Source: an uncultured Gemmatimonadales bacterium (GTDB lineage Bacteria; Gemmatimonadota; Gemmatimonadetes; Gemmatimonadales; GWC2-71-9). From it: a stretch of DNA of 64,000 nt. The stretch is from contig CAVVHO010000005.1 in NCBI GenBank assembly GCA_963748035.1, positions 1,097,080 through 1,161,079 on the forward strand, given 5' to 3'. Below are positions 1-64,000 of this stretch, piece after piece. Within the stretch, counting starts at the first letter, position 1, and each line of letters starts with the position of its first letter. The notes beneath the pieces are model-generated. The model ran no database searches. It was given only the letters and a program-made list of their open reading frames with translations, and was not told where the DNA came from. A program made the position numbers and the translations under genes.

Positions 1-523
1 CCTCGAGCTTACGACTCCGCTCCGGTCCCCGGGTATACGGAACGATGCAGAAGGTGCACTTATAATCGCAGCCGCGCTGCACGGTTACGAAGGCCGAAGC
101 CGAAGTCTCCCGAACGGCAGGCACATCCTCGTAGTGCTCCCAGGAGCGAAACTCGGTATCGCTCACCCGCTCCCCGGATCCCGCCTGGGCTACCAGAATC
201 GCCATGTTGCGATATGCATCCGGCCCGGCCACCAGGTCCACCTTGGGCACCCGTTCGAGCAGCGTCGGCCCCAGTCGCTGCGCCATGCATCCCACCACCC
301 CCAGGACAGTGCCAGCGCGCTTGTAGTGCTGCAGCTCTCCCAGGCGTCCGATCACCCGCTGCTCCGCGTTGTCGCGGACAGCGCAGGTGTTGACGAGCAT
401 GACATCCGCGCCATCGGGACACTCAACCTGGACGTACCCCTCCCGACCGAAGACTCCAAGCAGCAGCTCGGTGTCCGCGACGTTCATCTGGCAGCCGTAA
501 GTTTCGATGTAGAGACGCTTCAT
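1..523 (-). CDS. miaB: tRNA methylthiotransferase MiaB (radical SAM), N-terminal part; 3' end lies beyond window start
   Basis: Own translation from ATG at 523: MKRLYIETYGCQMNVADTELLLGVF..NTCAVRDNAEQRV..GCMAQR..QRGCDYKCTFCIVPYTRG. Three N-domain Cys plus the CxxxCxxC radical-SAM motif. Absent from the ORF track because no stop lies in the window. Confidence 0.88.
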   Translation of the reverse strand, partial: MKRLYIETYGCQMNVADTELLLGVFGREGYVQVECPDGADVMLVNTCAVRDNAEQRVIGRLGELQHYKRAGTVLGVVGCMAQRLGPTLLERVPKVDLVAGPDAYRNMAILVAQAGSGERVSDTEFRSWEHYEDVPAVRETSASAFVTVQRGCDYKCTFCIVPYTRGPERSRKLE

Positions 524-531
524 CGGAGTTG

Positions 532-1704
532 TTACTTGGCTCCACCGTACGGACGGATCGAGAGCCCGAAAGCTATCGTGAGGGCTCGCTCCTTGTAAGG
601 CGATCCCTCGCTTCGCCACGCATGTTCGATTGACACATCTACGCCCGCCCGGTCCGCGGCGAAGCGGGTGCCGGTACCAGCGCTCAGCGCGAATTCATGC
701 GGGTGTTGCCCGGCGACTACCGGGAACGGCAGATCTGTGTACCGAATGCCGAGGCGAATCGGGAGCACGCCGGGCCGCCGTGTGCTGCGGACCATCTCAC
801 CACCAAGCGATAGATCGAGCGTGTTGTGCGATCCCACCGCCCCTTGCGCCAGCAGGTCGCTGTTGGCGCCGGACCAGGTCCGGTAGTTCCCGGCGAGCGC
901 CAGGATCATCCGCGGCCCCGCGCGCACTCGGGCCCCGGCTGCGAAGCTGTAGGGCAGGTCCACCGTGTAGGCCTTGGCGGAATCCCGATCCACCGTTGCC
1001 TTCCCGTCGCTCCGCACCATCGCCGCGAGCTGGATACCGGGCGTGAGCTGGTGCGTCAGGCCAACCGAGACGCCAACGCCCTGATAGGACAGCTCGGCGG
1101 ATTGGGTGAACGAGAGAAAAGTCGAATCACTGAAGCTGCGGTGCGCCGAGAGCCGACTGGAACCCGTAATCCAGAACACGGCCAGACCGAGCGAGGTGCG
1201 TTCCGAGACTGCGTACCCGGCCGCCAACCGAATCTCGTTGAGGCCGCCGAGCGAGGTGAGGGTGTCGTTGATCCCGACCGGCTGACCGCGGAGCACGATC
1301 GTGTCAACGGTAGCCAGTTTGAAGTCACGGTCGGCGTAGCTCCCAAAGGAGACGCCAAGCCCGAGCCTGGTCCCAGGTACTGGCCCGCCTACGTACAGCA
1401 GTGGGAACCTGGTGTCCCGCAGCGACGCCGTCCCGGCGGGGGTTTCCCAATGCCGCCAGGTGGGGGAAATCACGAAGCCCGAGGACACCGCCTTGAGGTT
1501 TGGCAATGCCGCCGGGTTCAACGCGCTCTCACCATCGAACAGCGCGAAGCTGCCTCCGGTCGCGCGGGTGCGGGGCGAAAACGGCCGCCCGGGCAGACCC
1601 AGGCCCCGCACGCCGAACAACGATGACTGGGCCGGCAGCTTCGCCGGCGCGAAGAGCGGGGCCGCAAGCAGGGCGGCGAGTGCCAGGAGGCGAATCAGCC
1701 GCAC
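532..1704 (-). CDS. putative outer-membrane beta-barrel protein (signal peptide; unknown family)
   Basis: 390-aa ORF. N-terminus MRLIRLLALAALLAAPLFAPAKLPAQ is signal-peptide-like. Gly/Ser/Thr/Ala-rich alternating pattern along its length. GTG start directly abuts the stop of the upstream lipoprotein gene (1705). Confidence 0.6.
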   Translation of the reverse strand: MRLIRLLALAALLAAPLFAPAKLPAQSSLFGVRGLGLPGRPFSPRTRATGGSFALFDGESALNPAALPNLKAVSSGFVISPTWRHWETPAGTASLRDTRFPLLYVGGPVPGTRLGLGVSFGSYADRDFKLATVDTIVLRGQPVGINDTLTSLGGLNEIRLAAGYAVSERTSLGLAVFWITGSSRLSAHRSFSDSTFLSFTQSAELSYQGVGVSVGLTHQLTPGIQLAAMVRSDGKATVDRDSAKAYTVDLPYSFAAGARVRAGPRMILALAGNYRTWSGANSDLLAQGAVGSHNTLDLSLGGEMVRSTRRPGVLPIRLGIRYTDLPFPVVAGQHPHEFALSAGTGTRFAADRAGVDVSIEHAWRSEGSPYKERALTIAFGLSIRPYGGAK

Positions 1705-2928
1705 TTAGGGGGCCTCGAACGGAAATTTGAGTGCATACGTCACCCGGAGCCGTGGAGCGAATCCGGGTGTGCGAGTCGAGCCGAAGGTGGCACGGGTGAA
1801 ATTGCTGACCTCGGGGATGAGGTTCAGCATGAAAGCCGCCGGCGTGGGCTGTTCGGCCTGCCACAGGGTGGCCGCGCGCCGCACCTCGAGCCGCACCGTA
1901 TCGCTCTGTCCCAAGGCCAGCGGCGCCGTCGCGGCAAAGAAGGGATCGGGGGAGGCTGGGCTCTTCCCTCCGAAATCCGCGAGCAGGGGGCGCGCCTGCA
2001 CGAAGGCCGTGTCTCCCTTGAGTCCCGTGAACGGCGCCGTCGGCACCAGTTCGAGCGAAACTCGCACCAGCCGCGCGGAGTCGCGCATGAATGGCGACCA
2101 CGGGAACCGGATCAGGCTGCGCGCGCTGGGTGCCCCACCTATCGCGAGCAGCGACGGATCCGCCACCGGCAGCGTCTGAGAAACAAAGGTCTGGAAGCTG
2201 ATGCCCCGTGTCAGGGGGGTGCCCGGGAGGGTGGTGTCGCCGCTTGGAATTCTGACGTAAGTGATGAAGGAGGGTGCCAGAGTGCCGGTACTGCCGATCC
2301 GGGCGCCGGTGCCCTGGTCCGCGCGAATCTGGACGCCTATCGCCAGCTTGCCCGAATCCGCGGGCGCGATGGCGACCCGTCCGAGCGTCGTGTCTTTGAG
2401 GATGGTCTCCAGCCGAATTGCAGTGGTCGTGTCGTCTACCAGGAGGCTATCGATGAAATTCGCGGGGGTGAAGGCCGTCTCGGCATCCTGGAAGGTCACA
2501 CCGGAATCCACCGTGGCGGGCATGCGGTAGAGAAAGACCCGGAAGTGCTTGACGCTGGTATCGCGATAGACAACAGACACGGATAGGGAAACCGAGTCAA
2601 TCGTATAGGGGACCAGACTGTCCAGCTTCACCGTGTAGGAATCAGGACGCGCGACGAACCGGAACACGGTCCGGTCCTCACTAACCGGGAATTGATATGA
2701 AGTCCGGAGCGATGAGCCCTGGCCGGGGATCAGGTAGCCCTCAAAGCTGCTGTCCTGGTCCTGGAGTGGGTCGATCACCGTGTCCCGGATCTCGTACTTC
2801 CCCGGACAGAGATTGGGACAGTCGGCCGGGGCCGCGAGCCGCTCCTGGCAGGCCAGGAGGAACACGGTACCCAGCATCGGGACCACAGCCCCCGCGATCA
2901 CCCTGTGCAATGGGTTTGACAGTGTCAT
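1705..2928 (-). CDS. putative lipoprotein (unknown function), trimmed from the 498-aa track ORF
   Basis: Internal ATG at 2928 gives MTLSNPLHRVIAGAVVPMLGTVFLLAC.. (signal peptide plus lipobox-like LLAC). The upstream extension of the track ORF is Arg/Gly-rich junk and overlaps cdd. Confidence 0.6.
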   Translation of the reverse strand: MTLSNPLHRVIAGAVVPMLGTVFLLACQERLAAPADCPNLCPGKYEIRDTVIDPLQDQDSSFEGYLIPGQGSSLRTSYQFPVSEDRTVFRFVARPDSYTVKLDSLVPYTIDSVSLSVSVVYRDTSVKHFRVFLYRMPATVDSGVTFQDAETAFTPANFIDSLLVDDTTTAIRLETILKDTTLGRVAIAPADSGKLAIGVQIRADQGTGARIGSTGTLAPSFITYVRIPSGDTTLPGTPLTRGISFQTFVSQTLPVADPSLLAIGGAPSARSLIRFPWSPFMRDSARLVRVSLELVPTAPFTGLKGDTAFVQARPLLADFGGKSPASPDPFFAATAPLALGQSDTVRLEVRRAATLWQAEQPTPAAFMLNLIPEVSNFTRATFGSTRTPGFAPRLRVTYALKFPFEAP

Positions 2929-2966
2929 TCCTCTCGTATCGTTTCGGTCATTGCCGGTCGTGTAGC

Positions 2967-3353
2967 CTAGCGCTGCAACTCGGGGCCAAAGTGGTCTGGC
3001 AAGAGCTCTTGGACCGTCCAGCGTCGCCGCCCGCGAGGCCCAACCGATTCCACGACCAGGTCCGGCCCGAATTCCGCCAACACCTGCCGGCAGGCGCCAC
3101 AGGGCGAAACCGGCGGCTCCGCTTCCGCTACGACGACCAGCCGTGTGAAGCGCCGCACACCGGCGACTACTGCGGCCGCCACCGCCGCACGTTCGGCGCA
3201 AACCGTGAGGCCCAGGGAAGCGTTCTCCACGTTACAGCCAATGAAAACCCTGCCGCCCTCCGCCTCTAGCGCCGCCCCCACCGCAAAGTGGGAATAGGGG
3301 CAATAGGCACGCTCCATCGCGGCGCGGGCGGCATCCACCAGCGCATCAGTCAT
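2967..3353 (-). CDS. cdd: cytidine deaminase
   Basis: [45 protein letters not shown]. Contains the C/H-A-E and PCxxC zinc motifs. The ATG at 3353 overlaps the deoB stop by 8 nt. Confidence 0.9.
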
Positions 3354-4491
3354 TCCAAATCTCCGCCAGGAAAGACTGGCCCGAGGCGAGCGGTTCGACG
3401 CCGAAGAACTGGGCCAGAGTCTGACCGACATCCGCGAAGGTCGGCCGCTCACCGAGCGCGGTGGGCCGGACGCGGGGGCCGAAGGCGAGCACCGGCACCC
3501 GTTCCCGCGAATGGTCCGTGGAAGGGGTGGTCGGGTCGTTTCCGTGGTCGGCGGTAATTATAACCAGATCCTCGTTGCGGACCGGCGCGAAGACGGCCGG
3601 GAGGGCGGCGTCCAACGCGAGGAGCCCCTGATGGTATCCGGTCACATCGTTGCGATGCCCCCAGGTCTGATCGAACTCGATCACGTTGGCGAACAGAAGC
3701 CCGCGCTGCATCGTACGAAGCGCGCTCGTGATCGCCTGGTAGGTTTCCGCATTGTTGGCCGGATGCAGGCTGGTGATGCCCCGTCGCGCGAAGAGGTCGT
3801 CCACCTTCCCAACCCCCAGCCTGGGGACATGGCGCTCGGCCAGCCGATCAAGAAGCGTGGCGCCGGGCGGTTCTACGCTGAAATCCCGGCGCCGATTGGT
3901 GCGCGTCCACGATCCCGGTGCGCCGCTGAACGGCCGGGCGATGACCCGCAACACCTGGTCGGCGCCGTTCAGGAGCCCCCGCGCCGTCTCGCATGCGCGA
4001 TACAACTCGGCCAATGGGACGATGTCTTCGTGAGCCGCCAGCTGGCACACGCTATCCGCCGAGGTATAGAGGATCCACTTGCCGGTGGTGAGATGCTCAG
4101 GACCAAGCTCTTTCAGGATCTCGGTGCCGGAGGCCGTGCAGTTACCGAGAACGCCCCGACCCGTCGCGGCCGTGAGCGCTTGGATAAAAGTGGCGGGAAA
4201 CCCATTGGGGTAGGTGCGAAACGGGTGGGCGAGCGTGAGGCCGCAGAGCTCCCAGTGACCCGTCGTACTGTCCTTTCCGGCGCTCGCGGGAATCGCGGTG
4301 CCCCACGCGGCGGCCGGCTCAACCACAGGCACGACGCCCGCCAACGGCGCGCAACGACCCAGCCCCAGGCGCTCCAGGTTGGGCGCATGGAGCCCCCCGA
4401 CGGCGCGGGCAACATTCCCGAGTGTGTCGCTTCCGCCGTCGCCATAGGCGTCGGTGTCCGGGGCAGGACCAATGCCCATGCCGTCGAGCAC
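3346..4491 (-). CDS. deoB: phosphopentomutase (true start may be CTG at 4512)
   Basis: [37 protein letters not shown]. Alkaline-phosphatase-superfamily phosphopentomutase signature. The track start is GTG 4491. The in-frame upstream [10 protein letters not shown] has no ATG/GTG/TTG (see findings). Confidence 0.88.
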
Positions 4492-4513
4492 TATCAGGGC
4501 CGCGCGACGCAGG

Positions 4514-4759
4514 CTACGATTTCTCCGTCGAGACGAAGCGGAAGCGCAGCGCGGTCAGTACTTCGGTCAGGAGCTGCTGTTCCTCCGCCTCAAGATGACC
4601 GGCGGTCTTCTGTTCCAGCATGCCGAGGGTGTCGATCATGGCCCGCGCGACCTCCCGCGGAACCGTGGTGCTCGGCGTGCCCGGCGGCAACGAGCCCGCG
4701 AGCGCCTGGTCCGCCTGGTGGGCCAGCCCGAGAACAAGTGACGTGAACAGGCCACTCAT
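4514..4759 (-). CDS. DUF1844-like small protein
   Basis: 81 aa: FTSLVLGLAHQADQALAG....ARAMIDTLGMLEQKTAGHLEAEEQQLLTEVLTALRFRF. The pattern matches my memory of DUF1844. 4-nt overlap with the alr stop. Confidence 0.6.
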   Translation of the reverse strand: MSGLFTSLVLGLAHQADQALAGSLPPGTPSTTVPREVARAMIDTLGMLEQKTAGHLEAEEQQLLTEVLTALRFRFVSTEKS

Positions 4760-5814
4760 GAGTATCTCCGCACGACACGTGGTCCCATCGCCGTGAGCAG
4801 CTCATAGTTGATCGTGCCCGCTCGTTTGGCGAATTCATCCAATGAGACGAGTCCACCGAACAGGGTTGCGACGTCCCCCACCGCACAGGGGTGTTCCACC
4901 GAAAGCATCGTGAAATCCATCGTGACCCGCCCCACGATTGGGACGACCTGTCCGTTGAGCTCCACTGCGCCCTGATTGCTGAGGGAGCGAAACACCCCGT
5001 CCGCGTAGCCAATCCCGAGTGTGACGATTCGGGTGTCGCGTTGCGCGGTCCAGGTCGCGCCGTAACTCACACCGTCCCCAGGGCCGATGTCACGGTGCGC
5101 CAGCACACGTGCCCGCAGTCGCACCACCGCCTCAGCTCGGAAGCGGCCCACATCACCGCCATACAGGAAAATTCCGGGTCGAACCAGATCGCAAGCGTAG
5201 GTCGTTCCCAGCAGCGCGGCCGCACTGTTGGCGGCGTGGACCAGCGGAGGCCTGCCCGGCAGGATCTGCAGCACGGCGCTGAAGCGCTCCCACTGGCGTT
5301 CGACCGACCCAAGGTCGCTCTCGGCGGAGTGGAAGTGAGTGAACACCCCCTCCCATCCTTTCGCTCCCTTGAGCAGTTCGCACCACGCGGAGTCCGCACG
5401 CCAGGAGAACCCCGTGCGTGACATCCCGGTATCCACCTCGATGTGAAACGGATGCGGCCCCGCCGCAAGCCAGGCGCGGAGAGCGGCTTCATCGCCAATC
5501 ACTGGACGAAGGTCGTTCGCGAGGTGATCGGTGATCTGAGCGGGCGAAAGGGGGGTAAAAACCAGGATGGGTCGGCTGATCCGTGCGGCTCGGAGCGCCG
5601 CACCTTCTTCCAGAGTCGCCACGCCGAAGCCCCAGGGATCGAGCGCTTCCAGCGCGCGCACACACGCCACGGCGCCGAGACCGTAACCGTTCGCCTTAAC
5701 CATAGGCAGGAGCCGCGCGCCCGAAATCCTGGCCACGGTGCGTGCGTTGGCCACTAGGGCAGCCAGATCCACCTCGGCCCAGGCGCGCGCCGTCTCATCC
5801 GGAATTGACGTCAT
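4756..5814 (-). CDS. alr: alanine racemase
   Basis: AWAEVDLAALVANARTV..LLPMVKANGYGLGAV (PLP-Lys motif); ..VSYGATWTA..GYADG..VPIVGRVTMD. Confidence 0.9.
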   Translation of the reverse strand: MTSIPDETARAWAEVDLAALVANARTVARISGARLLPMVKANGYGLGAVACVRALEALDPWGFGVATLEEGAALRAARISRPILVFTPLSPAQITDHLANDLRPVIGDEAALRAWLAAGPHPFHIEVDTGMSRTGFSWRADSAWCELLKGAKGWEGVFTHFHSAESDLGSVERQWERFSAVLQILPGRPPLVHAANSAAALLGTTYACDLVRPGIFLYGGDVGRFRAEAVVRLRARVLAHRDIGPGDGVSYGATWTAQRDTRIVTLGIGYADGVFRSLSNQGAVELNGQVVPIVGRVTMDFTMLSVEHPCAVGDVATLFGGLVSLDEFAKRAGTINYELLTAMGPRVVRRYS

Positions 5815-5841
5815 GGTCGGGCGGCGGGTATGATAGGGATC

Positions 5842-5849
5842 GAGGAGGA
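5842..5849 (+). promoter_or_regulatory. Shine-Dalgarno-like GAGGAGGA upstream of the mazG ATG
   Basis: gaggagga ends 3 nt before the ATG at 5853. It lies in the 38-nt divergent alr/mazG spacer. Confidence 0.5.
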
Positions 5850-5852
5850 TAA

Positions 5853-6650
5853 ATGCAAGAGAAATCAGCGCTTGGACGCGCTCAGGTGATGGTCCGAGAT
5901 CTCCGCCAGCGCTGCCCTTGGGACCGGGTCCAGACGCGCGAGACCATCCGTCCGTACCTGCTTGAGGAGGTGTTCGAGCTGGACCATGCCATCGCGCAAG
6001 GTAATCCGGCCGCTATCCGCGAAGAGGTCGCGGATCTTCTGCTTCACTTGGCCTGGCAGCTGGTCTTGGCCGAGGAGGCAGGCGAGTTCACCGCCGAGGA
6101 TGTCGTGCAGGACCTCGAGCGAAAGATGCGTCGGCGACACCCCCATCTCTTCAATCTCGGGCCCGCGGAGCAGTGGGGCCGGCTGAAGCAGCGGGAAAAG
6201 ACCGGCACCGTGCTCGATGGCCTGCCCCCCGCCCTGCCCAGCCTGCTCATGGCCTACCGGCTTCAGGAGCGCGCCGCCGGAGTTGGCTTCGATTGGCCGG
6301 ACACTTCGGGTCCAGCAACCAAGGTGCGCGAGGAACTCGCGGAAGTCGAAGAGTCGCTCGCGTCCGCCCCTCCAGCACCACCCATTGCGGTGACCTCAGG
6401 CGAGCCGGTACCGCCGCATGCCGGAGACGAGGTCACCGATGAAATCGGAGACCTGCTTTTCGCGGTGGTAAACCTGGCTCGCAAGGCCCGAGTGCAACCG
6501 GCCATCGCACTCGATCGGGCCAATCGAAAATTCCAGAGTCGGTTTACGGCGCTGGAGCGCATGGCGAATGCGCGTGGCATCGAGTTGGCGACGGCAGGGC
6601 TGGACGTGCTGGATGGGCTGTGGGAGGAGGTGAAGGCGATTGCTGATTGA
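5853..6650 (+). CDS. mazG: nucleoside triphosphate pyrophosphohydrolase MazG
   Basis: LRQRCPWDRVQTRETIRPYLLEEVFELDHAI..EEVADLLLHL, plus a second MazG repeat EIGDLLFAVVNLAR. Confidence 0.9.
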   Translation: MQEKSALGRAQVMVRDLRQRCPWDRVQTRETIRPYLLEEVFELDHAIAQGNPAAIREEVADLLLHLAWQLVLAEEAGEFTAEDVVQDLERKMRRRHPHLFNLGPAEQWGRLKQREKTGTVLDGLPPALPSLLMAYRLQERAAGVGFDWPDTSGPATKVREELAEVEESLASAPPAPPIAVTSGEPVPPHAGDEVTDEIGDLLFAVVNLARKARVQPAIALDRANRKFQSRFTALERMANARGIELATAGLDVLDGLWEEVKAIAD

Positions 6651-6717
6651 CGATTGCTGATTGCCGATTGGGCAAGGACTCTCAATCGGCAATTAGCAAT
6701 CAGCAATCGCCAATTCA
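6638..6717. repeat. palindromic pair of heptanucleotide arrays: (GATTGNN)x5, 10-12 nt loop, (CAATNNN)x5
   Basis: Left arm 6638-6672: gattgct gattgac gattgct gattgcc gattggg. Right arm 6683-6717: caatcgg caattag caatcag caatcgc caattca. 6657-6670 pairs with 6683-6696 (14 bp including one G.U). The outer units pair as 5-bp blocks. The left arm includes the mazG stop codon. Confidence 0.85.
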
Positions 6718-6735
6718 CGGCTGCCGAACCCGGGC

Positions 6736-8032
<1,297 letters not shown>

Positions 8033-8056
8033 GCGCGAAGTTGGCGTGGGCGTGGG

Positions 8057-9151
8057 GTGCGACGACGTGGGGCGTTGAGTCTAGCCGGCCTGCTGATGAC
8101 CGTCAACGCGGGGTGCGGAGGATATCGCCCTGTCCCGGAATTCGATACCGGGCAACTGCAGCCGGCGGTCGCGATCCCCGGCACACCCCTCACCCGCGTG
8201 TGGCAGAGCCGCCCGGTCCGTGGCCCGAGCGCTCCGATCGCGCTCGATGGCACGACGGCCTATATCGGTGGCTCTGACCGACGTGTCGTGTCGGTGGACC
8301 TCGCCAGCGGCAAGACCCGCTGGGCCCATCGGGTCTCCGGCCCACTCGTCGGTGGGGTGCTGCGCTCCGGCGATGTCGTCTACAGCGCCACTGACAGGCC
8401 TGATGGGCGGGTGCGTGCCTTCCTCACGGTCAGCGGCAATCAGCTCTGGTCCACTGGCACCGGATACGTGGAAGCACCGATCGCGCTGGCGGCGGGGCGA
8501 TTGATCGTGCTCAATCGTCAGGGGCAGATACTGGCCCTGGATACCTCGACCGGTCGGATTCTATGGCGCCGTCCCCTTGCATCCCAGCGTATCGGCCCAC
8601 TCGTCCTCAGTGATAGCCTCGTGCTGGTCAGCTCGTTCGACAGCCTTTACCTGGTCAGGGTGAGCGACGGCAAAGTCGCGGTCCGGCAACGGGCGCCAGG
8701 GGCGGTCACCGCACCGTGGGTTCGGCTGGGAAGGAATCTGGTCGCGGGGACGGGCGACTCCACGGTGGTCGCGATCGATCCTGACAGCCTGATCCTGCGC
8801 TGGAAGGTACGGCTCGACGGCCCCCTGCTCGCCTCTCCCACCGCCCGCGCCGACACGGTGTACTGCGTCACTCAGCTTGGCTCGCTGTACCGTGTGGTCC
8901 CCGGCCCGACACCGGAACTCACCCGGCTCCGTAACGAGCGCTGGGCGGCGACTGGTGCCCCTGCGGTGTTCGGCCCTTGGGTCCTCGTCGGCAGCTCGAA
9001 CGGGAGCCTCCGCGCCTTCCGCATCTCCGATGGGGACGAGGCGTGGTCGATGCCCTTGGGCCGCCCGCTCGAGCTGGCGCCGCTCATTCTAGGGGACAGC
9101 GGGTTCATTGCCCTCGGCGGCCGGGGTGACCTTCACCGGATGCGCTTGTGA
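8057..9151 (+). CDS. PQQ-like beta-propeller lipoprotein (BamB/YfgL-like)
   Basis: GTG at 8057 gives VRRRGALSLAGLLMTVNAGCGG (lipoprotein-type signal). Repeated propeller blades: SGKTRWAHRV, SGNQLWSTGT, TGRILWRRPL, LILRWKVRL, DGDEAWSMPL. The 5' half of the 715-aa track ORF is antisense to asnS and was discarded. Confidence 0.75.
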   Translation: MRRRGALSLAGLLMTVNAGCGGYRPVPEFDTGQLQPAVAIPGTPLTRVWQSRPVRGPSAPIALDGTTAYIGGSDRRVVSVDLASGKTRWAHRVSGPLVGGVLRSGDVVYSATDRPDGRVRAFLTVSGNQLWSTGTGYVEAPIALAAGRLIVLNRQGQILALDTSTGRILWRRPLASQRIGPLVLSDSLVLVSSFDSLYLVRVSDGKVAVRQRAPGAVTAPWVRLGRNLVAGTGDSTVVAIDPDSLILRWKVRLDGPLLASPTARADTVYCVTQLGSLYRVVPGPTPELTRLRNERWAATGAPAVFGPWVLVGSSNGSLRAFRISDGDEAWSMPLGRPLELAPLILGDSGFIALGGRGDLHRMRL

Positions 9152-9657
9152 CCCACCTCCACCCGCGGGTCATCATCGGCTTCGCGACCGCCGCGCTCAT
9201 CGGGCTGACGGTCATCTTGAGTGCCACGCCACTCGCCGCTCAGCGGGCCGATTCCATCATGGTGCGGAGCTCACCGATTCTCATCAAGTACGGCAAGTGG
9301 CTGACGCTGGCTGGTGCGGTCGGGATGGGCATCAAGGCCGCGAACGCACATGACGACGCGGATCGGGCCTTCGCACGCCTGACGCAATACTGTAGTGGCA
9401 ATGCGGCCCGCTGTGACCAGCAGCCTTCGGGCAGTTACGTCGATCCGGTTGCGGAGGGGTACTACCAGAGTTCGCTCCGCCACGATCGCCGTGCCCGGCG
9501 GTGGCTTCTGGGTGGGGAGATCACCCTGGTGGGAACGGCTGGGCTCTTTGTGTGGGAACTCACCCGACCGAAGCACCCGTCCCGGAATATTCCTTTCGAA
9601 CCCACCATCACCGTCACGCCCCAAGCAACTCAGTTCGGGGTTCGTGCCGCCTTCTGA
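9148..9657 (+). CDS. hypothetical secreted/membrane protein
   Basis: 169 aa. Signal-like VIIGFATAALIGLTVILSATPLAAQ and a C-terminal hydrophobic helix LLGGEITLVGTAGLFVWEL. The start overlaps the upstream stop (GTGA). Confidence 0.55.
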   Translation: MTHLHPRVIIGFATAALIGLTVILSATPLAAQRADSIMVRSSPILIKYGKWLTLAGAVGMGIKAANAHDDADRAFARLTQYCSGNAARCDQQPSGSYVDPVAEGYYQSSLRHDRRARRWLLGGEITLVGTAGLFVWELTRPKHPSRNIPFEPTITVTPQATQFGVRAAF

Positions 9658-9728
9658 CCGGCATCTGGCTCCGTGTCTGTCGACCGCTCGTCTCGATCCG
9701 CGCCCGAGTGGTGAGCTTCGTCGGACGC

Positions 9729-11810
9729 TCAGCCCGTCCGGAACAGTTCCACGGCCCTCGGATACCGGTTCACGGCGCGTTCTTTGAGACCCAAGTGACG
9801 AGGCCGGGTGAGTAGCGGATCTTCATCGAGGATGCCGAGGGCGACCTCACGTGCCGTGGCGAGCAGATCGGTGTCGTCCGGGAGGCGGGCCAGCCGGAGC
9901 TCGAAATCGCCTGCCTGCCGCTCGCCAATCAGGTCTCCCATCTTGCGTTCCTCGAGATCCAGCTCGGCAATCCGGAACCCATCGTTCGTCGCGGCGAATT
10001 CTCGCAGGCGCGAAGGGATGGGATCATCCGCGAGCAGGATGCAGTAACTCTCGCTCTCCCCCCGTCCGATTCTTCCCCGCAGCTGGTGCAGCTGCGCCAG
10101 CCCGAACCGCTCCGGGTGCTCGATCAGCATCACGCTGGCGTTGGGGACGTCAATGCCGACCTCGATCACCGTGGTTGCGACCAGCACGTGGACCTCGCCG
10201 GCGCGGAAGCGCCGCATCCGTTCATCGCGCTCCGGCGCCTTGAGCTTCCCATGCACCAAACTGACCACCAGGTCCGGCCACAGAGCCTGGAGTTGCTCGG
10301 CCATCGTCGAAGCGGCTCGCAGATCCGCCCGCTCGGACTCTTCGATCACCGGGAGGACCACGTAGGCCTGCCGCCCGGCCACGCACTGTTCATGTACGAA
10401 TGCCAGCGCACGGTCACGCTGCGCCTGGGTGCGCACGCCGGTCTTCACCTCGCCTCGACCCGGTGGGCGCTCCCTGAGCGTCGATACATCGAGATCGCCA
10501 AATCGAGTGAGGGCGAGCGAGCGGGGAATTGGAGTGGCGGTGAGCAGGAGTACGTCGGGGGCATCGCCCTTGGCGACGAGCTGGCTCCGCTGCTCGACAC
10601 CGAAGCGATGCTGTTCATCGATCACCACCAGCCCCAGCCGACTGAACGCGACGCTGTCTTCAAGCAGGGCGTGGGTTCCGACGACCAGTCGGGCCAATCC
10701 GCCGGACAACTTCTTCCGCCGGGCGGCCTTCTCGGTGGCGGTAAGGCGTCCGACCAGGAGTTCGGGCCGGATCTCCAGCGGCTCCAGCAAGCGCCTCAGC
10801 GTAGCCTCGTGCTGTTCGGCTAGCAGCTCGGTGGGCGCCATGAGCGCGGCCTGGTAGTCGTTTTCGAGGGCCAGCAGCATCGCGAAGAGCGCGACCACCG
10901 TCTTACCTGTCCCCACATCCCCCATCAGGAGCCGATGCATTCGTTCCGGGGCGGTCATGTCGGCGGTGATCTCACGGATAGCGCGCTTCTGGTCTCCGGT
11001 GAGGGGCCAAGGCAGCGTTTCGGCGAGGCGCCGGGTGAAGGTATGCCGAACTTCGAACGGCACTCCCCCACGGCGGCGCTTGGCGAGTAGTCGAGCTCTC
11101 GCCAGCATGAGCTGCAGGTCGAGCAATTCATCAAAGGCGAGCCGGCGCCGACCCGCCTCCGCCTCCGCAACCGAGCTGGGGCGGTGAACCGCCCGGAGCG
11201 CGGCAGGCAGTGGCGGGAATCCCAAGGTGCTGGGGACCGACTCCGGCAGCGGGTCGCGGGAGAAGGCGACCATCTGATCGAGATGTTGGTCGATGAGACT
11301 GCGAATCACCTTGTGCGAGAGTCCTTCGGTCGCCCGGTATACCGGCAGAACGCGGCCCGGCGACGGTCCGTCACCCTCGCCACCCGCTTCAGCCAGGACA
11401 ATGAATTCCCGCGGATTCAGTTGCCGTCCATGGTAGAAGCGCACCGGTCCGGCCACGAGTAGCGTCTGCCCGACATCGATGGTTCGGTCGAGAAAGCCCT
11501 GCCCCGGCCAGGCGCATTCAAGCATGCCGCTCTCATCGCGCAGCACGGCGGTGAAGATGCGGAGCCCGCTGCGGGTGGGCATCAGCCGCTTGGAGACGAC
11601 CTTGCCCACGCACGCGACCTCTTCACCCACGCGCGCGCGCGCAACCGGAGTGACGCTGGACGCATCGAGGTAGCGAAAGGGGATATGCCACAGCAGGTCC
11701 TGCGCCGTCCGTACGCCCAGTCGCCCGAAGGCCTCGGCCCTGCGCTCGCCGATGCCTTTGAGGAACTTGACCTGCGTATCGGGGCGAAGCGGGGGCATAC
11801 GTACGACCAT
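9729..11810 (-). CDS. recG: ATP-dependent DNA helicase RecG
   Basis: FLKGIGERRAEAF..wedge domain..MGDVGTGKTVVA (Walker A)..VVIDEQHRFGV (DEQH)..LLLTATPIPRSL..QLHQLRGRIGRG. Confidence 0.93.
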   Translation of the reverse strand: MVVRMPPLRPDTQVKFLKGIGERRAEAFGRLGVRTAQDLLWHIPFRYLDASSVTPVARARVGEEVACVGKVVSKRLMPTRSGLRIFTAVLRDESGMLECAWPGQGFLDRTIDVGQTLLVAGPVRFYHGRQLNPREFIVLAEAGGEGDGPSPGRVLPVYRATEGLSHKVIRSLIDQHLDQMVAFSRDPLPESVPSTLGFPPLPAALRAVHRPSSVAEAEAGRRRLAFDELLDLQLMLARARLLAKRRRGGVPFEVRHTFTRRLAETLPWPLTGDQKRAIREITADMTAPERMHRLLMGDVGTGKTVVALFAMLLALENDYQAALMAPTELLAEQHEATLRRLLEPLEIRPELLVGRLTATEKAARRKKLSGGLARLVVGTHALLEDSVAFSRLGLVVIDEQHRFGVEQRSQLVAKGDAPDVLLLTATPIPRSLALTRFGDLDVSTLRERPPGRGEVKTGVRTQAQRDRALAFVHEQCVAGRQAYVVLPVIEESERADLRAASTMAEQLQALWPDLVVSLVHGKLKAPERDERMRRFRAGEVHVLVATTVIEVGIDVPNASVMLIEHPERFGLAQLHQLRGRIGRGESESYCILLADDPIPSRLREFAATNDGFRIAELDLEERKMGDLIGERQAGDFELRLARLPDDTDLLATAREVALGILDEDPLLTRPRHLGLKERAVNRYPRAVELFRTG

Positions 11811-11835
11811 CAGCCGTCAGCCGTCGGCTGGCGGC
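11811..11835. repeat. short heptad repeat cagccgt-cagccgt-cggctgg with embedded hairpin, directly upstream of the recG start
   Basis: cagccgtcagccgtcggctggcggc. cagccg/cggctg are inverted. The same 15-mer cagccgtcagccgtc recurs at 12819-12833. Confidence 0.8.
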
Positions 11836-11864
11836 ATGACGATTCTGAGCAACCAACTGCCATG

Positions 11865-12791
11865 TCAGGCATCCAACAACCGTGCCGCATAGCCAGGGGC
11901 GTCAAATGGCTGCAGATCGTCCAGCCCCTCACCCAGGCCGAGAAACCTGATGGGCAGCCCAAGTTCCTTGCGAAGCGCCACGACCGCGCCGCCGCGGGCG
12001 CTGCCGTCGAGCTTGGTCACCACGATACCCGTCGGCTGAACCGCGTGAGAGAATAGCTTGCCTTGTTGGATCGCGTTCTGACCCACGGTGCCGTCGAGCA
12101 CCAGGAGGGTCTCGTGCGGAGCCCCAGGGATCTTTCTGGTGATCACCCGAACTACCTTGCGAAGTTCCTCCATCAACCCTTCCTGGGTGTGCAACCGGCC
12201 CGCGGTATCCACAAGCACGGTGTCGGCTCCCCGAGTGGAGGCCGCTTCGATCGCATCGAAGGCGACCGCAGCCGGGTCGCCGCCAGGAGCGCCAGCGACA
12301 CAATGCATCCCGAGCCTCCCCGCCCACACCTGCAGCTGTTGAATGGCCCCAGCGCGATAAGTGTCGGCAGCGGCGAGGAGCACTTGGCGCCCCTCCAGCT
12401 GGAGCCGCCGGGCGACTTTCGCCACGGTGGTCGTCTTGCCGACGCCGTTCACACCCACAAACAGCATGACTGTCACACCCTCCGCCGCGCGCGCGAGCCT
12501 TCCGGGATCGGTTCCCGGCAGATCCAGAATCGCAACCAGCCGCTGTTCCACGGCAAGCTTGAGATCCTCCTCGGTCTTCAGCTTGCCCTTGCGGACCTCA
12601 TCTTCCACCGCTTGAACCAGATCGACGGTGGCTTGGACGCCGAAATCGGCCTCGATGAGGGTGCGCTCGAGGGATTCGAGATCCGCCGCGTTCAAGCGAC
12701 GAGACAACGCGCCCACGTCGGTCAGCGCGACCCGCTTGAGCCGTTGCCAGAGGGAGAGTCTGGGTGCGTCGCCGATGCGGCCGGAAGTCAT
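11865..12791 (-). CDS. ftsY: signal recognition particle receptor FtsY
   Basis: VMLFVGVNGVGKTTTVAKVA..DTAGRLHT..VVTKLDGSARGG. SRP-GTPase G1-G4 motifs. Confidence 0.93.
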   Translation of the reverse strand: MTSGRIGDAPRLSLWQRLKRVALTDVGALSRRLNAADLESLERTLIEADFGVQATVDLVQAVEDEVRKGKLKTEEDLKLAVEQRLVAILDLPGTDPGRLARAAEGVTVMLFVGVNGVGKTTTVAKVARRLQLEGRQVLLAAADTYRAGAIQQLQVWAGRLGMHCVAGAPGGDPAAVAFDAIEAASTRGADTVLVDTAGRLHTQEGLMEELRKVVRVITRKIPGAPHETLLVLDGTVGQNAIQQGKLFSHAVQPTGIVVTKLDGSARGGAVVALRKELGLPIRFLGLGEGLDDLQPFDAPGYAARLLDA

Positions 12792-12811
12792 GGGAGGAAC
12801 CTAGTTGGCGT

Positions 12812-12863
12812 TGGCTGTCAGCCGTCAGCCGTCTGCCGTCGGCCGTCGGCCGTCGGCCGCCGA
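12812..12863. repeat. heptanucleotide tandem array (TCRGCCG)x6-7
   Basis: tggctg tcagccg tcagccg tctgccg tcggccg tcggccg tcggccg ccg, in the 149-nt spacer upstream of ftsY. Confidence 0.9.
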
Positions 12864-12903
12864 ATACAGGGATGCGCGACGCGTCAAGGAGTCCAGTGCT
12901 TTT

Positions 12904-12943
12904 CGCTAATGGCCAATTGCTAACGGCTAACGGCCTTCCGTTA
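12904..12943. repeat. second heptad array (ggccaat tgctaac ggctaac ggccttc), approximately the reverse complement of the first array; ends in hairpin taacgg-cctt-ccgtta over the upstream gene stop
   Basis: Period-7 units at 12911-12938. The reverse complement of tcagccg is cggctga, versus cggctaa here, so minus-strand RNA could pair the two arrays using G.U. 6-bp hairpin 12928-12933 / 12938-12943. Confidence 0.7.
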
Positions 12944-14740
12944 CCGCAGCCCCAGCCTCCTCCGTGCAAGCCATTCGGTCGCAAGGGCCACTATGGCCAG
13001 CCCGAACAGCCAGACCCAGCCCCGCGTGCTCGTCACGCCCGCAAGGGAAACCGCCGGGGCCTCCCGGCTTGCGAGCGTTGCCAGTCTTGGCAGCCATTCA
13101 TCCGACCAGACCTCTACCGCCACAACTCCGCCACCGCCGCCATCCAACGTGTAGCCATAGCGCCCAGCGGGAACACTCACTATCGCGCGACCCGATCCAT
13201 CAAAACGCAGCGTGTCTCGGAGGACAGCTCCCTCACCCGTCAGGGTGATGCCGATTGGCACGGCGGCCCCGGCCCCGGCCCACTCGAACACGACTGGCCG
13301 GCCGTTAGGTACAACGGGGCGTACGGGGCGGGCCCGGGCCTGAGTGCTATCGCTGGCGCCGAGCAACCAGGAGAGCGTGGCGGCCACAAGGGCGCGATAG
13401 GCCTGCTCGCTGGCGCCGCCCCGGAACGCCCAGCGCCATAGTCCGTCCGCGGCCGTCGTCACCCGGCGGCGACCTCCGAGCACATGGCCGGTGAAAACCG
13501 GTCGGTCCGCGCCGCGTCGCGCGAGCTGCGCCGTAAGGCCGACCCAATCCCCTTGCGCCGGCTCGATCGGCGTGATCTCAATGAGCGGCGGGAAGGAGTC
13601 CACCGGCATGCCGAGGAAGGCACTGCCCAGCGGCGAGGCAGCCGGGGCCGTGACGTACCACTCCCCTGCGATCTCGGTCTCGCCACCCTCTCCGCTGGGC
13701 CAGTCCCAGACACCCCGCGCCCGCGACTCCCTGACGAAGTCCCGGGCCGCCCCCTTGATCACCAACACATCCGCACGGCGCGCCGCCTGCGCGATTGCGC
13801 CTGCGCTGACCGGCGCCAGGGTTTCCATCGATCGCCACCGACCCGCTTCAAACCTGGTGTATCCCCGGATGGGAAGGTCCGCCACGTCGCGCAGGGTTCG
13901 GAAGAGGAATCTGCCGTCCCAGTCGCTCGGACTGGCGAGCATCACGATGCCGGGCGTGGGGGTCACGGTGACCAGCCACAGTCGAACATCGTCGCGTGGC
14001 TCAGCGTCGCCGGGGTTGACCAGCGCCACCGTGAAAAGGGCATCCCCCGAGAAACCCACGCTCGGGAACGCTGCGCTGACGAGCGCCTGACCATCCTTGC
14101 CCAGCCGCACCGACCGGCGCGCCAGAACCCGATCCCCGCTTCTCACCTCCAGCCGTGCGCTGTCCGTGGTCGACCCGAACCCGCGAACCTCCAACTCGAG
14201 CCGGATCGTGTCTCCCACCGTAACTCGGGCTGGTCCGGAAACCCTGAGAATGGCGAGGTCGGTTTGAGGCGTCCGAGGAAAGGTGCGAATGCCCACCCGC
14301 CCCAGTGCCTCAGGTGTGAGGTTCGGTTGGTCGGTGATTTCGCCGTCGGTCACGACGATCGCTCGGCGGTCCGATGCCGCGGCCGCGGCCAGTGCGGGAC
14401 CGAGATCGGATCGACCGAACATCGGGAGTGAGTCTGGCGTCACGCCGGCGTCGCCGAAGAGGCGGACCTCTCCCCACGCCCTTGCCGAGTCCAGCGCCTC
14501 ACGCCAGTGCCCGCCGGCCGCTGTCATGCTGAGACTGCCGTCGAGGAGAATCAGCGGGCGTTTCGACTGGGGAGAGGGGGCAGCGCAGGTCAGATTGAGG
14601 ATGAGCAGTCCCAGTGCGGCCCAAGCGATTCCTCGGGCGGACGCCGCCACCCAAGCGCGCGAGCCCAGCCGCTCGAGACGCCAATAGGTGAACCACGCCC
14701 CAGCCGCGGCGAGCACTGCGACAATAAGCAGGCGCATCAT
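12941..14740 (-). CDS. membrane protein with N-terminal double-TM segment, VWA-like DxSxS motif and C-terminal TM anchor (Bat-like)
   Basis: MMRLLIVAVLAAAGAWF..AWAALGLLILNL; LILLDGSLSM (MIDAS-like); C-terminus GWVWLFGLAIVALATEWLARRR. ATGA overlap with hisA. Confidence 0.55.
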   Translation of the reverse strand: MMRLLIVAVLAAAGAWFTYWRLERLGSRAWVAASARGIAWAALGLLILNLTCAAPSPQSKRPLILLDGSLSMTAAGGHWREALDSARAWGEVRLFGDAGVTPDSLPMFGRSDLGPALAAAAASDRRAIVVTDGEITDQPNLTPEALGRVGIRTFPRTPQTDLAILRVSGPARVTVGDTIRLELEVRGFGSTTDSARLEVRSGDRVLARRSVRLGKDGQALVSAAFPSVGFSGDALFTVALVNPGDAEPRDDVRLWLVTVTPTPGIVMLASPSDWDGRFLFRTLRDVADLPIRGYTRFEAGRWRSMETLAPVSAGAIAQAARRADVLVIKGAARDFVRESRARGVWDWPSGEGGETEIAGEWYVTAPAASPLGSAFLGMPVDSFPPLIEITPIEPAQGDWVGLTAQLARRGADRPVFTGHVLGGRRRVTTAADGLWRWAFRGGASEQAYRALVAATLSWLLGASDSTQARARPVRPVVPNGRPVVFEWAGAGAAVPIGITLTGEGAVLRDTLRFDGSGRAIVSVPAGRYGYTLDGGGGGVVAVEVWSDEWLPRLATLASREAPAVSLAGVTSTRGWVWLFGLAIVALATEWLARRRLGLR

Positions 14741-15453
14741 TTCGCGGCTTCGAGTGCCTCTTCGAGCGTAAATTTGCCTTCGTACAGCGCCCGGCCCACG
14801 ATGGCGCCGTGGAGACGGGCTACTCCGGCGGCACGCAGATCTGCCAGCGTGGAAACCCCACCGCTGGCGATCACCTCGGCCCCCAGGTGCATGAGTCGCT
14901 TGGCACCCTCCAGATCCGGGCCAGTGAGCATGCCGTCCCGCGTGACATCGGTGTAGATCACGGTTCGCGCTCCCGCGGTCAGAATCCGCCTGCAGACATC
15001 ATCCACTACCAGGTCAGTCGTTTCTACCCAGCCGCGGATCGCCACATGATTGCCCCGGGCGTCGAGCCCGATCGCCAGCCGCTCCGCGCCCGCGAGCGCG
15101 AGTGCCTGGGGGACGAGCGCCGGCTCGATGACTGCCGCCGTTCCAAGCACTGCGCGGGCGACCCCGAGGTCGAGCACGGCTCGCAAGGCATCGATGGATC
15201 GAATGCCCCCTCCGACTTGGACGCGAGCCCCGTCGCCGACCCGCTTCGCGATTCGGCCGACGAGCTCCAGGTTTTCGCCAGTTCCGAACGCCCGGTCCAG
15301 GTCAACGACATGCAGCCATCGGGCCCCAGCGGCCACGAACCGGTCTGCCTGTGCTACGGGATCGAGATGGTAGGTTGTTTCGCGGCTGGACTCGCCTTGA
15401 CTGAGCCGGACGACACGGCCGGCTCTCAGATCGATGGCGGGAAATAATTCCAC
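14737..15453 (-). CDS. hisA: ProFAR isomerase HisA
   Basis: MELFPAIDLRAGRVVRLSQGE..HVVDLDRAFG..VQVGGGIRS..IYTDVTRDGMLTGPD..ASGGV. No other his genes adjacent. Confidence 0.9.
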   Translation of the reverse strand: MELFPAIDLRAGRVVRLSQGESSRETTYHLDPVAQADRFVAAGARWLHVVDLDRAFGTGENLELVGRIAKRVGDGARVQVGGGIRSIDALRAVLDLGVARAVLGTAAVIEPALVPQALALAGAERLAIGLDARGNHVAIRGWVETTDLVVDDVCRRILTAGARTVIYTDVTRDGMLTGPDLEGAKRLMHLGAEVIASGGVSTLADLRAAGVARLHGAIVGRALYEGKFTLEEALEAAK

Positions 15454-15476
15454 GGGCTGGCCGCCCGGGTCGGCGG

Positions 15477-16772
15477 CTAGAAGCTGACGCCGGTGACGGA
15501 CCGGCCGTCAGGGTTGGTCGCGAACTCGGTCCCTCCACCGTTCAACAGCGCGGTCAGGAAGGAGCGCTCGCGCTCAAATTCACGGAGTTGGGCCAGGGCG
15601 ACCGGATCGCCGCTCCCAGGATCGAACCCCCGCGGATCGCGTGCGACCCCGTTCACCCGAAACTCGTAGTGGAGATGCGGCCCGGTCGCGAGCCCGGTCT
15701 CACCCACATAGCCGATGACATCACCCTGCGTGACCTGCACTCCGGGCTCGATGCCATTGGCGAACGCCTGCAGGTGCCCATAGCGAGTGACGATGCCCTT
15801 CGGATGGCGAATCTCGATGAGGTTCCCGTAGCCGCCACTCCACTCGCTGCGGACGACCACTCCCGCACCTGCGGCCAGGACCGGAGTGCCGAGATCAGCC
15901 GCGTAGTCCGTCCCTTCATGCTTTCGCAACAAGCCGAGAATCGGGTGGAGTCGGGAGGAACTGAAGGAAGAGCTGATGCGTCGAAAGGGAACCGGAGCGA
16001 GCAGGAAAGCGCGTCGTAGGGCTCGTCCCTCCGCGTCATAGAAGCCGGTCGAGCTATCCGGAGCCGTCCACCGGAACGCGGTATATGGCGAGCCCCCGAT
16101 GACCAGATCGCCGGCCAACACCCGGCCGTATCTTGTCTCTCCGTACTCCGAGGTTTCGCGCTCGATCAACACGCGAAAGCTGTCGCCGGGCCGGATGTCA
16201 CGCGTAAAGTCCACCTGCCAGGCGAAGACATCGGCAATATCCCAAGCCGCCCGGACCCGGTCTTCCGAACTCAGGAGCGTATCGTTGCCCTCTGAATCGA
16301 GTGCAGCGTATAGCGAGCTGGTAATCGAGCCCTGCAGCACCACCGGCGCGGGCCACCATTGGACCGGTTCCGTCCCTGCGACCCATCCCTCCGGGGTCAG
16401 TCGGAGAATCACCCGCTGCCGTGCTCCAGCGCGGAACGAGACCTCCGTGGGGAGACTGTCCGAATCGCGGTGTTGAAAGCTGAGGACAAGACCGGGACGA
16501 AGGCGGCGGGGATCGAAGAGCGCGAGGGATGAGGTCTGACTCAACGCGAAGCCGGGATAGCCTTGCCGGAAGAACACATCGGACACCGATTCGCCGTAGC
16601 GCAGGGTGTCGACTCGCTCGTCCAACAGCCGCACGATGCGCGGCGTTACCGCCACGACTTTGGGGCCGGGCCACTGGTCGCGGGCGGCATAAACGCCTGC
16701 CGCCGCGAGAATCCCCGCGGCGGCAACGAGACCGAGTAGTGCTCGCGCACCCGCCGACCGATCAGAGCTCAT
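15477..16772 (-). CDS. M23 family (LytM-type) peptidoglycan metalloendopeptidase
   Basis: HEGTDYAADLGTPVLAAGAGVV..GNLIEIRHPKGIVTRYGHL..GETGLATGPHLHYEFRVNG (HxxxD, HxH). The ATG at 16772 gives the signal anchor MSSDRSAGARALLGLVAAAGILAAAG. The track start TTG 16787 is also possible. Confidence 0.88.
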   Translation of the reverse strand: MSSDRSAGARALLGLVAAAGILAAAGVYAARDQWPGPKVVAVTPRIVRLLDERVDTLRYGESVSDVFFRQGYPGFALSQTSSLALFDPRRLRPGLVLSFQHRDSDSLPTEVSFRAGARQRVILRLTPEGWVAGTEPVQWWPAPVVLQGSITSSLYAALDSEGNDTLLSSEDRVRAAWDIADVFAWQVDFTRDIRPGDSFRVLIERETSEYGETRYGRVLAGDLVIGGSPYTAFRWTAPDSSTGFYDAEGRALRRAFLLAPVPFRRISSSFSSSRLHPILGLLRKHEGTDYAADLGTPVLAAGAGVVVRSEWSGGYGNLIEIRHPKGIVTRYGHLQAFANGIEPGVQVTQGDVIGYVGETGLATGPHLHYEFRVNGVARDPRGFDPGSGDPVALAQLREFERERSFLTALLNGGGTEFATNPDGRSVTGVSF

Positions 16773-16783
16773 GAAGCGACCGG

Positions 16784-17953
16784 TCAATCCATCTGGCGGC
16801 GAATGAAGGTCGGGATTTCCATCTCCGGCACGTCGCCCGGCGCCCCGCTGCGCCGCGGATCGGGGCGCGCCGGCGCCTGCACCGGAGGTGCGTTGACCGG
16901 TGCCGGAGGCGGGGCCATGCGCTTGCCTGAGGGGAAATTGATGACGCCTGGCGCCGGCTTGGCAGTACCGACCGGGGCGGTCGCCGACATGTCGACCCGG
17001 TCAAAGCCGGTGGCGATGACCGTCACCCTCACCTCCCCCTGCATGGAGGGATCGGTCGCTGCCCCGAAGATGATTTCCGCCTCGTCGCCTACCGCATCAT
17101 GGATGATGTCATTGATGGTGGTCGCCTCGCCAAGCGTGAGGTCGTTGCCACCGGTGATGTTGATCAGTACGCCGCTGGCACCCGCGACGGAAACGTTATC
17201 GAGCAGCGGGCTCGAAATTGCCTGCTGCGCCGCCTCCATAGCCCGATTGTCTCCCCGGCCAATACCAGTCCCCATGAGCGCGGAACCGCCGTTCTGCATG
17301 ATCGTGCGTACGTCGGCGAAGTCCACGTTGATGATGCCGGTCTTGGTGATCAGGTCGGCGATTCCCTGCGTGGCCTGCAACAGGACCTCATCCGCCTTCT
17401 TGAGCGAATCCTGAAACGGGATGCCCTTTCCCACCACCGCAAGCAGCCGCTCGTTCGGAACGACGATCATGGTATCCACCGAGTTGCGCATCTCGGCGAT
17501 GCCCATCTCGGCCTGGCGCATCCGCTTCTTGCCCTCGAACAGGAAGGGCTTGGTCACGATACCGACCGTCAGCGCGCCCATATCGCGCGCCATTTGGGCG
17601 ATGATCGGCGCCGCGCCAGTCCCCGTGCCGCCGCCCATGCCGCAGGTCACGAAGACCATGTCGGCTCCCTGAAGGATGCCCACCACGTCCTCGCGGTTTT
17701 CCTCGATCGCCTGCCGGCCGATCTCCGGCCGGGCACCGGCACCGAGCCCGCGGGTGAGCTTTCGGCCGATCTGGATCTTGATATCGGCCCGAGAGGAGGT
17801 GAGCGCCTGACTGTCGGTGTTGACCGAGATGAACTCCACGCCCTGGAGCTGTTCCTCGATCATTCGGTTCACGGCGTTGCCACCTCCGCCTCCCACGCCG
17901 ATCACCTTCATGCGAGCGCTCTGCGCCCCGGTCTCTTCCAGCTCGAAGATCAT
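16784..17953 (-). CDS. ftsZ: cell division protein FtsZ
   Basis: [34 protein letters not shown] (tubulin signature)..NVDFADV. Confidence 0.97.
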
Positions 17954-17981
17954 GGGATGTCCTCTCCGGCCCGCCTGGGTA

Positions 17982-19235
17982 TCAAAAGAAGTCCTGCAGC
18001 CACTGCCGTACCGGCATCACCCACTTCTCGACCGCCTGCGACCGGCGCTTGCCGGATCCGAAACTCACACCTCGTACCAACTGTCTGGTGCCGTAGAGCG
18101 CCAGACCCGCCACGACCGTCGATCGGGGAGACTCCACGCTGTCGGTGAGTCCGGTGAGGCCCTGACCTGGCTTTCCGACCCGGACCGGCATCGCGAACAC
18201 CTCCCGGCCCAACTCGACGATGCCCGGAACCTGGGACCCACCCCCCGTGAGGACGACTCCGGCGGGCAATCGCTGGTGATACCCCGCCCGCGTGATCTCA
18301 TCGAGGGCGAACTCCAGCGTTTCCTGGAGTCGCATCCGCATAATGTGGGCAAGCACCTGCCGGTGGGCTGAACGGCCACCTTGTCCGGATGTTCCCGGCA
18401 GCTCAACAATGTCTGACTCGGGTACTAAGGCCTCCCAGGCTGCGCCGCTCCGTTCCTTCAGCCGCTCCGCGTCCTGCTGGGTCACCTGCAACCCGTGTAC
18501 GATATCGTTGGTTACATGGCTCCCCGAGATCAGCAGCGAGCCAGTATGCCGAATCTTTCCGCCTTGGAAGATAGCCACGTTGGTGGACCCTCCGCCCAAC
18601 TCTACCAGGGCGCAACCCAGCTCCCGCTCGTCCGCAGTGAGGACCGCGAGGCTGGCCGCCAGGGGCTCCAGCACGAATTCCGCCACGTGGTAGCCCGCGC
18701 CCTCCACGCACTTCCGCAGGTTCTGCGGCACGCTCGAGAGCACCGTCACCAGATAGACCTGCGCGTCGAGCCGCGAGCCCGTCATCCCGATCGGCTCGCT
18801 GATCCCGGGCTGCATGTCCACCAGATAGTCCTGGGGAATGGCGTGCAGCAGCTCGTGCTCCTTGCCGAGTGGCACGCTGGAGGCGACATCGTTGACGCGG
18901 GCGACGTCCCCCGTGCGGATCTCGCCTCCCGTCACCGACACGACACCGGTCGAGGTCTGCCCCGCCACGTGCTCACCGCCGATGCCACAATAGACCGTGC
19001 CAACCTCGACGCCCGCGATCCGCTCGGCATCCTTCATCGCCTTCTGGATGGCCCGGGTAGTCTCCTCGATACCCCGCACCACGCCCCGCCGGACTCCCGC
19101 GCAGCGCTCGAATCCGACGCCCAGTATGCGGGTGAGGGGCGACCGCTGGTCGCCCTGGACCTCGGCGATGACGGCGGCGACCTTGGTAGTGCCGAGATCG
19201 AGCGCCGCGATCAGCCGGGTGGGGGCGACGCTCAT
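17982..19235 (-). CDS. ftsA: cell division protein FtsA
   Basis: [45 protein letters not shown]. Actin-fold ATPase motifs. Confidence 0.95.
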
Positions 19236-19924
19236 GCGGCCTCCTGACGGACCACGATCTGCCCGGCAAAGCGCGCGTCCAACTCTGCCCAGTGGCGTCC
19301 GTTACGCTCGAGGTCCTGCTCGACCGACAGCACCGCCCGAATAACCTCCGCGCCGGCGTCAGGCCGGAACCAGTAGCGTTGTCCATCAACAGCCACGATC
19401 ACGTCGCCCCCACTCCCCCAGGCCGAAACGATGCGGGCATAGTACGTGGCATCAGTCGCCCGAATGCGAGCGAGGAATCCCGCCACGAGCGAATCGGCCT
19501 CACGCATGACCGGCAGATCGGGTCCGGAAACGGTCGGATCAAAGGGGAGCACCTCGCCCCGTTCGCCCACCATCCGTAGCCTGCCGCGCCGCATTACCAG
19601 CGCCACCGGCTCGGTTTCCCGCACACTGATCACAATCGTCCCGGGAAGCCGCCGAGTCACCTCGACCTCTTCGAGCCCACCGATGGAGTCTGTCGCGGCG
19701 CGGAGGGGGCCGAGATCGTCGAACAGACTCTGCCCGTCTTCGATCGGCAGCGCACGGGCGATTGCCTCGGCGCTCATGTTCCTCGTGCCGCGGACGTCGA
19801 TCTTCCTCACCCGGAAGAACTCCATCCCCCGTAACAGCCGCGGCACCGCAACCCACATCAGCACTGCGGCGAGAGCGCCGCCGAGGATCTTCCAGCCGGG
19901 GCGGCTCAGGCGGCTTGAAGCCAC
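19232..19924 (-). CDS. ftsQ: cell division protein FtsQ (POTRA)
   Basis: N-terminal TM WKILGGALAAVLMWVAV, then FRVRKIDVRGTRNMS (POTRA start). Sits between murC and ftsA. Confidence 0.85.
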   Translation of the reverse strand: MASSRLSRPGWKILGGALAAVLMWVAVPRLLRGMEFFRVRKIDVRGTRNMSAEAIARALPIEDGQSLFDDLGPLRAATDSIGGLEEVEVTRRLPGTIVISVRETEPVALVMRRGRLRMVGERGEVLPFDPTVSGPDLPVMREADSLVAGFLARIRATDATYYARIVSAWGSGGDVIVAVDGQRYWFRPDAGAEVIRAVLSVEQDLERNGRHWAELDARFAGQIVVRQEAA

Positions 19925-21297
19925 TGTACCAACTCCCGACCGACACGGGTAACGTCGCCGGCGCCAAGAGTAATCACGACGTCACCGGGCTGGGCAACCT
20001 CGAGAATCCGATCTCGGAGGCGGGCCTTGTCGGCTTCGAATACCACCGTGGCTCCGGCTCGCTCTGCTGCCGCCGCAACAGATCGTCCGCTTACACCGGG
20101 CATCGGCTGTTCCCGGGCGGCGTAGATCTCCGTCACGATGGCGACATCCGCAGCCGCCAGCGCCCGCCCCATGGCCTCACCATGTTCCGCCGTCCGGGAG
20201 AACAGGTGCGGCTGGAACACCGCGATGATGCGTCGTCCCGGGAAGGCCTGTCGGGCCGCGGCGAGTGTGGCGACCAACTCCGAGGGGTGATGCGCATAGT
20301 CATCCACGAAACCAATGCCCCGCACTTCGCCCAGTCTCTCGAAGCGCCGGCCGAGCCCTCGGTACCTCGCGAGTGCCTCGAGAGCGGGCTCCACTGGTCC
20401 CCCGAGAGCGAGGACGACGCCCAGCGCCCCGGTGGCGTTGCGGAGATTGTGGAGTCCCGGCACCACGAGCCGGAGCACGACACGCCGCCGATCCGGCAGG
20501 GTCAGGTTTGCCCGACTCCCATCCGGCCCCAGTTCCACGTCGCTCAATTTCAGATCATTCCCTTCAAATCCGAAGGTCCAGACGTTCTCCGCGAGCCGAG
20601 CCGCCGACTCACCTAGGCGCCGGGCCAGGCGGCGAGCCCCGGGATCATCGGCGCCAAGCAGAGCGTATTCCGCTCGTCCAGCGAATAGCGCGAATGCCTC
20701 CTCCAGCGCGTCGAGGCTGCCATAGCATTCGAGGTGATCGGCTTCGATGTTATTCACCACCGCAACACTCGGCCGGAGAGTAAGAAAGGCCTGGTCGTAT
20801 TCGTCAGCCTCAACCACAAACAGGCGATCGCCGCCGAGTTTGGCATTGCCGCCCCAATCAGCCACCCGGCCGCCGGCGAGCCCGGTGGGATCGAGGCCGG
20901 CGGCCGAAAGAGCCTCGGTCGCCATCACCGTCGTGGTGGACTTGCCGTGGGTGCCGGCGAGCGCGGCCAAGCGCGCGTCGTTGACGAGATCGGCGAGGGC
21001 CTGTTTCCGCGCGACGACCGGCACACCCAAGGCTCGGGCTCGCGCGAGTTCGGGATGATCGGCGGGGACCGCAGCGGTGACAATCAGGGCGCGCGCGCCC
21101 TCGACGTGGGCGGGATCGTGACCGGTGAAGATCTGGGCGCCGAGTGCTGCGACGTCCGCGGCACCGGAAGGATCGGGGTCGCACCCGCTGACTGCCACCC
21201 CTCGGCGGCGCGCCACGAGCGCCAGTGCGCTCATGCCAGCGCCCCCAACGCCCACGAAGTGCACTGGGCGGGGGTCGGCGGGGTCGAACAGCTCCAT
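19906..21297 (-). CDS. murC: UDP-N-acetylmuramate--L-alanine ligase
   Basis: VHFVGVGGAGMSALA..LAGTHGKSTTT..Mur ligase central and C-terminal domains. Confidence 0.95.
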   Translation of the reverse strand: MELFDPADPRPVHFVGVGGAGMSALALVARRRGVAVSGCDPDPSGAADVAALGAQIFTGHDPAHVEGARALIVTAAVPADHPELARARALGVPVVARKQALADLVNDARLAALAGTHGKSTTTVMATEALSAAGLDPTGLAGGRVADWGGNAKLGGDRLFVVEADEYDQAFLTLRPSVAVVNNIEADHLECYGSLDALEEAFALFAGRAEYALLGADDPGARRLARRLGESAARLAENVWTFGFEGNDLKLSDVELGPDGSRANLTLPDRRRVVLRLVVPGLHNLRNATGALGVVLALGGPVEPALEALARYRGLGRRFERLGEVRGIGFVDDYAHHPSELVATLAAARQAFPGRRIIAVFQPHLFSRTAEHGEAMGRALAAADVAIVTEIYAAREQPMPGVSGRSVAAAAERAGATVVFEADKARLRDRILEVAQPGDVVITLGAGDVTRVGRELVQWLQAA

Positions 21298-21339
21298 TGG
21301 TGGGCTAATCTAAACCCCCACCGTGAGTTGCGAAACCCT

Positions 21340-22491
21340 TCAGACCCCCAGAAGCGCGAGGAAATGGGCCACGATTTCGTCCGCCGCAGCCGGCCTTCCA
21401 CGACTTCGAGCCACTTCCGCCATCCCGCGCAGCCGATCGCGATCGCCGAGCAGGCTGCCGACGACTTCTCCCAGCCTCGCCGGCGACAGATCCCGCTGCA
21501 GAATCATCACCGAGGCCCCAGCGGCGGCCAACGCCTCGGCATTGAAGCGCTGATGATCCTCGGCGGCCGTGGGCAGCGGAATCAGCACTGATGGAATCCC
21601 CCACGCGCAGAGCTCTGCACCCGTCATCATCCCAGCCCGTCCAATCGCGAGGTCCGCGACCGAGTACCCATCCGCGATGGGATCAAGGAAGTCGAACACC
21701 TGGACGGTTGGCGGTCGATGGTAACGCGCGAACCGCGCGTAACTCCCCCGCCCCGTGGCCCACAAGATGGTGATCCCGACCTCCCCGGGTGCTCTCGCAT
21801 CGAGCCAGCCAGCCACGGCGTCGTTGATCGCGAGCGCGCCCTGACTTCCGCCGGTGATCAGTACAACTGCCCTGATCGCCAGCTCAGCCCCGTCCAGGCC
21901 GAAGCGGGCAAGAGCCGCGGCTCGTCGCGCTGGGTCTGGCGGGGGAATTGGATTGCCGGTATCGAAGACTTCGGTGCTTGGACCAAACTTCAGCCTGGGA
22001 CGCGCCTCCGGCAGGCCGAGGTAAACCTGGCCCACCCGGCGGGAAAACAAGCGAGTGGCCAATCCGGGAAACGCGTTCTGCTCCTGGATAGCGGTGGGAA
22101 TGCCTCGCCTTCTGGCAAACCAGACCGCCGGTGCCGAGGCATAGCCACCGGTACCAAGCACCCCAACAGGATGCTCGGCGGAGAAGACCTCGGCGAGCCG
22201 ACCGGCCAGCCTGGCGGCAGTAACGGGCCAACGCAGGTTCTTCCACCACTGACGACGGTAGAGCGGTTCTACTGGCAGGAGATGAAAACGGAAGTCGCGC
22301 CCCGGCAGTAGCGTGGCCTCAATCCCACGCTCGGCACCGACCAGCACTGGCTCGATGTCCGGACGCCGGTCGCGGAGCCGGCTCGCGATGGCGAGTGCCG
22401 GCATCAGGTGGCCGCCGGTGCCACCGCCCGCAATGAGCACGACGCGACGACGCGGCGACGCAGCGGCAGGTCGGCTCGAAACGTTCGGCAT
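21340..22491 (-). CDS. murG: undecaprenyl-PP-MurNAc-pentapeptide GlcNAc transferase
   Basis: VVLIAGGGTGGHLMPALA..ITGGSQGA..GRAGMMTGAELCAWGIPSVLIPLP. Confidence 0.95.
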   Translation of the reverse strand: MPNVSSRPAAASPRRRVVLIAGGGTGGHLMPALAIASRLRDRRPDIEPVLVGAERGIEATLLPGRDFRFHLLPVEPLYRRQWWKNLRWPVTAARLAGRLAEVFSAEHPVGVLGTGGYASAPAVWFARRRGIPTAIQEQNAFPGLATRLFSRRVGQVYLGLPEARPRLKFGPSTEVFDTGNPIPPPDPARRAAALARFGLDGAELAIRAVVLITGGSQGALAINDAVAGWLDARAPGEVGITILWATGRGSYARFARYHRPPTVQVFDFLDPIADGYSVADLAIGRAGMMTGAELCAWGIPSVLIPLPTAAEDHQRFNAEALAAAGASVMILQRDLSPARLGEVVGSLLGDRDRLRGMAEVARSRGRPAAADEIVAHFLALLGV

Positions 22492-22503
22492 CCGCGGCGC
22501 GGG

Positions 22504-23673
22504 TCAGGCGCCTGGGATCGAACTGCCGGGTCGGCGAGCCGCTGAGCTCCCGAGCCGGCGCTCTCGCATCCGCCCGATGTTGATGAGAATCCCCACGCCC
22601 AGCAGTGAGACCACCAGGCTCGAGCGGCCGGAGGAGACAAACGGCAGCGTGAGGCCCGTCGTCGGCATGAGGCTCAGGCTGACCGCCATGTGCATGAGGG
22701 CGGTTACGCCGACGGCGGCGGTGAGGCCGGTGGCGAGGTACTGTCCGAATGGGTCCGCGGCGGTGCGCGCGATTCTGAACCCGAGCCAGCAAAAGACTCC
22801 AAACAGGAGCAGCATCAGCACAATTCCCAGAAACCCCCACTCCTCCCCGATGGCGCTGAAGATGAAGTCGGAGTACGCGTACGGCAGGTAGCCGAATTTC
22901 TGCTGCCCTTGTCCGAAGCCCACGCCGAGGAGTCGCCCGGATCCGATGCCAACGAGAGATTGATGAATCTGGCTCGTGGCCTCGGCGCCATTGAGGAATT
23001 TGTCGATCCGATCAGCGCGGTATCCAGCGAGCTGAATGAGTTGCAGCCCTCCGATGACGGTACCCGTGCCCAGGAGCAAGAAGTGCCCGATCTTCGCGCC
23101 AGCGGTGAACAGCACGATGCCACCCAAGAGGGCCACGAGCACGGCCATGGACATGTTAGGCTGCAGCAGGATCAGCAACGAGGTGAAGCCAAGGATGAGG
23201 ACGAACGGGACCACGCCTTTCTTGAATTGCCGGACCTGTTCTCCCTTCTTGGTCGCAAGCATGGCGCACCAGATGATGACCGCCAGGCGCGCTAGCTCCG
23301 AAGTCTGGAAACTGACCGGGCCGATGCGGACCCATCGCCGGGCACCATTCAGTTTCGGGGCGATACTGTGCGTGAACGGCAGCACGGTCAGCAGCACCAG
23401 AAAAAGCGCGCCCAGCATGATCGGCCAGGCCAACGGGCGGAGCTTGCGATAATCGAGATGAGAAAACACGAGCATCATGAAGCCGCCGGCCAGGGCGCCC
23501 GTGAACTGAATCAGGGCGTACGCCCCCCCCACGACGCCATCCTTGGTGGGAATGAGGCTCGACGCGCCGTAGATCGTCGCGATACCAAACGCGACCAGGG
23601 TTGCCGTTACGACTGCCAGCAGCCGGGTCTCCCAGCGCAGCTCGGCGGGATGCTGAATGGGAGGCGCGGTCAT
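22504..23673 (-). CDS. ftsW: lipid II flippase / SEDS glycosyltransferase FtsW
   Basis: Polytopic. FQTSELARLAVIIW..QLIQLAGYRADRI..GQQKFGYLPYAYSDFIFSAIGEEWGF..PFVSSGRSS. Confidence 0.93.
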   Translation of the reverse strand: MTAPPIQHPAELRWETRLLAVVTATLVAFGIATIYGASSLIPTKDGVVGGAYALIQFTGALAGGFMMLVFSHLDYRKLRPLAWPIMLGALFLVLLTVLPFTHSIAPKLNGARRWVRIGPVSFQTSELARLAVIIWCAMLATKKGEQVRQFKKGVVPFVLILGFTSLLILLQPNMSMAVLVALLGGIVLFTAGAKIGHFLLLGTGTVIGGLQLIQLAGYRADRIDKFLNGAEATSQIHQSLVGIGSGRLLGVGFGQGQQKFGYLPYAYSDFIFSAIGEEWGFLGIVLMLLLFGVFCWLGFRIARTAADPFGQYLATGLTAAVGVTALMHMAVSLSLMPTTGLTLPFVSSGRSSLVVSLLGVGILINIGRMRERRLGSSAARRPGSSIPGA

Positions 23674-23680
23674 GCTTGAA

Positions 23681-25039
23681 TCAAGCGGCCTCTACCGCCG
23701 CGCGGAACTGCGACCCGCGATCTTCATAGTTCTGAAACATGTCATAGCTGGAACAGGCGGGTGAAAGGAGCACGGCATCGCCCGGCTGCGCCAACCGGCG
23801 CGCCTCGGCCAGGACCTGGCCAAAGTCGGTCCCTGCGTCCACTACCCGGAGTGCCTTTCCGAGGTCGCGAACGATCAGTTCGCGCGATTCACCATATGCG
23901 ATCACCCCGCGGCAGCGCGACCCCGCCTCGGCGAGCGCGGTGTAGGGTTCCCCTTTGTGGCGGCCGCCGAGCAGGAGTACGAACGGCCGATCCATCGCCT
24001 GCATCGCCACCAGTGTGGAGGCGACATTGGTCGCCTTGGAGTCGTTGATCCAGAGCACCCCGTTCACGGTCCGGATCGGTTCCATCCGGTGTGGCAAGGC
24101 TCGGAAGGACCGCAGCCCCTCGCGAATCCGATCCAGGGGGGCCCCCGCCCGCCTGGCAATCAACGACGCGCACAAGGCGTTCGCGACGTTGTGATCGCCG
24201 AACAGGGTGAGATCATCCCTGGCGACAAGCTGATCCCCGGCAAGCATCAATGCCCTGGCCTCGCGATCATACCACCCATCCGCCTTTCGCCGCACACTGA
24301 ATCGCAACCGTTCCCCGGCTTTCCCATCGGCCCGGCGCTCCACTTCCGGGTCATCCTCGTTGATAACCCACGAAGAGGCGGGCGTGGCATGCAGGTAAAG
24401 CCTGTCCTTATCGCCGTAGTACTCTGCGAGCGTTGCGTACCGGTCGAGGTGGTCGGGCGCGAGATTAGTCATGGCGCCGATCGTCGGAACGAGATCGTGA
24501 GTGTCATGAAGCTGGAACGAAGAGATCTCAAGGGCGATCCACTGCGGGCGCTCGCCGTCCATCGCCACCTGTGCCAGCGGGCGACCGATATTGCCGGCTT
24601 CGAGCGCCCGGAAGCCTCCAGCCTTGAGCAGGTGGCCGGCGAGTGCGGTGGTCGTCGTCTTGCCATTGGTCCCAGTGACGACCGCGAAGTTCACTCCCGG
24701 AAGCGCCGCGTATCCCACATCGACCTCGGAGACGACCGCGACGCCCGCGCCGCGCGCCGCCGCCACCGGCTGGGCATCCGGTGGCACGCCCGGAGACACA
24801 ACACACAGACCCGCGTGCGCGATACGCGCCAGATCATGCCCGCCGAGGGCGACTTCCGCGCCGGCGCGTCGCAGGGCGGCGAGCCCTTCATCACCTACCG
24901 ACTTGTCCGGCTTGGTGGCGCGGTCGGAAGCGTAGACCCGCACCCCCTCTCTCCTGAGCAACAGACCAGCGGCCACTCCGCTCCTCGCGAGTCCGATGAC
25001 CGCGGCCTCTCCGCTGGCGCGCCAGCGCGCGAAGCTCAT
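23681..25039 (-). CDS. murD: UDP-N-acetylmuramoylalanine--D-glutamate ligase
   Basis: VIGLARSGVAA..VVTGTNGKTTTTAL..NDSKATN. Confidence 0.95.
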   Translation of the reverse strand: MSFARWRASGEAAVIGLARSGVAAGLLLRREGVRVYASDRATKPDKSVGDEGLAALRRAGAEVALGGHDLARIAHAGLCVVSPGVPPDAQPVAAARGAGVAVVSEVDVGYAALPGVNFAVVTGTNGKTTTTALAGHLLKAGGFRALEAGNIGRPLAQVAMDGERPQWIALEISSFQLHDTHDLVPTIGAMTNLAPDHLDRYATLAEYYGDKDRLYLHATPASSWVINEDDPEVERRADGKAGERLRFSVRRKADGWYDREARALMLAGDQLVARDDLTLFGDHNVANALCASLIARRAGAPLDRIREGLRSFRALPHRMEPIRTVNGVLWINDSKATNVASTLVAMQAMDRPFVLLLGGRHKGEPYTALAEAGSRCRGVIAYGESRELIVRDLGKALRVVDAGTDFGQVLAEARRLAQPGDAVLLSPACSSYDMFQNYEDRGSQFRAAVEAA

Positions 25040-26163
25040 CGGAGCTTGAGGGTAGCGAGCGCAACCATCGCGCAGAAGATGCCGAGGATGTAGAACCGGG
25101 TCACGACCGTACTCTCATGCCAACCCAGTTTCTCGAAGTGGTGATGCAGCGGCGCCATTCGGAATACTCGGTGGGCGTCCGCGTATTCCTTCCCTCGGGT
25201 GCGCTTGAACCACTTGTACACCCCGGTCTGCAGCATCACCGAGACGGCCTCCGCCGCGAAGACTCCACCGATAATGAGCAGCAGAAACTCGGCCTTTAGC
25301 AGGATGGCCACAGTGCCGAAGGCACCTCCCAGCGCCAAGCTCCCGGTGTCGCCCATGAACACCTGAGCAGGGTGGGCGTTGAACCAGAGGAAACCTATGC
25401 AGCCGCCGAGCAGCGCCCCACAGAAGACCGATAGCTCGCCGGCCCCCGGCAGATAGAAGAGGTTGAGGTAGGCGGTGGCGTCCACGCGTCCCAGGATGTA
25501 AGCGAACAGCGCAAAGGCGCCGGCGGCGATCGCGGAGAGCCCGGTAGCCAGTCCATCCAGCCCGTCGGTGAGATTGACCGCGTTGCTACTCCCGGTGATC
25601 ACCGTTGTCACGAAAGCCACGTAAGCCCAGGACGCGAACTGCACGATGACGAACTTGAAGAACGGAACCGTTGTGGCCTCCGCAGGTATCGTGTCGGCCG
25701 GCACCACCGGGAAGTACAGCAACAGCGTACCCAGAATCACTCCGAAGCTCACCTGCCCCACCAGTTTCCATTTTGCGACGAGTCCCCGGGACTTTCCTTC
25801 GACGATCTTGAGGTAGTCGTCGATAAACCCGATGCCGCCCATCCAGAGCATGGACAGGAGGGCGAACAGCACGAACCGATTGGTGAGCGGCGCCCAGAGC
25901 AGCGTCGCCATCACCGTCGAAAACAGGATGATCACCCCGCCCATGGTCGGGGTTCCACGCTTCCCCTGGTGGGTGGTTGGCCCTTCCACCCGGATCACCT
26001 GCCCGATCTTCTTTGCCCGGAGCCGCCCGATGATCGCCGGCCCCACCAGGAACGCCAGCAGGATGGCGGTGACCGTGGCCGCCGCTGCGCGGAAGCTGAT
26101 GTAATTGAGAAGATTGAACAGCAGAAACTTCTTGCCCAGCGGCGAGAGCAGGTGATAGAACAC
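25036..26163 (-). CDS. mraY: phospho-N-acetylmuramoyl-pentapeptide transferase
   Basis: HQGKRGTPTMGGVII..IGFIDDYLKI..NAVNLTDGLDGLA..MGDTGSLALGG..APLHHHFE. Confidence 0.96.
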   Translation of the reverse strand: MFYHLLSPLGKKFLLFNLLNYISFRAAAATVTAILLAFLVGPAIIGRLRAKKIGQVIRVEGPTTHQGKRGTPTMGGVIILFSTVMATLLWAPLTNRFVLFALLSMLWMGGIGFIDDYLKIVEGKSRGLVAKWKLVGQVSFGVILGTLLLYFPVVPADTIPAEATTVPFFKFVIVQFASWAYVAFVTTVITGSSNAVNLTDGLDGLATGLSAIAAGAFALFAYILGRVDATAYLNLFYLPGAGELSVFCGALLGGCIGFLWFNAHPAQVFMGDTGSLALGGAFGTVAILLKAEFLLLIIGGVFAAEAVSVMLQTGVYKWFKRTRGKEYADAHRVFRMAPLHHHFEKLGWHESTVVTRFYILGIFCAMVALATLKLR

Positions 26164-26169
26164 GGGCCC

Positions 26170-27543
26170 TCAGTGTGTCGGGTGATCCTGACCGGTGAGG
26201 TAGGGAAGTATACGCTCCAACGCCGCGCCGCGGGATGCTTTCAGGAACACGAGTTCGTCGCCGTGCAGTCGCCCCTTGAGCAGCGGTCCCATTGCATCAG
26301 CATCCGGCGCCGTCAGCAGTCGATCTCCCAGCTTGGCGGCGTAGAGTTGCAGGACAGGGACAAACTCCCCCACAGCCGCGATCAGGTCGGGGGCAAGCCC
26401 CACAAGCGCGTTGGCGATGGCCGCATGATGCCGACTGGATTCGCTCCCAAGTTCGCGCATGGTGCCCGCGACGAACACGAGCCGCCGACCTCCCCGCATC
26501 GCCCGGGCGGTACCGATGGCCGCCATGAACGAGGCGGGGTTCGCATTGTATGCATCGTTGACAATCGTGAGGCCAGCCGCGTCGATGACCTCTCCCCGCC
26601 CACCGGGGATCCTCAGGCTTCGGAGGGCCTCCGCGGCACGCGCCGGATCGATACCCAACTCCTGACCGAGCGCCCAGGCCAACATCGCATTGGCGGCCTG
26701 ATGCAGGCCCAAGAGAGGCAGGCGGATCCGTTGTCCATCCACCGCAAGGGTGGCCCGACCGGTCGAGTCCACCGTCGCCGATTGCGGAACCAGGTCGGCA
26801 CGGGCCAAGCCTGCCGTGAGCACCCGCTGCGCTCGCTTGCGCGCGCCCTCGGCCAGTGCGGGTGGATCGGTGCCCACGATGGACAACGGTACCTCGTCAA
26901 GCAGATCCAGCTCTTCCTCCAGGACTCCTTCGAGCGTGCCGAACCCGTCCAAGTGGGACACAAGAACATTGGTCGTCACCGCGATGGTCGGCTCGATGAT
27001 AGACCTCGCGCGGGCCAACTCTCCTCGCACGCTGGCGCCGGCCTCGATGACGAGGGCCTCGGTGCCGAGTGGTGCCGAGAGGATCGTCTTGGGGATGCCG
27101 ACCAGGTTGTTGTCGTTGGCTGGGGTCGCGTGGACTCGATACCGGGTGGCCAGAATCGCGGCACACATCTCCTTTGTGCTGGTCTTGCCGTTGGCTCCGC
27201 CGATCGCGATCACCGGCCCCGCGATCGTCCTTCGCTTGGCTCGCGCCAGGAGGCCGTAGGCGCCAAGCGTATCGCCGACTCGATAGAGCGTGAGCCCCGG
27301 GACCTCAGGAGTCCCTGCACGCACGACCGCGCCGACCGCGCCAGCCGCCTGTGCGGCCGCGAGATGCTCGTGCCCGTCGAATCGGTCCCCCTTGAGCGCC
27401 ACGAACAGCGCATCGGGCTTGATCGTGCGGGTGTCGGTGGAGATCTCCGCATACGCATCGGGCTGCCGGCCATCACCGGAAACCTGGACTTCGGATCCAT
27501 CGCCAAGAACTTGCCGAATCGCCGCCGGAGTCCAGACGATCAC
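26170..27543 (-). CDS. murF: UDP-MurNAc-tripeptide--D-Ala-D-Ala ligase
   Basis: DTRTIKPDALFVALKGDRFDGHE..AIGGANGKTSTKEM..NDAYNANP. Confidence 0.94.
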   Translation of the reverse strand: MIVWTPAAIRQVLGDGSEVQVSGDGRQPDAYAEISTDTRTIKPDALFVALKGDRFDGHEHLAAAQAAGAVGAVVRAGTPEVPGLTLYRVGDTLGAYGLLARAKRRTIAGPVIAIGGANGKTSTKEMCAAILATRYRVHATPANDNNLVGIPKTILSAPLGTEALVIEAGASVRGELARARSIIEPTIAVTTNVLVSHLDGFGTLEGVLEEELDLLDEVPLSIVGTDPPALAEGARKRAQRVLTAGLARADLVPQSATVDSTGRATLAVDGQRIRLPLLGLHQAANAMLAWALGQELGIDPARAAEALRSLRIPGGRGEVIDAAGLTIVNDAYNANPASFMAAIGTARAMRGGRRLVFVAGTMRELGSESSRHHAAIANALVGLAPDLIAAVGEFVPVLQLYAAKLGDRLLTAPDADAMGPLLKGRLHGDELVFLKASRGAALERILPYLTGQDHPTH

Positions 27544-29006
27544 CGGGCGCCCAGCCCGATCACGATCTCACGCTCATCGAACGGCACCTTCACGGTGCCG
27601 ATGACCTGATAGGTCTCATGTCCCTTGCCCGCGAGCAGCACCGTGTCGCCCTCCCGCGCGGCCTGGAGCGCGGCCGCGATGGCTGCGTGGCGGTCGGCGT
27701 GGCGTTCATGGGGAACTTCGCCCATGCCCTGCTCCACTTCATCAATGATTCGATCCGGATCTTCGGTGCGCGGGTTGTCCGAGGTGACGATGGCCCTGTC
27801 GGCGAGCGTAGCCGCGATTCTCCCCATCACCGCGCGCTTTCCGCGGTCGCGATCGCCTCCGCACCCGAAAACCACGAGCAGACGACCGGGCGTGAGTGGG
27901 CGGAGCGCCATGAGCGCCCGTTCCAGCGCGTCGGGGGTATGGGCATAGTCACGCAGGATGACCGCTGGTCGTTCGGCAATGCGCTCCATCCGTCCCGGGA
28001 CCTGGGGGACGTTCGCCAGGCGCTCCGCGATGACTTCCAACGGAACGCCAAGCGCATTGGCCGCAGCGGCGGCGGCAAGCGCGTTCGACACGTTGAAGTC
28101 GCCTAACAGGGGCAGGTGCACGATGGCGCGCCCGGCAGGCGTGACCAGCCGAAACGTGGTCCCCGCGTTACCGAGTTGCAGCTCCTCTGCTCGCACTTCG
28201 GCGGTGCCACTCAGGCCGTACACGATCCGACGTTGACGGGCGGGGAGCACCTGCCAGGCCGAATCGTCGGCGTTGACCACCTGCACGCCGTCCGCAGCCA
28301 GTAGCCCATCCAGTTTGAGCTTGGCGGCAAGGTAGCTCTCCATCGTACCGTGATAATCCAGGTGATCCCGAGTCAGGTTGGTGAAGATCCCGGCGGCGAA
28401 GCTGAGTCCATCCAGCCGGCCCTGATCGAGGCTGTGGGACGAGGTTTCCATCGCCACATGCGTCACGCCTCGGACCACCAGCTGGGCGAGGGTCGCCTGC
28501 AGGTCGATTGGCCCCGGAGTAGTGAGAGAACCGGCCGTAGAGTCGACCGACCGACCGGCACCGTCAAAGGCGCCCAGCGTTCCGATGCTGCCGGCGGTAC
28601 CACTTCCATTAAGCAGATGCCGGGTCAGAGCGGTCGTGGTGGTCTTGCCGTTCGTCCCAGTCACGCCGACAAGCTTCAGCCTGGTGGCCGGGTCGCGGAA
28701 CCAGGCACGACCCAGCACAATGGCGGCACGGCGGCCGTCCGCCACTATCAGTTCAGGAATCCCCGAGCCCGCGGGCTGCTCCACAACTGCCGCGACGGCC
28801 CCGCGTCGGGCGGCGTCAGCCACGAAGCGGTGCCCGTCGGACTGGGAGCCGCGGACAGCGACGTAGACCATGCCGGCGGTGGTGGCGCGGCTATCCGCAG
28901 TTACCCCCGCAACCGGCAGATCCGTCGGGGGGGCCCCGACCAGCAATCCTTCCCGCCGAAGGGCCGCAGCCAACTCCACGATGGAGCGGGTTGTCATTCG
29001 GCCCAC
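27540..29006 (-). CDS. murE: UDP-MurNAc-L-Ala-D-Glu--2,6-diaminopimelate ligase
   Basis: VTADSRATTAGMVYVAVRGSQSDGHRF..VTGTNGKTTTT..DYAHTPDAL..GCGGDRDRGKR (DNPR-type: SDNPRTEDP). Confidence 0.94.
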   Translation of the reverse strand: MGRMTTRSIVELAAALRREGLLVGAPPTDLPVAGVTADSRATTAGMVYVAVRGSQSDGHRFVADAARRGAVAAVVEQPAGSGIPELIVADGRRAAIVLGRAWFRDPATRLKLVGVTGTNGKTTTTALTRHLLNGSGTAGSIGTLGAFDGAGRSVDSTAGSLTTPGPIDLQATLAQLVVRGVTHVAMETSSHSLDQGRLDGLSFAAGIFTNLTRDHLDYHGTMESYLAAKLKLDGLLAADGVQVVNADDSAWQVLPARQRRIVYGLSGTAEVRAEELQLGNAGTTFRLVTPAGRAIVHLPLLGDFNVSNALAAAAAANALGVPLEVIAERLANVPQVPGRMERIAERPAVILRDYAHTPDALERALMALRPLTPGRLLVVFGCGGDRDRGKRAVMGRIAATLADRAIVTSDNPRTEDPDRIIDEVEQGMGEVPHERHADRHAAIAAALQAAREGDTVLLAGKGHETYQVIGTVKVPFDEREIVIGLGAR

Positions 29007-30964
29007 ACTGTCACGACCGCGCCGTAGCCCACCGAATCACCCGCCGCAGGCGTGGTCCGCCGCACACGACCGCTACCGTGCACCGCCACTTCGAATCCGC
29101 GTCGGTGGAGCGCGCTGGCCGCGCGGCGGAGTGATGCTCCAGCCACGTTAGGCACCGGACGTCGACCCGGCTTGGCGGCGCTATCACCCCCAAGCGGCAG
29201 ATCAAGCACCACTCGAGTCGGCTCAGGCACTTCCGGCTGACCGCCAGCCTCGGGCTCGATAGGCTCTGCGGCAGGGCCTGCCAGGCGACTACGGTCGAGG
29301 GCGCTGCGCCTGGCCGACAACGCTTCTTCGAGCATCCCCCGGGTGAGCGGTGCCGCGGTTTCGCCACCATAAACCTTCCGGCTTCTCGGATCATCGATCT
29401 TCACCACCACGACCAACTGCGGGTCCTCCAACGGGAAGATCGAAGCGAAGGACGCGTTATAGTGGCCCGCCTGGTACGATCCCCCGTCATGCCTGATCGC
29501 CGTGCCGGTTTTGCCGACCAGCACCCAATTGGCGAGCTGAGCGGCCTCGGCCGTGCCGCCGCGCCCGACAACCCGGTGCAAGTAGGCGAGCAGCGTGTCT
29601 GCGACCTCGGGAGGGACCGCCCGTCGCACCGGTTCCGGGCGGTGCCGATAGATGACCCTGCCCTTTTCATCGCGAATCTCGCGCACCAGAGTCGGCGTGA
29701 GCAGAATCCCGCGGTTCGCGATCGTGGCGTAGGCCGCGGCGAGCTGTACCGGGGTAACCTCGAACTCATAACCCATCGCGATGCTGGGCTTGCTGAACAT
29801 GTTCCATTGGTCAGGGAGCCGCAGGCTTCCGCGCGACTCGGATGGGAACTCAACACCCGTCGGGCTCCCGAAACCGAAGTCCCGAAGGGCCTCGTACTGC
29901 TCGATCGCCGTGAGTCGATCGGAGAACTTCCCCATCGCAATGTTGCTAGAGACCTTGATCGCGTCGGCCAGCGTCAGGTTGCCATTGGTCGGGTGGGCAT
30001 CATGGATCGATCGGGTTTCGCCGCGCGAGTTGACCTGCATCTGCCACAGCCCGTTCTCGGCGTAGACCTGATCCGTCGACTTCACGCGCTTGAGGGAGAG
30101 CAGTGCACCGGCAGTGAACAGCTTCGCGGTGGATCCGGGTTCGAATGGGTCGGTGAAGAACGACGCCTTGCTCGCGACCCGCTTGCCCTCCACAGTCTGA
30201 CGTGAGGCGAGTGCAAGCAGCTCGCCGGTCCGGGGATCGAGGACCACGATATCGCCCCCAATCGCCTCGAATTCCGTCATGGCGTCCTCGAGGGCCCGCT
30301 CGGCGATCTCCTGCAGCTCCGCGTCCAAGGTGAGGAAGACGTCACGCCCCGCGGTGGGCTCCCGGCCAAGGCGGGAGGGGGACTGGTAGGTCCTTCCTCT
30401 CATGTCCTTGAGGACGACCGCCTCACCCGGAACTCCGGTGAGCAGCGAATCCAGCGCGAGCTCGACTCCGCTCGCCCCGACCCCGCTGTCCGGTATGAGC
30501 GCTCCGATTACGCCGCGCGCCAGAGGCCCCGCCGGATAGTGCCGGGAGTATTGGCCATCGAGGTACACTCCCTTGAGCGGGCGCAGGTCCTGCACCTCTA
30601 ATCCGTTGTACGGTCCGCGATACGCCGCCCATTTTCGGGTAGCCAGATCGCGCTGCACCTGGCTCAGCGACAGCCCTAACCCCCGCGCGATCGTCCTGGC
30701 GTCCCGGGCGCGCTCGCGAAGCTCGTTGGGGGCAACGCCAACTTCGAAGTACTCCTGGGTGAGTGCGAGTGCGACGCCGTTGCGATCGAAGATTCCGCCC
30801 CGGCGAGCCGGAAGCACCAGCTTTTCCCGGCGAACGCGCTCCGCCTCCGCCTGCCACTTCGCGCCTTGGACCAGCTGGAGCTGCGCGGCCCGGCCGAGCA
30901 CCGCCAGCGCACCCAGCACTAGAACGGCCTCGATGAGTCCGATGCGCGCGATCGGCTTGGCCAT
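28994..30964 (-). CDS. ftsI: peptidoglycan D,D-transpeptidase FtsI (class B PBP) with C-terminal PASTA-like domain
   Basis: N-terminal anchor; PGSTAKLF (SxxK), SSN, KTGTA motifs. C-terminus VPNVAGASLRRAASALHRRGFEVAVHGSGRVRRTTPAAGDSVGYGAVVTVW resembles PASTA. Confidence 0.92.
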   Translation of the reverse strand: MAKPIARIGLIEAVLVLGALAVLGRAAQLQLVQGAKWQAEAERVRREKLVLPARRGGIFDRNGVALALTQEYFEVGVAPNELRERARDARTIARGLGLSLSQVQRDLATRKWAAYRGPYNGLEVQDLRPLKGVYLDGQYSRHYPAGPLARGVIGALIPDSGVGASGVELALDSLLTGVPGEAVVLKDMRGRTYQSPSRLGREPTAGRDVFLTLDAELQEIAERALEDAMTEFEAIGGDIVVLDPRTGELLALASRQTVEGKRVASKASFFTDPFEPGSTAKLFTAGALLSLKRVKSTDQVYAENGLWQMQVNSRGETRSIHDAHPTNGNLTLADAIKVSSNIAMGKFSDRLTAIEQYEALRDFGFGSPTGVEFPSESRGSLRLPDQWNMFSKPSIAMGYEFEVTPVQLAAAYATIANRGILLTPTLVREIRDEKGRVIYRHRPEPVRRAVPPEVADTLLAYLHRVVGRGGTAEAAQLANWVLVGKTGTAIRHDGGSYQAGHYNASFASIFPLEDPQLVVVVKIDDPRSRKVYGGETAAPLTRGMLEEALSARRSALDRSRLAGPAAEPIEPEAGGQPEVPEPTRVVLDLPLGGDSAAKPGRRPVPNVAGASLRRAASALHRRGFEVAVHGSGRVRRTTPAAGDSVGYGAVVTVWAE

Positions 30965-30967
30965 GGA

Positions 30968-31228
30968 CTACCGGTGGAGGGAGCGCAGCTTGAGCACTTG
31001 AAACTCTCCATTCTGCGGGAAATGCAGATCCAGCTCCTTTTCGGCCCGATCGCCCAGCACTTTTCGACCGGTCGCAAGGCGAATCTGGCGCTCCAGCGCG
31101 GCGCGCTCTGCCTCCAGAGCCGCGCGCTGCTCACGCAGCTTGCCCACCCGGGTCGCAGCCAATACAGCGGAGGCCTGCCGGGCCTGAATGCCCACGGCGA
31201 CTGCCAGGAACACGAGCAGCCACAGCAT
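30968..31228 (-). CDS. ftsL: cell division protein FtsL-like (bitopic, coiled coil)
   Basis: ATG 31228, 16 nt after the rsmH stop: MLWLLVFLAVAVGIQARQ..LREQRAALEAERAALERQIRLA. Position between rsmH and ftsI. The longer 160-aa track ORF overlaps rsmH and is less likely. Confidence 0.7.
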   Translation of the reverse strand: MLWLLVFLAVAVGIQARQASAVLAATRVGKLREQRAALEAERAALERQIRLATGRKVLGDRAEKELDLHFPQNGEFQVLKLRSLHR

Positions 31229-31244
31229 TACCCAGTGGCGACCC

Positions 31245-32162
31245 CTAAACTTCGATTTTGCGGAAGATGCGGAGGGTGGCACTCCGGGCCCTCGGGTTGG
31301 TGGAGGTCTCGGTATCCCCAGGTCGAATCGCTTTCCTGGGCTCGATCCGTCCCAGCGGTCGGCCCCGGCAGGTACAGAGCGGCGCCTCGGGCGGACAGAT
31401 ACACTGGCGGGCCCAGTCCTGAAAGGTGTGCTTGACGATCCGATCCTCACCGGAATGATAACTGATCACGGCAAGCCGCCCGCCGGTCCGCAGGGCGTCC
31501 CGCATTTCGGGGAGGGCCTTCGCAAGGGCCAAGAGCTCACCGTTGAGCGCGATCCGCACGGCCTGAAACAGCCGGGCGAAGTCGCCGGGCCCGCTTTGCG
31601 GACCGCGAACCGCGCGGATGGCGTTGACCAGGTGGTCGCTGATTGCAAAGGCCTCGTTGCCGCGGCGCCGGACGATCTCTCGGGCCAGTCGCGCAGCGCG
31701 CGGCTCGTCACCATATTCGGCGAAAATCTCTCGGAGCTCCGATTCCGGAGCCCGGTTCAGCAAGTCGGCCGCAGTGGGGCCGCTCTGGCTCATTCGCATG
31801 TCGAGCGGCGCACCAAGCCGGAAGCTGAATCCGCGCTCGTCCTGATCCAGCTGATGGGACGAGACGCCGAGGTCCAGCAGAATAAACTCCGGGCTGAACT
31901 GCCGGATCGCCTCAAGCGCTTCATCGGAGGCATAGGAGGTCTGGAGATACCGCATGCCGGGCTCTCCCAGGCGCTTCCGGGCCGCGGCGAGGGCGTCAGG
32001 ATCCCGATCGATGCCGAGGACCTCTGCACCGGTTTGCCGGAACAGAGCGGCGTGGCCACCTCCACCCAAGGTTCCATCCACCACGCGTTGAGCTCCAGCG
32101 GCGGCCGCCACAAGCTCGTTGCCGAGCACAGGCGCATGGTAGGTCGAGCTGACTTCGGTCAC
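31245..32162 (-). CDS. rsmH: 16S rRNA (cytosine1402-N4)-methyltransferase RsmH
   Basis: GTG at 32162: VTEVSSTYHAPVLGNELV..VDGTLGGGGHA..LLDLGVSSHQLD..ISYHSGEDR. The track ORF extension would run through tRNA-Asp, so it was trimmed. Confidence 0.92.
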   Translation of the reverse strand: MTEVSSTYHAPVLGNELVAAAAGAQRVVDGTLGGGGHAALFRQTGAEVLGIDRDPDALAAARKRLGEPGMRYLQTSYASDEALEAIRQFSPEFILLDLGVSSHQLDQDERGFSFRLGAPLDMRMSQSGPTAADLLNRAPESELREIFAEYGDEPRAARLAREIVRRRGNEAFAISDHLVNAIRAVRGPQSGPGDFARLFQAVRIALNGELLALAKALPEMRDALRTGGRLAVISYHSGEDRIVKHTFQDWARQCICPPEAPLCTCRGRPLGRIEPRKAIRPGDTETSTNPRARSATLRIFRKIEV

Positions 32163-32236
32163 GACTGCGCTCCGCTCCTGCCTAAAGCAGCGCACCCCGC
32201 CCGCGCGCGCGGACGGGGTGCCGAAGAATCGGGTGA

Positions 32237-32311
32237 CGGGGCTGACGGGGCTCGAACCCGCGACCTCCGCAGTGACAGTGCGGCACTCTAACCAAGCTGA
32301 GCTACAGCCCC
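32237..32311 (-). tRNA. tRNA-Asp (GTC)
   Basis: Hand-folded: ggggctg ta gctc agcttggtta gagt g ccgca CTGTCAC tgcgg aggtc gcggg ttcgagc cccgt cagcccc g. Anticodon GTC, discriminator G, CCA not encoded. Confidence 0.9.
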
Positions 32312-32401
32312 CAGTAGCGGGCCGAGAATATAGGCTCCGGCCAGCGGGGATGGTAGTGGGTCGACGACCACCGCACACCGATTCTCCGTCTCACCAACCG
32401 G

Positions 32402-34150
32402 CTACTTGCAATAGACTCGCAACATCGAGCCGGTCCGCTGCTTGAGACCGGAAAGGTATCGCACCATCTGGTCCCGAGCCTGCTTCTGGGCCGCGTAGGA
32501 TTCCGCGGCCGAGAATGCCGATTCGGCCTCTCCGGTCATACTGTCGATCTGTTTGGCGAGATCACAGGATTTCTGGGATTCGGCTTGCTTGTCGCTAACC
32601 GCGATCAGGTTCACCAGCGCCAAACCGAGGAAATGGCTGGCGATGGGAGCCACCTTGCCGGTCGGGTTGGCAAGCCTGAGGATTGCGCGCGTGCTATCGG
32701 CGAGCCCCTGCCAGTTCTGCGGCGGCTGCAGCATGGGGGTGACGCCCTGGAGCATGAAGGCCGCGGCGCCATCCTTGGCTTGCGCGTCACCATAGCGGGC
32801 CACGAGGGCGACGAAAGGATCCGACCCCTTGTAGTTCTTCGCGTCCTGCAATGCCTTTGCCTGCTGCAACGCGAACCCCACGGCTGACGCGGTATCCCTG
32901 TTAACGAGTGCGCTCAAGGCAACGAGCAAGCTATCGTTGAGTCCCACTTGCGCGTAGGCGCCGACCACCTGCTTCTGCAGGGAGAGATTCTGCGGGAACT
33001 TCCGGAGCGCCGCCGAGGAAAACTTCACCAGCCGCGCCGTGTCCGGCCGCTGGCTCGCGAACACCAGGTACTTGACGTAGAAGCTGCTGTCGGCGCGCGC
33101 CGAATCCAGCGCCACGATCTGCTCGAGGTCGTCCAGCGCTCCGGAGTAGTTCTCCCGGAAGGCGCGGGCGTTGGCCCGGAGTTCGAGGAGATCCACGTTG
33201 TTCGGGTCCAGTTTCAGGCCGTCGTCGGCCACGCCCTCGGCCACCTCCGGACGGCCGTAGCTGAGGAACTTCTTGAACGCCAACTCGCGCAACGGCTGAT
33301 TCGTCGGCGCAATGAGCAGCATCTGTTTCAGCGCGTCGATCGTCCGGGTCGTGTCCCCGGCGGCCTCGTAACCCGCGGCGAGGTTGGTCCACGCCGGCAG
33401 GGTCAGCGGATCGCCCTTCACGGCGGCCTGGAAGTACGTCATCGCCTCGGCGCTATCGGCCTTCTTGCCGCGTGCCAGCGTGATGCTACCGAGGCAGAAG
33501 TTGGCCAATCCGTTGGTGGGCATCGCGGCCAGCGCCTTCTTGGCCGATGCAATCGCCTTTTCGGGCGCCAATTTCGACTGGTCTACACAAGCCTTCGCGT
33601 CAGGCCACGCTTTGACGGCCGTGGTGAAACTGTCTGCGACCTTCGCACCGAGATCGCCTGCGGCCTGCCCGGGCGCCTGCGAGAGCGTCACCACATTGCC
33701 GGCATCGTCGTTGAGACCTGCCATCCGCGACGTGATGCTGTACTTGCCTCCCGCGTCCTTCGAAATCGTCGAGACCACCAGGACCTTCGCATTCAGCGAC
33801 TGCGCCAGCGCCCGGAGTGGCAGCTGACCCAGAATTGCATCCGGTGGATAACCGAATTGCTTCAGGGCCTCATTCATCTCCGCTCGAGTCACCACCCGAA
33901 ATTGGGTATTAACCACTTTGTCCAGCCGGGAGCGAATCCCCTCACCCATGGCAACGGAGGGCGCCGAGTCCTGAGGAGTAAACGAATGGGGGTTCCCCAC
34001 CAGCAATCGCGGCGCGCTCGAGGTGGCGGTCTGGCTGGACGGTCGACGAGTCGGAATCTGGGCGGACAGTCCGGCCCAGATTCCGCTGGCAAATGACACT
34101 AGTGTGAACAGACGAGCCACGCGCATCCGCGGTCTCCTGATGAGAGTCAT
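32402..34150 (-). CDS. secreted TPR-repeat protein
   Basis: Signal-like MRVARLFTLVSFASGIWAGLSAQ. Multiple TPR-like helices (..MTYFQAAVKGDPLTLPAWTNLAAGYEAAGD..LELRANARAFRENYSGALDDLEQIVALD..). Confidence 0.65.
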   Translation of the reverse strand: MTLIRRPRMRVARLFTLVSFASGIWAGLSAQIPTRRPSSQTATSSAPRLLVGNPHSFTPQDSAPSVAMGEGIRSRLDKVVNTQFRVVTRAEMNEALKQFGYPPDAILGQLPLRALAQSLNAKVLVVSTISKDAGGKYSITSRMAGLNDDAGNVVTLSQAPGQAAGDLGAKVADSFTTAVKAWPDAKACVDQSKLAPEKAIASAKKALAAMPTNGLANFCLGSITLARGKKADSAEAMTYFQAAVKGDPLTLPAWTNLAAGYEAAGDTTRTIDALKQMLLIAPTNQPLRELAFKKFLSYGRPEVAEGVADDGLKLDPNNVDLLELRANARAFRENYSGALDDLEQIVALDSARADSSFYVKYLVFASQRPDTARLVKFSSAALRKFPQNLSLQKQVVGAYAQVGLNDSLLVALSALVNRDTASAVGFALQQAKALQDAKNYKGSDPFVALVARYGDAQAKDGAAAFMLQGVTPMLQPPQNWQGLADSTRAILRLANPTGKVAPIASHFLGLALVNLIAVSDKQAESQKSCDLAKQIDSMTGEAESAFSAAESYAAQKQARDQMVRYLSGLKQRTGSMLRVYCK

Positions 34151-34193
34151 TACCGGTGCAATGCAACAGGCGTACCGGAAATCAAGGCAGCAG

Positions 34194-34268
34194 TGGGCGA
34201 AGAGGGATTCGAACCCCCGACATCCTGCGTGTAAGGCAGGCGCTCTGAACCAGCTGAGCTATTCGCCC
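34194..34268 (-). tRNA. tRNA-Val (TAC)
   Basis: Hand-folded: gggcgaa ta gctc agctggttca gagc g cctgc CTTACAC gcagg atgtc ggggg ttcgaat ccctc ttcgccc a. Anticodon TAC, CCA not encoded. Confidence 0.9.
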
Positions 34269-34277
34269 GGAAAAGCC

Positions 34278-34301
34278 GACGCGCTCCGGCCAGAGCGCGT
34301 T
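34278..34301 (-). terminator. possible intrinsic terminator after the small membrane protein gene
   Basis: Stem acgcgct (34279-34285) / agcgcgt (34294-34300), 8-nt loop. On the minus strand it is followed by cggcTTTTcc. It abuts the tRNA-Val 5' end. Confidence 0.4.
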
Positions 34302-34329
34302 CGGACACTGCCATGGCAAGAGGCGCTCG

Positions 34330-34521
34330 CTACAGCGCGATCCCGAGCGGGAACAGCACACAGTAGCCCAAGACCAGCAGCGCTGCAGCACCCGTCGTCC
34401 CGCCGGCGTGCAGCCAGACGTATCCTACAATGAGGGAGACGACTGCTGCGGTCAAAAGCAGGACATTTCGCCGGCCAAACCGGAGCTTGGCGCCCGGTGC
34501 GGTGGAGTCGGAACTTGGCAT
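34330..34521 (-). CDS. small two-TM membrane protein (DUF3098-like)
   Basis: 63 aa: basic N-terminus KLRFGRRN, then LLLTAAVVSLIVGYVWL and AAALLVLGYCVLFPLGIAL. Confidence 0.5.
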   Translation of the reverse strand: MPSSDSTAPGAKLRFGRRNVLLLTAAVVSLIVGYVWLHAGGTTGAAALLVLGYCVLFPLGIAL

Positions 34522-34532
34522 GGGGGTTGAGC

Positions 34533-35505
34533 TTACTGTGTCGGGCCGTCCCGGTCAACGGGGCGGGGATCGGCCTCCCGTTCCGGGGTGACCTCCGGCT
34601 CCTGTTGCACCACCCAGCCGTCATCCAGCGCGGCTCGGCGAGGACGATCCCTTTGCCGACGGTACCAAAGCAGTCCACCCAGGCTGAAGGCGATGACTCC
34701 CCACATTCCCCCTGCGGCCAGCCAAGTGAGGACGCTGTACCGACGCCGCAGAGCGTGCTGCCAGGTGTCCTCAAACCGATCGGGGGAGAGTCCCGTCGCG
34801 GATTCCAGCGCGCTATCAAAAGGCTCACCCGTTCGAGAGCCGGGCCAGAAGCGGTTCAAGCCCGCCCGGTGGCGGGCGCCGGGCGATTTCGGCCACCGCC
34901 GATGCGGCAAGGGCGTATGCGAGATCGGCCGCTGCGGCGGATCCCCTGAGCATCTCGTCCAGCTCGGCAAGGGTCGGAACCCTCCCTGAAGCGACCGCCA
35001 GGTTGAGCTCCAATCCTTCCATTCGGCCCAACTCGCCCGAGCCCCATGCCGCGTAGCCCTCATCAAACCATAGGGGGAGTCGGCCGGATACCGCCACCCT
35101 GAGGATCAGATGCCCCAGCTCATGCCGCAGAGTCTGATCGAGATCCGGCAGGTCAGCGCGGAGGAGGATGGTGCGTGCGCCGGGGAAGGCCACGCCCGCT
35201 CCCCAGCCTGGCGCCCGCCCATGCGAGAGCCTGGCGAGTGCGGCGGAATCATCGGCCAAGACCAGCAGGAAGGGAGGCGGTACCCGTCGACCCAGGCCGG
35301 GCCATTCCAACGGCCGCTCGGCGCGCTCCGCCAGCGCCACCGCGACACCCTGATGGGCCGGCGACGCCACTACCGTCACCTGCCCGACCTGCACGGCGCC
35401 AGGAGGCGTCTGCCAGCCGACCAGGAACAGGGTTAGGAAGAGCCGCGCGGGGGCTCCCCACCACCGGCGGTAAGGTCCAGCATTTCCTTGCAGCGCTTGC
35501 CCCAC
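34533..35505 (-). pseudogene. putative HExxH zinc metallopeptidase (MA-clan-like) with C-terminal TM; +1 frameshift at 34825-34831 as sequenced
   Basis: Upstream frame: ..LRHELGHLILR..LWFDEGYAAWGSGE..GLEPLLARLSNG*. The +1 frame continues EPFDSALESATGLSPDRFEDTWQH..TM MWGVIAFSLGGLLWY. Junction aac-ggg-tGA-g. The start is uncertain (GTG 35505 proposed; the track uses TTG 35577). Span = 3n+1. Confidence 0.5.
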
Positions 35506-36308
35506 GGATTGAACTTGTTGGCCTTGAAGCCATCGCTCCAGGTGGTCTTGGCGGCGTCCTTGTCGCCCAAGAACCAACTGGCCCGGCCCAGCTCGTAGTA
35601 CGCCTCGATCAGATTCGGCCCGAGCTGCACGGTCTTTTGGAAGAACGTCACCGCGTCTTCGAACATCTCCCTTTCCAGATAGACCAGGCCCAGATAATAG
35701 TGTGCGTACAGCGTGGCCTTCCGATCGTTGTCGAGGCGGATGGCCTTGGAAAGGTGTTCGATGGCCTCCCCGAAGATCCGCTTCTTGAGACAGATGTAGC
35801 CCACGTTGATCCGGGCGAGCGAATTGGCGGGTTCTTTCATCAGCACCCGGCTGAACGTTGCCAGCGCATCGTCGTAGTCCTCATGCAGCATCTGCGCCCA
35901 GCCCAGCAGCGACTGCGCCTGGGTCTCCGATGGCGCGAGGGACAGGGCCTTGGTGAGCGCCTGAATCGCTCCCGCGTAGTCGCCCAGCGAAATCAGACTC
36001 CAGCCCTTCTCGATGTAGGTCGACGCGCCGATGTGGTCCTGCTGCACGACGGGCCGGGCACCGGTGAACTGCGGGGCCTGAGCCGTCTCCGCGGTAGCCG
36101 CGACCTGCTTGTACCGCTCGACCAGTTCGCGAATCTCTTCCTTGACCTGAGTCAGCTCCGTGAGCGCCACGTCCACTTGTTTGAAGAAGGTGATGATCTC
36201 CCGCTTGACCGCCTCGCGCTCGGCCGACGAGGTCGCCCGGTCGAGTCGGCCCCCGATCTCCTGATACTGCTGGCGGCATCCCGCGATCAGCGGATCCAAG
36301 TTAGTCAT
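35433..36308 (-). CDS. coiled-coil + TPR protein (last Che-cluster gene)
   Basis: ATG 36308, 5 nt after the reconstructed cheW stop: MTNLDPLIAGCRQQYQEIGG..coiled coil..TPRs (GDYAGAIQALTKALSLAP, EDYDDALATFSRVLMKEP, FGEAIEHLSKAIRLD, FEDAVTFFQKTVQLGP). The track merges it with cheW into a 452-aa ORF because of the frameshift. Confidence 0.75.
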   Translation of the reverse strand: MTNLDPLIAGCRQQYQEIGGRLDRATSSAEREAVKREIITFFKQVDVALTELTQVKEEIRELVERYKQVAATAETAQAPQFTGARPVVQQDHIGASTYIEKGWSLISLGDYAGAIQALTKALSLAPSETQAQSLLGWAQMLHEDYDDALATFSRVLMKEPANSLARINVGYICLKKRIFGEAIEHLSKAIRLDNDRKATLYAHYYLGLVYLEREMFEDAVTFFQKTVQLGPNLIEAYYELGRASWFLGDKDAAKTTWSDGFKANKFNPWGKRCKEMLDLTAGGGEPPRGSS

Positions 36309-36313
36309 CTCAC

Positions 36314-36791
36314 TCACCGCAACGCCTCCGTGAGAGCCTGCCGCTCGGCGCTGGGCAGCAGCCGGGCGGCATTGAGAATCATGATGGTGCGGCCAGACCG
36401 ACTCGATGAGCCCGCCCGCGACGTCACCCGGCAAGCCCGCAACCTCACTCGTCGCCTGCCGGATGATCCGGGTATCGACCCGCAGCACTTCCGTTACCTG
36501 GTCCACTACCACGGCCAGTGGGAGCGCCTCGGCCACCAGCACCATGGTACGAGTTTCCTCTCGGCTGGCAGCGTCCAGACCCGTCCGCCGCCGCAGATCG
36601 AGCAGGGGGACCGTTCCGCCTCCGAAGGAGAGGAGCCCCTCAACGAACCGAGGACCCTTTGGCCACGGCGCAGGCTGCTCGTGTTTGAGAATCCGTTCAA
36701 CCTGGGTGATGCTGAAAGCGAGCTCCCGATCTCCGAGTCGGAACACCACGAACTGCAGCTCATCCCCAGTGGGCACCGCGCGCCGGCTCAT
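36314..36791 (-). pseudogene. cheW: chemotaxis coupling protein CheW (copy 2), +1 frameshift near 36391-36400 as sequenced
   Basis: ELQFVVFRLGDRELAFSITQVERIL..FVEGLLSFGGGTVPLLDLRRR..VVDQVTEVLRV..AGGLIES. The canonical C-terminus GRTIMILNAARLLPSAERQALTEALR* then appears only in the +1 frame (stop 36314-36316). Span 478 nt = 3n+1. Confidence 0.85.
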
Positions 36792-37861
36792 CGCCGCGGA
36801 ATCTCCCGGAGCAGCGCACCGACCCGTTCGGCGATCGCCCCGAGGGGCAGCACCAGGTCCGCTCCACCGGTCTCGAGCGCGGCGCCAGGCATGCCATAGA
36901 CCGTCGAGGTGCTCCGATCCTGGGCGACTCCTACTCCACCGGCGTCATGTACAGCCCGCAGCCCAGCCGCGCCGTCGCGGCCGAGGCCGGTGAGCACCAC
37001 TCCCAGCGCTGACGGTCCGAAGGCGGCGGCCACTGAATGGAACAGGGGATCCGCAGCCGGGCGTACGCCCCACACCGAGGCCTCCTGATCGAGTACAAGA
37101 CGGAGACCGCCCGGCGCCATCACGACGCGCATATGATAATCTCCGGGCGCGATGTAAGCGGTGTCCGCTTGCACTGTCATGCCGTCTTCCGCCTCCACCA
37201 CACGGTGTGCGCTCAAACCGTCCAACCGATCAGCCAGACTCCTGGTAAACCCGGCCGGCATATGCTGGACGACCAGCACACCCGCCTCAAGCCCGACCGG
37301 GAGACCCGGCACCAGTTCGGCAAGTGCCCGGGGACCGCCGGTGGACGCGGCGATGGCGACACAGCGACGGGCTTCGCCTTCAGGCCGTGCGAACGAGGCG
37401 TGGCCACCGCTGGTCCGCGGCCGGGCGAGGACCGGAACTCGGCGGACATCGGCGGCGAGTGCCGCGCGAAGCGCGGCCAGCAGCCGGGGCGCGATGCGGA
37501 GCGCCGAGACCCTTCCCTCGCTGTCGTCCTTGCGGACCAGCTCGACCGCGCCCAGCTCCAGCGCCCGAATCGCGCTGGGCGAGCCCGCGCCCGCGTGAGT
37601 GCTGACGACCACAATTGGGCGCGGTGACTCCGACATGATGTAGCCAATCGCGTCGAGCCCCCCCAGCTCCGGCATCTCCAGGTCCATCGTGATCACGTCG
37701 GGCTGCAGGGCGTGCACTTGCTCCAAGGCCTGTAGACCGTTCGAAGCGGACCCTACTACACGGAATTCGCCTGACCCCGCGACCAACTCGCTCACCAACC
37801 TGCGGAAGAAGGGACTGTCGTCCACCACCAGGACACCGGGAAGCTCAGAGGACTTCTTCAC
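36788..37861 (-). CDS. cheB: chemotaxis response regulator protein-glutamate methylesterase CheB
   Basis: REC: VLVVDDSPFFRRL..DVITMDLEMPELGG. Methylesterase: AIAASTGGPRAL..VVQHMPAGFT..GMPGAA. The GTG 37861 start is proposed (VKKSSELPGVLVVDD); the track start 37951 overlaps cheD heavily. Confidence 0.92.
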   Translation of the reverse strand: MKKSSELPGVLVVDDSPFFRRLVSELVAGSGEFRVVGSASNGLQALEQVHALQPDVITMDLEMPELGGLDAIGYIMSESPRPIVVVSTHAGAGSPSAIRALELGAVELVRKDDSEGRVSALRIAPRLLAALRAALAADVRRVPVLARPRTSGGHASFARPEGEARRCVAIAASTGGPRALAELVPGLPVGLEAGVLVVQHMPAGFTRSLADRLDGLSAHRVVEAEDGMTVQADTAYIAPGDYHMRVVMAPGGLRLVLDQEASVWGVRPAADPLFHSVAAAFGPSALGVVLTGLGRDGAAGLRAVHDAGGVGVAQDRSTSTVYGMPGAALETGGADLVLPLGAIAERVGALLREIPRR

Positions 37862-38330
37862 GCTTCCCGACCGTGCGGACAACGACGCGCCCATCCTCGA
37901 CGTAGAACCAGACTGACCGGCCGCAATAGCCTCCCACCGATTCCCCCACAATGGGTATGGCCAGCTGGTGCAGGGTTTCCCGAACCGCGATGACGTTGCG
38001 GTCTCCCATCTGGATCGAGCCCGCCGGAACCAGGTTCGCGAACATGCTTGCCCCGCCGACCAACCGCGCTATCAGCCGGCGTCGATCCGCTCCCAGCGCC
38101 AGCATCGCTTCCACCAGCGCCGGACACGCTGTTTGCGGAAAGCGACCGGGGTGATCCCCGCTGCGCGTGAGCGAGCACGAGGGCAGAAGGATGTGCGCCA
38201 ATCCGCCGACGGCGCTTCGCGGATCATGGAGGGCAATAGCCACACAACTGCCCAGACCGACCGTCGAGAGCACGGCATCACCGCTGGCCGACTGCAGGTC
38301 GGCAACCCGTACCAGAATCTCCGTCGGCAT
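37845..38330 (-). CDS. cheD: chemoreceptor glutamine deamidase CheD
   Basis: LSTVGLGSCVAIALHDP..GGLAHILLP..GGASMF..IGDRNV. Confidence 0.92.
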   Translation of the reverse strand: MPTEILVRVADLQSASGDAVLSTVGLGSCVAIALHDPRSAVGGLAHILLPSCSLTRSGDHPGRFPQTACPALVEAMLALGADRRRLIARLVGGASMFANLVPAGSIQMGDRNVIAVRETLHQLAIPIVGESVGGYCGRSVWFYVEDGRVVVRTVGKREEVL

Positions 38331-39154
38331 CAGGCTGCCTTCCGGTAGATCCGCTCCCGCGGCTCGACCAGATCAAATCTGGATCGGGCCCCACCCAGGA
38401 TGGTCTCGACCTTGCCCAACACCAGGATGCCATCCGGGGCCAGGGCGTCAGCGAACAGGTGCATCAGGCGTTCTTGGGTGGGTCGGTCGAAGTAGATCAC
38501 CACGTTGCGACACAGGATCAGATCGTACTGGCCGGCGGGGGCCGATTCGCTGGTCAGATCCATCCGCCGTACTTCGACCTGGGCACGCAGCGCGGGGAGC
38601 ACCTCGACTTCACCGTTCTCCACCGGCCGGCAGAACCGGGCGAGGACCGCGGGGTCTGCCTCAGAGAAGGCACGGAGGTCATAGCGGCCGCTGCGAGCTC
38701 GATCCAGCGAGGCGCGGTCGATGTCGGTGGCGTCCACGTGGCAGCGGTCGAGCCAGGTGGGATGGCCAAGGCGTTCCAGCACCATTGCGATGAGCATCAG
38801 GATCGTGTACGGCTCCTCGCCGGACGCGCAACCGGCACTCCAGATTCTGAGCCGGCCAGCGCGGGCGGTGAGCAACTCCGGCAAGAGATGGGCACCGAGC
38901 CAGGTCCAGGTCTCCGGGTTGCGGAAGAATTTCGTGACATTGATCGTGAGGGCATCGAGCAACAATTCCATTTCTTCGGGGCGCTGATCGAGGAGCCGTA
39001 CGTACTCCTCGTAGTTGTGGACCCCACAGGCGCGCATCCGTGCCGCGATACGCCGACGGAGACAGCGGTCCTTGTAGGCCCCCATGTCGAGCCCGTTGCG
39101 CCCCGCGATTCGCTCCGCGAGGGCGATGAACGCCGGGTCCTCCGTCGGGCTCAT
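38330..39154 (-). CDS. cheR: chemotaxis protein methyltransferase CheR
   Basis: TINVTKFFRNPETW..LRIWSAGCASGEEPY..ILCRNVVIYFD. Confidence 0.93.
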   Translation of the reverse strand: MSPTEDPAFIALAERIAGRNGLDMGAYKDRCLRRRIAARMRACGVHNYEEYVRLLDQRPEEMELLLDALTINVTKFFRNPETWTWLGAHLLPELLTARAGRLRIWSAGCASGEEPYTILMLIAMVLERLGHPTWLDRCHVDATDIDRASLDRARSGRYDLRAFSEADPAVLARFCRPVENGEVEVLPALRAQVEVRRMDLTSESAPAGQYDLILCRNVVIYFDRPTQERLMHLFADALAPDGILVLGKVETILGGARSRFDLVEPRERIYRKAA

Positions 39155-40770
39155 GCGGTGGCGTCCAAGGTGTCAAGATTGGCCCGCGCAAGTTGGTGGC
39201 CGGGATTCAACTCGGTCACCCGTTTCCAGCAGGCACGCGCCCGCTCCCGATCCCGACGCTTGTAGGCGATGTTGCCCATCTTGAAATAGAGATCGTCGCC
39301 CAGGTCCGGGCTGAGCTTGGCGGCGCGCTCGTAGGCCTCGAAGGCATCGTCGTAACGACCAGCGCGGTAAAGCAGGTCACCCAGATTCTTCGAGACCTGC
39401 GCGAGGGTGGGGCTCTCCGCGAGGGCCGTCCGGAGCATCATCTCCGCACTGGCCAGATCGCCACCGAGTTCCTGCAGTACTGCGAGATTGTTGCGAAGGG
39501 GCGCGCTGTTAGGATGGGCGCCCACCCCGTTTTGCGCGATCTCCATGGACGCCATCGCATCGCCCTCGCAGGCCGTGGCCAGCGCCATGGCCCAGTACCA
39601 GGTAGGGGGCCGCGGCCGATCGCCAAAGAGCTCCCCGGCCCGTTGCAGCCGGTTTAGCGCCACCTCGGTATCGTTACGCTTGAGCGCAGCAACACCCCAA
39701 CCAATCATGATGCGGGCATCGTCGCGGGCCTTGGAGGCCGCCTCCGCGTAAGCCGCCTCGGCTTCGGGCAGCCGCCCGAGTTGCTCGAACGCGAAGGCGA
39801 GATTGTGCAACGCGCTGGCCCGCCGGCCACCTCGCTCCACCGCATGCTGCAGCACATCCACGGCCTCGAGCCAACGGGCCTGTTTCAGGGCGATCAGGCC
39901 AAGGAAGTAATGCGCCCCCGGTTCGTCCGGGCGAAGATCAGCTACCCGGCGGAACTCCCGCTGGGCTTCGTCCAGCATTCCAGTCTTGAAGAACGCGATA
40001 CCGAGGTTCTGGTGTTCGTGGACCCGGGTGTCGTTGGCGCGCGGCGTAGCGACCTTGGCGGAAGTGCCTACCCTGCGCACGTACCCCGCGCTGATCAGAC
40101 CGAACAGCGCGGCGGCCGCGTCAAACTCGACCAGCGAGCACTCGTCGATGACCTGACGCACATCCCGAGTTCCGTCGAGCAGGGGCAGGATCCTCCGCTG
40201 GGCAGCAGAGAGTCCGACATCCTCACCGGGCGCATGCCCCGGGTCCACCGAGAAGATCAGATCGAAACTGGGGATCTTCTTTTCGATCTGGCTCCACTCG
40301 TCCACCCGCCGCGCGCCTTCCAGCAACAGACTCTCGGGATTGATCGAGACCTTGTATACCTGCGGTTCTGGCTTGACACCGGGCTCGAAGTTGAATGTGC
40401 CCTGGGTCCAGGCGAACAGATGATAGACGGCCTCTTCGATTTGCAGGAACAACAGGCGCTCGAGCTGTTCCCGGCCCACGAAGCCGAGCTCGATCAGGAT
40501 GTCCCCCAACCGGCGTTCGCGGTGGACTTCTTGAAGGTGAATGCCTTCGTCGAGTTGTTCGTTGGTGATCAGCTGGTTCTTGCGGAGGAGATCGCCGATG
40601 CGGTCACGACGATTGACGATCGAGGCGTAGCATATCCTGCCTTCTTCGAAGTAGATGTAGCCGAAGTTCTGTCGGTCAGCGACCGCCAGACAGCCGGTCT
40701 TTTTCCCCAGGGCCAACAGCTGGAGTACGTCGGTGAGGCTGGCTTCCTTCAGACTGCCCTTGATCGCCAT
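39151..40770 (-). CDS. PATAN (DUF4388) domain + TPR-repeat protein
   Basis: MAIKGSLKEASLTDVLQLLALGKKTGCLAVA..YIYFEEGRICYA. Helical insertion IGDLLRKNQLITNEQLDEG..RLGDILIELGFVGREQLERLL. ..FNFEPG..LLLEGARRVDEW. The C-terminal half has at least 6 TPR-like units. Confidence 0.8.
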   Translation of the reverse strand: MAIKGSLKEASLTDVLQLLALGKKTGCLAVADRQNFGYIYFEEGRICYASIVNRRDRIGDLLRKNQLITNEQLDEGIHLQEVHRERRLGDILIELGFVGREQLERLLFLQIEEAVYHLFAWTQGTFNFEPGVKPEPQVYKVSINPESLLLEGARRVDEWSQIEKKIPSFDLIFSVDPGHAPGEDVGLSAAQRRILPLLDGTRDVRQVIDECSLVEFDAAAALFGLISAGYVRRVGTSAKVATPRANDTRVHEHQNLGIAFFKTGMLDEAQREFRRVADLRPDEPGAHYFLGLIALKQARWLEAVDVLQHAVERGGRRASALHNLAFAFEQLGRLPEAEAAYAEAASKARDDARIMIGWGVAALKRNDTEVALNRLQRAGELFGDRPRPPTWYWAMALATACEGDAMASMEIAQNGVGAHPNSAPLRNNLAVLQELGGDLASAEMMLRTALAESPTLAQVSKNLGDLLYRAGRYDDAFEAYERAAKLSPDLGDDLYFKMGNIAYKRRDRERARACWKRVTELNPGHQLARANLDTLDATA

Positions 40771-41910
40771 CTAGCGCAGCTCCTCGATCAGCCGATCAGC
40801 GATATCGGGCCAATCCCAGACCATCTTTTCGCGGCTGCGGAGGCTTCCGGTCGGGGAGACCAGTCCGCTCGTCCGCATCCCGGTCGACCGCCTCGCGGGC
40901 CCGACCGGACTCCCCTCCAAGACTTCGCGGGCGAGCCCCGGCGTCAGATGCTCCTGCTCGGTCTCCGCCGCGGCGATGACCCGCTGCACCAGTCCCTGCA
41001 ATCCGCGCACAGTCTCCACCGGGCGAGCGGCGAGGTATGCGGCAAGTTCCGGCTCCGACTCACCGATCTTTTCCTTCAGTAAGCGCGCGACGATCGCCTC
41101 GCGGACTTCACGGTCGGGCTGAGGCAGCTCCACAACCAGGCCGCCTTCCAGCCTGGTGCGGAGGCGTGATTCGATCCCCTCTATTTCCTGCGGCGGCACG
41201 GCGGAAGTGAAGACCATCTGCCGGTTGTTCTCGACCAGCAGGTTATACAGCCAGAACAACTCCTCCTGGGTCCGATCCTTTCCGCCGATCACGTGAATGT
41301 CGTCGAGCAGCAGCGCGGTGATGCGGCGATAGCGTGCCCGCCACCAGGCCACCCGGTCGCGGTCGATGGCACTAATGAGATCATCCACGAAGTCCTGGGC
41401 CCGAAGGCAAGCGACCAAGCTACCCGGCGCGGCCGCGAGGACGTTCCCGATCGCATGCAGGAGGTGGGTCTTCCCCGAGCTACCCGGCCCGAAGACCACG
41501 AGCGGGTTGTACCGGTGGCCTGGTTTCTCCAGCACCATTCGGGCTGCGTTCGTAACCATTCGATTGGACCCGGACTCGACAAATTCCTCGACCCGCCAGA
41601 GCGGCGACGGCCCCGGCAGCGGACTCAACCCTTCCCGGGCGCGGGAGACCTCGGCGCGTGCCTCCTCTACCCGGTTGGGATCGCGAAATACCGCGAGACC
41701 GGCGACCGCCGTGTCCAGTTCTTGGGCCTCCGCCGCCAGTTCCTTGAGTCTGGCGATGTCTTCCTCATAATCATGGATGGCGGCATCGGGATCGACTGGC
41801 GCCTCACCCTCAAGCAGGCGTTCCAGCCGATCCGTGTGGTACCCTTCCCCCTGCCAGCGGAGGACCGACTCCGCGACCCGGCCGCGCCACGCATCCACCT
41901 GGCGCGCCAC
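40771..41910 (-). CDS. DnaA-domain-III-like AAA+ ATPase with unique N-terminal coiled-coil region (no DnaA domain IV); 5' end may extend to CTG 42018
   Basis: YNPLVVFGPGSSGKTHLLHAIGN (Walker A), LLLDDIHVIGGKDRTQEELFWLYN (Walker B), MVFTSAV, SRLRTRLEGGLVVEL (box VII-like), VRGLQGLVQRV (sensor II-like). The frame stays open upstream to 42018 with no ATG/GTG/TTG. Confidence 0.8.
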   Translation of the reverse strand: MARQVDAWRGRVAESVLRWQGEGYHTDRLERLLEGEAPVDPDAAIHDYEEDIARLKELAAEAQELDTAVAGLAVFRDPNRVEEARAEVSRAREGLSPLPGPSPLWRVEEFVESGSNRMVTNAARMVLEKPGHRYNPLVVFGPGSSGKTHLLHAIGNVLAAAPGSLVACLRAQDFVDDLISAIDRDRVAWWRARYRRITALLLDDIHVIGGKDRTQEELFWLYNLLVENNRQMVFTSAVPPQEIEGIESRLRTRLEGGLVVELPQPDREVREAIVARLLKEKIGESEPELAAYLAARPVETVRGLQGLVQRVIAAAETEQEHLTPGLAREVLEGSPVGPARRSTGMRTSGLVSPTGSLRSREKMVWDWPDIADRLIEELR

Positions 41911-42014
41911 CGCCGAGGAAATCTCCGACAGGAAGGAGCTGAACTCGTCGGTCGTGAGGCTGGCGTGGGAGGAGGGTTCCTTCGCGGGGCGCTCGGGTTC
42001 CGCGGGGCCGTCCG

Positions 42015-42779
42015 TCAGGGTGTAGATAACGGGGGACTCGGTGTCGACAGCGCGGCAACGGGCTGCGACTTCGCCAGCACCGTCCGAGCCTCGCTCGAGG
42101 AGATGGGTGTGGCGTTCACCGCCTGGTAGGCGATGAGGCGGTTGAGAGCCCCAATGAGCTCGCGGATGCTTCCGATCGGGAGGGCGGCCACCGCTTCGAT
42201 CACGCTGGGGTCGAACTGGGCCTTCCGCTCCTGCGCCTGGCGGTTCAGGATCGCGACCCGCGTCTCGTAGTCCGGCGCGGAAATGTCGATTACCAGACCA
42301 CCCGCGAATCGCTGTATGAGTCGCTCGTCGAGCGCCTCGATCTCGTTCGGTGGTCGATCGCTCGACAACACGATCTGGCGACCGGAGGTGAGCATGGTAT
42401 TGGTGAGGCGGAGCAATTCGGCCTGCATCTCCCGCCGATGGGTCAGGAACTGCACGTCGTCCACCAGCAGAACCCCGACGTCGGTATAGCGCCGGCGATA
42501 GGCCTCTCCCTGCCCCGCGGCAATCGCCGCGTGAAACGCCTCGATGAACTCGTCAAGGGTGAGATACTCGGCGGAGATCTGCGGATTCACCTCGACGGCG
42601 TGATGACCGATGGCCATCAGCAGGTGGGTCTTGCCGAGCCCCGATCCAGCATACACGAAGAGCGGGTTGTAGACCGAACCAGGCGACTCGGCTACCGCAC
42701 GGGCCGCCGTCACGGCGAGTCGATTCGCCGAGCCGACGATGTACGAGCCGAAGCTGTAACGCGGGTTGAGCCGGGTCAT
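42015..42779 (-). CDS. DnaA-domain-III-only AAA+ ATPase (Hda-like architecture)
   Basis: LNPRYSFGSYIVGSANRLAVTAARAVAESPGSVYNPLFVYAGSGLGKTHLLMAIGH; LLVDDVQFLTHRREMQAELLRLTN; IVLSSDRPPNEI; ERLIQRFAGGLVIDISAPDYETRVAIL; IRELIGALNRLIA. No N-terminal domain I/II and no C-terminal HTH. Confidence 0.85.
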   Translation of the reverse strand: MTRLNPRYSFGSYIVGSANRLAVTAARAVAESPGSVYNPLFVYAGSGLGKTHLLMAIGHHAVEVNPQISAEYLTLDEFIEAFHAAIAAGQGEAYRRRYTDVGVLLVDDVQFLTHRREMQAELLRLTNTMLTSGRQIVLSSDRPPNEIEALDERLIQRFAGGLVIDISAPDYETRVAILNRQAQERKAQFDPSVIEAVAALPIGSIRELIGALNRLIAYQAVNATPISSSEARTVLAKSQPVAALSTPSPPLSTP

Positions 42780-43384
42780 CAGGCGGCCCCGCTCCCGGTG
42801 GCCGCCAGCCGCTTGAGGACCAGCTCGGAAATGCCCTTGAGCGTTTCGAAGACTCCCGCACCCCGCAGCGCATCGCCGGGAAAGCTCCGATAACCGCGGA
42901 AGTTGAGCGCCTCATCGAGGTCGCTCCCGCTGAGGATGAGATCGGCGGGGAGGTCCTGCTTGTTGTACTGCATCACCAAGGGAAAGCCCCGGACATCGAT
43001 ACCCTGCGCCAGCAGGTTGGCCTGCAGGTTCTGCAGACTCTCGATGTTGTCGTCCAGCCGCCGCGCCTGACTGTCAGCCACGAAGACCACTCCGTCCGCC
43101 CCTTGCAGCACCAGCTTCCGGGTGGCGTTGTAGTAGACCTGGCCCGGCACGGTATAGAGTTGAAAGCGGGTGGTGAAGCCGCTGATGACCCCGAGATCCA
43201 AGGGGAGAAAATCGAAGAAGAGGGTGCGATCTGTCTGGGTGGCGAGGCTCACCATTCGGCCGCGCCGCGATTCGGGCACCCGGCCGTAGATGTACTGCAG
43301 GTTCGAGGTCTTACCCGAGCGCCCCGGCCCATAGTATACGATCTTGCAGGTGATCTCACGCGTGGTGAAGTTGACGAGGGACAT
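42779..43384 (-). CDS. mglA: MglA-family Ras-like small GTPase
   Basis: [69 protein letters not shown]. Near-collinear with Myxococcus MglA from memory (P-loop, intrinsic Arg, catalytic Gln, NKxD). Confidence 0.93.
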
Positions 43385-43387
43385 GGT

Positions 43388-43852
43388 CTAGCGCCCGAAG
43401 AGGGACCGGAGACTGGCGTTGAGTTCCTGCTCGAAATCCGCGGCAAGGACCTCCCGTTTCTGGATGACTTCCTGCGGGGCCGCGGCCACAAGTTCCTCAA
43501 CCAGCTGATCAAAGAACACCTGCACCAGCCCAAGCTTGGTCTCACTGCCGAAGACGATCAGGGCGACCCAGCGGCCCCGCGGCGTGTCGAACCAGGCGAG
43601 CAGGTGGCTCTGCTTGGCGCCCCGATGGGCAACAACCCTGAACGGTGGCCAATCCATCTGGGCCGCGATCTCGCTGCTCGAGGCCACGATGCCGGCGCCG
43701 AGGGCGGCCGCCGCCATGAGGTCCATCGCGCCGCCAAACCCATGTTGCGCCACCACCTGCCCCGACGTGGTCATCAAGAGCGCGAGCCGAGCCGAGGATT
43801 CGGCCACGAAGGTGTGAAGCGGGCCGACGACCCACGGCTCGATGGCCCGCAT
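43388..43852 (-). CDS. Roadblock/LC7-like protein 2 with C-terminal helical extension (MglC-like?)
   Basis: ATG 43852 shares one nt with the mglB stop (TGATG): MRAIEPWVVGPLHTFVAESSARLALLMTTSGQVVAQHG..VAHRGAKQSHLLAWF..WVALIVFGSETKLGLVQVFFDQL, plus a 40-aa tail. The 298-aa track ORF upstream extension is Arg/Gly junk. Confidence 0.7.
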   Translation of the reverse strand: MRAIEPWVVGPLHTFVAESSARLALLMTTSGQVVAQHGFGGAMDLMAAAALGAGIVASSSEIAAQMDWPPFRVVAHRGAKQSHLLAWFDTPRGRWVALIVFGSETKLGLVQVFFDQLVEELVAAAPQEVIQKREVLAADFEQELNASLRSLFGR

Positions 43853-44202
43853 CAGCTTAGTCGCTCCGCCATCCGCAGCATCTCCAGTCGGAGCAGTCCG
43901 AGCGGGACATCCCGCCCGGCGACCGCCACGAGGATCACGTCCTGCCCCGCCGGCGCCACGAGCAGCGACCCGTCGGCGGCCTGCAGGTGCAGAAAGCGCG
44001 CGGTTCCGAACCCGGCCTTGGTCGAGAGCTCGACCACATTGGCCGCCAGATTCGCGGCCATGGCGGCGAGTGCCGTCCCCTTGACCCCGGACATCAGGGT
44101 CTCGGCGACGACCAGACCGTCCTGCCGATCCACGACCATCGCCCCGCGAATGCCACGCAGGCGGGTGAGCGTTTCGAGTAACGGTCCGTAGCCCGCGCTC
44201 AT
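43852..44202 (-). CDS. mglB: Roadblock/LC7 protein MglB-like (GTPase-activating partner of MglA)
   Basis: ATG 44202 (ATGA overlap with the upstream stop): MSAGYGPLLETLTRLRGIRGAMVVDRQDGLVVAE..AAMAANLAANV..FLHLQAADGSLLVAPAGQDVILVAVAGRDVPLGLLRLEM. Confidence 0.85.
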   Translation of the reverse strand: MSAGYGPLLETLTRLRGIRGAMVVDRQDGLVVAETLMSGVKGTALAAMAANLAANVVELSTKAGFGTARFLHLQAADGSLLVAPAGQDVILVAVAGRDVPLGLLRLEMLRMAERLS

Positions 44203-45029
44203 CGGACCCGCTCCAGCCAGGCGCGTGCGGCCTTCGCGGCCCGCTCCGCGAAGAACGTAAGCTGACCTGCCGGCAAGCCGGCATCCATGGCCGCGAGCAG
44301 ACTTGTATCGTTGGTGGGATTCAGCAGGCAGGCGCTGACGTCGCCGCCTTCCACGGTGAGGTGGGTCCATTCTCCCAACTCAAGGAGGCGAGCTGCCCGC
44401 CCCGCCTCCCGAGTCGCGGCCGCGAGAATGGCCGCGGCCTCGTCGCTCACATTACGACTCTCCCGGTCGGCGAGCCCGCCTCCGAGACGAAGCCCATCCT
44501 GATCCACGAGCAGCAGCCGGTCCCGGGCGCCTTCCAGCCCAGCGAAGGGATCACCGGCGTTTACCGTTGCCGCCCGCGCTTCCGCAATGTCAGGGGGGGG
44601 CGCCTCGGGCAGCGGCGTGTCCCAGATTTCCTGTCCGCCAGCCACACGTTCTACCGCGCGGCGAAGCCCGGCATCCCCTGGATCCAGCTGGGCGGCCATC
44701 CGCAGGTGATAGAGCGCGTGCTCAGGCTCCCCGGCCCGGAAATACAGGAAGCCGATGCCCTTGTGCGCCCCGAGGTGATTCGGGGCAAGCCGGAGCACCG
44801 TGTCCCACTCATCGAATGCGCTGGCGTAGTCGTAGCGATCGGTGAGGATTCTGGCGTACAGGTCGTGGGCATCCGGGAGGTGCGGATAGCGCGACAGCCC
44901 GCCGAGCGAGACCTTGAGCGCCGCGTCCAACTGGGCGCGTTGTCGCAGGGCCTCTCCCAGGCGCAGGAAGACCAGGCTCGACGGGTCGGCAGCGTATTGC
45001 GCCGATAGCGCCCGGATGTCCTCAGTCAC
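44199..45029 (-). CDS. TPR + C-terminal Roadblock/LC7-like fusion protein
   Basis: N-terminal TPRs (FLRLGEALRQRAQLDAALKV..; HLGAHKGIGFLYFRAGEPEHALYHLRMAAQLDP). C-terminus RLLLVDQDGLRLGG..SDEAAAILAAATREAGRAARLLELGEWTHLTVEGGDVSACLL..LLAAMDAGLPAGQL is Roadblock-like. Confidence 0.7.
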   Translation of the reverse strand: MTEDIRALSAQYAADPSSLVFLRLGEALRQRAQLDAALKVSLGGLSRYPHLPDAHDLYARILTDRYDYASAFDEWDTVLRLAPNHLGAHKGIGFLYFRAGEPEHALYHLRMAAQLDPGDAGLRRAVERVAGGQEIWDTPLPEAPPPDIAEARAATVNAGDPFAGLEGARDRLLLVDQDGLRLGGGLADRESRNVSDEAAAILAAATREAGRAARLLELGEWTHLTVEGGDVSACLLNPTNDTSLLAAMDAGLPAGQLTFFAERAAKAARAWLERVR

Positions 45030-46170
45030 GGGAACCCCGGACCGCCAGGTCCAACGTCAGTGCAGCCTGCCGCACGCGCTCAATGACCGTCTGGTGGGCA
45101 TCCTCCTCGGGGGCCTTGCCCGAGAGCCGCCGCCATTGCTCCCAGACCTGCGCGGCCTCGCGGAATCTCCCGACCGCGGACAGCGCCAGCCCAAACAAGC
45201 GGTGGGCGGGTCCATTCTGCGGATCCAGTTGCACCGCCTGCCACAGCGCTTCCGCCGCCTCCGCAGGATGTCCGGCGGCGAGGAGCGCACGACCGTACGC
45301 CAGATGCGCAAGCGGCTGCTGCGGGTGGCTCGCGACCGCCTGCTCCGCGGCCTGACGAGCGGAGTCCGGATCCCCAGCACCGAGCAGCTGGTCCACCTCA
45401 CCGAGAAGGATCGGCAGGTCCGCGCCCCCGATCGCCTCCATGGCGCGGCGTTGCGGATCCTCCAGCAGGACGATGCCCGCCGTGGCGAGGCCGAACAGCG
45501 TCCGGGCCACCTCAAACTCAGGGCGGCCAAGCACGACGGCCAAGTCCCTAACCGAGCGTTCACCGTCGATGACCGCGAGTACCTCCCACTCGACCGGGAG
45601 GAGGTCCAGTGGCCCGGCGGTGTCAATCACCGGCGCGAGTCGCGGTACCAGCCCGAGATGGGTGATCTTCTTTTCGATGCGGGACCACTCGTCGGTGCGG
45701 CGGGCGGCTTCCATCAGGAGAAGTCCAGTGGGAACTCGAGTCTCCGCTTCCATTGGCCAGTCGGCCTGTTTCCCGTCCTCGAAGGCGAAGTATCCCTCGG
45801 ACCACCCCACCAGCTCGAACACCACTTCCTCGATTTGCAGGCGCACGACCCGGTTGAGGTCCCGCGCCACGATGAGTCCCTGCGCCACCAGGATCTCACC
45901 CAGACGACGGGAATCCCCCGCAGCCTGCAGGGCCCGGGCGCGCATCAAGTCCTGCTCCCCAACTCGGCCTGCCCGCACAAGCAGGCGACCGAGCGGGTGG
46001 GGATTGCTGCGGATCTCGGCACCGACCACAACCCCATCTTCGAAGAACACCGTACCGGCATTCTGACGGAGATCGGATGCCACCCGCAGCGTTCCTGTCT
46101 TCCGACTCAAATCCAGCAGCTGGAAGACATCATGGATGCTGAGCTCCTTGAGCGGCCCCTCGATGGCCAT
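45022..46170 (-). CDS. PATAN (DUF4388) domain + TPR protein (paralog of 39151-40770)
   Basis: MAIEGPLKELSIHDVFQLLDLSRKTGTLRVAS..VFFEDGVVVGA..LGRLLVRAGRVGEQDL..RLGEILVAQGLIVARDLNRVV..YFAFEDG..LLMEAARRTDEWSRIEKKI. C-terminal TPRs. Confidence 0.8.
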   Translation of the reverse strand: MAIEGPLKELSIHDVFQLLDLSRKTGTLRVASDLRQNAGTVFFEDGVVVGAEIRSNPHPLGRLLVRAGRVGEQDLMRARALQAAGDSRRLGEILVAQGLIVARDLNRVVRLQIEEVVFELVGWSEGYFAFEDGKQADWPMEAETRVPTGLLLMEAARRTDEWSRIEKKITHLGLVPRLAPVIDTAGPLDLLPVEWEVLAVIDGERSVRDLAVVLGRPEFEVARTLFGLATAGIVLLEDPQRRAMEAIGGADLPILLGEVDQLLGAGDPDSARQAAEQAVASHPQQPLAHLAYGRALLAAGHPAEAAEALWQAVQLDPQNGPAHRLFGLALSAVGRFREAAQVWEQWRRLSGKAPEEDAHQTVIERVRQAALTLDLAVRGSRD

Positions 46171-46173
46171 GAC

Positions 46174-48861
46174 TCAGGCCGCTCCTGCAAAAATGTGCGC
46201 CAAGTCCCGGGCGGATCGCGCGTGGGCCCGGGCGGCTTGGGCGTACGGCCCGGACGGTTCCACCATGACGACCCGCTCCCAAGCCTGGACTGCCTCGCCA
46301 TAGCGGCGAAGCCGCGCCAGCGCGATGCCGCGATGGAACAACCCCGCATCGTGGTCCGGGTCGAACTTGAGCACCAGGTCGATCGCTTCGAGGGCGCGGT
46401 CGGCGCGGGCGTCGTCCAGAAGCGCTCGGGCGAGCAGCAGCAGCGCGTCGAGATCCCACGGCTCGAGCAACAGCAGGTCCACGACATATTCGACCGCCGC
46501 CGCGGGGGAGTCGGTGCGGCGGATCAGGTCGCCCAGCGCCAGGGCGGCATCGAGGTAGGTGGGAAGGAGGTCGAGCGCGCGTTGGTAGGCAACCCGGGCT
46601 CCGACCCAGTTCTCTCGGTACTCCTCGAGCCGACCCAGATCACGCCAGACCTGCGGCACCGCCGGGTCCAACTGCAATGCGGCGTGACACGCCTCGACCG
46701 CGCCTTCCAGGTCGCCGAGTTGCTGGGAGATCCCTGCCTCCAGCTGCAGCAGGTCGGCACGCCCCGGTTCGATGGCCCGCGCCTGACGCAGCGCGAGGCG
46801 AGCCTTGTCCGGGAGTCCCGCGGCGAGCCGTACGCGGGCCGCCGCAAGCAGCGCCTCCACATCGCCCGGAGTCAGCAGGAGCAGTTGTTCAGCCTGGTCC
46901 ACCGCATCCATGCCGCGACCAAGCGCGAGCAGCGCACGAACCTCCCCCAGGATGGCACGCGGCTGCTGCGGTAGCAGCGAGAGCGCAGTCCGGAAGCGGT
47001 CCAGTGCTTCCCCGTGCAGCCCGCGCCGGGCGAAGACCTCCCCCAGCAAAGTGGTTGCCCGGCCGGGCTCGGTCCCCAGAGCAAGCGCGCGCTCGATCTG
47101 TACCGTGGCGTGCTCCAGGAAGCCCTTCTGGATATAGTCGGTTGCCAGCGCCAGCGGGTCTTCCGCCGACTGAATCGCGCCCCGGTCCTCTGGCTGCAGC
47201 TCGTCGAAGATCCGGTCCAGCAGACGTTCGTCGAAATGGAAGTCTTCACCCACAGCGTCCGCGGTGATATCGGCGGAGATCTCGGGTGCGACGGTGATCT
47301 CGGGGTGCTCGTATTGCAGGTCGATCGTGAGCGCAAACTTCTGGGGAACGTAGAACGGTTCCAGCTCAAGAGCGCGCTTGGTGGCGCGAAGCGCACCGTC
47401 GAAATCGCCGAGGTGACTCAGCGTGAAGCTGAGGTTGTAGTGGGCGGAGGCGTTCGCCGGATCGGCCTCGACGGCACGGGAGAACGCGTGCTTCGCATCC
47501 TCGAAACGCTTGAGCTCCACCAGGACCAGGCCGACCCCATTCCAGGCCACAGCGTTCTGGGGGTGCTCGGCCAACACCTGGCGATACGCCTCCAGCGAAA
47601 GCTGTAACCGGCGCCGTTGGAACAAGGCGAGCGCCAGGTTGAGCCGGGCCGCGGTGAGGGTGGGGTTCAGCCGAAGCGCTTCCTGGAAGGAGTCCAAGGC
47701 CTGATCGCCGTCCGGCAACTGGCTCTGCAACACACCGAGGTTATTCCACCCGAGGGCGTACGCCGGGTCAGCGGCGAGGGCCTGCTCGCAGGCGCTCACG
47801 GCTTCATCCCGGCGGCCGGACTGCTGCAGACAGACACCGCGCTCATTCCACAGCTTGGGCGAGCCTGGCTCCTCGGCGAGAAGCGCATCGTAGAGTTCGA
47901 GCGCCGCGGCCAGATCGCGACGGAGCAGATGAACCTCCGCCATGGCCTGACGTACTAGTCTCGGATCTTCGCTGGCCTCGAGCGCCATGCGGTACTCCCG
48001 CAACGCCTCGACGTAGTAGCCCTTCTGTCGAAACGCGAGGCCGAGATTGTAGTGGGCGAGATTCGCGCCCTCCGCGACCGCTGGCCGCGGGGACGCGGGA
48101 CGCCCACCGGGGAGTCGTGCGAGATGGCCCAGGCCCTCGTATCGGGTCAGACTGAGATTGCTCTGTGCCCGGGCGAGTGTTGGATTGAGCTGGGTCGCAC
48201 GGGTAGACGCGGCCCGGGCCCGCTCATGCTCACCCAGATCGCCGTAGACGAAGGCGAGCAGGTAGTAGGCATCGGCATTGTCCGGGTTGCGCTGGACGGC
48301 GGATTCCAGCGCCTGCCGCGCTTGATCGGAGAGGCCGCGATTGTAGAGCGCCTCACCGTAGTGGAAGAGTGTGATCGAGCTCTGCGGATCCAGCTCCTTG
48401 GCACGCTCGAAGGCGGCGGTCGCCATCTCCAGGTTGCCGCGCCCTCGCTCGGCCAGTCCGAGCTGCAGCAGGGCTGCCACGTCGTCCGGCTTGCGGGCGA
48501 GGAGCAGCTGGAACTCGGTGACAGCTTCGTCCCACTGTCCCAGGGCAGCGCTGGTTCGCCCGAGTTCCCAGCGAGCCGCCGCATCATATGGCTCACGACG
48601 CAGGCGCTCGCGCAGCTCTGCCACCCGGCGGTCGTAGTAGCCGGTGGCGTGGTAGGCGATTTCGAGGTTTTCCTTGGCGACCTGCATGCGCGAGTCGAGT
48701 TCCAAGGCACGGAGAAACTCCTCGATCGCTTCGGGGACGAGGCCCTTCTGATAGTAGAGAACGCCGAGGTTGTTGTGCGCCCCCGCATCGGCGGAATCGA
48801 TGCGGCGGGCGAACGAGCGAAGGACCGTGAGATCGCGTTCCGAGAGGGCCGACCCGGTCAC
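46174..48861 (-). CDS. large TPR-repeat protein (about 895 aa)
   Basis: GTG 48861, 7 nt after the cheC stop. At least 20 TPR units throughout (e.g. AHNNLGVLYYQKGLVPEAIEEFLRALELD, ALLQLGLAERGRGNLEMATAAFERAKELDP, AWNGVGLVLVELKRFEDAKHAFSRAVEADP). Confidence 0.8.
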   Translation of the reverse strand: MTGSALSERDLTVLRSFARRIDSADAGAHNNLGVLYYQKGLVPEAIEEFLRALELDSRMQVAKENLEIAYHATGYYDRRVAELRERLRREPYDAAARWELGRTSAALGQWDEAVTEFQLLLARKPDDVAALLQLGLAERGRGNLEMATAAFERAKELDPQSSITLFHYGEALYNRGLSDQARQALESAVQRNPDNADAYYLLAFVYGDLGEHERARAASTRATQLNPTLARAQSNLSLTRYEGLGHLARLPGGRPASPRPAVAEGANLAHYNLGLAFRQKGYYVEALREYRMALEASEDPRLVRQAMAEVHLLRRDLAAALELYDALLAEEPGSPKLWNERGVCLQQSGRRDEAVSACEQALAADPAYALGWNNLGVLQSQLPDGDQALDSFQEALRLNPTLTAARLNLALALFQRRRLQLSLEAYRQVLAEHPQNAVAWNGVGLVLVELKRFEDAKHAFSRAVEADPANASAHYNLSFTLSHLGDFDGALRATKRALELEPFYVPQKFALTIDLQYEHPEITVAPEISADITADAVGEDFHFDERLLDRIFDELQPEDRGAIQSAEDPLALATDYIQKGFLEHATVQIERALALGTEPGRATTLLGEVFARRGLHGEALDRFRTALSLLPQQPRAILGEVRALLALGRGMDAVDQAEQLLLLTPGDVEALLAAARVRLAAGLPDKARLALRQARAIEPGRADLLQLEAGISQQLGDLEGAVEACHAALQLDPAVPQVWRDLGRLEEYRENWVGARVAYQRALDLLPTYLDAALALGDLIRRTDSPAAAVEYVVDLLLLEPWDLDALLLLARALLDDARADRALEAIDLVLKFDPDHDAGLFHRGIALARLRRYGEAVQAWERVVMVEPSGPYAQAARAHARSARDLAHIFAGAA

Positions 48862-48868
48862 GGGATCC

Positions 48869-49489
48869 TCAGATGAGCCGGATGGCGTCGAAGATTGCCC
48901 GGAGGCTCGCGAGATCGGGGAGCAGCAGGAAGTGCCCGCGCAGCTTGAGTTCCGGATCGTCGAACAGGAACCGGGTTTCCACGCAGAACACATAGTCCCG
49001 GTCGTACCCGAAGTTCATATAGATCGAGGTCAGCACCGCGCCGATCAGATCAATGGCGAGGCTTGGGACGGAGGGCACCAGCATCATCCCCATGAAATCG
49101 GAGAGCGCGTTCATGTAAGCGCTCGAAAGGATGTTGCCGACTTCCTTGAGTCCCGACTGCTCCATCTCACCGAACTCTTTGGTAGTCCCCTTCGGACGGC
49201 GCAGCAGGATGTCGCAGAGAGTGCGGGCGCAGTCCTCGGGGAACAGCACCAGCGTCCGCCCCGTGAGATCGCCCATCATGTGCATCAGCACTGCGGCGAC
49301 CACCTCGTCGGCCTTCCCGAGGATCTCCGGGACCTCCTCCAACCGGGTGATGTTCACCTCGGGGACCGAGATCATGATCCGGCGATTGGTCAGCTGCGAC
49401 AGTGCGGTCGCGGCGTGGCCGGCCCCGATGTTGGCCACCTCGCGCAGCGCGTCGCGCTGCAGCGCGTGGAGTTCCCTCACGTCGTCCAT
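48869..49489 (-). CDS. cheC: CheC-family CheY-P phosphatase
   Basis: Duplicated motif: QRDALREVANIGAGHAATALSQL and EQSGLKEVGNILSSAYMNALSDF (D/S-x3-E-x2-N). Confidence 0.88.
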   Translation of the reverse strand: MDDVRELHALQRDALREVANIGAGHAATALSQLTNRRIMISVPEVNITRLEEVPEILGKADEVVAAVLMHMMGDLTGRTLVLFPEDCARTLCDILLRRPKGTTKEFGEMEQSGLKEVGNILSSAYMNALSDFMGMMLVPSVPSLAIDLIGAVLTSIYMNFGYDRDYVFCVETRFLFDDPELKLRGHFLLLPDLASLRAIFDAIRLI

Positions 49490-49499
49490 GCGGGCCTCC

Positions 49500-51356
49500 T
49501 CAGACCAGCGCCGCGGGGTCTACAATCAATGCGGGGGCCCCGTCACCCAGGATCGTCGCCCCACTGAAGACAGGGAGCGTTCCCTTTGGAGCATCGAAGG
49601 GCTCTACCACGATCTCCTGCTGCCCCATGAGCATATCCACCACCAGGGCGGCCCGACGGTCCCCTACTTCGAGGATCACGGCCGGCTGGCGCCCCGGTGG
49701 GCGCGGCCCTTCGACTCCAAGCCGCTCACGCAGTCGCACCGTCGGCACCAGTTCCTCGCGGAGAATCAGCGCTTCATTCCCGTTGAGGGACGCCAGCCGG
49801 TCGGGCCGGAACTCGACCGTCTCTGCGATTCCCGAAAGCGGAATGGCGTACTGCTCATCGCCGACCCGCGCCAGCAGCGCCCGGATAATGGCGAGCGTCA
49901 TGGGAAGCCGCAGGGTGAAGACACTGCCTTCTCCCGCCGTCGAGGCGAGCTCGATCGAGCCTCCGAGCACCCGCAATCGGGACATGGCGGCATCCATCCC
50001 CATTCCCCGCCCGGACACATCAGTCACCCGCTTGGCCGTCGAAAAACCCGGCCGACTCAACACCCGGAGTAGCATGTCGTCCGCCAGCTCCGTCGTCCCG
50101 GCGGGGACCAGTGCATCTCGAATCGCGCGAGCCAACACCCGTTGCCGGTCTATGCCCGCGCCATCGTCACTCACCCGGATCACAACGGTGGTCCGATCGC
50201 CGGCGGCGCTCAACCGGATGACGCCTTCTTCCGGCTTCCTGGCCCGCCGCCGATCGGATGGCGGCTCGATGCCGTGATCCACGGCGTTGCGGAGGATATG
50301 CAGCAGCGGCTCACCGACTTCGTCCAGAATCGCGCGGTCGAGCTGCGTGTCCTCTCCTTCCACTTCGAACCGAACCCGCCGACCGAGTTGGCGAGCGAGA
50401 TCCCGCACCACGCGCGGAAACCGATCGAATACCTGCCAGACCGGGGTCAACCGGACCTGCATCACCTCGCCGTACAGGTCGTTCGCAATGCGGCTCATCC
50501 GCGTCGTGACCGCCTGCAATTCCGGATCGCCGCGATCGGCAAGCGTCCCCAATCGCCCCTTCGCGACCACCAGCTCACCGACCAGGTTCATGATCGCGTC
50601 GAGCCGGCGGACATCAATCCGGATCTGCCGCGCCCGGCCGCCGATCTCGCCGGCCCGCTCCGCCTGCGGTTCGCCGAATCCGACGGCCGCGACTTCGCCA
50701 ACCGCAACCAGGGCAGCCGCGACCGCGGCATCGTCCAACGGCGAGGCCAGCTGGAAACTGAACTTGCCGTCGAATCCATCCTGCTCGAGAATGCCGATCG
50801 GCGGTTGCACCGCCGTCACCCGCCCGAGCGACTCCGCCTTCCTCAGCGCCAGGACCGCGCGGGCCCCCCGCATCGCGGCGCCGGCACGGATCGTGACCTG
50901 AACCTCGCGACCCACACTGCCATCGCCGGCCTCGCTCCGCTCGGTGGGCGTCGGCACGGGCGACTGCTTGCCCCCCGAACGCGCCTCCGAGGCCTCGTCG
51001 AGCTCGTGGAGCAGCGTCGAGTAGTCGAGCCGGCTATCTCCGCCCTCATTCGCCTGAGGAGCACCACGTTCGAGGGCATCTACCACGCGGAGGAACAGGT
51101 CGATCAGCTCCCGGCCTGACGCGGGGGCTTCCCGAAGCTGGCCCAGCAGCGTCTCGCTGCGATGCGCCAGTTCCGTCAGGTTGCTGTAGCCCATCGCCGC
51201 TGCCATGCCCTTGAAGCTGTGCATGGCGCGGAACAGTACCAGGACCGGCTCCGCCGCTGCGGGGTTGCGCTCCCAGTCGAGCAACGACTGGACACAGGTC
51301 GCAAGCTGCTCCCGACTCTCGGTGGCAAAGAGGGCGGCGTACCGAGAGAGGTCCAT
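49500..51356 (-). CDS. cheA: chemotaxis histidine kinase CheA
   Basis: Hpt FRAMHSFKGMAAAMG; LLHILRNAVDHGIE (N box); VSDDGAGID; SGRGMGMD; C-terminal CheW-like domain (YAIPLSGIAETVEF..). The ATG at 51356 is 7 nt after the cheY stop. Confidence 0.95.
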   Translation of the reverse strand: MDLSRYAALFATESREQLATCVQSLLDWERNPAAAEPVLVLFRAMHSFKGMAAAMGYSNLTELAHRSETLLGQLREAPASGRELIDLFLRVVDALERGAPQANEGGDSRLDYSTLLHELDEASEARSGGKQSPVPTPTERSEAGDGSVGREVQVTIRAGAAMRGARAVLALRKAESLGRVTAVQPPIGILEQDGFDGKFSFQLASPLDDAAVAAALVAVGEVAAVGFGEPQAERAGEIGGRARQIRIDVRRLDAIMNLVGELVVAKGRLGTLADRGDPELQAVTTRMSRIANDLYGEVMQVRLTPVWQVFDRFPRVVRDLARQLGRRVRFEVEGEDTQLDRAILDEVGEPLLHILRNAVDHGIEPPSDRRRARKPEEGVIRLSAAGDRTTVVIRVSDDGAGIDRQRVLARAIRDALVPAGTTELADDMLLRVLSRPGFSTAKRVTDVSGRGMGMDAAMSRLRVLGGSIELASTAGEGSVFTLRLPMTLAIIRALLARVGDEQYAIPLSGIAETVEFRPDRLASLNGNEALILREELVPTVRLRERLGVEGPRPPGRQPAVILEVGDRRAALVVDMLMGQQEIVVEPFDAPKGTLPVFSGATILGDGAPALIVDPAALV

Positions 51357-51363
51357 CCCGGCC

Positions 51364-51726
51364 TCAGCCGAGCACGCGCTGAACCGCTTCGAGAACCCGG
51401 GAAGGCTGGAAGGGTTTGACGACAAAATCCTTGGCGCCAGCCTGTATCGCCTCCACCACCAGCGCCTGCTGACCCATCGCGCTACACATCAGAATCCGGG
51501 CTGCGGGATCGTCCTTGCAGATCTCCCGTACCGCCTCGATGCCCCCCATATCCGGCATGACAATGTCCATGGTGACCAGGTCGGGTTTGAGCTGACGGTA
51601 TTTCTCGACCGCTTCACGCCCCGTCTCCGCTTCGCCGACAACTTCGAAACCAGCCTGCGCAAGGATGTCCGAGATCATGGTGCGCATGAAGATCGCATCG
51701 TCGCAGACCAGTACCGTGTGGCTCAC
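51364..51726 (-). CDS. cheY: chemotaxis response regulator CheY
   Basis: VLVCDDAIFMR..DLVTMDIVMPDMGG..MCSAMG..FVVKPF. D-D-D-T/S-K pattern. Confidence 0.93.
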   Translation of the reverse strand: MSHTVLVCDDAIFMRTMISDILAQAGFEVVGEAETGREAVEKYRQLKPDLVTMDIVMPDMGGIEAVREICKDDPAARILMCSAMGQQALVVEAIQAGAKDFVVKPFQPSRVLEAVQRVLG

Positions 51727-51762
51727 GCAGTCCTCCGTGGTACAGTTGCGGTCAGGGTCGGG

Positions 51763-52197
51763 TCAACCCAGCACCGGTGCGAACAGCGCTTCCGTGTTCA
51801 GTACTGCGAATGCCCGACCGCCATGATGTCCCTGCGCCCGGACCAATCGCGCGTCCAGGCCCGGCGGTGCTCCCCCTTCGGTGAGGTCCTCAGACCGTAC
51901 GTCGATGAGATCCAGAACCTCATCGATGGAAAGCCCGTAGGAACGGCCTCCCTGTTCCACAACCAGAATGGACCCGGCCTCGACCCCACTATCGGTCAGT
52001 CCGACCCCGCGCCTGCCGTCTAATACCGTGAGGAGTGTACCCCGCAGGTTGATCAGACCGGCCACGATCCGATCACTGCCCGGAATCCGGGTCGGACGCT
52101 CCGCATTGGTGACTTCACGCACCACTGTGGCGGGGATGGCCCAGAGGACCGACCCCAGCCGAAACAGCACCAATCTAACAGCCCCGGAATCACCCAT
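51763..52197 (-). CDS. cheW: chemotaxis coupling protein CheW (copy 1)
   Basis: ATG 52197: MGDSGAVRLVLFRLGSVLWAIPATVVREV..IVAGLINLRGTLLTVLD..ILVVEQGGRSYGLSIDEVLDLI..AFAVLNTEALF. Overlaps the reconstructed rluD stop (ATGGGTGA). Confidence 0.9.
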   Translation of the reverse strand: MGDSGAVRLVLFRLGSVLWAIPATVVREVTNAERPTRIPGSDRIVAGLINLRGTLLTVLDGRRGVGLTDSGVEAGSILVVEQGGRSYGLSIDEVLDLIDVRSEDLTEGGAPPGLDARLVRAQGHHGGRAFAVLNTEALFAPVLG

Positions 52198-53226
52198 GTG
52201 CTTCAAAGAAACGAAGATACCGAAGCGCTTCGGCCGGAGCAACGGCGTCCTGGGGACCCACTGCGAGCTCCAGCAGAGGCTGCCAGATCGACCGGCCATT
52301 CCGCCCTGAAATCAAGCACGTCATTCGTCACCGGATGTCGGAACTGGAGCCAGGCGGCGTGCAGCGCCTGCCGAGGAGCGAGCCGTTCTAGGACCTCCGC
52401 GGGAGTGCGCTGGGGCCCGGTCATTCGGCGACTCCCGCCGCCACCATAGACAGGGTCCCCGACGATCGGGTGGCCGATGTGAGCAAGGTGCACGCGGATC
52501 TGGTGGGTACGACCGGTGTGCAGCTCGAGACGCAGCAGGTCCACCAATCCCAGTCGAGCCACCACATAGGCGTCGGTGCGCGACGGGCGGCCTGCATCGG
52601 AGACCGTCATCCGCTTGCGATCCCGTGGATGTCGGGCCAAGCGCGGCTTCGATCACCGTTGGACTCTGATCGAGATGGCCCCAGCAGAGCGCGGCGTAAC
52701 GGCGAGCGATCCGCCTCGCGGCGAGCATCGCGCCGAGTCGGCGATGCGCCTGATCGGTCTTAGCGATCACCATGAGGCCGGAGGTGTCTCGGTCCAGCCG
52801 GTGCACAATACCCGGGCGCCCCGCAGCCCCCCCGGAGAGCGTCGTGCCTCGGGCGACCAGCGCATTCACCAAGGTGTCCTGCCAGTGCCCCGGTGCGGGA
52901 TGCACCACGAGCCCTGCCGGCTTGTTGATGACCGCCAGGTGCTCGTCCTCGAAGACGATCTCGAGGTGCATTGGCGTGGGGACGAGCTGTCGGGGGGGCT
53001 CGGAATCCGGAAACGTCACGGTCACCTGCTCCCCCCGGACCAGGGTGCGGGAGGACCGCGCGACCACAGCATTCACCGAGACGCCCCCCTCGGCCACCAG
53101 CCTGGCGGCCTGAGTGCGGGACAGTTCAAGCTGATCGGCGAGGAAGCGGTCGAGCCGTTCGGTAGTAGGGGAGAGAACCGAAAAGGTCAGTACGAAGGGA
53201 GGAGTCAGGAGGTCTGGTCGCTCCAA
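52190..53226 (-). pseudogene. rluD: 23S rRNA pseudouridine synthase RluD; two +1 frameshifts (about 52634-52641 and about 52281-52287) as sequenced
   Basis: S4 domain RLDRFLADQLELSRTQAARLV; LAVINKPAGLVVHP; GIVHRLDRDTSGLMV; ..TVIEAAL | (+1) (G)RHPRDRKRMTV..LHTGRTHQIRVHLAHIGHPIVGDPVYG..AEWPVDL | (+1) QPLLELAVGPQDAVAPAEALRYLRFFEAHG*. Span 1037 nt = 3n+2. Confidence 0.85.
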
Positions 53227-53233
53227 GGACTCC

Positions 53234-53800
53234 TCATTCCTTACTTCGAACTGCGCTGGCTGGCTCGGGGGGAGTGTTTTCCGGGGGCAATGGCAGACCT
53301 AACGACGCGGCGGAACGATCCCGCCGGGCATCCTCCTGCCAGAGCGAGATGGCGAGAGCGATGGCTCCGCAGCTCACCGCCATGTCCGCCACGTTGAAAG
53401 TTGGCCAGCGCCACACACCCACGCCGAGATCCAGAAAGTCCACGACACCCAGACTGGAGCGGATGCGGTCCACCAGATTGCCGATGGCCCCGCCCGTCAC
53501 CAGGCCCAGGGCCAACTGGCGGAACCAGTCGCCAGGCTGCGCCGAACGATGATAGCGGTAGAGGAGCGCGACCGCGCCGACGGCGATAGCCATGAAGATC
53601 CAGCGCGAGAGCGGTCCCAGATCCAGACCAAACGCAGCGCCGGGGTTATAGACCAGCCGAAGCTGGAACCAGTCCCCGAACACCGACCGCCCCGCCGAAC
53701 GCAGGAGAAAGCGTTCGGCCAGGTTCTTTGTCAGGATGTCGAGGGCGAGGATCGTGAGCCCGGCGCCCCAATACAGCCGCCGTTCAGCGCCGTTTTCCAT
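53234..53800 (-). CDS. lspA: lipoprotein signal peptidase II
   Basis: ATG 53800: ..ILALDILTKNLA..LRLVYNPGAAFG..GGAIGNLVDR..VVDFLD..WPTFNVADMAV. Confidence 0.92.
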   Translation of the reverse strand: MENGAERRLYWGAGLTILALDILTKNLAERFLLRSAGRSVFGDWFQLRLVYNPGAAFGLDLGPLSRWIFMAIAVGAVALLYRYHRSAQPGDWFRQLALGLVTGGAIGNLVDRIRSSLGVVDFLDLGVGVWRWPTFNVADMAVSCGAIALAISLWQEDARRDRSAASLGLPLPPENTPPEPASAVRSKE

Positions 53801-54167
53801 TCTCTTCTTTTTCCTTGCACTCGATGCAGAGCCGGGCGTGCGGGAGCGCGTCCAAGCGCTCGAAGTTGATCTCCTTACCACAGTTGTGGCACAGGCCGAA
53901 GCGGTCCGGCGTCTTGTAGAGCCGGCGAAGTGCCTCGTTCACGTGCCACAGATAACGGCCCTCCTGCGACGCGAACAGGAACTGTTTTTCACGCTCCATG
54001 GCGTCGGTGCCCTGGTCCGCCATATGGAACGAATACGACGACAGGTCGCCGTCCGAGTTCTGCAGGGTGGCGTTGAAGGACTCGTCGTAGTAGCCCAGTT
54101 CCTTCATGACTCGGGCGCGCTCTTCCATGAGCCGTTTTTCGAAATGCGTCAGCTGCTTCTTATTCAT
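53784..54167 (-). CDS. DksA/TraR-family C4 zinc-finger protein (YlyA-like position)
   Basis: MNKKQLTHFEKRLMEERARV..CHNCGKEINFERLDALPHARLCIECK (CxxC..CxxC). Confidence 0.85.
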   Translation of the reverse strand: MNKKQLTHFEKRLMEERARVMKELGYYDESFNATLQNSDGDLSSYSFHMADQGTDAMEREKQFLFASQEGRYLWHVNEALRRLYKTPDRFGLCHNCGKEINFERLDALPHARLCIECKEKEENGKRR

Positions 54168-54204
54168 GCCTTCGTTCCCTGCCCGCACTCAAACCAGCGG
54201 GCGT

Positions 54205-57200
54205 TCAGGCGCCGGCGCGATGCCGACGCACACTGAGAGTGACCTGGAACCCTTCGACGTCCACCGGCTGTCGGAGGTCGGCCTCCGCAATCGTCCGTCC
54301 CAACTCGAGTCGCCGCGCCAGCGTCTCGGTCATGATAAATCCCCGGTGTTCCTCTGCCGCGGTCAGCACCGGCTCCGGGCCCTCGACCCCCAATTCGATC
54401 CTGTCGCTGACTTGATAGTCGGCGTCACGCCGGAGGCGCTGGATGTGGTGCACCAGCTCCCGGGCGAGGCCTTCCCGGCTCAGCATGACATCAAGAGTTG
54501 GATCAAGAGCCGCGACGTAGGGCCCATCACTGGCCACAAGCCAGGAGGTCGCCACCTCCCGCTCCACGACTACATCCTCAGAAGAATAAGCGAATTGCAT
54601 GCCGTTTTCATGCACGGAGACCACCTGCCCGGATTCCAGGGCCCGAAGCTGATCCTGGCTGAGGGTCTCGACCGCCTTGGCCGCCGCCGGGGTTTCCTTC
54701 CCATAGCGCTTGCCAAGGGAACGGAAGTTTGCCTTGCCCTTGAGGCGCACCAAGTCGGTATCCGATTCCGCTATCGAAATCAGTTTGACGTTCACCTCGC
54801 TCTGGAGGATTCCCAGAAGCCGCTCGAAGACTGGACCTCGCACACCGCCTGGGACCGCGACCTGCATCCGGGCCAGCGGCTGCCGCACCTTCAGCTTCGC
54901 CGCCTCGCGGGCCGAGCGCGCAAGCGAGGCAAGACGTCGGATCGCGTCCATGGCAATCGAAAGCTGGGCAACATCCCCTGACCCGACCGGCTCGCCTCTC
55001 CCGAGAACATCGGCGCCGGGTCGCGGCTTGGGCCACCCACCAAGGTGGACCGCAGTACCCGCCAGAGACCGATGCAGCCAGTCACTCGCAAACGGGGCTC
55101 CCGGAGCGAGGAGCCGGCTGACCACCACCAGACATTCCCAAAGCGTGGCGGTGGCATCGGCATCTGCTTCGCCATCCGGCGCCCAGAATCGGTCACGACT
55201 GATTCGTACGTACCAGTTGGAAAGATCATCAACCACAAAGTCCATGAGGGCGCGAATCCCCGCCGTGGGCTCGTAGCTTGACCAAGCCGCGGTGACGGCG
55301 CCGACAGTAGCCTCGAGACGGCCGAGGACCCATTGGTCGGACAGAGGCCGCTCGCCTCTGGGCAAGGCCCGCTGGGCGCCGCCGGCGTAGCGCCGAAAGA
55401 ACTCATAGGTGTTCTTGAGGGCCCGAAGAAAATCGCCGGTCACCTGCGGGATCTGCCGGGGGTCGAATGGCTTCTCGTTCCACACCTGGCTCGACGCCAA
55501 CAGGTACAGCCGAACGGTGTCGGCCCCGAATTCCCCCACCATCTCCCAAGGATCCACGACGTTCCCGAGCCGTTTGGACATCTTGCGGCCATCGGCGTCC
55601 TGCAGCAGCCCGTTCACAATGACGTTGCGGTACGCCGGGCTGTCGAATGCCGTAGTGGCAATCGCCAGCAGGGAATAGAACCAGCCGCGGGTCTGGTCCA
55701 CACCTTCGCAGATATAGTCGGCGGGGAAATGTGCTCGGAACTCGGCTTCGTGTTCGAACGGGTAGTGCCACTGGGCATAGGGCATCGAACCCGAATCAAA
55801 CCAGGTGTCGATCACCTCTGGCGTCCGTTTCATGGTTCCGCCGCAGCGGCAGGACCACGTGTAGCTGTCGATGTAGGGCTTGTGGGGGTCAAAATTCGCC
55901 GGCAGCACCTGGCCCCAGCGCTCCGCCAGGCGGGCATAGCTCCCGACTACTTCGACGTGCTCCGGCTCCTGGTCACAGACCCAGACTGGAAGAGGTGTCC
56001 CCCAGTAGCGATCCCTGGAGAGAGCCCAGTCGACGTTGTTTTCCAGCCAACCACCGAACCGGCCTTCGCCCACGGCGAGAGGCTGCCAGTTCACCTGCCG
56101 GTTGAACTCGACCATCCGCTCCTTCACCATCGAGGTGCGGACGAACCAGCTGTCGCGGGCGTAGTAGATGAGCTTGCTGGAACAGCGCCAGCAGAAAGGG
56201 TAGTCATGCTCATACTGCTCGGTCCGCAGCCAACGACCGTCAGCCTTGAGCTGCCGGATGATCGCCTCGTTGGTTTCGTCAGCCGTGACGAGCTTGCCTT
56301 CGATCTCGGGCCAAATGGTGCCCTGAAACGTCCCATCGGGGCCGACCGGACGCACAAGCGCGAGGTTGAACTTTTGGCCGGCGGCGTAGTCATCCGCGCC
56401 AAAGGCCGGCGCCATATGCACGATGCCCGATCCGTCCTCGGCGGTGACGAATTCACCAGGGATGACCACCGAGTGGTCCTTGTCGGCCGGCATCGCGACG
56501 ACATTGAAAGGCTTGATGTAACGCAGCCCCGCCAGCTCGCGCCCTTTTACGGCCGATTCGAGAACGACCTCGCCCCCGAGGACTTCCCGCAGTTTTTCTT
56601 CCTGGGCAATCGCCATGACGAAGATCCGGCCCGGGTGCTTCGTGCTCCGATAGAGTCCGTACTCGAGATCCGGATGAACCGCCGCGGCCACGTTCGAGGG
56701 CAGCGTCCACGGCGTGGTGGTCCAGATCACGAGCTCCCGTCCGGAATCATCCGCCAGGGGAAAAGTGACGTAGATCGACCGATCCTTGATCTTGTCGTAT
56801 CCCAGCGAAAGCTCGTGGCTCGAGAGCACGGTGCCGCAGCGGGGGCAGTACGGCAAGACTCGATGCCCGCGGGACAGCAGGTTCTTTTCAAACAGCCGAT
56901 GTAGCAGCCACCAGACCGACTCGATGTACTCGTTGGTGTAGGTGACGTAGGCGTGTTCGTAGTCCAGCCAATAGCCGATCCGGTTGGAAAGCTCTTCCCA
57001 GTCGGCCTTGTAGGTGAATACACTCTTCCGACAGAGGCGATTGAACTCCTCCACGCCAAACGCCTCGATGGCTTTCTTGCCGTTGAGATTGAGTTGCTTC
57101 TCCACCTCGATCTCCACCGGCAGCCCATGGGTGTCCCATCCCGCGATCCGCGTGACCGATTTCCCCTGCATCGTTTGGAAACGGCAGATGAGGTCCTTGA

Positions 57201-57390
57201 TGGTCCGGGCGAAGACGTGGTGGATGCCGGGTTTGCCGTTCGCGGTTGGCGGGCCCTCGAAAAACACAAACGGAGGCCCCGAGCGAGTGGCATCGAGGGT
57301 CTGTTCGAAGAGCCGCTCTTCCTTCCATCGGCCGAGCAGCTCCTGTTCCATCCGGTCGGCGCCGCCGTCCGGCCAGGGCCGATAGCTCAT
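54205..57390 (-). CDS. ileS: isoleucyl-tRNA synthetase (long, type-2-like form)
   Basis: ATG 57390 (ATGA overlap with the punA stop): ..FFEGPPTANGKPGIHHVFAR (HIGH)..GWDTHGLP..KMSKRLGN (KMSKS). The 84-aa upstream extension in the track ORF is His/Arg junk. Confidence 0.95.
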   Translation of the reverse strand: MSYRPWPDGGADRMEQELLGRWKEERLFEQTLDATRSGPPFVFFEGPPTANGKPGIHHVFARTIKDLICRFQTMQGKSVTRIAGWDTHGLPVEIEVEKQLNLNGKKAIEAFGVEEFNRLCRKSVFTYKADWEELSNRIGYWLDYEHAYVTYTNEYIESVWWLLHRLFEKNLLSRGHRVLPYCPRCGTVLSSHELSLGYDKIKDRSIYVTFPLADDSGRELVIWTTTPWTLPSNVAAAVHPDLEYGLYRSTKHPGRIFVMAIAQEEKLREVLGGEVVLESAVKGRELAGLRYIKPFNVVAMPADKDHSVVIPGEFVTAEDGSGIVHMAPAFGADDYAAGQKFNLALVRPVGPDGTFQGTIWPEIEGKLVTADETNEAIIRQLKADGRWLRTEQYEHDYPFCWRCSSKLIYYARDSWFVRTSMVKERMVEFNRQVNWQPLAVGEGRFGGWLENNVDWALSRDRYWGTPLPVWVCDQEPEHVEVVGSYARLAERWGQVLPANFDPHKPYIDSYTWSCRCGGTMKRTPEVIDTWFDSGSMPYAQWHYPFEHEAEFRAHFPADYICEGVDQTRGWFYSLLAIATTAFDSPAYRNVIVNGLLQDADGRKMSKRLGNVVDPWEMVGEFGADTVRLYLLASSQVWNEKPFDPRQIPQVTGDFLRALKNTYEFFRRYAGGAQRALPRGERPLSDQWVLGRLEATVGAVTAAWSSYEPTAGIRALMDFVVDDLSNWYVRISRDRFWAPDGEADADATATLWECLVVVSRLLAPGAPFASDWLHRSLAGTAVHLGGWPKPRPGADVLGRGEPVGSGDVAQLSIAMDAIRRLASLARSAREAAKLKVRQPLARMQVAVPGGVRGPVFERLLGILQSEVNVKLISIAESDTDLVRLKGKANFRSLGKRYGKETPAAAKAVETLSQDQLRALESGQVVSVHENGMQFAYSSEDVVVEREVATSWLVASDGPYVAALDPTLDVMLSREGLARELVHHIQRLRRDADYQVSDRIELGVEGPEPVLTAAEEHRGFIMTETLARRLELGRTIAEADLRQPVDVEGFQVTLSVRRHRAGA

Positions 57391-58220
57391 GAGGCGATCT
57401 GTTCGACCAGGCTCGAGACCAATCGGGTCAGCTTGGGTTCGGCGCCCATCGCGATCGCGATGATGTGTTCGATCTTGGCTGGGGTGAGCGCATCTGGAAG
57501 GCACTGATCGGTGATGATGGATATCCCCACCGTCTTCATTCCCTGATGGACGGCGACGATCACCTCGGGCACGGTGGACATGCCGACGATGTCCGCGCCC
57601 ATGCCCCGAAGCATCCGGTACTCGGCCCTGGTTTCGAGACACGGACCGGGAACGGCGACATACACCCCTTCACGGAGGGTGATTCCCTGCTCCAGCGCGA
57701 GCGCCCGCGCGCGGGCCCGGAGCCCGGCGTCGTAGGGATCCGACATATCCGGAAACCTGGGACCAAGCCGATCGTCGTTCCGGCCGATGAGCGGATTGTC
57801 GCCGAGAAAGTTGATATGGTCGCTGATGAGTACCAGATCCCCCGGCGCCCACAGGGGGTGCATACCACCGGAGACGTTGGTCACGACCAAGGTGTTCGCG
57901 CCGAGGGCGTGCATCACCCGGAGCGGAAAGGTGACCTCCTGCAGGGTGTAACCCTCGTAGCGGTGGAAGCGTCCCTGCATCGCGACGACCTTGCGACCCG
58001 AGAGCCGACCCAACAGCAGCCGCCCCGCATGGCTTTCGACGGTAGAAAGCGGGAATCCGGGGATTTCCTCATAGGGGATCACCGCTTCGGTGACGATCTC
58101 CTTGGCAAGACCGCCGAGGCCAGTGCCGAGGATGATCGCGATATCGGGCGTAAAAGCGCTGCGGCCGCGTACCACGGCGGCCGCCTGCTGAATCCGTTCG
58201 TAAAGATCGGGGAGGGTCAT
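57387..58220 (-). CDS. punA: purine nucleoside phosphorylase (trimeric PNP/PunA type)
   Basis: IAIILGTGLGGLA..HAGRLLLGRL..VAMQGRFHRYEGY..VTNVSGG..GMSTVPEV. Confidence 0.9.
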   Translation of the reverse strand: MTLPDLYERIQQAAAVVRGRSAFTPDIAIILGTGLGGLAKEIVTEAVIPYEEIPGFPLSTVESHAGRLLLGRLSGRKVVAMQGRFHRYEGYTLQEVTFPLRVMHALGANTLVVTNVSGGMHPLWAPGDLVLISDHINFLGDNPLIGRNDDRLGPRFPDMSDPYDAGLRARARALALEQGITLREGVYVAVPGPCLETRAEYRMLRGMGADIVGMSTVPEVIVAVHQGMKTVGISIITDQCLPDALTPAKIEHIIAIAMGAEPKLTRLVSSLVEQIAS

Positions 58221-58732
58221 GCGTGGCGCTTGAGCAGCAGCTCCGTCTGGACTTGATGGGAAAGCTGCGCGTGGGTTTGCAAGCCCTCGATCTCGCCTAA
58301 CTGGCGCTCGAGCAAGGCGCGGAAGTTGGCGAGATAGGCCGCGAACTGCCGCTGCAGCATCTCATGCCGCTCCCGCACCTGCTTTTCCTCTTCTTGAGCC
58401 TGGCCAACCAGGCGAAGCGCGTCGGTCTTGGCCTCGCGCAGGATGGCCTCGGAATCACGATCGGCCTGCTCCTGCGCGGCCACCCGCAGCTGCTGCGCCG
58501 CGAGCAGTGCTTCGTTCATTGCGCGCTCCCGCTCGCGGAAAGCCCGGAGCTGTTCCTGAAAGCCCTGCAGCCGCTCGTCCAGCTTCATCCGTTCCCGGAC
58601 CAGACGGTCGAGCTCTTCCGCGACCCTGGTCTTGAACTCTTCCACCTGCGCGGGATCGTATCCGCGAAAGATGCGCTGGAACTCCTGTGCCCGAACATCG
58701 CTCGGGGTCAGGTGAAACGCGTCGTTGCTCAT
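58217..58732 (-). CDS. divIVA: DivIVA domain protein
   Basis: LTPSDVRAQEFQRIFRGYDPAQVEEFKTRVAEELDRL, followed by a coiled coil. Confidence 0.88.
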   Translation of the reverse strand: MSNDAFHLTPSDVRAQEFQRIFRGYDPAQVEEFKTRVAEELDRLVRERMKLDERLQGFQEQLRAFRERERAMNEALLAAQQLRVAAQEQADRDSEAILREAKTDALRLVGQAQEEEKQVRERHEMLQRQFAAYLANFRALLERQLGEIEGLQTHAQLSHQVQTELLLKRHA

Positions 58733-59415
58733 GAGCCGCGCTCTCCAAACAGAAGGGTCCCCAACCGCACGATCGTGGCGCCCTCTTCTACTGCCACGAG
58801 ATAGTCTCCCGACATCCCCATCGACAACTCTGGTAACCGGATGCCCCGCCGCTCTTCGACGTCGCGGAGCTGGCGGAGTGTCCGGAAGGCGTCGCGCTGC
58901 TGATCGACATTCTCGGTCAACGCCGCCATCGTCATCAATCCGCGAATCTCGAGGCGCGAGTGCGGCTGTATCTGGTCCAGGACGACCGGCAGCTCGGCCG
59001 GAAGGACCCCGCCCTTCTGCGATTCGTCGGAGCAGTTCACCTGCACCAAGATCGGCTGCCGGCTGCCGGGGCTGGCCCGCCGAGCGAGATCCTCGGCGAG
59101 CCCGACGCTGTCCACCGAATGAATGAGCGCAAAACGACCGACAGCGTGTTTCGCCTTATTGCGCTGGAGGCTGCCGATCAAGTGCCAGTCGACCTCCACA
59201 TCGGCGAGCTGCTCCTGCTTGGCGATAGCCTCCTGCACCCGGTTTTCGCCCACCGCGGTGAGCCCCACGGCGACTGCCGCCCGAACGGCCTCAGGCGGAT
59301 GGGTCTTGGTGACTGCAACGATCGTAACCGGGTGGGTCCATTCGCTCCGCGCCTGATGCTCGGCGATCCGGGCCCGGACCTCGGCCACGCGCTCAGCCAG
59401 TCCGGGATACGGCAT
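58729..59415 (-). CDS. yggS: PLP-binding protein YggS/YlmE family
   Basis: ATG 59415: ..VTIVAVTKTHP..VGENRVQE..WHLIGSLQRNK..HSVDS..EIRGLMTMA..LSMGMSGDY..IVRLGTLLFG. Confidence 0.9.
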   Translation of the reverse strand: MPYPGLAERVAEVRARIAEHQARSEWTHPVTIVAVTKTHPPEAVRAAVAVGLTAVGENRVQEAIAKQEQLADVEVDWHLIGSLQRNKAKHAVGRFALIHSVDSVGLAEDLARRASPGSRQPILVQVNCSDESQKGGVLPAELPVVLDQIQPHSRLEIRGLMTMAALTENVDQQRDAFRTLRQLRDVEERRGIRLPELSMGMSGDYLVAVEEGATIVRLGTLLFGERGS

Positions 59416-59443
59416 GGGAGGTAAATCTAAGCAGCGGTTAGGG

Positions 59444-61835
59444 TTATTTGTAGGGGGCGGAGTCGCCCGGCGGCGAATCGCCCCGGGGCTGGACCAGCAT
59501 GGACATGAGCGCCCGTTTGAGCGCCGGGTTGGTGGAGAGCTGGGCTGCTCGGTTGAGATTGTTGATGGCGGCGTCCCGGTCGCTACGGACCTCATAGGCG
59601 TAGGCCAGCTGAGAGAACGGAAGCGACAGGTTGTTTGCCACGCCCGCCGCGGTCGGCTCAAGCTGGTTCGGCTTGTCGCGCAGGAGACCAGCGTACCGGT
59701 ACGTCCCCCAGGCGAGTCGGTCGGTAGTCGGCACGTCTAGAGACACGCCGAGGATCCTGTGATTGTCGACGTCCGCCCGCGTCGTATCCACGGCGCCGGT
59801 CTGCAGCCGCATCACGAGTCCTTGCTGCAGCAGGTAGCGTTCCAGTCCGTAGAACTCGCCACCCGTCGTCATCGACCACGCGATTGGACGGCGCCCGTGA
59901 TTGTCCTGGAGGATGCGGAGCACCGCGAAATCCCGGCTGTAGATCGGTGTCCCCTTCCTCAGCACGTGGCTGATGGGGCCGATCTGCAGGGTAAAGTCCC
60001 GGGGAAGCAGCTGGCCCTCGGCCTGGGCGATCTGCGCGTCGCTGAGGCTATGTGGCTTCCAGGTGGGCAGCACCGCGTGCGCCACCCTTCCAGATGTCAG
60101 GCGCGGCCACCTCGTCGAACGGGCGGATCGGGTTGTCTCGGAGTTGTCGCTTGTACCAGTCGGTCTCCGTCAACGCGAGACAGACCACCAGCACATCCTG
60201 GCGCACCCCGTTCACTTCCTGGGCCCACCACAGTGGGAAGGTGTCGTTGTCACCGTAGGTAAACAGAATGCCGTAAGGCGGTACCGAATTGAGCAGGTCG
60301 TAGGCAAAGTCGGCCGCCAGTGTGGCATCGGCGCCGTGCCGCCTCGTGGCGGCGCTGAAGTTGCCCACGAATGGAGCCAGCGCTACGAGCCCGAGCGGAA
60401 CCGCCGCGAGTCCTGGAGCCAACCGACGCCACCTCTCCATCGCCGAGCGGATCAAGGAGGTCAATCCCATCCCCGCCCACAGGCCCCATACCAGGAAACT
60501 CACCACAAAGAAGTAGTCGCGATCGCGGACTTCATGATCGCTGCCATCGGGGTAGTTGTCGTACGCCATGCTGAAGCCCGGCTTGAAATTCATGTAGACC
60601 ACCAGCCCTAGCCCAGTCACCAGCCACAACAGGAAGAGCAACCACCAACCCGCCCGATCGGCGCGCCGCTGCAGGAACAATCCGCGGATGCCGAGCCAGG
60701 CGAAGAACAGGGTCGGGAGTAGTCGGGCTGGCAGTTTCACGATGGCCAGGTCCATCACGGCCCGGAGGCCGTTGGCCCATTGCCAGTCGAAGTACTGGAC
60801 GTAGTTCGCCAGTTGCAGGGCGATGATCTTGACGCTTCGCCCAGGGTTGTCGAGACCGTGCGCAATGGTGGGGTCGTCAAGCGGTGTCCGGACGGGGTAT
60901 TGCTCCCGCCGGATCACCGCGAGCAGGGCCGTCCAGTTGTCAGGCTGGGCCTCGTTGATGATCGGGTGCTGGCCCGCGCGGATATAGAGGAAGAGGTAGC
61001 TGGTGACTCCGATGGCCGAGACCGCCAACGCCACCAGCGCGAATGGCAGGGCGGATGCGGTGGCCGCGAATGCCGCGGCCGCCAGAAAGCAGGCTCCACC
61101 GAGCACGACGAGTATGGTACTCCCGAGGCCGCACCCGATGAGGAGCGCCCAGCTTCCCGCGACGACCGCCACCTGAGCCCATTCCATGGAGCGTTCGCGC
61201 GGCGTCGCTGCGGGATCCTGGAGCAGGACAGCCGCGAGGAACCCGACCACGGCCGGGCCCACCAGCAAGGCCAGCAGGTGGTTCCCGATGGACAGCCCCG
61301 CCAGATACAGGATGAGGAGCAGGACGTGCGACGCGCGCACCGTCCCACGGTTCGCGCGCCAGACCAGGCAGAGCCAGGTGATCGCCGCTATGGTGAAGGT
61401 GGCGGCGGCGTACACCTCGGTCTCATTGGAGTTCTGCCAATTTGTGAATGTGAATGCCGAGATGAGCACCGCGGCAAGGCTCCCCCCGACCCGCAAGAGC
61501 CGGGCACCCGGTTCCGGCAGGTCGGCGGCGTAGCGCGCGAGGGTCTCATGGACGACGAGAAACAAGAACCCGGCGGCGCAGGCACTCAGCGTCGCGCTGA
61601 GCAGATTGGTCCGCTGAGCGTACTCAGAAAGCGGCACCAATGCACCCCACACATGCCCAATCAGCACGAACAGCGGTGTGCCAGGCGGATGCGGGATACC
61701 CAGGTTCTTCGCCGCGGCGATGAACTCTCCCGCGTCCCAGAATGTCACAGTCGGCGCGAGCGTGATGACGTATCCGGTCAGAACAAGCGCCGTGGCGAGG
61801 ACAGCCAAGAGGTAGGGAGGGCGGCGGGTGGTCAT
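59444..61835 (-). pseudogene. DUF2723-type GT-C fold membrane glycosyltransferase-like protein; +1 frameshift near 60080-60092 as sequenced
   Basis: N-terminal ORF 60048-61835 (..LAPTVTFWDAGEFIAAAKNLGIPHPPGTPLF.., at least 10 TM). C-terminal ORF 59444-60085 continues in the +1 frame (..DIWKG | AHAVLPTWKPHSLSD..). Span 2392 nt = 3n+1. Confidence 0.75.
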
Positions 61836-61843
61836 TCAGGCGG

Positions 61844-61927
61844 TGGGTGTGAGGAGTGAGAAGTAGGAAGTGAGGAGTGAGGAGTGAGGAGTGAGGAGTC
61901 AGAAAGGAAACGTGAAGAGTGGAAAGG
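61844..61927. repeat. heptanucleotide tandem array (GAGGAGT)n, 7 core units + degenerate flanks
   Basis: 61851-61899: gaggagt gagaagt aggaagt gaggagt gaggagt gaggagt gaggagt; then cagaaag gaaacgt gaagagt ggaaagg. Lies in the 143-nt folP/DUF2723 spacer. Confidence 0.92.
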
Positions 61928-61978
61928 GGATCCGCTGCCTTACACCCTCGACGTTCCACCTTACGCGTCTTGAGTCGT

Positions 61979-63151
61979 TCACCGCTCACCTCCGACCGCC
62001 GCAGCGACCGACAGCGCATCCCGGGCCATGGCCACGTTGTGCACTCGAAAGAGCCGTGCGCCCCGTTCGTAGGCAACCACGCAGGCCGCAGCTGTGGCGA
62101 CGTCGCGATCGCCGAGCTCCCGACCCGTCACGCTCCCGAGGAACCGCTTTCGAGACGGTCCGACGAGGATGGGACGTCCCAGGGAACGAAGGGCCGCCAA
62201 GCGGTCGCACAGCAGCAGATTCTGCTCCGCGGTCTTGGAGAATCCGAAACCGGGGTCGAGCACGATGCGCTCTGCCGGCACACCCGCGGTGAGGGCTCGA
62301 TCGAACGCCGCACCCAGCTCCGTCCGCACCCCGGTCACCACATCCGGGTCGTACTCGGCGTCATCCAGCCGTGCCATGGTGCTCACCGTTCCCCGGCTAT
62401 GCATCAGGATCACCCCCGCGCCGGCCTGTGCCGCCGTCCGGGCCATGGCGGGGTCCAGTCGGAATGCGGAGACGTCGTTCACGATCGCGGCTCCGGCCTC
62501 GACCGCCGCGCGCGCGACGCCAGCTTTGACGGTGTCCACTGAGATTGGGACGCCGGGGTGGCGTTTCACCAACGCTTCAAGCACCGGCATGACCCGGGAG
62601 AGTTCGTCGGGCTCCGGGACCGGCTCGCTGCCCGGCCGCGTGGATTCGCCGCCGAGGTCGAGCACGGCCGCCCCGTCCGCCACGAGCCGGTCAGCCTGGG
62701 CCACCGCGGCGTCCGGCGCCAGAAATCGGCCACCATCGCTGAAGGAATCGGGGGTGAGATTCAGAATGCCGAGGATCACGGGGCGATCGAGGCGGATGGA
62801 GCCCCGGGCGGTCACCCAGCTCGCAGGTGGTTCCGGAGTCAGCAGCAGACCGACGGCAGTCGCCACATCCGCGAGTGGCGGTGGCACCGTCCACGGTCGC
62901 GCCAGTGCCCCGAGTCTGGCTTCGGGCCCTCCCACGATGGCCCAGTCCGGACCGGTGATGACTTCAACGCCTAGCTGACCCGCGTAGTGAACCAGTGCGA
63001 GGATGGTGGAATCATCGAGGCCCGATAGCTCGATCGCCAAGGCGGCCATTCCACCAGCCGCGGCGTCGGCTCGGGCCTCGTCCACCCCCCGCGCGCGCAG
63101 CGCTTCGATAACGGCGCGCGGGGAATGGCACGGGAGACCGCGGGCGATCAC
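61979..63151 (-). CDS. folP: dihydropteroate synthase with about 120-aa N-terminal extension of unknown function
   Basis: DHPS core starts near RPVILGILNLTPDSFSDGG..DLGGESTRPG..ISVDT..IVNDVS..LVGPSRK. Preceded by MIARGLPCHSPRAVIEALRARGVDE..LVHYAGQLGVEVITGPDWAIVGG. ATGA overlap with the ftsH stop. Confidence 0.88.
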   Translation of the reverse strand: MIARGLPCHSPRAVIEALRARGVDEARADAAAGGMAALAIELSGLDDSTILALVHYAGQLGVEVITGPDWAIVGGPEARLGALARPWTVPPPLADVATAVGLLLTPEPPASWVTARGSIRLDRPVILGILNLTPDSFSDGGRFLAPDAAVAQADRLVADGAAVLDLGGESTRPGSEPVPEPDELSRVMPVLEALVKRHPGVPISVDTVKAGVARAAVEAGAAIVNDVSAFRLDPAMARTAAQAGAGVILMHSRGTVSTMARLDDAEYDPDVVTGVRTELGAAFDRALTAGVPAERIVLDPGFGFSKTAEQNLLLCDRLAALRSLGRPILVGPSRKRFLGSVTGRELGDRDVATAAACVVAYERGARLFRVHNVAMARDALSVAAAVGGER

Positions 63152-64000
63152 GCGCCCATCGGCTCCGCGGGCGGCGCCCCGAGAATGGGCTTCCGCTGCG
63201 GCGCCGCATCTGCCTTGGGCGCCTGGGCGGCGGCGGGAGAGATCGGCGTCGAGGAGGGCAGCAGCGGCTGCAGCGGCTTGCCCTGGGCGATGAGGTCAAG
63301 ATCCTCGCGGTCAATGGTTTCCCGTTCGAGCAGCTCTGCCGCGATCTTGTCCAGCAAGGTCCGGTGTTGGTTGAGGATCCGTCGAGCGTTCTCGTGGGCC
63401 TCGTCGAGGAAGAGCTTGACTTCATCGTCCACGACCTGGGCGGTGCGCTCGGAGACCTCGCGCCGCTGGCCGAATTCCCGGCCGAGGAAGATCTCCTGCT
63501 CCCGGTCGCCGATGGCCATCATCCCGATCTTCTCACTCATTCCGAACTGGGTCACCATCCGGCGCGCGATCGCCGTCGCCTGCTCGATGTCGCTGCCAGC
63601 GCCAGTCGTCACCATGTTGGGGCCGAAGACCAGCTCCTCGGCGACCCGGCCACCGAAGGCAATCGTGAGTCGGCCGATGAGGAACTGCTTGGTATGCCCG
63701 TAGCGGTCCTTCTCCGGCAGCGACATCATCAAACCCAGGGCCCGGCCACGCGGCACGATGGTCACCTTGTGGATCGGATCACTGCCTTCGGTCTTGAGCG
63801 ACACCACGGTATGCCCCGCCTCATGATAGGCGGTCAGGCGGCGCTCGTCCTCTGAAAGCACGAGGCTCTTTCGCTCGACCCCAAGCATCACCTTGTCCTT
63901 GGCGTCCTCGAAATCCTGCATATCGACCAGCGGCTTGTTGCGACGGGCGGCGAGCAACGCGGCTTCGTTGACCAGGTTGGCCAGGTCTGCCCCTGCCATC
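63148..64000 (-). CDS. ftsH: ATP-dependent zinc metalloprotease FtsH, C-terminal part (5' end beyond window)
   Basis: ..GADLANLVNEAALLAARR..TAYHEAGHTVV (HEAGH zinc site)..GGRVAEELVFG..TTGAGSDI. Confidence 0.93.
   Translation of the reverse strand, partial: MAGADLANLVNEAALLAARRNKPLVDMQDFEDAKDKVMLGVERKSLVLSEDERRLTAYHEAGHTVVSLKTEGSDPIHKVTIVPRGRALGLMMSLPEKDRYGHTKQFLIGRLTIAFGGRVAEELVFGPNMVTTGAGSDIEQATAIARRMVTQFGMSEKIGMMAIGDREQEIFLGREFGQRREVSERTAQVVDDEVKLFLDEAHENARRILNQHRTLLDKIAAELLERETIDREDLDLIAQGKPLQPLLPSSTPISPAAAQAPKADAAPQRKPILGAPPAEPMGA

Follow-up and report, generated by a model that had tools for sequence, protein, structure and literature searches.

A heptanucleotide-repeat palindrome in the spacer between convergent mazG and asnS genes belongs to a class of gene 3′-end arrays in Gemmatimonadales

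Cyanobacteria have been known to carry heptanucleotide repeats since 1990, and Xanthomonas since 2015. For the short tandemly repeated repetitive (STRR) heptamers of heterocystous cyanobacteria, Mazel and colleagues reportedly gave the STRR1 consensus in 1990 as CCCCA(A/G)T. In Xanthomonas campestris and X. axonopodis, GGGAATC heptamers make up 70 to 75 inverted array pairs per genome that are capable of forming stem-loops (Rehm et al. 2015, PMC4692102). These arrays lie no more than 50 bp from stop codons or overlap them, and their length and sequence are highly variable among related species (PMC4692102). More generally, among long simple-sequence repeats (SSRs) with units of 5 to 11 nt, heptanucleotides are the commonest class in many bacteria, and polymerase slippage has been proposed as the cause of long SSRs (Mrazek et al. 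2007, as relayed in PMC4679880 and PMC4692102). As relayed there, that survey named Burkholderia, cyanobacteria, actinobacteria and Xanthomonas, whereas the element described here comes from Gemmatimonadales. A literature search found no paper connecting Gemmatimonadota and heptamer repeats.

In the 64-kb stretch of DNA analysed (the window; G+C content, 65.8%), mazG and asnS converge, and the space separating their stop codons is filled by a simple-sequence palindrome, consisting of two mutually inverted arrays of 7-nt units with the core GATTG/CAATC (Table 1). The original prediction, made from the sequence alone, had described five GATTG units facing five CAAT units, and this arrangement was confirmed. 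Positions 6636 to 6717 hold five NNGATTG units, with GATTG starting at 6638, 6645, 6652, 6659 and 6666, then a loop of 12 nt, then five CAATYNN units, with CAAT starting at 6683, 6690, 6697, 6704 and 6711. The names proposed for the flanking genes also held, MazG by a family match above the cut-off and AsnS as a gene split into two ORFs. The mazG ORF ends in ...EEVKAIAD*, and its stop codon TGA (6648 to 6650) falls in the second unit; the array begins inside mazG, as claimed, and supplies the final 5 codons plus the stop codon. The C-terminal residues of MazG differ with the array (KAIAD, KELED, KGLRD or KELEE). On the other side, the asnS stop codon is 18 nt from the hairpin base.

Table 1. 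Coordinates of the mazG/asnS spacer element, its flanking genes and other heptamer arrays in the window
Feature	Position	Strand	Description
mazG (nucleoside triphosphate pyrophosphohydrolase)	5853..6650	+	ORF; NCBIfam NF007113, 233.5 bits (cut-off, 208)
Complete stem-loop	6630..6718	.	Foldable on both strands; 36 pairs on + strand
Left arm	6636..6670	+	Heptamers GCGATTG CTGATTG ACGATTG CTGATTG CCGATTG
7-nt bulge TGACGAT	6648..6654	+	In most stable fold; equals one excess unit of left arm; holds mazG stop TGA
Loop GGCAAGGACTCT	6671..6682	.	12 nt between arms; 8 nt once closed in fold
Right arm	6683..6717	+	Inverted heptamers CAATCGG CAATTAG CAATCAG CAATCGC CAATTCA
asnS (asparagine-tRNA ligase)	6736..8032	-	Convergent with mazG; two ORFs, frameshift near 7001-7011
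Small hairpin, CAGCCGT x2 + inverted CGGCTGG	11810..11830	.	Just 3′ of gene stop; identical in L169 and L171
(GTCAGCC/GTCGGCC) x7 array	12809..12859	.	6, 7 or 8 units, depending on strain (three strains)
(GCTAACG) x2.3	12919..12934	.	Inverted partner of 12809-12859; GGCTRAC family; 60 nt apart
(GTGAGGA) x7 array, unpaired	61849..61899	.	(UCCUCAC)n in sense of flanking - strand genes

A repeat finder identified inverted arms of 32 nt (6639 to 6670 and 6683 to 6714) with 84% complementarity. Using TRF, period-7 copy numbers of 4.9 and 3.7 were obtained for the two arms. For the left arm, period 7 gave 77% matches and period 14 gave 2.4 copies with 95% matches, so that a 14-nt double unit (x2.4) describes this arm better. 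Searches of the 64-kb window with GATTGNNGATTGNNGATTG, allowing up to 2 mismatches, returned 6 matches, all within the focal locus, against 0.09 expected. The G+C content of the stem is only about 50%. No direct repeats flanking the element were seen in the sequence. An Rfam scan of the window at gathering score matched two tRNAs elsewhere and nothing at the focal element; a relaxed scan gave sub-threshold hits only, most of them to microRNA-precursor models and others to two bacterial small-RNA models, the best reaching 25 bits where the cut-off is 53. A G-quadruplex reading was considered and rejected, as the focal units are without a G-tract: no G3 tract lies inside the units of either arm, where the sole GGG is at the loop edge (6670 to 6672), and the arms thus hold no run of four or more consecutive G3 tracts.

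RNA folding of both strands, a check that the original prediction had called for, gave structures far better than those of shuffled sequences (+ strand, -55.3 kcal/mol, z -8.8, with 0 of 200 shuffles equally good; - strand, -47.0 kcal/mol, z -6.6), and the DNA fold was likewise stable (-34.1 kcal/mol, z -8.2). The stem had been drawn with the arms in register. Its units and spacing stand, but the optimal + strand fold is a slipped one, in which an 18-bp inner stem is followed by a 7-nt bulge, then by 13 bp of outer stem in a shifted register and by 5 pairs that close the structure, and the in-register fold is less stable at -41.6 kcal/mol. Mirroring of the unit variants between the two focal arms was within chance, with 24 of 120 permutations folding as well.

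The element had been held to be a chance local duplication if period-7 arrays proved not to be enriched elsewhere in the genome. They were enriched, at four other sites in the window, where the long arrays have period 7 alone, and across the order. A survey of 1.72 Mb from 161 Gemmatimonadales sequences, with genes called by codon log-odds (93% coverage), found 198 tandem arrays of period 7 and no more than 68 at any other period, with 68 of period 6 (nearly all intragenic), 36 of period 8, 37 of period 9 and 26 of period 10; set against shuffled sequence, the count of period-7 arrays was 88 to 1. In E. coli, the sole control (50 kb), there was one weak match versus 5.8 per 50 kb in Gemmatimonadales. 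More than half of the period-7 arrays (114/198) were in intergenic DNA, which makes up 7% of the sequence, and they are about 17-fold denser outside genes. Within spacers their frequency rose from 0.15 arrays/kb between divergent genes to 1.07 in co-directional and 1.67 in convergent spacers, reaching 4.76 downstream of mazG, and the association with 3′ ends was significant (Fisher p = 1.7e-4 and 6e-5). Inverted partners were found for 61 of 113 intergenic arrays, versus 3 to 5 in controls (p = 1e-17), and with over half of them paired in this way, long hairpins form; the 49 array hairpins adjoin stop codons. The focal element thus belongs to an order-wide class of heptanucleotide arrays concentrated at gene 3′ ends. 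The class is diverse in sequence (104 distinct units in 195 arrays), although certain families of units turn up repeatedly, at several loci and in several genomes. Single-linkage clustering of the units merged everything into one cluster and was uninformative.

Comparison of strains and orthologues showed that arrays, including that at the focal locus, are rebuilt within one species while the flanking genes remain 95 to 98% identical. Same-species strains were located via the protein cluster of P0001; a search for exact matches to the MazG of the window returned none, and relatives from genome and metagenome scans were at most about 70% identical. L169 (98.4% identity, same species) keeps 5+5 units at the focal locus, and L171 (97.4%) and L170 (95.6%) have 2+2 units about a unique centre of roughly 40 nt, with much weaker folds (z -1.6 and -2.2); L171 is an indel-rich long-read assembly, and its unit counts are to be read with that caveat. 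The spacer of L172 is about 160 nt long with degenerate units. BLAST alignments between strains stop exactly at 6636/6734 and 12832/12938. In the 85-nt spacer, 7 substitutions separate the window from L169 (8%, versus 1.6% overall); of these, 3 lie in the stem, and each of the 3 disrupts a Watson-Crick pair. Spacer divergence between strains is about five times that of the flanks. In the sister array at 12809 to 12859, (GTCGGCC)3 is swapped as a block for (GTCAGCC)4 between strains. The original prediction had listed a slippage-generated structure among its options, and both the rebuilt spacer and the whole-unit differences in this sister array support it.

Among more distant relatives, orthologous spacers carry differing units. 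L162 (86% identical) has an orthologous array of GGGATTG/CCAATCC with G3 tracts, L163 has two additional units, and in L163 and L164 the left arm stands alone (fold z -0.2). In L165 a plain GC hairpin of 13 bp takes this site, and L167 has nothing at the orthologous junction. The GATTG core is kept in a close clade (the window, L169, L171, L162 and L163), and the unit number at the focal locus ranges from 2 to 12 among near relatives. Of 113 orthologous convergent mazG/asnS junctions, 53 (47%) were shorter than 40 nt and had no hairpin, and where extra DNA was present at this site, a hairpin was found in 68 to 76%.

The reading that we consider likely, with moderate confidence, is that the element is a simple-sequence palindrome generated by slippage at the shared 3′ end, where it would act as a facultative 3′-end barrier. 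The arrays would gain and lose 7 or 14 nt at a time through slipped-strand mispairing. A short palindromic seed would place complementary units on both its sides, and each side could then expand independently, giving arms able to pair in any 7-nt register. The 2+2 arrangement about a unique centre in L171 and L170 may represent the small state, and the 5+5 arrangement in the window and L169 the expanded one. Such palindromic seeds are supported by the GC hairpin of L165 and by unique central hairpins flanked by arrays in L001, L004, L006, L009 and L126. Two results argue against seeds as the usual origin: a unique centre with structure is present at only about 6 of 49 loci, and the copy numbers of the two arms are only weakly correlated (rho 0.27, p 0.06). 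Depletion of arrays from divergent spacers and the abundance of hairpins in extra junction DNA could also follow if hairpin seeds arise only at 3′ ends.

REPs protect upstream mRNA from exonucleases, and those lying within about 15 nt of a stop codon can influence how translation terminates. If transcribed from either side, the mazG/asnS spacer would yield a U-tract-less stem-loop of about 35 bp, which would likely impede transcription running on into the opposing gene and block 3′-to-5′ exonucleases. A putative role as a facultative, REP-like 3′-end barrier, rather than as a required terminator, is suggested, and the hairpin is probably a dispensable stem-loop barrier. Across the lineage, excess folding is seen downstream of genes (24%, and 37% for convergent pairs) and not upstream (2.6%).

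A neutral origin, in which slippage junk gathers harmlessly at 3′ ends and the hairpin has no role as RNA or DNA, is unlikely in our view but well short of negligible. The 47% of orthologous junctions without a hairpin, the hypervariability of the locus between strains and the pair-breaking changes in a spacer diverging at 8% versus 1.6% in its flanks all favour this reading. In co-directional spacers, sense and antisense hairpin folds were equally stable (12 versus 10), and thus give no strand-specific RNA signal; this lack of asymmetry also suits neutrality. Arguing against it, arrays are depleted about 10-fold in divergent spacers, though these hold more intergenic DNA than any other spacer class (40 kb), the extra junction DNA forms a hairpin in the majority of cases, and so stable a stem (-47 to -55 kcal/mol), lying where the 3′ region is transcribed, could hardly be without physical effect.

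That the element is a U-tract-less ("I-shaped") intrinsic terminator, bidirectional, selected and required to separate mazG and asnS transcription, is very unlikely. The original prediction had offered a bidirectional terminator and had reported no U-tract. The latter was borne out, as no T-run follows the stem (3′ tails, CGGCTGCC on the + strand and CTCCTCCC on the - strand); the focal hairpin thus does not carry the U-tract by which intrinsic terminators are recognized, and no terminator-like site was called in the mazG/asnS spacer. T-tract terminators are scarce in the lineage, where TTTT is not commoner downstream of genes (9 to 12%) than upstream (10.5%) and T-rich tails follow only 3 of 153 hairpins; a survey of 160-nt folds was non-discriminating in this G+C-rich DNA, and its T-tail count alone was used. 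Absence of a U-tract at the focal hairpin is therefore normal for the lineage, and this rarity, together with the 3′-end location in a convergent spacer, stable folds on both strands and the plain GC hairpin of L165 at the same site, makes some terminator function plausible. As a required terminator, however, the element is unsupported, because 47% of junctions (and L163 and L167 individually) lack a hairpin and divergence is about fivefold higher in the spacer than in its flanks; the folds in the same-species strains L171 and L170 are also far weaker. In co-directional spacers only about 6 to 30 nt are left between hairpin and next start codon, and efficient termination there is therefore disfavoured. 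Czyz and colleagues reportedly observed in 2014 that mycobacterial RNA polymerase terminates poorly in vitro at hairpins without U-tracts, which also speaks against this reading.

A protein-binding array, with a sequence-specific protein occupying one site per 7 bp of DNA or RNA, had been put forward as well and was not supported. The regular spacing of the units and the conserved GATTG core in the close clade would accommodate such a protein, and cold-shock proteins bind one heptamer each (PMC4679880). The reading is nevertheless highly improbable, given the 104 distinct units in 195 arrays, the unrelated units in orthologous spacers, site numbers that vary from 2 to 12 among near relatives and a GATTG array found once in the 64-kb window; among 168 loci, GATTG arrays beyond the focal one occur only at L023 and at the orthologous L163 and L164. 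Insertion of a mobile palindromic element (REP/BIME- or MITE-like) between mazG and asnS is scarcely credible, since, for all the REP-like placement of an intergenic palindrome at gene 3′ ends, the extra junction DNA that is nearly always hairpin DNA and the unit families recurrent across loci and genomes, there is no second copy in the 64-kb window, no shared unique sequence beyond the 5-nt core, no terminal repeat or target duplication and no set of dispersed identical palindromes in the window or among the 168 loci, there are too many unit families, and strains differ by gains and losses of whole units rather than by presence or absence of a fixed element.

Beyond the slippage-generated palindrome favoured for this locus, a broader proposal is speculative, and we would assign it a low probability: that heptamer-array hairpins are the Gemmatimonadales' own renewable U-tract-less 3′-end element, made locally by 7-nt slippage to either side of a palindromic seed, with the structure and a REP- or terminator-like role persisting class-wide while each locus turns over in sequence, copy number and even presence. 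Steps of 7 nt might perhaps be favoured by some replication or repair property of the lineage. Those unpaired arrays that read C-rich in the sense of the transcript (19 of 25) may form a second functional type, such as putative Rho loading sites. After cyanobacteria and Xanthomonas, the rules shared in this third, unrelated phylum (intergenic location, 3′ ends, depletion between divergent genes, inverted pairs and fast change) indicate a general mechanism over a lineage-specific signal. In practical terms, array hairpins disrupt assembly from short reads (contigs L161 and L170 terminate inside the array) and leave intergenic spacers unalignable among strains that are 95 to 98% identical, and the arrays could serve as strain markers for abundant, poorly cultured soil bacteria.

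Intrinsic (Rho-independent) bidirectional terminators resemble the focal element in having a stem-loop right after the stop codons of a convergent spacer, with both strands able to fold, whereas the stem here is 3 to 5 times longer, about 50% G+C, overlaps a stop codon, and is U-tract-less and unconserved. Enterobacterial REP/BIME sequences are likewise imperfect palindromes in intercistronic or 3′ regions near stops, dispensable at single loci, but they comprise one conserved 35- to 40-nt sequence in hundreds of RAYT-mobilised copies, in contrast to the locus-specific units and tandem duplication seen here. The TAACTGA repeats of marine Beggiatoaceae are also abundant intergenic heptamer tandem repeats, although they use a single unit, are nearly all direct (one inverted in 170) and are found for the most part 5′ of start codons (PMC4679880).

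The likeness to STRR-type heptamer repeats that the original prediction had drawn is apt, in that both consist of tandem 7-nt units in many intergenic arrays per genome. The STRRs are three defined unit families of one cyanobacterial group, and the focal unit, NNGATTG in a Gemmatimonadales host, falls outside the strict STRR1-3 units of heterocystous cyanobacteria (CCCCA(A/G)T, TT(G/T)GTCA and CAACAGT); the copies, period excess, intergenic location and whole-unit change found here place it in the broad heptanucleotide LSSR/STRR-like class. The further claim that its sequence differs from STRR holds for the focal unit but not for the L162 orthologue, whose GGGATTG/CCAATCC is a rotation of the Nostoc PCC 7120 unit GGGGATT/CCCCAAT (STRR GGGGA(T/C)T). 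Inverted pairs are few in Nostoc, compared with more than half of the intergenic arrays in Gemmatimonadales. The Xanthomonas arrays have one dominant G-rich, G-quadruplex-capable unit, as opposed to more than 100 units in Gemmatimonadales, which belong to another phylum, and the Xanthomonas arrays have been shown to be transcribed. In their intergenic location, host G+C content of about 65%, inverted pairs, proximity to stop codons and variability, the GGGAATC arrays of Xanthomonas nonetheless share all of these features with the arrays of Gemmatimonadales.

The spacer between the convergent mazG and asnS genes carries a hairpin of five NNGATTG units facing five inverted CAATYNN units across a loop, just where the original prediction had placed them. 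The structure is genuine and lies far beyond chance. Three successive GATTG units were unique to this locus in the window (6 overlapping matches versus 0.09 expected), the repeat finder aligned arms of 32 nt with 84% complementarity, and the segment folded at −55.3 kcal/mol as plus-strand RNA (z, −8.8), −47.0 kcal/mol as minus-strand RNA (z, −6.6), and −34.1 kcal/mol as DNA (z, −8.2), with no shuffled sequence equaling any of these values. The in-register pairing first proposed (−41.6 kcal/mol) is not the most stable; in the best fold, that of −55.3 kcal/mol, the inner stem is 18 bp long, a bulge of 7 nt holds the mazG stop codon, and the outer stem is slipped, so that the left arm is one unit beyond what the right arm can pair. 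TRF called period 7 with 77% matches and period 14 with 95%, the latter indicating that the left arm last grew by a two-unit step.

The array encodes the mazG stop codon and the last five MazG residues, and the last four to five residues vary among close relatives (KAIAD*, KGLRD*, KELEE*, KELED*). Both gene names were correct, as MazG scored above the NCBIfam equivalog cut-off and AsnS profile positions 6 to 359 and 364 to 450 were matched by two ORFs with a frameshift between them. The asnS span is 1,297 nt (432 codons plus one base); orthologues have an uninterrupted FYMK(E/S)-containing stretch, and the window gene continues in another frame after the break, which reflects an indel introduced in sequencing or else pseudogenization of an essential gene. 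Heptamer arrays of three to four copies also lie within the mazG coding sequence of L144, a related locus, and at the same sites in about 12 more loci. The resulting insertions are short and rich in Gly, Ser, and Arg (QRERGAGSGT, EMRDAGSGMRD), and they fall in loops or linkers where the window MazG has different sequence.

Coordinates of the hairpin and associated features (window positions unless a related Gemmatimonadales locus, L001 to L172, is named)
Feature	Position	Strand	Detail
mazG ORF	5853-6650	+	ends ...EEVKAIAD*
mazG stop codon	6648-6650	+	TGA
asnS	6736-8032	-	two overlapping ORFs, break near 7001-7011
Left arm	6636 onward		GCGATTG CTGATTG ACGATTG CTGATTG CCGATTG
GATTG starts	6638, 6645, 6652, 6659, 6666		
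Center between arms			GGCAAGGACTCT
Right arm	to 6717		CAATCGG CAATTAG CAATCAG CAATCGC CAATTCA
CAAT starts	6683, 6690, 6697, 6704, 6711		
Further window arrays	11810-11830, 12809-12859, 12919-12934, 61849-61899		last is (GTGAGGA) x7, without inverted partner
Second heptamer hairpin spacer	12792-12940; L169 13540-13695; L171 about 14590-14735		(GTCAGCC/GTCGGCC) x7 opposite (GCTAACG) x2.3
Array-encoded MazG ends	6633-6650; L162 2214-2228; L161 938-952; L171 about 8427-8441		
G-rich arrays	L162 2208-2312; L161 940-992		GGGATTG/GGGATTA, partner CCAATCC
Arrays within mazG	L144 373-395, 542-568		in-mazG units GGGAGCG, GATGCGG, CGGGAAA
GTCATCCTGAGCG palindrome	L005 10844-10993; L064 17618-17729 (6 matches in locus); L001 17412-17423; L004 17569-17580		

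In collections of genomes and metagenomes, the nearest relatives of MazG were all from Gemmatimonadales or Gemmatimonadaceae, and the order was sampled as the window plus 160 mazG-centered loci (1.72 Mb; 58 to 75% G+C). TRF identified 198 nonredundant period-7 arrays of at least three copies, with 68, 36, 37, 26, 16, and 6 arrays for periods 6, 8, 9, 10, 5, and 4, respectively; a simple run scan gave 88 period-7 arrays versus 1 in block-shuffled sequence. Density was 6 to 20 per 100 kb in every identity band of the order, and a 50-kb E. coli control yielded one weak match versus 5.8 per 50 kb in the Gemmatimonadales sample. Since period-7 arrays are enriched elsewhere, both in the window and across the order, the chance local duplication considered in the original prediction can be set aside. 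The focal hairpin is an unexceptional example of a repeat class that this lineage carries in abundance and that has been described elsewhere before. Units of the class are diverse (104 distinct canonical units in 195 arrays), and orthologous mazG spacers carry unrelated ones (GGGAGAC, GTGAGAA, ACCGTTC, TGTCCAT, CTGAAGG, GTTGGGC, TCTGGCC, and others).

Using gene calls from a codon log-odds caller (93% coding), 114 of the 198 period-7 arrays were intergenic; for period 6, 3 were intergenic versus 65 genic. Ten of the 84 "genic" period-7 arrays overlapped gene 3′ ends, and a further 26 were a few mazG sites recounted across loci. Arrays favored gene 3′ ends: divergent spacers had 0.15 per kb, co-directional spacers 1.07, and convergent spacers 1.67 (mazG spacer excluded), with 4.76 per kb in the mazG-downstream spacer. 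When spacers of 60 bp or longer were considered, the respective array-bearing shares were 2.8%, 16%, 28%, and 42% (Fisher tests on placement, p = 6e−5 and 1.7e−4). An inverted partner, defined as at least two tandem reverse-complement units within 200 nt, accompanied 61 of 113 intergenic arrays, compared with 3 to 5 for reversed or complemented control units (p = 1e−17). Merging the paired arrays gave 49 hairpin loci, of which 22 were convergent, 22 were co-directional, 1 was divergent, and 4 lay at contig edges; these hairpins begin within about 16 nt of stop codons.

Read in the sense of its flanking genes, the unpaired array at 61849 to 61899 is (UCCUCAC)n, C-rich and G-free. Of 25 unpaired arrays in co-directional spacers, 19 were C-rich in transcript sense (binomial p = 0.015, some of the arrays being orthologs and therefore not independent), and such arrays are possible Rho loading sites. 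Several Gemmatimonadales loci share another, REP-like palindrome whose arm is GTCATCCTGAGCG; in L001 and L004, this palindrome is the unique hairpin center between outer arms of (GGAGACG)n and (CGTCTCC)n; in the window, only 2-mismatch matches to it were found.

The flanks of the focal locus align well across relatives, but the spacer does not. Of the same-species strains, L169 (98.4% identity over 16.6 kb) has the 5+5 array of the window, with 7 substitutions in its 85-nt spacer (about 8% versus 1.6% overall); all three in the stem break Watson-Crick pairs, two becoming G.U on the minus strand. In L171 (97.4%; a long-read assembly rich in indels) and L170 (95.6%), a unique ∼40-nt center lies between just two GATTG and two CAATC units, MazG ends in KELED*, and the fold is weak (z, −1.6 and −2.2). 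L172 (about 92 to 95%) has a ∼160-nt spacer of degenerate GAT(T)G units, and its BLAST alignments with the window end at 6636 and restart at 6734. G-rich GGGATTG-type units occur in L161 (93.5%) and L162 (85.7%), the latter with an inverted CCAATCC arm (z, −6.3), while L163 and L164 have the first 25 nt of the window array, two extra units, and no right arm (z, −0.2). The hairpin of L166 is built from a period-8 array, and a plain GC hairpin of 13 bp spans the stop codon in L165; L167 has neither hairpin nor array at the orthologous site. The array at 12809 to 12859 ranges from 6 units (L171) through 7 (window) to 8 (L169); L169 carries (GTCAGCC)4 in place of (GTCGGCC)3, a concerted block change that indicates unit turnover, not separate point mutations. 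Arrays of this class thus gain and lose whole units within a species, and the focal locus has been rebuilt on a large scale.

The G3 runs of L162 and L161 could form G-quadruplexes, and these G-tracts are lost from the window units. The mazG spacers of L001, L004, and L082 also contain units of the GGCTGAC family seen in the second hairpin. Two short-read contigs terminate inside the mazG-downstream array (L161 at 992 and L170 at 2135), so the repeat breaks assemblies; counts of array hairpins from metagenome bins are probably too low.

Slipped-strand mispairing in 7- and 14-nt steps probably generated these arrays. A short palindromic seed would supply complementary units on its two sides, which would expand independently and leave arms able to pair in any 7-nt register. 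Such a model accounts for the bulged extra unit, the 2+2 state of L171 and L170, the plain L165 hairpin, the weakly correlated copy numbers of the two arms (rho, 0.27), and the five or six loci with arrays flanking a unique central hairpin. Two results speak against it as a general rule: a structured center was absent at most hairpin loci, and the mirror order of unit variants in the arms was not significant.

Across 113 orthologous convergent mazG/asnS junctions (median gap, 48 nt), the 53 shorter than 40 nt showed no excess folding (median z, −0.2 to −0.5), and hence a hairpin is not required at this junction; of those of at least 40 nt, 68 to 76% folded at z ≤ −2, indicating that the extra DNA accumulated forms hairpins. 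Folds at least 10 kcal/mol better than shuffles occurred in 24% of gene-downstream regions and 37% for convergent pairs, compared with 2.6% upstream of divergent genes. T-runs were not enriched in the 308 gene-downstream regions of the window and loci (TTTT, 9 to 12% versus 10.5% upstream), and only 3 of 153 hairpin tails had at least five T in eight bases. Canonical U-tract terminators seem rare in Gemmatimonadales, so the missing U-tract at the focal hairpin says little. In co-directional spacers, hairpins were equally stable in sense and antisense (12 versus 10), giving no strand-specific RNA signature, and only about 6 to 30 nt separate them from the next start codon, which argues against efficient termination there. 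That slippage built a hairpin without any function is the less likely reading. A ∼35-bp stem-loop in both convergent transcripts may instead hinder read-through and 3′-to-5′ exonucleases, and slippage origin together with this barrier effect is the reading we favor with some reserve. The proposed effect resembles that of REP elements and the situation in E. coli, where Rho-terminated transcripts are trimmed back to stable stems.

Rfam has no family matching the focal hairpin, and no paper linking Gemmatimonadota with heptamer repeats was found in a literature search. Among published cases, the GGGAATC heptamer repeat of Xanthomonas comes closest: it forms 70 to 75 inverted pairs per genome, is depleted within genes and in divergent spacers, sits close to or across stop codons, and differs from species to species (PMC4692102). 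Cyanobacterial STRRs and the GGGGA(T/C)T repeats of Nostoc are tandem arrays of the same kind but are rarely inverted. As quoted in later papers, Mrazek et al. (2007) reported that bacteria in general have an excess of heptamer repeats and proposed slippage as its cause. The arrays described here differ from known heptamer repeats in phylum, in their many unit families, and in a focal unit without G-tracts; curiously, the L162 orthologue carries the Nostoc GGGGATT unit in rotated form (GGGATTG/CCAATCC).

Follow-up and report, generated by a model that had tools for sequence, protein, structure and literature searches.

Inverted heptamer arrays upstream of ftsY belong to an abundant class of intergenic hairpins in Gemmatimonadales

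The spacer upstream of ftsY in a 64-kb stretch of Gemmatimonadales DNA (the window) contains two facing arrays of 7-nt units that form the arms of an intergenic hairpin. This element is a member of an abundant class of heptamer-stem hairpins in Gemmatimonadales that favors the 3′ ends of genes and varies among strains. On balance, it is probable that the hairpin serves the transcript of the upstream gene at its 3′ end and that ftsY is expressed from a leaderless mRNA whose promoter lies downstream of both arrays.

Structure of the ftsY upstream spacer

The spacer (12792-12940) is bounded by the TAA of a 599-aa gene and the ATG of ftsY (12789-12791, minus strand; Table 1). The 599-aa gene product is a predicted membrane protein that matched no Pfam or NCBIfam family, and ftsY orthologues in Gemmatimonadales MAGs are 65-81% identical. 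Gene order at the ftsY locus is the same in sister strain L081. Genes were called with a codon-usage gene caller. The arrays were considered as a coding repeat and rejected as such: their period is not divisible by three, and the caller discarded the open reading frames that cross them.

Table 1. Features of the ftsY upstream spacer and its flanking genes
Feature	Position	Strand	Description or basis
599-aa gene	12941..14740	-	ORF list and codon-usage gene call; TAA at 12941-12943
Hairpin 5′ arm	12904..12940	-	CGGAAGG CCGTTAG CCGTTAG CAATTGG CCATTAG CG in mRNA sense; about 5 heptamer units
Central region/loop, 44 nt	12860..12903	-	Small local hairpin around GACGCGTCGCG
Hairpin 3′ arm	12804..12859	-	(CGGCCGA)x3 CGGCAGA (CGGCTGA)x2 CAGCCAA CGCCAAC in mRNA sense; 8 heptamer units
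-10-like hexamer TAGGTT	12798..12803	-	6 nt before ftsY ATG; candidate promoter element, from orthologue conservation
CCTCCC, between -10-like box and start codon	12792..12797	-	Sequence
ftsY, signal recognition particle receptor, 308 aa	11865..12791	-	Pfam SRP54_N + SRP54
Small second array (GACGGCT)x2	11812..11825	-	ftsY-recG spacer, just upstream of recG start (11810); TRF 11810-11825

The two facing heptamer arrays are as the earlier note described them. Read on the plus strand, the main array consists of GTTGGCG TTGGCTG TCAGCCG TCAGCCG TCTGCCG TCGGCCG TCGGCCG TCGGCCG, and TRF reports it at 12809-12859 with period 7, 7.3 copies, 86% matches, and a score of 67. Its partner was detected by TRF only at 12919-12934 (GCTAACG, period 7, 2.3 perfect copies); by eye it extends to 4-5 degenerate units across the whole 5′ arm, which starts at the base right after the stop codon of the 599-aa gene. 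Direct repeat family D1 lies in the 3′ arm, as do palindromes I1, I4, and I5. The 5′ arm contributes to the inverted-repeat pairs I2, I3, I6, and I8 and is paired in the minimum free energy (MFE) fold. The units GACGGCT and CGGCCGA lack tracts of three or more G.

Arm pairing and fold of the window copy

Complementarity between the arms reaches 82% over 17 nt and 75% over 24 nt. The best two-unit reverse-complement match has 3 mismatches in 14 positions, compared with 4 in both the reversed and the complement-only controls. On the minus strand, pairing includes one G.U pair per unit (GCCGUUA with UGACGGC), just as had been claimed for unit-for-unit pairing of the arrays; the complementarity is nevertheless modest, and the plus strand permits another pairing register.

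The spacer folds at -60.7 kcal/mol on the sense strand with a z-score of -1.87, which is marginal, as 9 of 200 shuffled sequences fold equally well; the antisense strand has a z-score of -1.39. In the MFE fold, the hairpin stops approximately 45 nt before the ATG and leaves the start region unsequestered. The window copy is a partly decayed hairpin. Its long stem is weakened because the three inner units of the 3′ arm have drifted to CGGCCGA, which is self-complementary (CGGCCG) and has lost its complementarity to the 5′ arm.

After the stem the sequence reads ...CAGCCAACGCCAACUAGGUU, with no U run 3′ of the 3′ arm, and a consensus scan of the spacer detected neither an intrinsic terminator nor a canonical sigma-70 promoter. 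It thus does not qualify as a canonical intrinsic terminator. An Rfam gathering scan of the 64-kb window returned two tRNAs only, and a permissive scan (E ≤ 1) of 12700-13050 returned a chance match only.

Variation among sister strains and orthologous spacers

Strains with 96-99% identical ftsY have spacers of 143, 149, 156, or 123 nt, and the number and type of their units differ. The first three lengths occur among strains with 99% identical ftsY and amount to about one unit of length variation, although the 6-nt difference in L081, which is perhaps a long-read assembly, could include assembly error. The copy-number polymorphism that had been anticipated is thus present. The variable units lie at least 30 nt upstream of the -10-like box.

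The arms change together. L166 carries compensating changes in both arms, TCCGCCR (TCCGCCG) and CGGCGGA, and its hairpin folds significantly, with a z-score of -4.25. The hairpin of L167 is also significant, with a z-score of -3.07 on the sense strand versus -1.52 on the antisense strand. L081 and L167 share the conserved loop, whereas the loop of L166 cannot be aligned with it despite 95.8% nucleotide identity in ftsY. Alignment of the 5′ arm and loop fails between strains with 89.6% identity at the third codon positions of ftsY.

Relatives at 90% identity (L162-L164) have no arrays in the ftsY spacer, and many orthologous ftsY spacers measure just 18-38 nt and have no hairpin, so the element is dispensable at this position. 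Paired heptamer arrays with wholly different units occupy the orthologous spacers of L001, L002, L024, and L025. The earlier note had staked its repeat-on-repeat hairpin on folding better than shuffled sequence and on recurrence in related genomes. By these measures the window copy is equivocal, with a marginal fold and array-less relatives in L162-L164; for the element overall, the significant folds of L166 and L167, the compensated arms of L166, and the partnered arrays of the class described below bear the hairpin out.

The array class in Gemmatimonadales

To our knowledge, the excess of heptamers in intergenic DNA has no accepted explanation. It has been known in bacteria since 2007. The class was surveyed in the window and 28 related loci, which together comprise 530 kb with 37 kb of intergenic DNA, by collecting arrays of at least 2.8 copies. 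Period 7 was represented by 38 non-coding and 9 coding arrays, and period 8 by 21 and 19; the corresponding counts were 3 and 12 for period 5, 3 and 22 for period 6, and 1 and 19 for period 9. The 37 kb of intergenic DNA thus contains 38 period-7 arrays versus 0-3 for periods 5, 6, 9, and 10, and a control of 1 Mb from other phyla contained 9 period-7 arrays. Period-7 arrays in the related loci are far above chance, and periods 7 and 8 together dominate the intergenic tandem arrays.

Most of these arrays come in inverted pairs. A partner was scored wherever two units recurred in reverse complement no more than 250 nt away with 2 mismatches or fewer. By this definition 37 of 55 non-coding arrays have a reverse-complement partner, compared with 0 in the reversed control and 1 in the complement-only control. 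The units vary from locus to locus (GACGGCT, CGATTGC, GTGAGGA, GCGACAG, and others), and most lack G-tracts. The stems are repetitive and 20-35 bp long, with loops of up to 90 nt. A clean example within the window lies at 6637-6708 between the convergent genes mazG and asnS and has a z-score of -9.8.

The class is biased toward the 3′ ends of genes. Convergent spacers carry arrays in 13 of 36 cases and tandem spacers in 19 of 132, whereas only 1 of 36 divergent spacers does (Fisher p = 0.012; binomial p = 8e-5, with divergent spacers making up 31% of intergenic DNA). Where a stop codon is the nearest gene boundary, 25 of 35 arrays overlap it or begin at most 6 nt from it. Fold z-scores follow the same pattern: convergent spacers have a median of -2.4, 25% of tandem spacers fall below -3, and none of 15 divergent spacers falls below -2. 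Such arrays are found in 17 of the 31 spacers with z-scores below -3.

Period, inverted pairing, and stop-codon position are all kept while the unit changes by locus and strain, which argues that the period and the stem are what matter, rather than the sequence. Conservation of a period that is independent of sequence points to slippage or template switching on the one hand, or on the other to a factor that gauges lengths of about 7 nt. Selection on the sense-strand RNA was considered for the class but is not claimed: the 19 elements in tandem context show no asymmetry, with summed folding energies of -953 kcal/mol (sense) versus -1004 kcal/mol (antisense) and 60 versus 76 G.U pairs. The absence of strand asymmetry gives no support to RNA-only selection and is expected from a DNA-level process.

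A proposed role at gene 3′ ends and the neutral alternative

In the favored reading, the 5′ arm begins at the preceding stop codon, the 3′ arm runs up to the probable promoter of the next gene, and the hairpin would belong to the 3′ end of the 599-aa gene's transcript. There it may act as a terminator without a U-tract or as a REP-like barrier against 3′-exonucleases, and it would keep the upstream transcript apart from the ftsY promoter. The arms may grow, shrink, and homogenize through replication slippage of 7-nt units, with their complementarity maintained through selection on the stem or through template switching between the arms. Naturally occurring alleles with 6, 7, or 8 units, or with compensated arms, form a series in which termination, mRNA stability, and slippage could be studied.

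Alternatively, the arrays could be a neutral by-product of mutation. The replication machinery of this lineage would slip preferentially on 7-8 nt units, palindromes such as old terminator stems would seed arrays, and template switching would copy changes between the arms, so that functionless arrays persist where they are harmless, at gene 3′ ends. This explanation is unlikely, but several observations are in keeping with it. Polymerase slippage has already been proposed for the heptamer excess (Mrazek 2007, cited in PMC4692102). Neither folding nor G.U pairs distinguish the strands; turnover is extreme, as the unalignable 5′ arm and loop illustrate; and the element is missing from 90%-identity relatives and many orthologues. 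The units are locus-specific, and therefore no common motif could be a binding site, and the same unit recurs in adjacent spacers, as local spread predicts.

However, paired arrays of unrelated units occupy the ftsY spacer in at least five lineages, and the arms remain complementary despite unit changes, which looks like stem maintenance. The strong depletion from divergent spacers and the tendency to begin at a stop codon are more specific than persistence wherever harmless, and the inverted-array architecture is found in half of the 3′ spacers with strong structure.

Possible relationship to GxxExxY gene cassettes

Two further readings treat the arrays as traces of mobile DNA. In the broader one, inverted arrays would be the ends of an undescribed hairpin cassette that propagates itself and targets the 3′ ends of genes. 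Its autonomous members would bear a small GxxExxY PD-(D/E)XK nuclease gene between inverted arrays of 3 x 8-9 nt, and the heptamer hairpins would be non-autonomous relatives. This proposal is improbable. If it held, the arms would be recognized by period and structure rather than by sequence, and the replacement of the spacer at 96% identity, together with the reuse of units nearby, would represent mobility beyond slippage. Same-unit arrays do recur in neighboring spacers within the 3 kb covered by a search for cargo genes; the same search detected no heptamer pair flanking a cargo gene in any locus examined, the 8-mer GxxExxY cases being the only array-flanked genes that it returned.

The narrower reading is that the ftsY pair is a decayed or non-autonomous cassette, specifically a miniature or footprint of cassettes that encode GxxExxY (PD-(D/E)XK) nucleases, and it is quite improbable. 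Inverted 8-mer arrays flank every GxxExxY gene in the related loci, and in L017 and L018 such genes sit in exactly this spacer, with the 599-aa gene on one side and ftsY on the other. L010 retains an internally deleted GxxExxY copy with its arrays still flanking, and L004 has just 7 nt where L007 and L008 have an occupied site. Arrays lie on both sides in 41 of 80 metagenomic GxxExxY loci, and in 32 of these 41 the arrays are reverse complements. Gene-less hairpins with GxxExxY-type array units also occur.

The arrays of these cassettes are nevertheless distinct from those at ftsY. Cassette arrays repeat the conserved unit C[AG]C[ACG]GAG[AG] approximately 3 times with a period of 8-9 and flank a PDDEXK_3 gene, whereas the ftsY arrays repeat an unrelated unit (GACGGCN) up to 8 times with a period of 7 and enclose no gene. 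A tblastn search for a GxxExxY remnant was negative in the spacer and in the whole window at E values up to 10, and no gene is flanked by a heptamer pair within 3 kb in any locus. Among the matches listed, papers that match "GxxExxY" concern other subjects, judging by title and abstract.

The start of ftsY

The mRNA-sense sequence that precedes the ftsY ATG is GGTTCCTCCC. In 21 of 33 ftsY orthologues and strains, the last base of a TANNNT box lies 4-9 nt upstream of the start codon, versus a background of 1%. The box is TAGGTT here, TAGATT in many orthologues, and TAAATT or TACATT elsewhere, and it is also present in relatives whose entire spacer is 18-38 nt. No -35 element common to the strains could be identified in alignment A3. 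TANNNT boxes are expected of leaderless genes, and about one tenth of the genes behind spacers of at least 25 nt in this group have one.

Conservation of the -10-like box this close to the start argues that the ftsY mRNA is probably leaderless, with its transcript most likely starting past both arrays, at the ATG or immediately beside it. The arrays would therefore lie upstream of the ftsY promoter and within the 3′ region of the gene before it. In view of such boxes, repeat-rich spacers of this type should not be annotated as 5′ leaders. An upstream extension of the ftsY reading frame was also considered and is blocked by an in-frame TAG at -12.

The earlier note read the sequence before the ATG as anti-Shine-Dalgarno-like. 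The CTCCC is there and a Shine-Dalgarno sequence is lacking, but the segment is better described as the stretch between the -10-like box and the start, and the CCTCCC is probably promoter spacer that is either untranscribed or transcribed only in its last bases. Shine-Dalgarno sequences are used by about 22% of Gemmatimonadetes genes (PMC10783764) and were found in 41 of 180 genes in the present census. Because a minority of genes here use them, an ftsY without one is unremarkable.

The same note placed the arrays in a roughly 150-nt 5′ leader of ftsY. In that model, the arrays would tune translation or stability in the leader or in a read-through transcript, and copy number would vary expression. 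This is very improbable: read-through from the upstream gene is possible, strains do differ in copy number, and the sense strand has its G.U pairs and the better fold in L167, yet the -10-like box is conserved even before 18-38 nt spacers, the hairpin ends well short of a free start region, Rfam has no match, and the closest species-level relatives lack the element although ftsY is an essential housekeeping gene. Promoter geometry is unaffected by copy number because the variable units sit upstream of the promoter core, and for this reason, and given that the gene is essential, the suggested phase-variable expression of ftsY is unlikely.

Comparison with known repeat systems

Among known systems, the Gemmatimonadales hairpins are closest to the paired GGGAATC heptamer arrays found in Xanthomonas, of which they are a variant. 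The arrays of Xanthomonas campestris and X. axonopodis are, like those described here, intergenic tandem arrays of 7-nt units (PMC4692102). In 70-75 cases, two nearby arrays have a convergent (inverted) orientation, with one arm at most 50 bp from a stop codon or overlapping it and the other just upstream of the next open reading frame (PMC4692102). They are enriched between co-oriented and convergent open reading frames and under-represented in coding DNA and divergent spacers (PMC4692102). Their length and sequence are highly variable between close relatives, and their function is unknown (Rehm et al. 2015, PMC4692102).

The window element shares with the Xanthomonas type a non-coding 7-nt array of at least 3 copies, an inverted partner, and the bias in gene context. 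Xanthomonas uses a single G-rich unit genome-wide, which has been read as G-quadruplex-forming, whereas the units in Gemmatimonadota are locus-specific. Units differ at nearly every locus, and thus the conserved traits are the 7-nt period and arm complementarity rather than sequence.

Cyanobacterial STRR and the TAACTGA repeats of Beggiatoaceae are also intergenic tandem heptamers, often near start or stop codons, with variable copy number (PMC4679880), and heptanucleotide repeats of Calothrix are cited in PMC4692102. In Beggiatoa, 169 direct sets were reported versus one inverted set (PMC4679880). These systems consist of a few units at 100-250 sites per genome in mostly direct arrangement, whereas the arrays described here are mostly inverted pairs and locus-specific. 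Literature searches that combined Gemmatimonadetes with heptanucleotide or tandem repeats returned nothing.

REP/BIME elements offer the closest functional analogy. These enterobacterial hairpins occur at 3′ ends and between cistrons, are absent from divergent promoter regions, and have been proposed to protect mRNA 3′ ends and to act in termination. REPs form one conserved family of approximately 35 nt that is spread by RAYT transposases, and their stems contain no tandem repeats. Unlike REP/BIME, GACGGCT occurs at only two sites within the 64-kb window.

Intrinsic terminators resemble the class in having a G+C-rich hairpin directly after a stop codon, including between convergent genes, but the class differs in its missing U-tract, its long repetitive stems, and the size of its loops. 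Contingency loci of Haemophilus and Neisseria likewise have tandem repeats near promoters whose copy number is polymorphic among strains. Unlike those loci, the ftsY array has a 7-nt unit instead of 1-5 nt, has an inverted partner, and precedes an essential housekeeping gene. In addition, it lies outside both the -35/-10 spacer and the open reading frame, where a change in unit number leaves frame and spacing intact.

A second array in the ftsY-recG spacer

When a two-unit probe of GACGGCT was used, only the two flanks of ftsY matched within the 64-kb window. A dispersed repeat family was rejected for this unit, given its confinement to these sites. The match on the recG side is the small second array of Table 1. 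In L001 and L002, the same ftsY-recG position is occupied by full paired arrays with the units TCAGCC and CTGACNG.

Anatomy of the ftsY spacer

The two facing 7-nt repeat arrays occupy the spacer 5' of ftsY in a minus-strand series of genes comprising hisA, a 599-aa membrane protein gene, ftsY, and recG (Table). The window source is a Gemmatimonadales bacterium; the nearest 28 FtsY loci in a collection of species-representative genomes are all Gemmatimonadota MAGs (65-81% amino acid identity). On the sense strand, the strand of the ftsY mRNA, the spacer opens after the TAA stop codon of the 599-aa gene. About five heptamers stand immediately 3' of this codon (CGGAAGG CCGTTAG CCGTTAG CAATTGG CCATTAG), followed by a 44-nt region between the arrays and a second array of eight units, (CGGCCGA)x3 CGGCAGA (CGGCTGA)x2 CAGCCAA CGCCAAC. 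Next come, in order, TAGGTT, CCTCCC, and the ftsY ATG. The earlier note described the arrays correctly, because TRF detects the long one as well as the perfect core of its shorter counterpart. Complementarity between them is modest (75-82% across 17-24 nt), and the fold of the window spacer marginally beats dinucleotide shuffles, with z (fold energy relative to shuffled sequences) of -1.87 on the sense and -1.39 on the antisense strand. Within a wider hairpin class, the window copy counts as weak and partly decayed.

Features of the window and of related loci, in the coordinates of each
Locus	Feature	Position	Strand	Remarks
Window	599-aa membrane protein gene	12941-14740	-	without family match
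Window	spacer between 599-aa gene and ftsY	12792-12940		149 nt
Window	long array	12809-12859		period 7, 7.3 copies (TRF)
Window	short array, perfect core	12919-12934		TRF
Window	ftsY	11865-12791	-
Window	recG	9729-11810	-
Window	(GACGGCT)x2 mini-array	11812-11825		directly 5' of recG start; unit and orientation as in ftsY-spacer array
Window	repeat-on-repeat hairpin	6637-6708		between convergent mazG and asnS; CGATTGC/TGATTGA x5, 12-nt loop, CAATCNN x5
Window	(GTGAGGA)x7	61849-61899		just 5' of TMEM260-like gene start (60048-61835, -)
L007	GxxExxY copy	13107-13535
L008	GxxExxY copy	7890-8210		truncated
L017	GxxExxY copy	5817-6402
L018	GxxExxY copy	7530-8150
L010	internally deleted GxxExxY gene	13005-13282		arrays kept

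Variation among close strains

Contigs of strains of the same species and of relatives at about 90% FtsY identity were recovered by exact-protein look-ups. In two strain loci (L081 and L167), ftsY is 99% identical to that of the window at the nucleotide level, and the spacer measures 143 and 156 nt, respectively, about one unit shorter and longer than in the window. L167 carries (CGGCTGA)x4 at the place of the window's (CGGCCGA)x3. In a third locus (L166), ftsY is 95.8% identical (third codon positions 89.6%) and the central loop is not alignable any more. It has (CGGCGGA)n as the 3' arm, exactly complemented by (TCCGCCR)n in the 5' arm, so both arms have changed together. The hairpin is significant in L167 (z -3.07, 1/200 shuffles equally good) and in L166 (z -4.25, 0/200). 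Three relatives at about 90% amino acid identity (L162-L164) have a 38-nt spacer without arrays. Based on the strain folds, the turnover of units, and these array-free loci, the ftsY-spacer element is a real hairpin that is hypervariable and dispensable. The hairpin of paired arrays put forward in the earlier note therefore stands, as does copy-number polymorphism.

The L081 array differs from that of the window by 6 nt rather than 7 (columns 150-156 of A1, an alignment of L081 with the window), and the ftsY-recG spacer contains a 1-nt indel (column 1150). The 'contig_N' name of L081 suggests a long-read assembly, and part of these differences may be assembly error rather than biology.

A class of hairpins near stop codons

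The class census comprised the window and 28 related loci (530 kb, 37 kb intergenic), with genes from a codon-usage model (93% coding) and arrays of at least 2.8 copies. Non-coding DNA contains 38 arrays of period 7 and 21 of period 8, with 0-3 each for periods 5, 6, 9, and 10; coding-DNA arrays are dominated by multiples of three. Control loci from other phyla (1 Mb) contain 9 period-7 arrays. A reverse-complement partner, defined as a two-unit match that has no more than 2 mismatches and lies within 250 nt, is present for 37/55 non-coding period-7/8 arrays, against 0 in the reversed and 1 in the complement-only control.

Arrays are found in 13/36 convergent, 19/132 tandem, and 1/36 divergent spacers, and divergent spacers make up 31% of intergenic DNA (context bias, Fisher p = 0.012, binomial p = 8e-5). 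Among 35 arrays nearest to a stop codon, 25 overlap it or start no more than 6 nt away. Strong structure is general in 3' spacers and not in divergent spacers, and the tandem-array type accounts for about half of the strongly structured spacers. The repeat unit differs locus by locus: ftsY spacers of related loci carry GGCAGGT/GCCACCT (L001), TAGGCGA/CGCCTAC (L002), GTGAGGC/CTTACCT (L024), and GCGACAG/CGCCTGT (L025), and many other orthologues have no arrays there.

Coding 8-mer arrays occur in a mazG linker (L026, 16470-16511 and 16804-16861) and at the C-terminus of an FtsW-like protein (L027, 347-503; L003, 262-374), with the inverted partner in the adjacent spacer or the 5' end of the next gene. 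Array expansion evidently reaches ORF ends too. L026 also contains long inverted repeats with a AGGATTTGGGGATT / AATCCCCAAATCCT motif (9780-9952 and 20314-20528) that enclose 100-130 nt of unrelated sequence, one of them in the spacer before ftsY; these look like a dispersed MITE-like element.

The closest described system is the GGGAATC repeats of Xanthomonas, heptamer arrays that form 70-75 inverted pairs in each genome, are more frequent than expected between ORFs that are co-oriented or convergent and depleted between divergent ones, adjoin stop codons, and vary among close relatives (PMC4692102). An over-representation of heptamers among bacterial SSRs, observed in 2007, and the idea of polymerase slippage are cited in the same article. 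Unlike the Xanthomonas repeats, the Gemmatimonadales elements have locus-specific units, mostly without G-tracts, so that G-quadruplexes drop out as an explanation and what stays conserved is the period and the stem. Cyanobacterial STRRs and Beggiatoaceae TAACTGA repeats, although related, consist mainly of a few reused units in direct arrays. REP/BIME elements are the closest functional analogy, although the ftsY-spacer element is not a member. The weight of the finding lies mainly in this class-level pattern and in the natural allelic series on offer.

A probable ftsY promoter

A TANNNT hexamer ends 4-9 nt 5' of the start codon in 21/33 ftsY orthologues and strains; the rate at random positions is 1%. 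It is mostly TAGATT, with TAGGTT in the window (12798-12803); sister strains have TAAATT or TACATT. The hexamer is present even where the entire spacer is 18-38 nt. Among 180 census genes of the related loci with a spacer of at least 25 nt, 21 have TANNNT at this distance (peak 6-7 nt) and 41 have a Shine-Dalgarno sequence; a published survey gives about 22% Shine-Dalgarno use for this class (PMC10783764). Judged from sequence position, the hexamer has the geometry of a -10 box for a leaderless mRNA, which suggests that leaderless mRNAs are common in Gemmatimonadales, with a -10 consensus near TAGATT. Both arrays would then lie 5' of the predicted ftsY transcription start and not in the 5' leader, where the earlier note had placed them; read-through from the upstream gene would place them within intercistronic RNA. 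CTCCC, previously described as anti-SD-like, is better read as promoter spacer given this geometry and the low Shine-Dalgarno use, and the suggested phase variation of ftsY is not upheld.

In the window, the starts of the 19906-21297 and 58729-59415 genes also have a TAGATT-like hexamer. The ftsY starts considered outside the window are those of L001-L028, L081, and L163-L169.

Possible function

A functional hairpin at the 3' end of the upstream gene's transcript has somewhat better than even chances of being correct. It would form part of that 3' end, act as a U-tract-less terminator or a REP-like barrier against 3' exonucleases, and insulate the upstream transcript from the ftsY promoter, while its arms would evolve through slippage of 7-nt units. 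A function is favoured by the location of arrays at stop codons, by their bias to convergent and tandem spacers, by a stem that has persisted at one locus despite complete sequence turnover, and by the compensated arms of L166. Against it count the lack of a U-tract, the dispensability of the element in many relatives, and the finding of no excess sense-strand folding or sense-strand G.U pairs across 19 members. In the main rival reading, which is clearly less probable, slippage and template switching at intergenic palindromes would have given rise to the arrays as neutral by-products.

Putative GxxExxY cassettes

Small GxxExxY genes (TIGR04256, Pfam PDDEXK_3) are present in related loci. All intact copies (L007, L017, and L018) lie between inverted 8-mer arrays, as does the L008 copy, which is not called as a gene and spans query residues 1-90 only; examples of the array pairs are CACAGAGG/CCTCTGTG, CCGCCGAG/CTCGGCGG, and CGCAGAGA/TCTCTGCG. 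The L017 and L018 copies sit in the very spacer that separates the 599-aa gene from ftsY. L027 has one array left, and L004 has an empty site of 7 nt at the position occupied in L007 and L008. Gene-less hairpins with the same unit type are found at L026 13160-13300, L026 7865-7982, and L018 11213-11468.

Searching metagenomes with an alignment built from these GxxExxY proteins yielded 80 loci. Among the 69 loci whose flanks each span at least 200 nt, tandem arrays stand on both sides of the gene in 37 and on one side in 15, nearly always with period 8 or 9 and about 3 copies. A looser count gives arrays on both sides in 41/80 loci, and 32 of these 41 pairs are reverse complements. Upstream of the gene the unit is C[AG]C[ACG]GAG[AG], and downstream it is the reverse complement; read on the coding strand, the upstream array is rich in purines in 88% of cases. 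GxxExxY with its inverted arrays looks like a cassette or mobile-element architecture. It appears to be undescribed: of three literature matches for 'GxxExxY', the two listed concern other subjects by title and abstract.

These loci show that a gene and inverted tandem arrays around it can come in as one unit, but descent of the ftsY arrays from a decayed cassette of this type is improbable and is kept as a minor rival, because they differ from GxxExxY arrays in period, copy number, and unit and hold no detectable gene remnant.

Other arrays in the window

The cleanest class example in the window is the near-perfect hairpin between mazG and asnS (-56 kcal/mol, z -9.8), whose first array contains the stop codon of mazG (5886-6650, +); asnS, on the minus strand, has its lower coordinate at 6736. 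Pairing of the (GTGAGGA)x7 array is weak, with 4/14 mismatches in the best reverse-complement match. A degenerate GTGAGCG/GTGAACG partner at about 61940-61990 overlaps the TGA stop codon of a pterin-binding gene (61979-63151, -).

One unit can recur in neighbouring spacers, as with the arrays either side of ftsY in the window or those of a pair of L026 spacers. The GACGGCT unit seems to be shared or moved between the ftsY flanks. In L001 and L002, the ftsY-recG spacer has full paired arrays, TCAGCC(T/G) / CTGACNG.

The asparagine-tRNA ligase gene (6736-8032, -) is apparently split into two overlapping ORFs, one of 343 aa (7001-8032) and one of 91 aa (6736-7011) that matches the last ~90 AsnS residues. 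A frameshift, an assembly error of a single base, or a genuine disruption could account for the split.

Follow-up and report, generated by a model that had tools for sequence, protein, structure and literature searches.

Gene content of the locus

The window analyzed here is a 64-kb stretch of DNA from an uncultured Gemmatimonadales bacterium. On its minus strand, to which all gene coordinates below refer, positions 35433-52197 hold a gap-free chain of che, TPR, PATAN, Roadblock, mglA, and DnaA-like genes spanning ~17 kb. The domain labels given to each protein by a first-pass annotation were all upheld by Pfam, NCBIfam, or PDB searches; they comprise CheW, REC, CheA P1-P5, CheC, TPR, DUF4388/PatA_N+TPR (twice), TPR+Robl_LC7, Robl_LC7, Bac_DnaA (twice), CheR, CheD, CheB, and CheW+TPR. 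The window junctions measure 36, 7, 10, 7, 3, -8, -4, -4, 3, -1, 0, -4, -1, -17, and -4 nt. With domains, strand, and short junctions confirmed, the tightly packed composite described by that annotation is real. Its eighteen genes do form a continuous chain, but the count drops to 17 in the window after two frame corrections, since the dnaA-like ORFs are one gene and the fusion of cheW2 with the coiled-coil TPR gene is a frameshift. Most relatives have 18 genes because an extra cheW follows cheB there. The junction spacing suggests that the cluster is a single transcription unit.

Upstream of cheW1 lies rluD, across a 123-nt gap with a terminator-like hairpin (52219-52234). The constant downstream neighbor encodes a Peptidase_MA_2 protein (34825..35394; Pfam E 6e-8) and comes next after the coiled-coil TPR gene wherever a locus reaches that far, che-less loci included, at a median gap of 62 nt; its membership in the functional unit is uncertain. 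A tRNA-Val gene (34193-34268) lies beyond it in the window.

The first gene of the cluster, cheW1 (51763..52197; Pfam CheW E 2e-22), encodes 144 aa from the ATG at 52197, although this start is uncertain given an alternative ATG at 52299. It is followed by cheY (51364..51726; Pfam Response_reg E 3e-31), a single-domain response regulator of the F1 (Thermotoga/Bacillus/archaeal) type that matches T. maritima CheY (1tmy) at E 2e-51. The histidine kinase gene cheA (49500..51356) encodes a P1(Hpt)-P2-P3-P4-P5 protein (Pfam Hpt, P2, H-kinase_dim, HATPase_c, and CheW) in which the Pfam search found no receiver domain and whose best NCBIfam model is CheA_Halo (E 1e-120). The CheY-P phosphatase gene cheC (48869..49489) matches Pfam CheC (E 6e-22) and NCBIfam CheC_Thtogales (E 5e-49). 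The second che block consists of the receptor methyltransferase gene cheR (38330..39154; Pfam CheR E 1.4e-46, plus CheR_N), the receptor deamidase gene cheD (37845..38330; Pfam CheD E 1.2e-26; NCBIfam CheD models including CheD_Thtga, E 8e-38), the receptor methylesterase gene cheB (36788..37861; REC and CheB_methylest, Pfam E 1e-61 and 4e-20), and cheW2 (36314..36791). Overall, the che genes look F1-class (flagellar/archaellar).

In the window, an extra base in 'TCGG' (36398-36401) shifts the frame of cheW2. As sequenced, cheW2 forms a single 452-aa ORF with the coiled-coil TPR gene, in which the CheW profile is matched only at positions 1-105 of 138 and TPR families match residues 250-420. 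The CheW2 C-terminal sequence 'GRTIMILNAARLL' sits in the next frame, and the restored frame ends at the stop codon 36314-36316. CheW2 is separate and complete in relatives (156 aa in the L003 ortholog), so that the two genes originally annotated here are true of relatives but fused by frameshift in the window. The coiled-coil TPR gene (35433..36308; ~291 aa from the ATG at 36308), last of the tight chain, is an ORF of its own in relatives, where its median identity of 78% is the highest among the TPR proteins.

Neither the window nor any of the 80 related loci fetched with 10-kb flanks has an MCP gene. The two or three CheW proteins of the cluster, along with its CheR, CheB, and CheD, all have methyl-accepting receptors as targets or coupling partners; the receptor is therefore encoded elsewhere, and the gene content gives no support to the "receptor-independent" signaling initially proposed.

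Scaffold, GTPase, and Roadblock proteins

The 895-aa all-TPR protein (46174..48861), matched by many TPR families along its full length, is present in all loci reaching its position. It is probably cytoplasmic, as its translation, inspected by eye, has no obvious signal-peptide-like N-terminus. Two proteins combine a PATAN (DUF4388/PatA_N) domain with TPRs. PATAN-TPR 1 (45022..46170; 382 aa; Pfam DUF4388 E 1.5e-30) carries an MshEN-like double motif in its PATAN insert, with the motif residues conserved in orthologs; its NCBIfam c-di-GMP_motif score of 33.7 bits is below the 38-bit cutoff. PATAN-TPR 2 (39151..40770; 539 aa; Pfam DUF4388 E 8e-40 plus TPR) has two MshEN-type c-di-GMP motifs, 5 residues apart, that are conserved in 74 orthologs, and scores 44.9 bits with the same model (NF053729), above the cutoff. 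Judging from these motifs, the PATAN inserts of both proteins probably read cyclic-di-GMP.

The mglA gene (42779..43384) encodes a Group-1 Ras-like GTPase of 201 aa that matches M. xanthus MglA (5ymx) over its full length (E 4e-71). The P-loop GxxxxGKT, 'YTVPGQ', and 'TDRTLFFDF', which we take to be the MglA stretch with the intrinsic Arg finger, are all identical in the alignment. Immediately upstream, a 155-aa Roadblock protein with a C-terminal extension (43388..43855) has as its only PDB matches M. xanthus MglB structures (6h5b, 6izw, and 6hjm; E 5e-6). Its L045 ortholog is above the Robl_LC7 cutoff. The 155-aa protein itself has a weak NCBIfam match to MglB and is the probable cognate GAP (GTPase-activating protein) of MglA. 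The label mglB had been given instead to the 116-aa Roadblock/LC7 protein (43852..44202; Pfam Robl_LC7 E 1.7e-13). We rejected this candidate: it matches M. xanthus MglB only at E 0.02 and generic Roadblock proteins (7yh1, 7f8m) better, and is more likely an MglC-like paralog. A third protein (44199..45029; 276 aa) combines TPRs with a C-terminal Roadblock/LC7 domain (Pfam TPR_2, and Robl_LC7 E 1e-4); the Robl_LC7 match recurred in all five orthologs tested, one of them above the gathering cutoff.

A tandem DnaA-domain-III ATPase

The DnaA-like gene (40771..42779; Pfam Bac_DnaA E 6e-53 and 1e-41), whose ATG shares one base with the stop codon of mglA, encodes an AAA+ module 1 (42015-42779) followed by a disordered linker, a family-specific helical middle domain (about 41600-41980), and an AAA+ module 2 with a conserved C-terminal tail (40771-41600). 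Two separate dnaA-like genes, as first annotated, were rejected: the halves share one stop-to-stop frame in 77 of 81 loci, and an independent JGI gene call is a single 643-aa protein with two Bac_DnaA domains. The window thus holds one ancestral gene for one tandem protein; its frame is disrupted where a C5 run (42031-42035) has lost 1 nt, and the supposed 104-nt gap is part of the gene. Clean products (n = 63) measure 642-685 aa, and the protein overall ranges over 640-685 aa. Public databases label this protein 'chromosomal replication initiator protein DnaA'.

B. subtilis DnaA domain III matches the modules at E 3e-59 and 4e-42 in PDB searches, and an AF2 model (pLDDT 82) has 8bv3 as its top Foldseek match (44% identity, rmsd 1.7 Å). 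The protein shares the domain III fold and motifs with DnaA, Hda, HdaA, and HdaB and lacks domain IV as Hda does. It differs from them in having two domain-III modules per chain, joined by the helical domain, and in being encoded in a signaling cluster rather than a replication context. It is far below the curated NCBIfam cutoffs for DnaA and Hda. The helical domain yielded 252 cluster representatives among 1.84 billion proteins.

These features could suit a cell-cycle or polarity controller, in which an MglA switch with Che and c-di-GMP input is coupled to replication initiation, division, or budding, and the tandem protein co-oligomerizes with, caps, or titrates real DnaA or binds single-stranded DNA. 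Both modules are much closer to DnaA domain III than to Hda and keep Walker A and B, sensor I, the box VII arginine, and sensor II, and the gene overlapping mglA is never lost, even in che-less variants. The cluster is invariably flanked by the ileS-lspA-rluD group (upstream) and the dcw division/cell-wall cluster (downstream), with DivIVA upstream in the window, and Gemmatimonas divides by budding as well as fission. However, the protein has neither DnaA_N nor Bac_DnaA_C by Pfam and so lacks domain I and the DNA-binding domain IV, as well as a clamp-binding motif; dcw adjacency may be mere inherited genome order; we know of no MglA system that controls replication; and motility precedents exist for all other components. 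We consider such a controller unlikely.

Conservation across the Gemmatimonadota

The domain specific to the DnaA-like protein was found in 467 species genomes. The best 80 of these, used as the synteny sample, are nearly all labeled Gemmatimonadota, a soil phylum, and keep the gene order, with practically no deviation among the 80 related loci fetched; at least 80 species share it. Orthologs are thus strongly syntenic across the phylum rather than scattered, and independent JGI gene calls agree with the layout. This conservation is far beyond chance: several cluster proteins are only 42-60% identical among orthologs, and gene order is nonetheless identical in ~80 species-level genomes, with median junctions of -17 to +11 nt. 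Median ortholog identity is 92% for CheY, 86% for MglA, 86% for CheC, and 61% for CheA; CheY, MglA, and CheC are far more constrained than CheA or the scaffolds, the pattern expected of multi-partner hub proteins.

Given the constant housekeeping and cell-division neighbors, some of the synteny may reflect inheritance and not selection. Taken to its limit, two che operons and an MglA operon would merely adjoin in a slowly rearranging housekeeping region and act independently. All relatives found are from one phylum, the flanking housekeeping genes are syntenic too, and promoter and terminator scans spoke neither for nor against internal signals. This reading is nevertheless highly improbable, because junctions overlap or span at most 11 nt across genomes at 42-60% protein identity (for example, cheC-TPR 7 nt, PATAN2-cheR -4 nt, and cheW2-TPR 11 nt), leaving no room for promoters at most boundaries. 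In addition, both che blocks were lost together, and PATAN/REC fusions and the Frz-MglA link are independent reasons to expect coupling.

That loss occurred in a small nested clade (loci L037, L041, and L045), sister to the che-containing L038. In this che-less clade the TPR/PATAN/Roadblock/MglA/DnaA-like core is still complete and has not moved from its chromosomal site. Since the core is intact without any cluster che gene, it is a self-sufficient module with Che as a detachable input, and the joint loss indicates that the two che blocks function as a single input, with the core as effector. The nesting of a GTPase module in a Che operon, as first annotated, is thus a correct arrangement but only half the picture.

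The same clade bears on whether the locus is an ordinary flagellar (F1) che operon, with CheY~P acting on FliM, not on the core, and a nested core positioning chemoreceptor arrays or the flagellum at a pole. The match to the flagellar T. maritima CheY points this way, as do the halophile or Thermotoga models that fit CheA, CheC, and CheD best; Gemmatimonas aurantiaca, the type species, has flagella. Vibrio che operons contain a precedent for an NTPase-based module between che genes, with extra CheW-domain proteins: the ParC/ParP proteins encoded there position chemoreceptor arrays. ParC is a ParA-type ATPase and ParP a CheW-domain protein, whereas neither family, and no ParA-like ATPase, occurs in the Gemmatimonadota cluster. 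Moreover, the persistence of the core without che means that its job cannot be Che-array positioning alone, and PATAN and MglA precedents favor pili over flagella. A flagellar role of this kind is therefore doubtful.

Comparison with known systems

In Myxococcus, Frz signals to MglA/MglB (PMC3441718, PMC4546325). The M. xanthus Frz-MglA/MglB/RomR system and the Gemmatimonadota cluster share a Group-1 MglA with its catalytic signature, an MglB-type Roadblock protein (putative GAP) encoded by the gene right before mglA, a GTPase switch that lies downstream of a Che-type kinase pathway, extra Roadblock paralogs (cf. MglC), and TPR effectors (cf. SgmX). In contrast, frz and mglBA are separate loci (PMC4316618), whereas the Gemmatimonadota have one packed cluster that is F1-like, with stand-alone CheY, CheC, and CheD; lacks a CheA-REC hybrid, FrzZ, cytoplasmic FrzCD, and RomR/RomX; and adds PATAN-TPR proteins and the tandem DnaA-like ATPase.

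Cyanobacterial Tax/Pix systems likewise tie a PATAN domain with a helical 'alpha-clip' insert to a Che pathway. Their PatA-type regulators fuse PATAN to a CheY-like receiver, and in Synechocystis PATAN serves as the output domain and binds PilB1/PilC, the motor proteins of the pilus (bioRxiv 10.1101/2021.06.11.447907). In the Gemmatimonadota, PATAN is instead fused to TPRs and CheY is separate, and the cyanobacterial clusters lack MglA, Roadblock, and DnaA-like genes. In several phyla, PATAN genes are found in the vicinity of mglA/mglB; GAU_1409 of G. aurantiaca is one of them (PMC4316618, text and Table S2).

Two TPR proteins, Bd2492 and SgmX, are bound by MglA, which also acts together with a c-di-GMP receptor (PMC3983030, PMC7519303). 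The Bdellovibrio MglA-Bd2492-RomR-CdgA hub, which sits at the pole bearing type IV pili, resembles our cluster in joining MglA, TPR scaffolds, and c-di-GMP sensing (PMC3983030). Its components are scattered in the genome, mglB is lost, and Che genes and a DnaA-like ATPase are missing; it uses a separate c-di-GMP receptor, whereas MshEN-type motifs inside PATAN would read c-di-GMP in the Gemmatimonadota. Actinobacterial conservons (CvnA histidine kinase, CvnB Roadblock, CvnC, and CvnD MglA-like GTPase) also hard-wire a sensor kinase pathway to Roadblock and an MglA-family GTPase in one operon (PMC4316618), but with a Group-2 MglA, a membrane histidine kinase instead of CheA/CheW/CheY, and a DUF742 protein, and without TPR, PATAN, or AAA+ genes.

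No published description of the che-TPR/PATAN/Roadblock/mglA-DnaA-like composite was found in the searchable literature, in line with its earlier reading as an undescribed system. The combination of che genes, MglA, c-di-GMP-type scaffolds, and a DnaA-like double ATPase appears undescribed.

Proposed function

We give about an even chance to the cluster being a receptor-driven, c-di-GMP-modulated Che-to-MglA polarity switch that acts via TPR/PATAN scaffolds, encoded as a phylum-conserved operon-like module. The Che-driven polarity or motility switch first proposed is retained in its Che-to-MglA link, plausible by analogy to Frz, and given up in its independence from receptors. Against this switch stand the F1 type of the che genes, since control of pili or polarity usually falls to the Tfp and ACF (alternative cellular functions) classes; the absence of pilus, flagellar, and receptor genes from the 64-kb window and the 20-kb loci; and the absence of a RomR/RomX-type GEF (nucleotide-exchange factor) from the cluster.

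Beside the observed gene content, order, conservation, domains, catalytic motifs, and modular che loss, we infer the following protein-protein steps and output for the Che-to-MglA switch. Methyl-accepting receptors encoded elsewhere would control CheA through CheW and be adapted by CheR, CheB, and CheD. CheA would phosphorylate the single-domain CheY, and CheC would dephosphorylate it. CheY~P would act on the PATAN-TPR/TPR scaffolds, probably also cyclic-di-GMP readers via their MshEN-type motifs. These scaffolds in turn would bias the GTP/GDP cycle of MglA, which the neighboring MglB-like GAP and the other two Roadblock proteins would set. The tandem DnaA-domain-III ATPase would be a core ATP-dependent partner. 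The output of the switch is most likely a polar motility organelle: MglA-GTP with TPR proteins would determine where a polar machine sits or how active it is, and precedent makes the type IV pilus motor the likeliest such machine.

Gene content and surroundings of the cluster

The window has a G+C content of 62-69% (2-kb windows), and its minus strand carries an unbroken chain of ORFs from 35433 to 52197, every one of which was checked by profile searches. The chain opens with cheW1 (51763-52197), a single-domain cheY (51364-51726), a cheA encoding domains P1-P2-P3-P4-P5 (49500-51356), and cheC (48869-49489). These are followed by genes for an 895-aa TPR protein (TPR895; 46174-48861), PATAN/DUF4388-TPR protein 1 (PATAN-TPR1; 45022-46170), a TPR protein with a C-terminal Roadblock domain (44199-45029), a 116-aa Roadblock protein (43852-44202), a 155-aa protein without a Pfam match that was assigned as MglB by PDB match (43388-43855), MglA (42779-43384), two ORFs with DnaA ATPase domains (42015-42779 and 40771-41910), and a second PATAN-TPR protein (PATAN-TPR2; 39151-40770). 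The chain is completed by cheR (38330-39154), cheD (37845-38330), cheB (36788-37861), and a 452-aa ORF that starts as a CheW (CheW2) and ends in a coiled coil and TPRs (35433-36791). The gene inventory of the first-pass annotation was thus essentially right. Junctions in the window range from -17 to +36 nt, save for an apparent 104-nt gap, and across related loci from other genomes (L-numbered below) the median junctions from cheY to the last TPR gene are -17 to +11 nt. These tight junctions are indirect evidence that the genes from cheW1 to the coiled-coil TPR gene may form a single operon. Internal promoter-like and terminator-like sites were no more numerous in a scan of the cluster than in shuffled sequence.

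Upstream on the same strand lie ftsH, folP, and genes for a TMEM260-like glycosyltransferase, DivIVA, and purine nucleoside phosphorylase, followed by ileS, a DksA-type zinc finger gene, lspA, and a rluD-like gene, the latter separated from cheW1 by a 123-nt spacer with a terminator-like hairpin at 52219-52234. The DivIVA-domain gene (58217-58732, minus strand) is located 6 kb upstream of the cluster within the strand run from ftsH to ileS-lspA-rluD. Downstream are a Peptidase_MA_2 gene, tRNA-Val (34193-34268, minus strand), a secreted 582-aa TPR protein, tRNA-Asp (32237-32311, minus strand), rsmH, ftsL, and ftsI, the two tRNA genes flanking the secreted TPR protein between the cluster and rsmH. 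An mraZ-like ORF was not apparent ahead of rsmH. The ORFs past ftsI would, by size and order, be the rest of the dcw cluster, and the other window genes with a family match are housekeeping genes. With DivIVA upstream and dcw downstream, the supercluster is therefore placed inside a cell-division and envelope neighborhood, and the flanks of the window recur in two of the related loci, L045 and L002.

MglA and Roadblock proteins

Group-1 MglA proteins are recognized by full-length similarity, the P-loop GxxxxGKT, the TDRTLFFDF stretch, and a switch 2 in which TxxGQ replaces DxxGQ. The window MglA matches those of M. xanthus (5ymx, E 4e-71) and T. thermophilus (3t12, E 2e-65), and its P-loop, 'TDRTLFFDF', and 'YTVPGQ' are identical in the alignment; the TDRTLFFDF stretch presumably holds the intrinsic arginine finger of MglA. 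By this alignment, the window GTPase is a bona fide Group-1 MglA.

An MglB is expected to be a Roadblock-fold protein encoded beside mglA and carrying a C-terminal extension. The 155-aa protein encoded directly upstream of mglA had PDB matches to M. xanthus MglB only (E 5e-6), in an alignment of similar length that includes the C-terminal extension, and its ortholog in L045 scored above the Robl_LC7 cutoff. The mglB label had originally been given to the 116-aa gene, whose product is better matched by generic Roadblock proteins than by MglB; it fits the 155-aa protein instead. The latter is thus an MglB-type protein and a predicted GAP, and the mglB-mglA order then agrees with that of Myxococcus. 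Orthologs bear out all three Roadblock assignments.

A tandem DnaA-domain-III ATPase

The two dnaA-like genes and the 104-nt gap of the first-pass annotation turned out to be one gene, with the gap as coding sequence. In relatives, a single frame leads out of the first AAA+ module into a low-complexity linker, then into a conserved domain ('DEFxxFLSE...WRxR...WEGEGY...FRDP'), and finally into the second module; 77 of 81 loci have the two halves within one stop-to-stop frame. The clean products (n = 63) comprise 642-685 aa, and an independent JGI gene call gave a single 643-aa protein with two Bac_DnaA domains. Four copies are clearly split (L034, L064, L078, and L080), all of them on 'MFD' MAG contigs whose names are of a long-read style. 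The window copy loses its frame in a run of five C (42031-42035), where one extra C restores '...SPPVIYTL...'; this break is most simply explained by a homopolymer sequencing error.

The cheW2 gene is disrupted in a similar manner by one extra base in 'TCGG' (36398-36401). Its Pfam CheW match ends at profile position 105 of 138, and the missing C-terminus ('GRTIMILNAARLL...') was found in the next frame, whose stop precedes the TPR gene's ATG by five bases. In L003, the closest short-read relative, a complete 156-aa CheW is encoded and then a separate TPR protein. The window thus has two single-base frame disruptions within 6 kb, in the tandem linker and in cheW2. Since splits of the tandem gene in other loci occur only in the MFD long-read-style MAG contigs, the data suggest homopolymer or indel assembly errors at both sites rather than pseudogenes. 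Many short-read contigs, among them those of the 'partial' entries P0003, P0004, and P0005, stop exactly at the second Walker A motif ('...GKTHLL'). Near-identical nucleotide words in the two AAA+ modules likely break the assembly graphs at this point, which accounts for many truncated copies of ~430 aa in the databases.

In PDB searches, modules 1 and 2 matched domain III of B. subtilis DnaA with E-values of 3e-59 and 4e-42, respectively. An AlphaFold model of a full-length ortholog, whose second half shares 87% identity with the window, has a mean pLDDT of 82. In this model both AAA+ modules are predicted with confidence, the middle domain is helical, and the linker and the tail are disordered. 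Its best structural match was again B. subtilis DnaA domain III (44% identity, rmsd 1.7 Å, target TM-score 0.93). When the complete tandem model was used in a fold search, the matches were confined to DnaA and generic double-ring AAA+ proteins (p97), so that the search was uninformative on the middle domain, a domain with only 252 cluster representatives among 1.84 billion proteins. Walker A, Walker B, sensor I, the box VII arginine, and sensor II are kept in both modules, more strongly in module 1. The C-terminal tail has pLDDT values below 50 until its last helix, where the nearly invariant motif 'SREKMVWDWPD..DRL.E' (40771-40830, minus strand) looks like a candidate short linear motif for docking of a partner.

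The source databases name this protein 'chromosomal replication initiator protein DnaA' in hundreds of genomes. A true initiator has domains I, III, and IV, notably the DnaA-box-binding Bac_DnaA_C. Both the window ORFs and the full-length homolog P0291 contain Bac_DnaA (domain III) twice, with neither DnaA_N nor Bac_DnaA_C, and the TIGR00362 scores of 268.6 and 208.3 bits fall below the cutoff of 343.9. The database label is therefore wrong, and it could mislead origin and dnaA predictions in Gemmatimonadota genomes. Hda/HdaA proteins are defined by a single AAA+ module of ~230 aa at the Hda model cutoff and an N-terminal clamp-binding motif; the tandem ATPase scored 86.7 and 84 bits on TIGR03420 (cutoff 194.8), no Hda structure was found among its PDB matches at E<1e-10, and its N-terminus 'MTRLNPRY' opens directly into domain-III sequence. 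Identity as a true DnaA or as Hda was accordingly rejected.

An alternative to the polarity switch that we favor, which we consider doubtful, is that the cluster controls the cell cycle or division through contact of the DnaA-derived ATPase with DnaA or DNA. The closeness of the ATPase to DnaA, its intact motifs, and the constant dcw neighborhood speak for this reading; the missing DNA-binding domain and the lack of a precedent speak against it. The tandem ATPase is a core member of the cluster. Its ATG and the mglA stop codon share one base, the PATAN-TPR2 ATG directly abuts the stop codon of the ATPase gene, and the ATPase gene is not lost in any locus.

Chemosensory genes and PATAN-TPR proteins

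In the classes of Wuichet & Zhulin, an F1 system has a CheA with P2 together with CheW, CheY, CheC, CheD, CheR, and CheB, and its nearest relatives are in Firmicutes, Thermotogae, and Archaea. All of these components, CheA P2 included, are present in the cluster. The window CheY matches that of T. maritima (E 2e-51) as well as archaeal CheYs, and the best NCBIfam models were CheA_Halo, CheY_Halo, CheC_Thtogales, and CheD_Thtga. Judged by these nearest relatives and models, the che genes look like F1-class. A Frz-type system, which combines a CheA-receiver hybrid (FrzE), a dual-receiver FrzZ, and a cytoplasmic FrzCD, was rejected: the P1-P5 CheA lacks a REC domain, the only response regulators are the single-domain CheY and CheB, and no MCP was found in the window or the 80 loci searched. 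Conservon and ParC/ParP readings were rejected as well.

The receptor class tied to F1 chemotaxis is 44H. A tblastn search with the Tsr signaling domain detected no MCP signaling domain in the 64-kb window or in any of 80 loci of 20 kb; two spurious weak matches at ~26.4-26.6 kb fall inside an ORF (26170-27543) that presumably encodes one of the dcw Mur ligases. The pathway had earlier been described as receptor-independent. However, the two or three CheW copies, CheR, CheB, and CheD are without exception receptor-directed proteins, and the pathway therefore depends on receptors whose genes lie elsewhere. Most relatives have three CheW proteins per cluster, as they carry an extra cheW (141-143 aa) between cheB and cheW2 (15149-15580 in L067 and 16510-16935 in L083); the window and L003 are without it.

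PatA-type response regulators have an N-terminal PATAN fused to a C-terminal receiver domain. In both proteins of the cluster the PATAN domain (DUF4388, E 1.5e-30 and 8e-40) is followed by TPRs, and neither had a Response_reg match, so that this assignment was rejected. The c-di-GMP-binding MshEN motif consists of two 24-residue copies of RLGxx(L/I/V)(L/I/V)xxG(L/I/V)(L/I/V)xxxxLxxxLxxQ, ~5 residues apart. Both PATAN inserts contain two 24-residue motifs of this type with five residues between them. PATAN-TPR2 scored 44.9 bits on NF053729 (cutoff 38), with the motifs at residues 57-80 and 87-110, and PATAN-TPR1 scored 33.7 bits, just under the 38-bit cutoff. The key MshEN residues are kept in more than 70 orthologs, as assessed by alignment conservation because a regular expression was too brittle across orthologs. 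The inserts are therefore a likely, predicted c-di-GMP input.

Conservation and modularity

The family-specific middle domain of the tandem ATPase, used as an anchor, was present in 467 species-representative genomes, and the best 80 of these 467 are from Gemmatimonadota, bar two loci labelled otherwise. Among the matches listed, all named relatives are Gemmatimonad* except for these two, and the MglA matches were confined to close relatives from metagenome-assembled genomes. The two loci, L030 and L060, hold a complete Gemmatimonadota-type cluster in MAGs labelled Acidimicrobiia and Solirubrobacterales, respectively. Both loci are probably binning contamination; L060 has the same length and match coordinates as the Gemmatimonadales-labelled L062.

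Scattering of the orthologs, which the first-pass annotation had named as grounds for refuting the composite, was not seen. Gene order, as traced by tblastn with the window proteins, was the same in essentially all loci within contig reach, including the downstream Peptidase_MA_2 and secreted TPR genes. Median identity to the window protein was 92% for CheY, 86% for both MglA and CheC, 78% for the coiled-coil TPR protein, 61% for CheA, 55% for PATAN-TPR1, 53% for the TPR-Roadblock protein, and 51% for CheW2.

The cheR-cheD-cheB-cheW block at the junction of PATAN-TPR2 and the TPR gene was present in 59 and absent from five of the 64 spanning loci, and cheA and cheC were found in 47 of 48 loci with sufficient upstream sequence. 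Four Gemmatimonadales loci (L037, L041, L042, and L045) keep the core of TPR, PATAN, Roadblock, MglA, and DnaA-like genes at the same chromosomal site without this block. L045, the only one of the four with enough upstream sequence, also lacks cheW-cheY-cheA-cheC: ileS, a dksA-like gene, lspA, and rluD are followed directly by TPR895 through PATAN-TPR2, and then by the coiled-coil TPR, peptidase, and TPR genes, rsmH, and ftsI, with no che genes at either che-block position. In a neighbor-joining tree of the tandem ATPase, the block-less L037, L041, and L045 form one tight clade, and che genes are present in the sister L038 and in the 58 other loci of the tree. The simplest history would be loss of both che blocks in a single lineage. 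Such joint loss suggests that the two blocks behave as one functional input, and retention of the core without them points to a self-sufficient module.

A more distant locus, L002 (contig_19078, a long-read contig of 3.3 Mb), is frameshift-rich with a similar but shorter, degraded cluster layout and was used qualitatively. Its GTPase shares ~41% identity with the MglA of the window, the cheR-cheD-cheB-cheW block is absent, and its flanks are unchanged (dksA-like, lspA, and rluD upstream; rsmH and ftsI downstream).

These patterns bear on two further alternatives to the polarity switch. One is that a positioning module is nested, in the manner of ParC/ParP, in an operon for flagellar chemotaxis; this would suit the F1-type CheY but is at odds with the existence of a che-less core, and we consider it improbable. 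Mere inherited adjacency of the genes is very unlikely, given that junctions of ≤11 nt are conserved at 42-60% protein identity and that the two che blocks are lost jointly.

Proposed function and significance

Four independent lines make a Che-to-MglA polarity switch the most likely reading of the cluster, by analogy with characterized systems. In Myxococcus, MglA/MglB are under control of the Frz pathway (PMC3441718), and Guzzo et al. proposed that such control arose by recruitment of MglAB to a chemosensory system (PMC4546325). In cyanobacteria, a CheY-like receiver is fused to PATAN, which serves as an output domain binding PilB1/PilC (bioRxiv 10.1101/2021.06.11.447907), a 'Rosetta-stone' case for signaling from a stand-alone CheY to PATAN-TPR proteins. 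The TPR proteins Bd2492 and SgmX bind MglA, and a c-di-GMP receptor works with MglA at the piliated pole (PMC3983030, PMC7519303). PATAN genes occur near mglA/mglB in several phyla, including the 'PATAN>MglA>-PATAN>' arrangement at GAU_1409 of G. aurantiaca (PMC4316618, Table S2). In the proposed pathway, receptors would act through CheA to produce CheY~P, which CheC would reset. CheY~P may then address the PATAN/TPR scaffolds, where c-di-GMP would also be read, and the scaffolds would act on the GTPase cycle of MglA, which MglB would govern together with both Roadblock paralogs. The output would be a polar machine, most likely a type IV pilus motor.

The cluster belongs with the known Che-controlled GTPase polarity systems as a variant. 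No description of the composite cluster or of the tandem DnaA-domain-III protein was found in the literature searched, which yielded only a general remark on MglA-PATAN neighborhoods and the Hda/HdaB family. Its new features are that an F1-type Che pathway is physically fused with mglBA, that PATAN-TPR proteins bear c-di-GMP motifs, that a double ATPase derived from DnaA is included, and that the whole is conserved throughout the phylum. A bolder reading is that the tandem ATPase represents a hitherto unrecognized class of AAA+ switch, which arose as a copy of the replication initiator and became an obligatory partner of the polarity GTPase. In the strongest form of this reading, the ATPase would physically link MglA switching, under chemosensory and c-di-GMP control, to DnaA and to replication initiation or division in a phylum that divides by budding. 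We regard this as a long shot; if true, it would be the first bacterial small-GTPase pathway to feed a replication initiator.

To our knowledge, Myxococcus is the only case in which chemosensory-to-MglA signaling has been worked out; its genes for this are scattered, and the connectors were found singly. Here, one conserved cluster embodies the recruitment proposed by Guzzo et al. and thereby names candidate adaptors: the PATAN-TPR, TPR, and three Roadblock proteins. For the Gemmatimonadota, an abundant and poorly studied soil phylum, the cluster provides a compact, testable parts list for polarity control.
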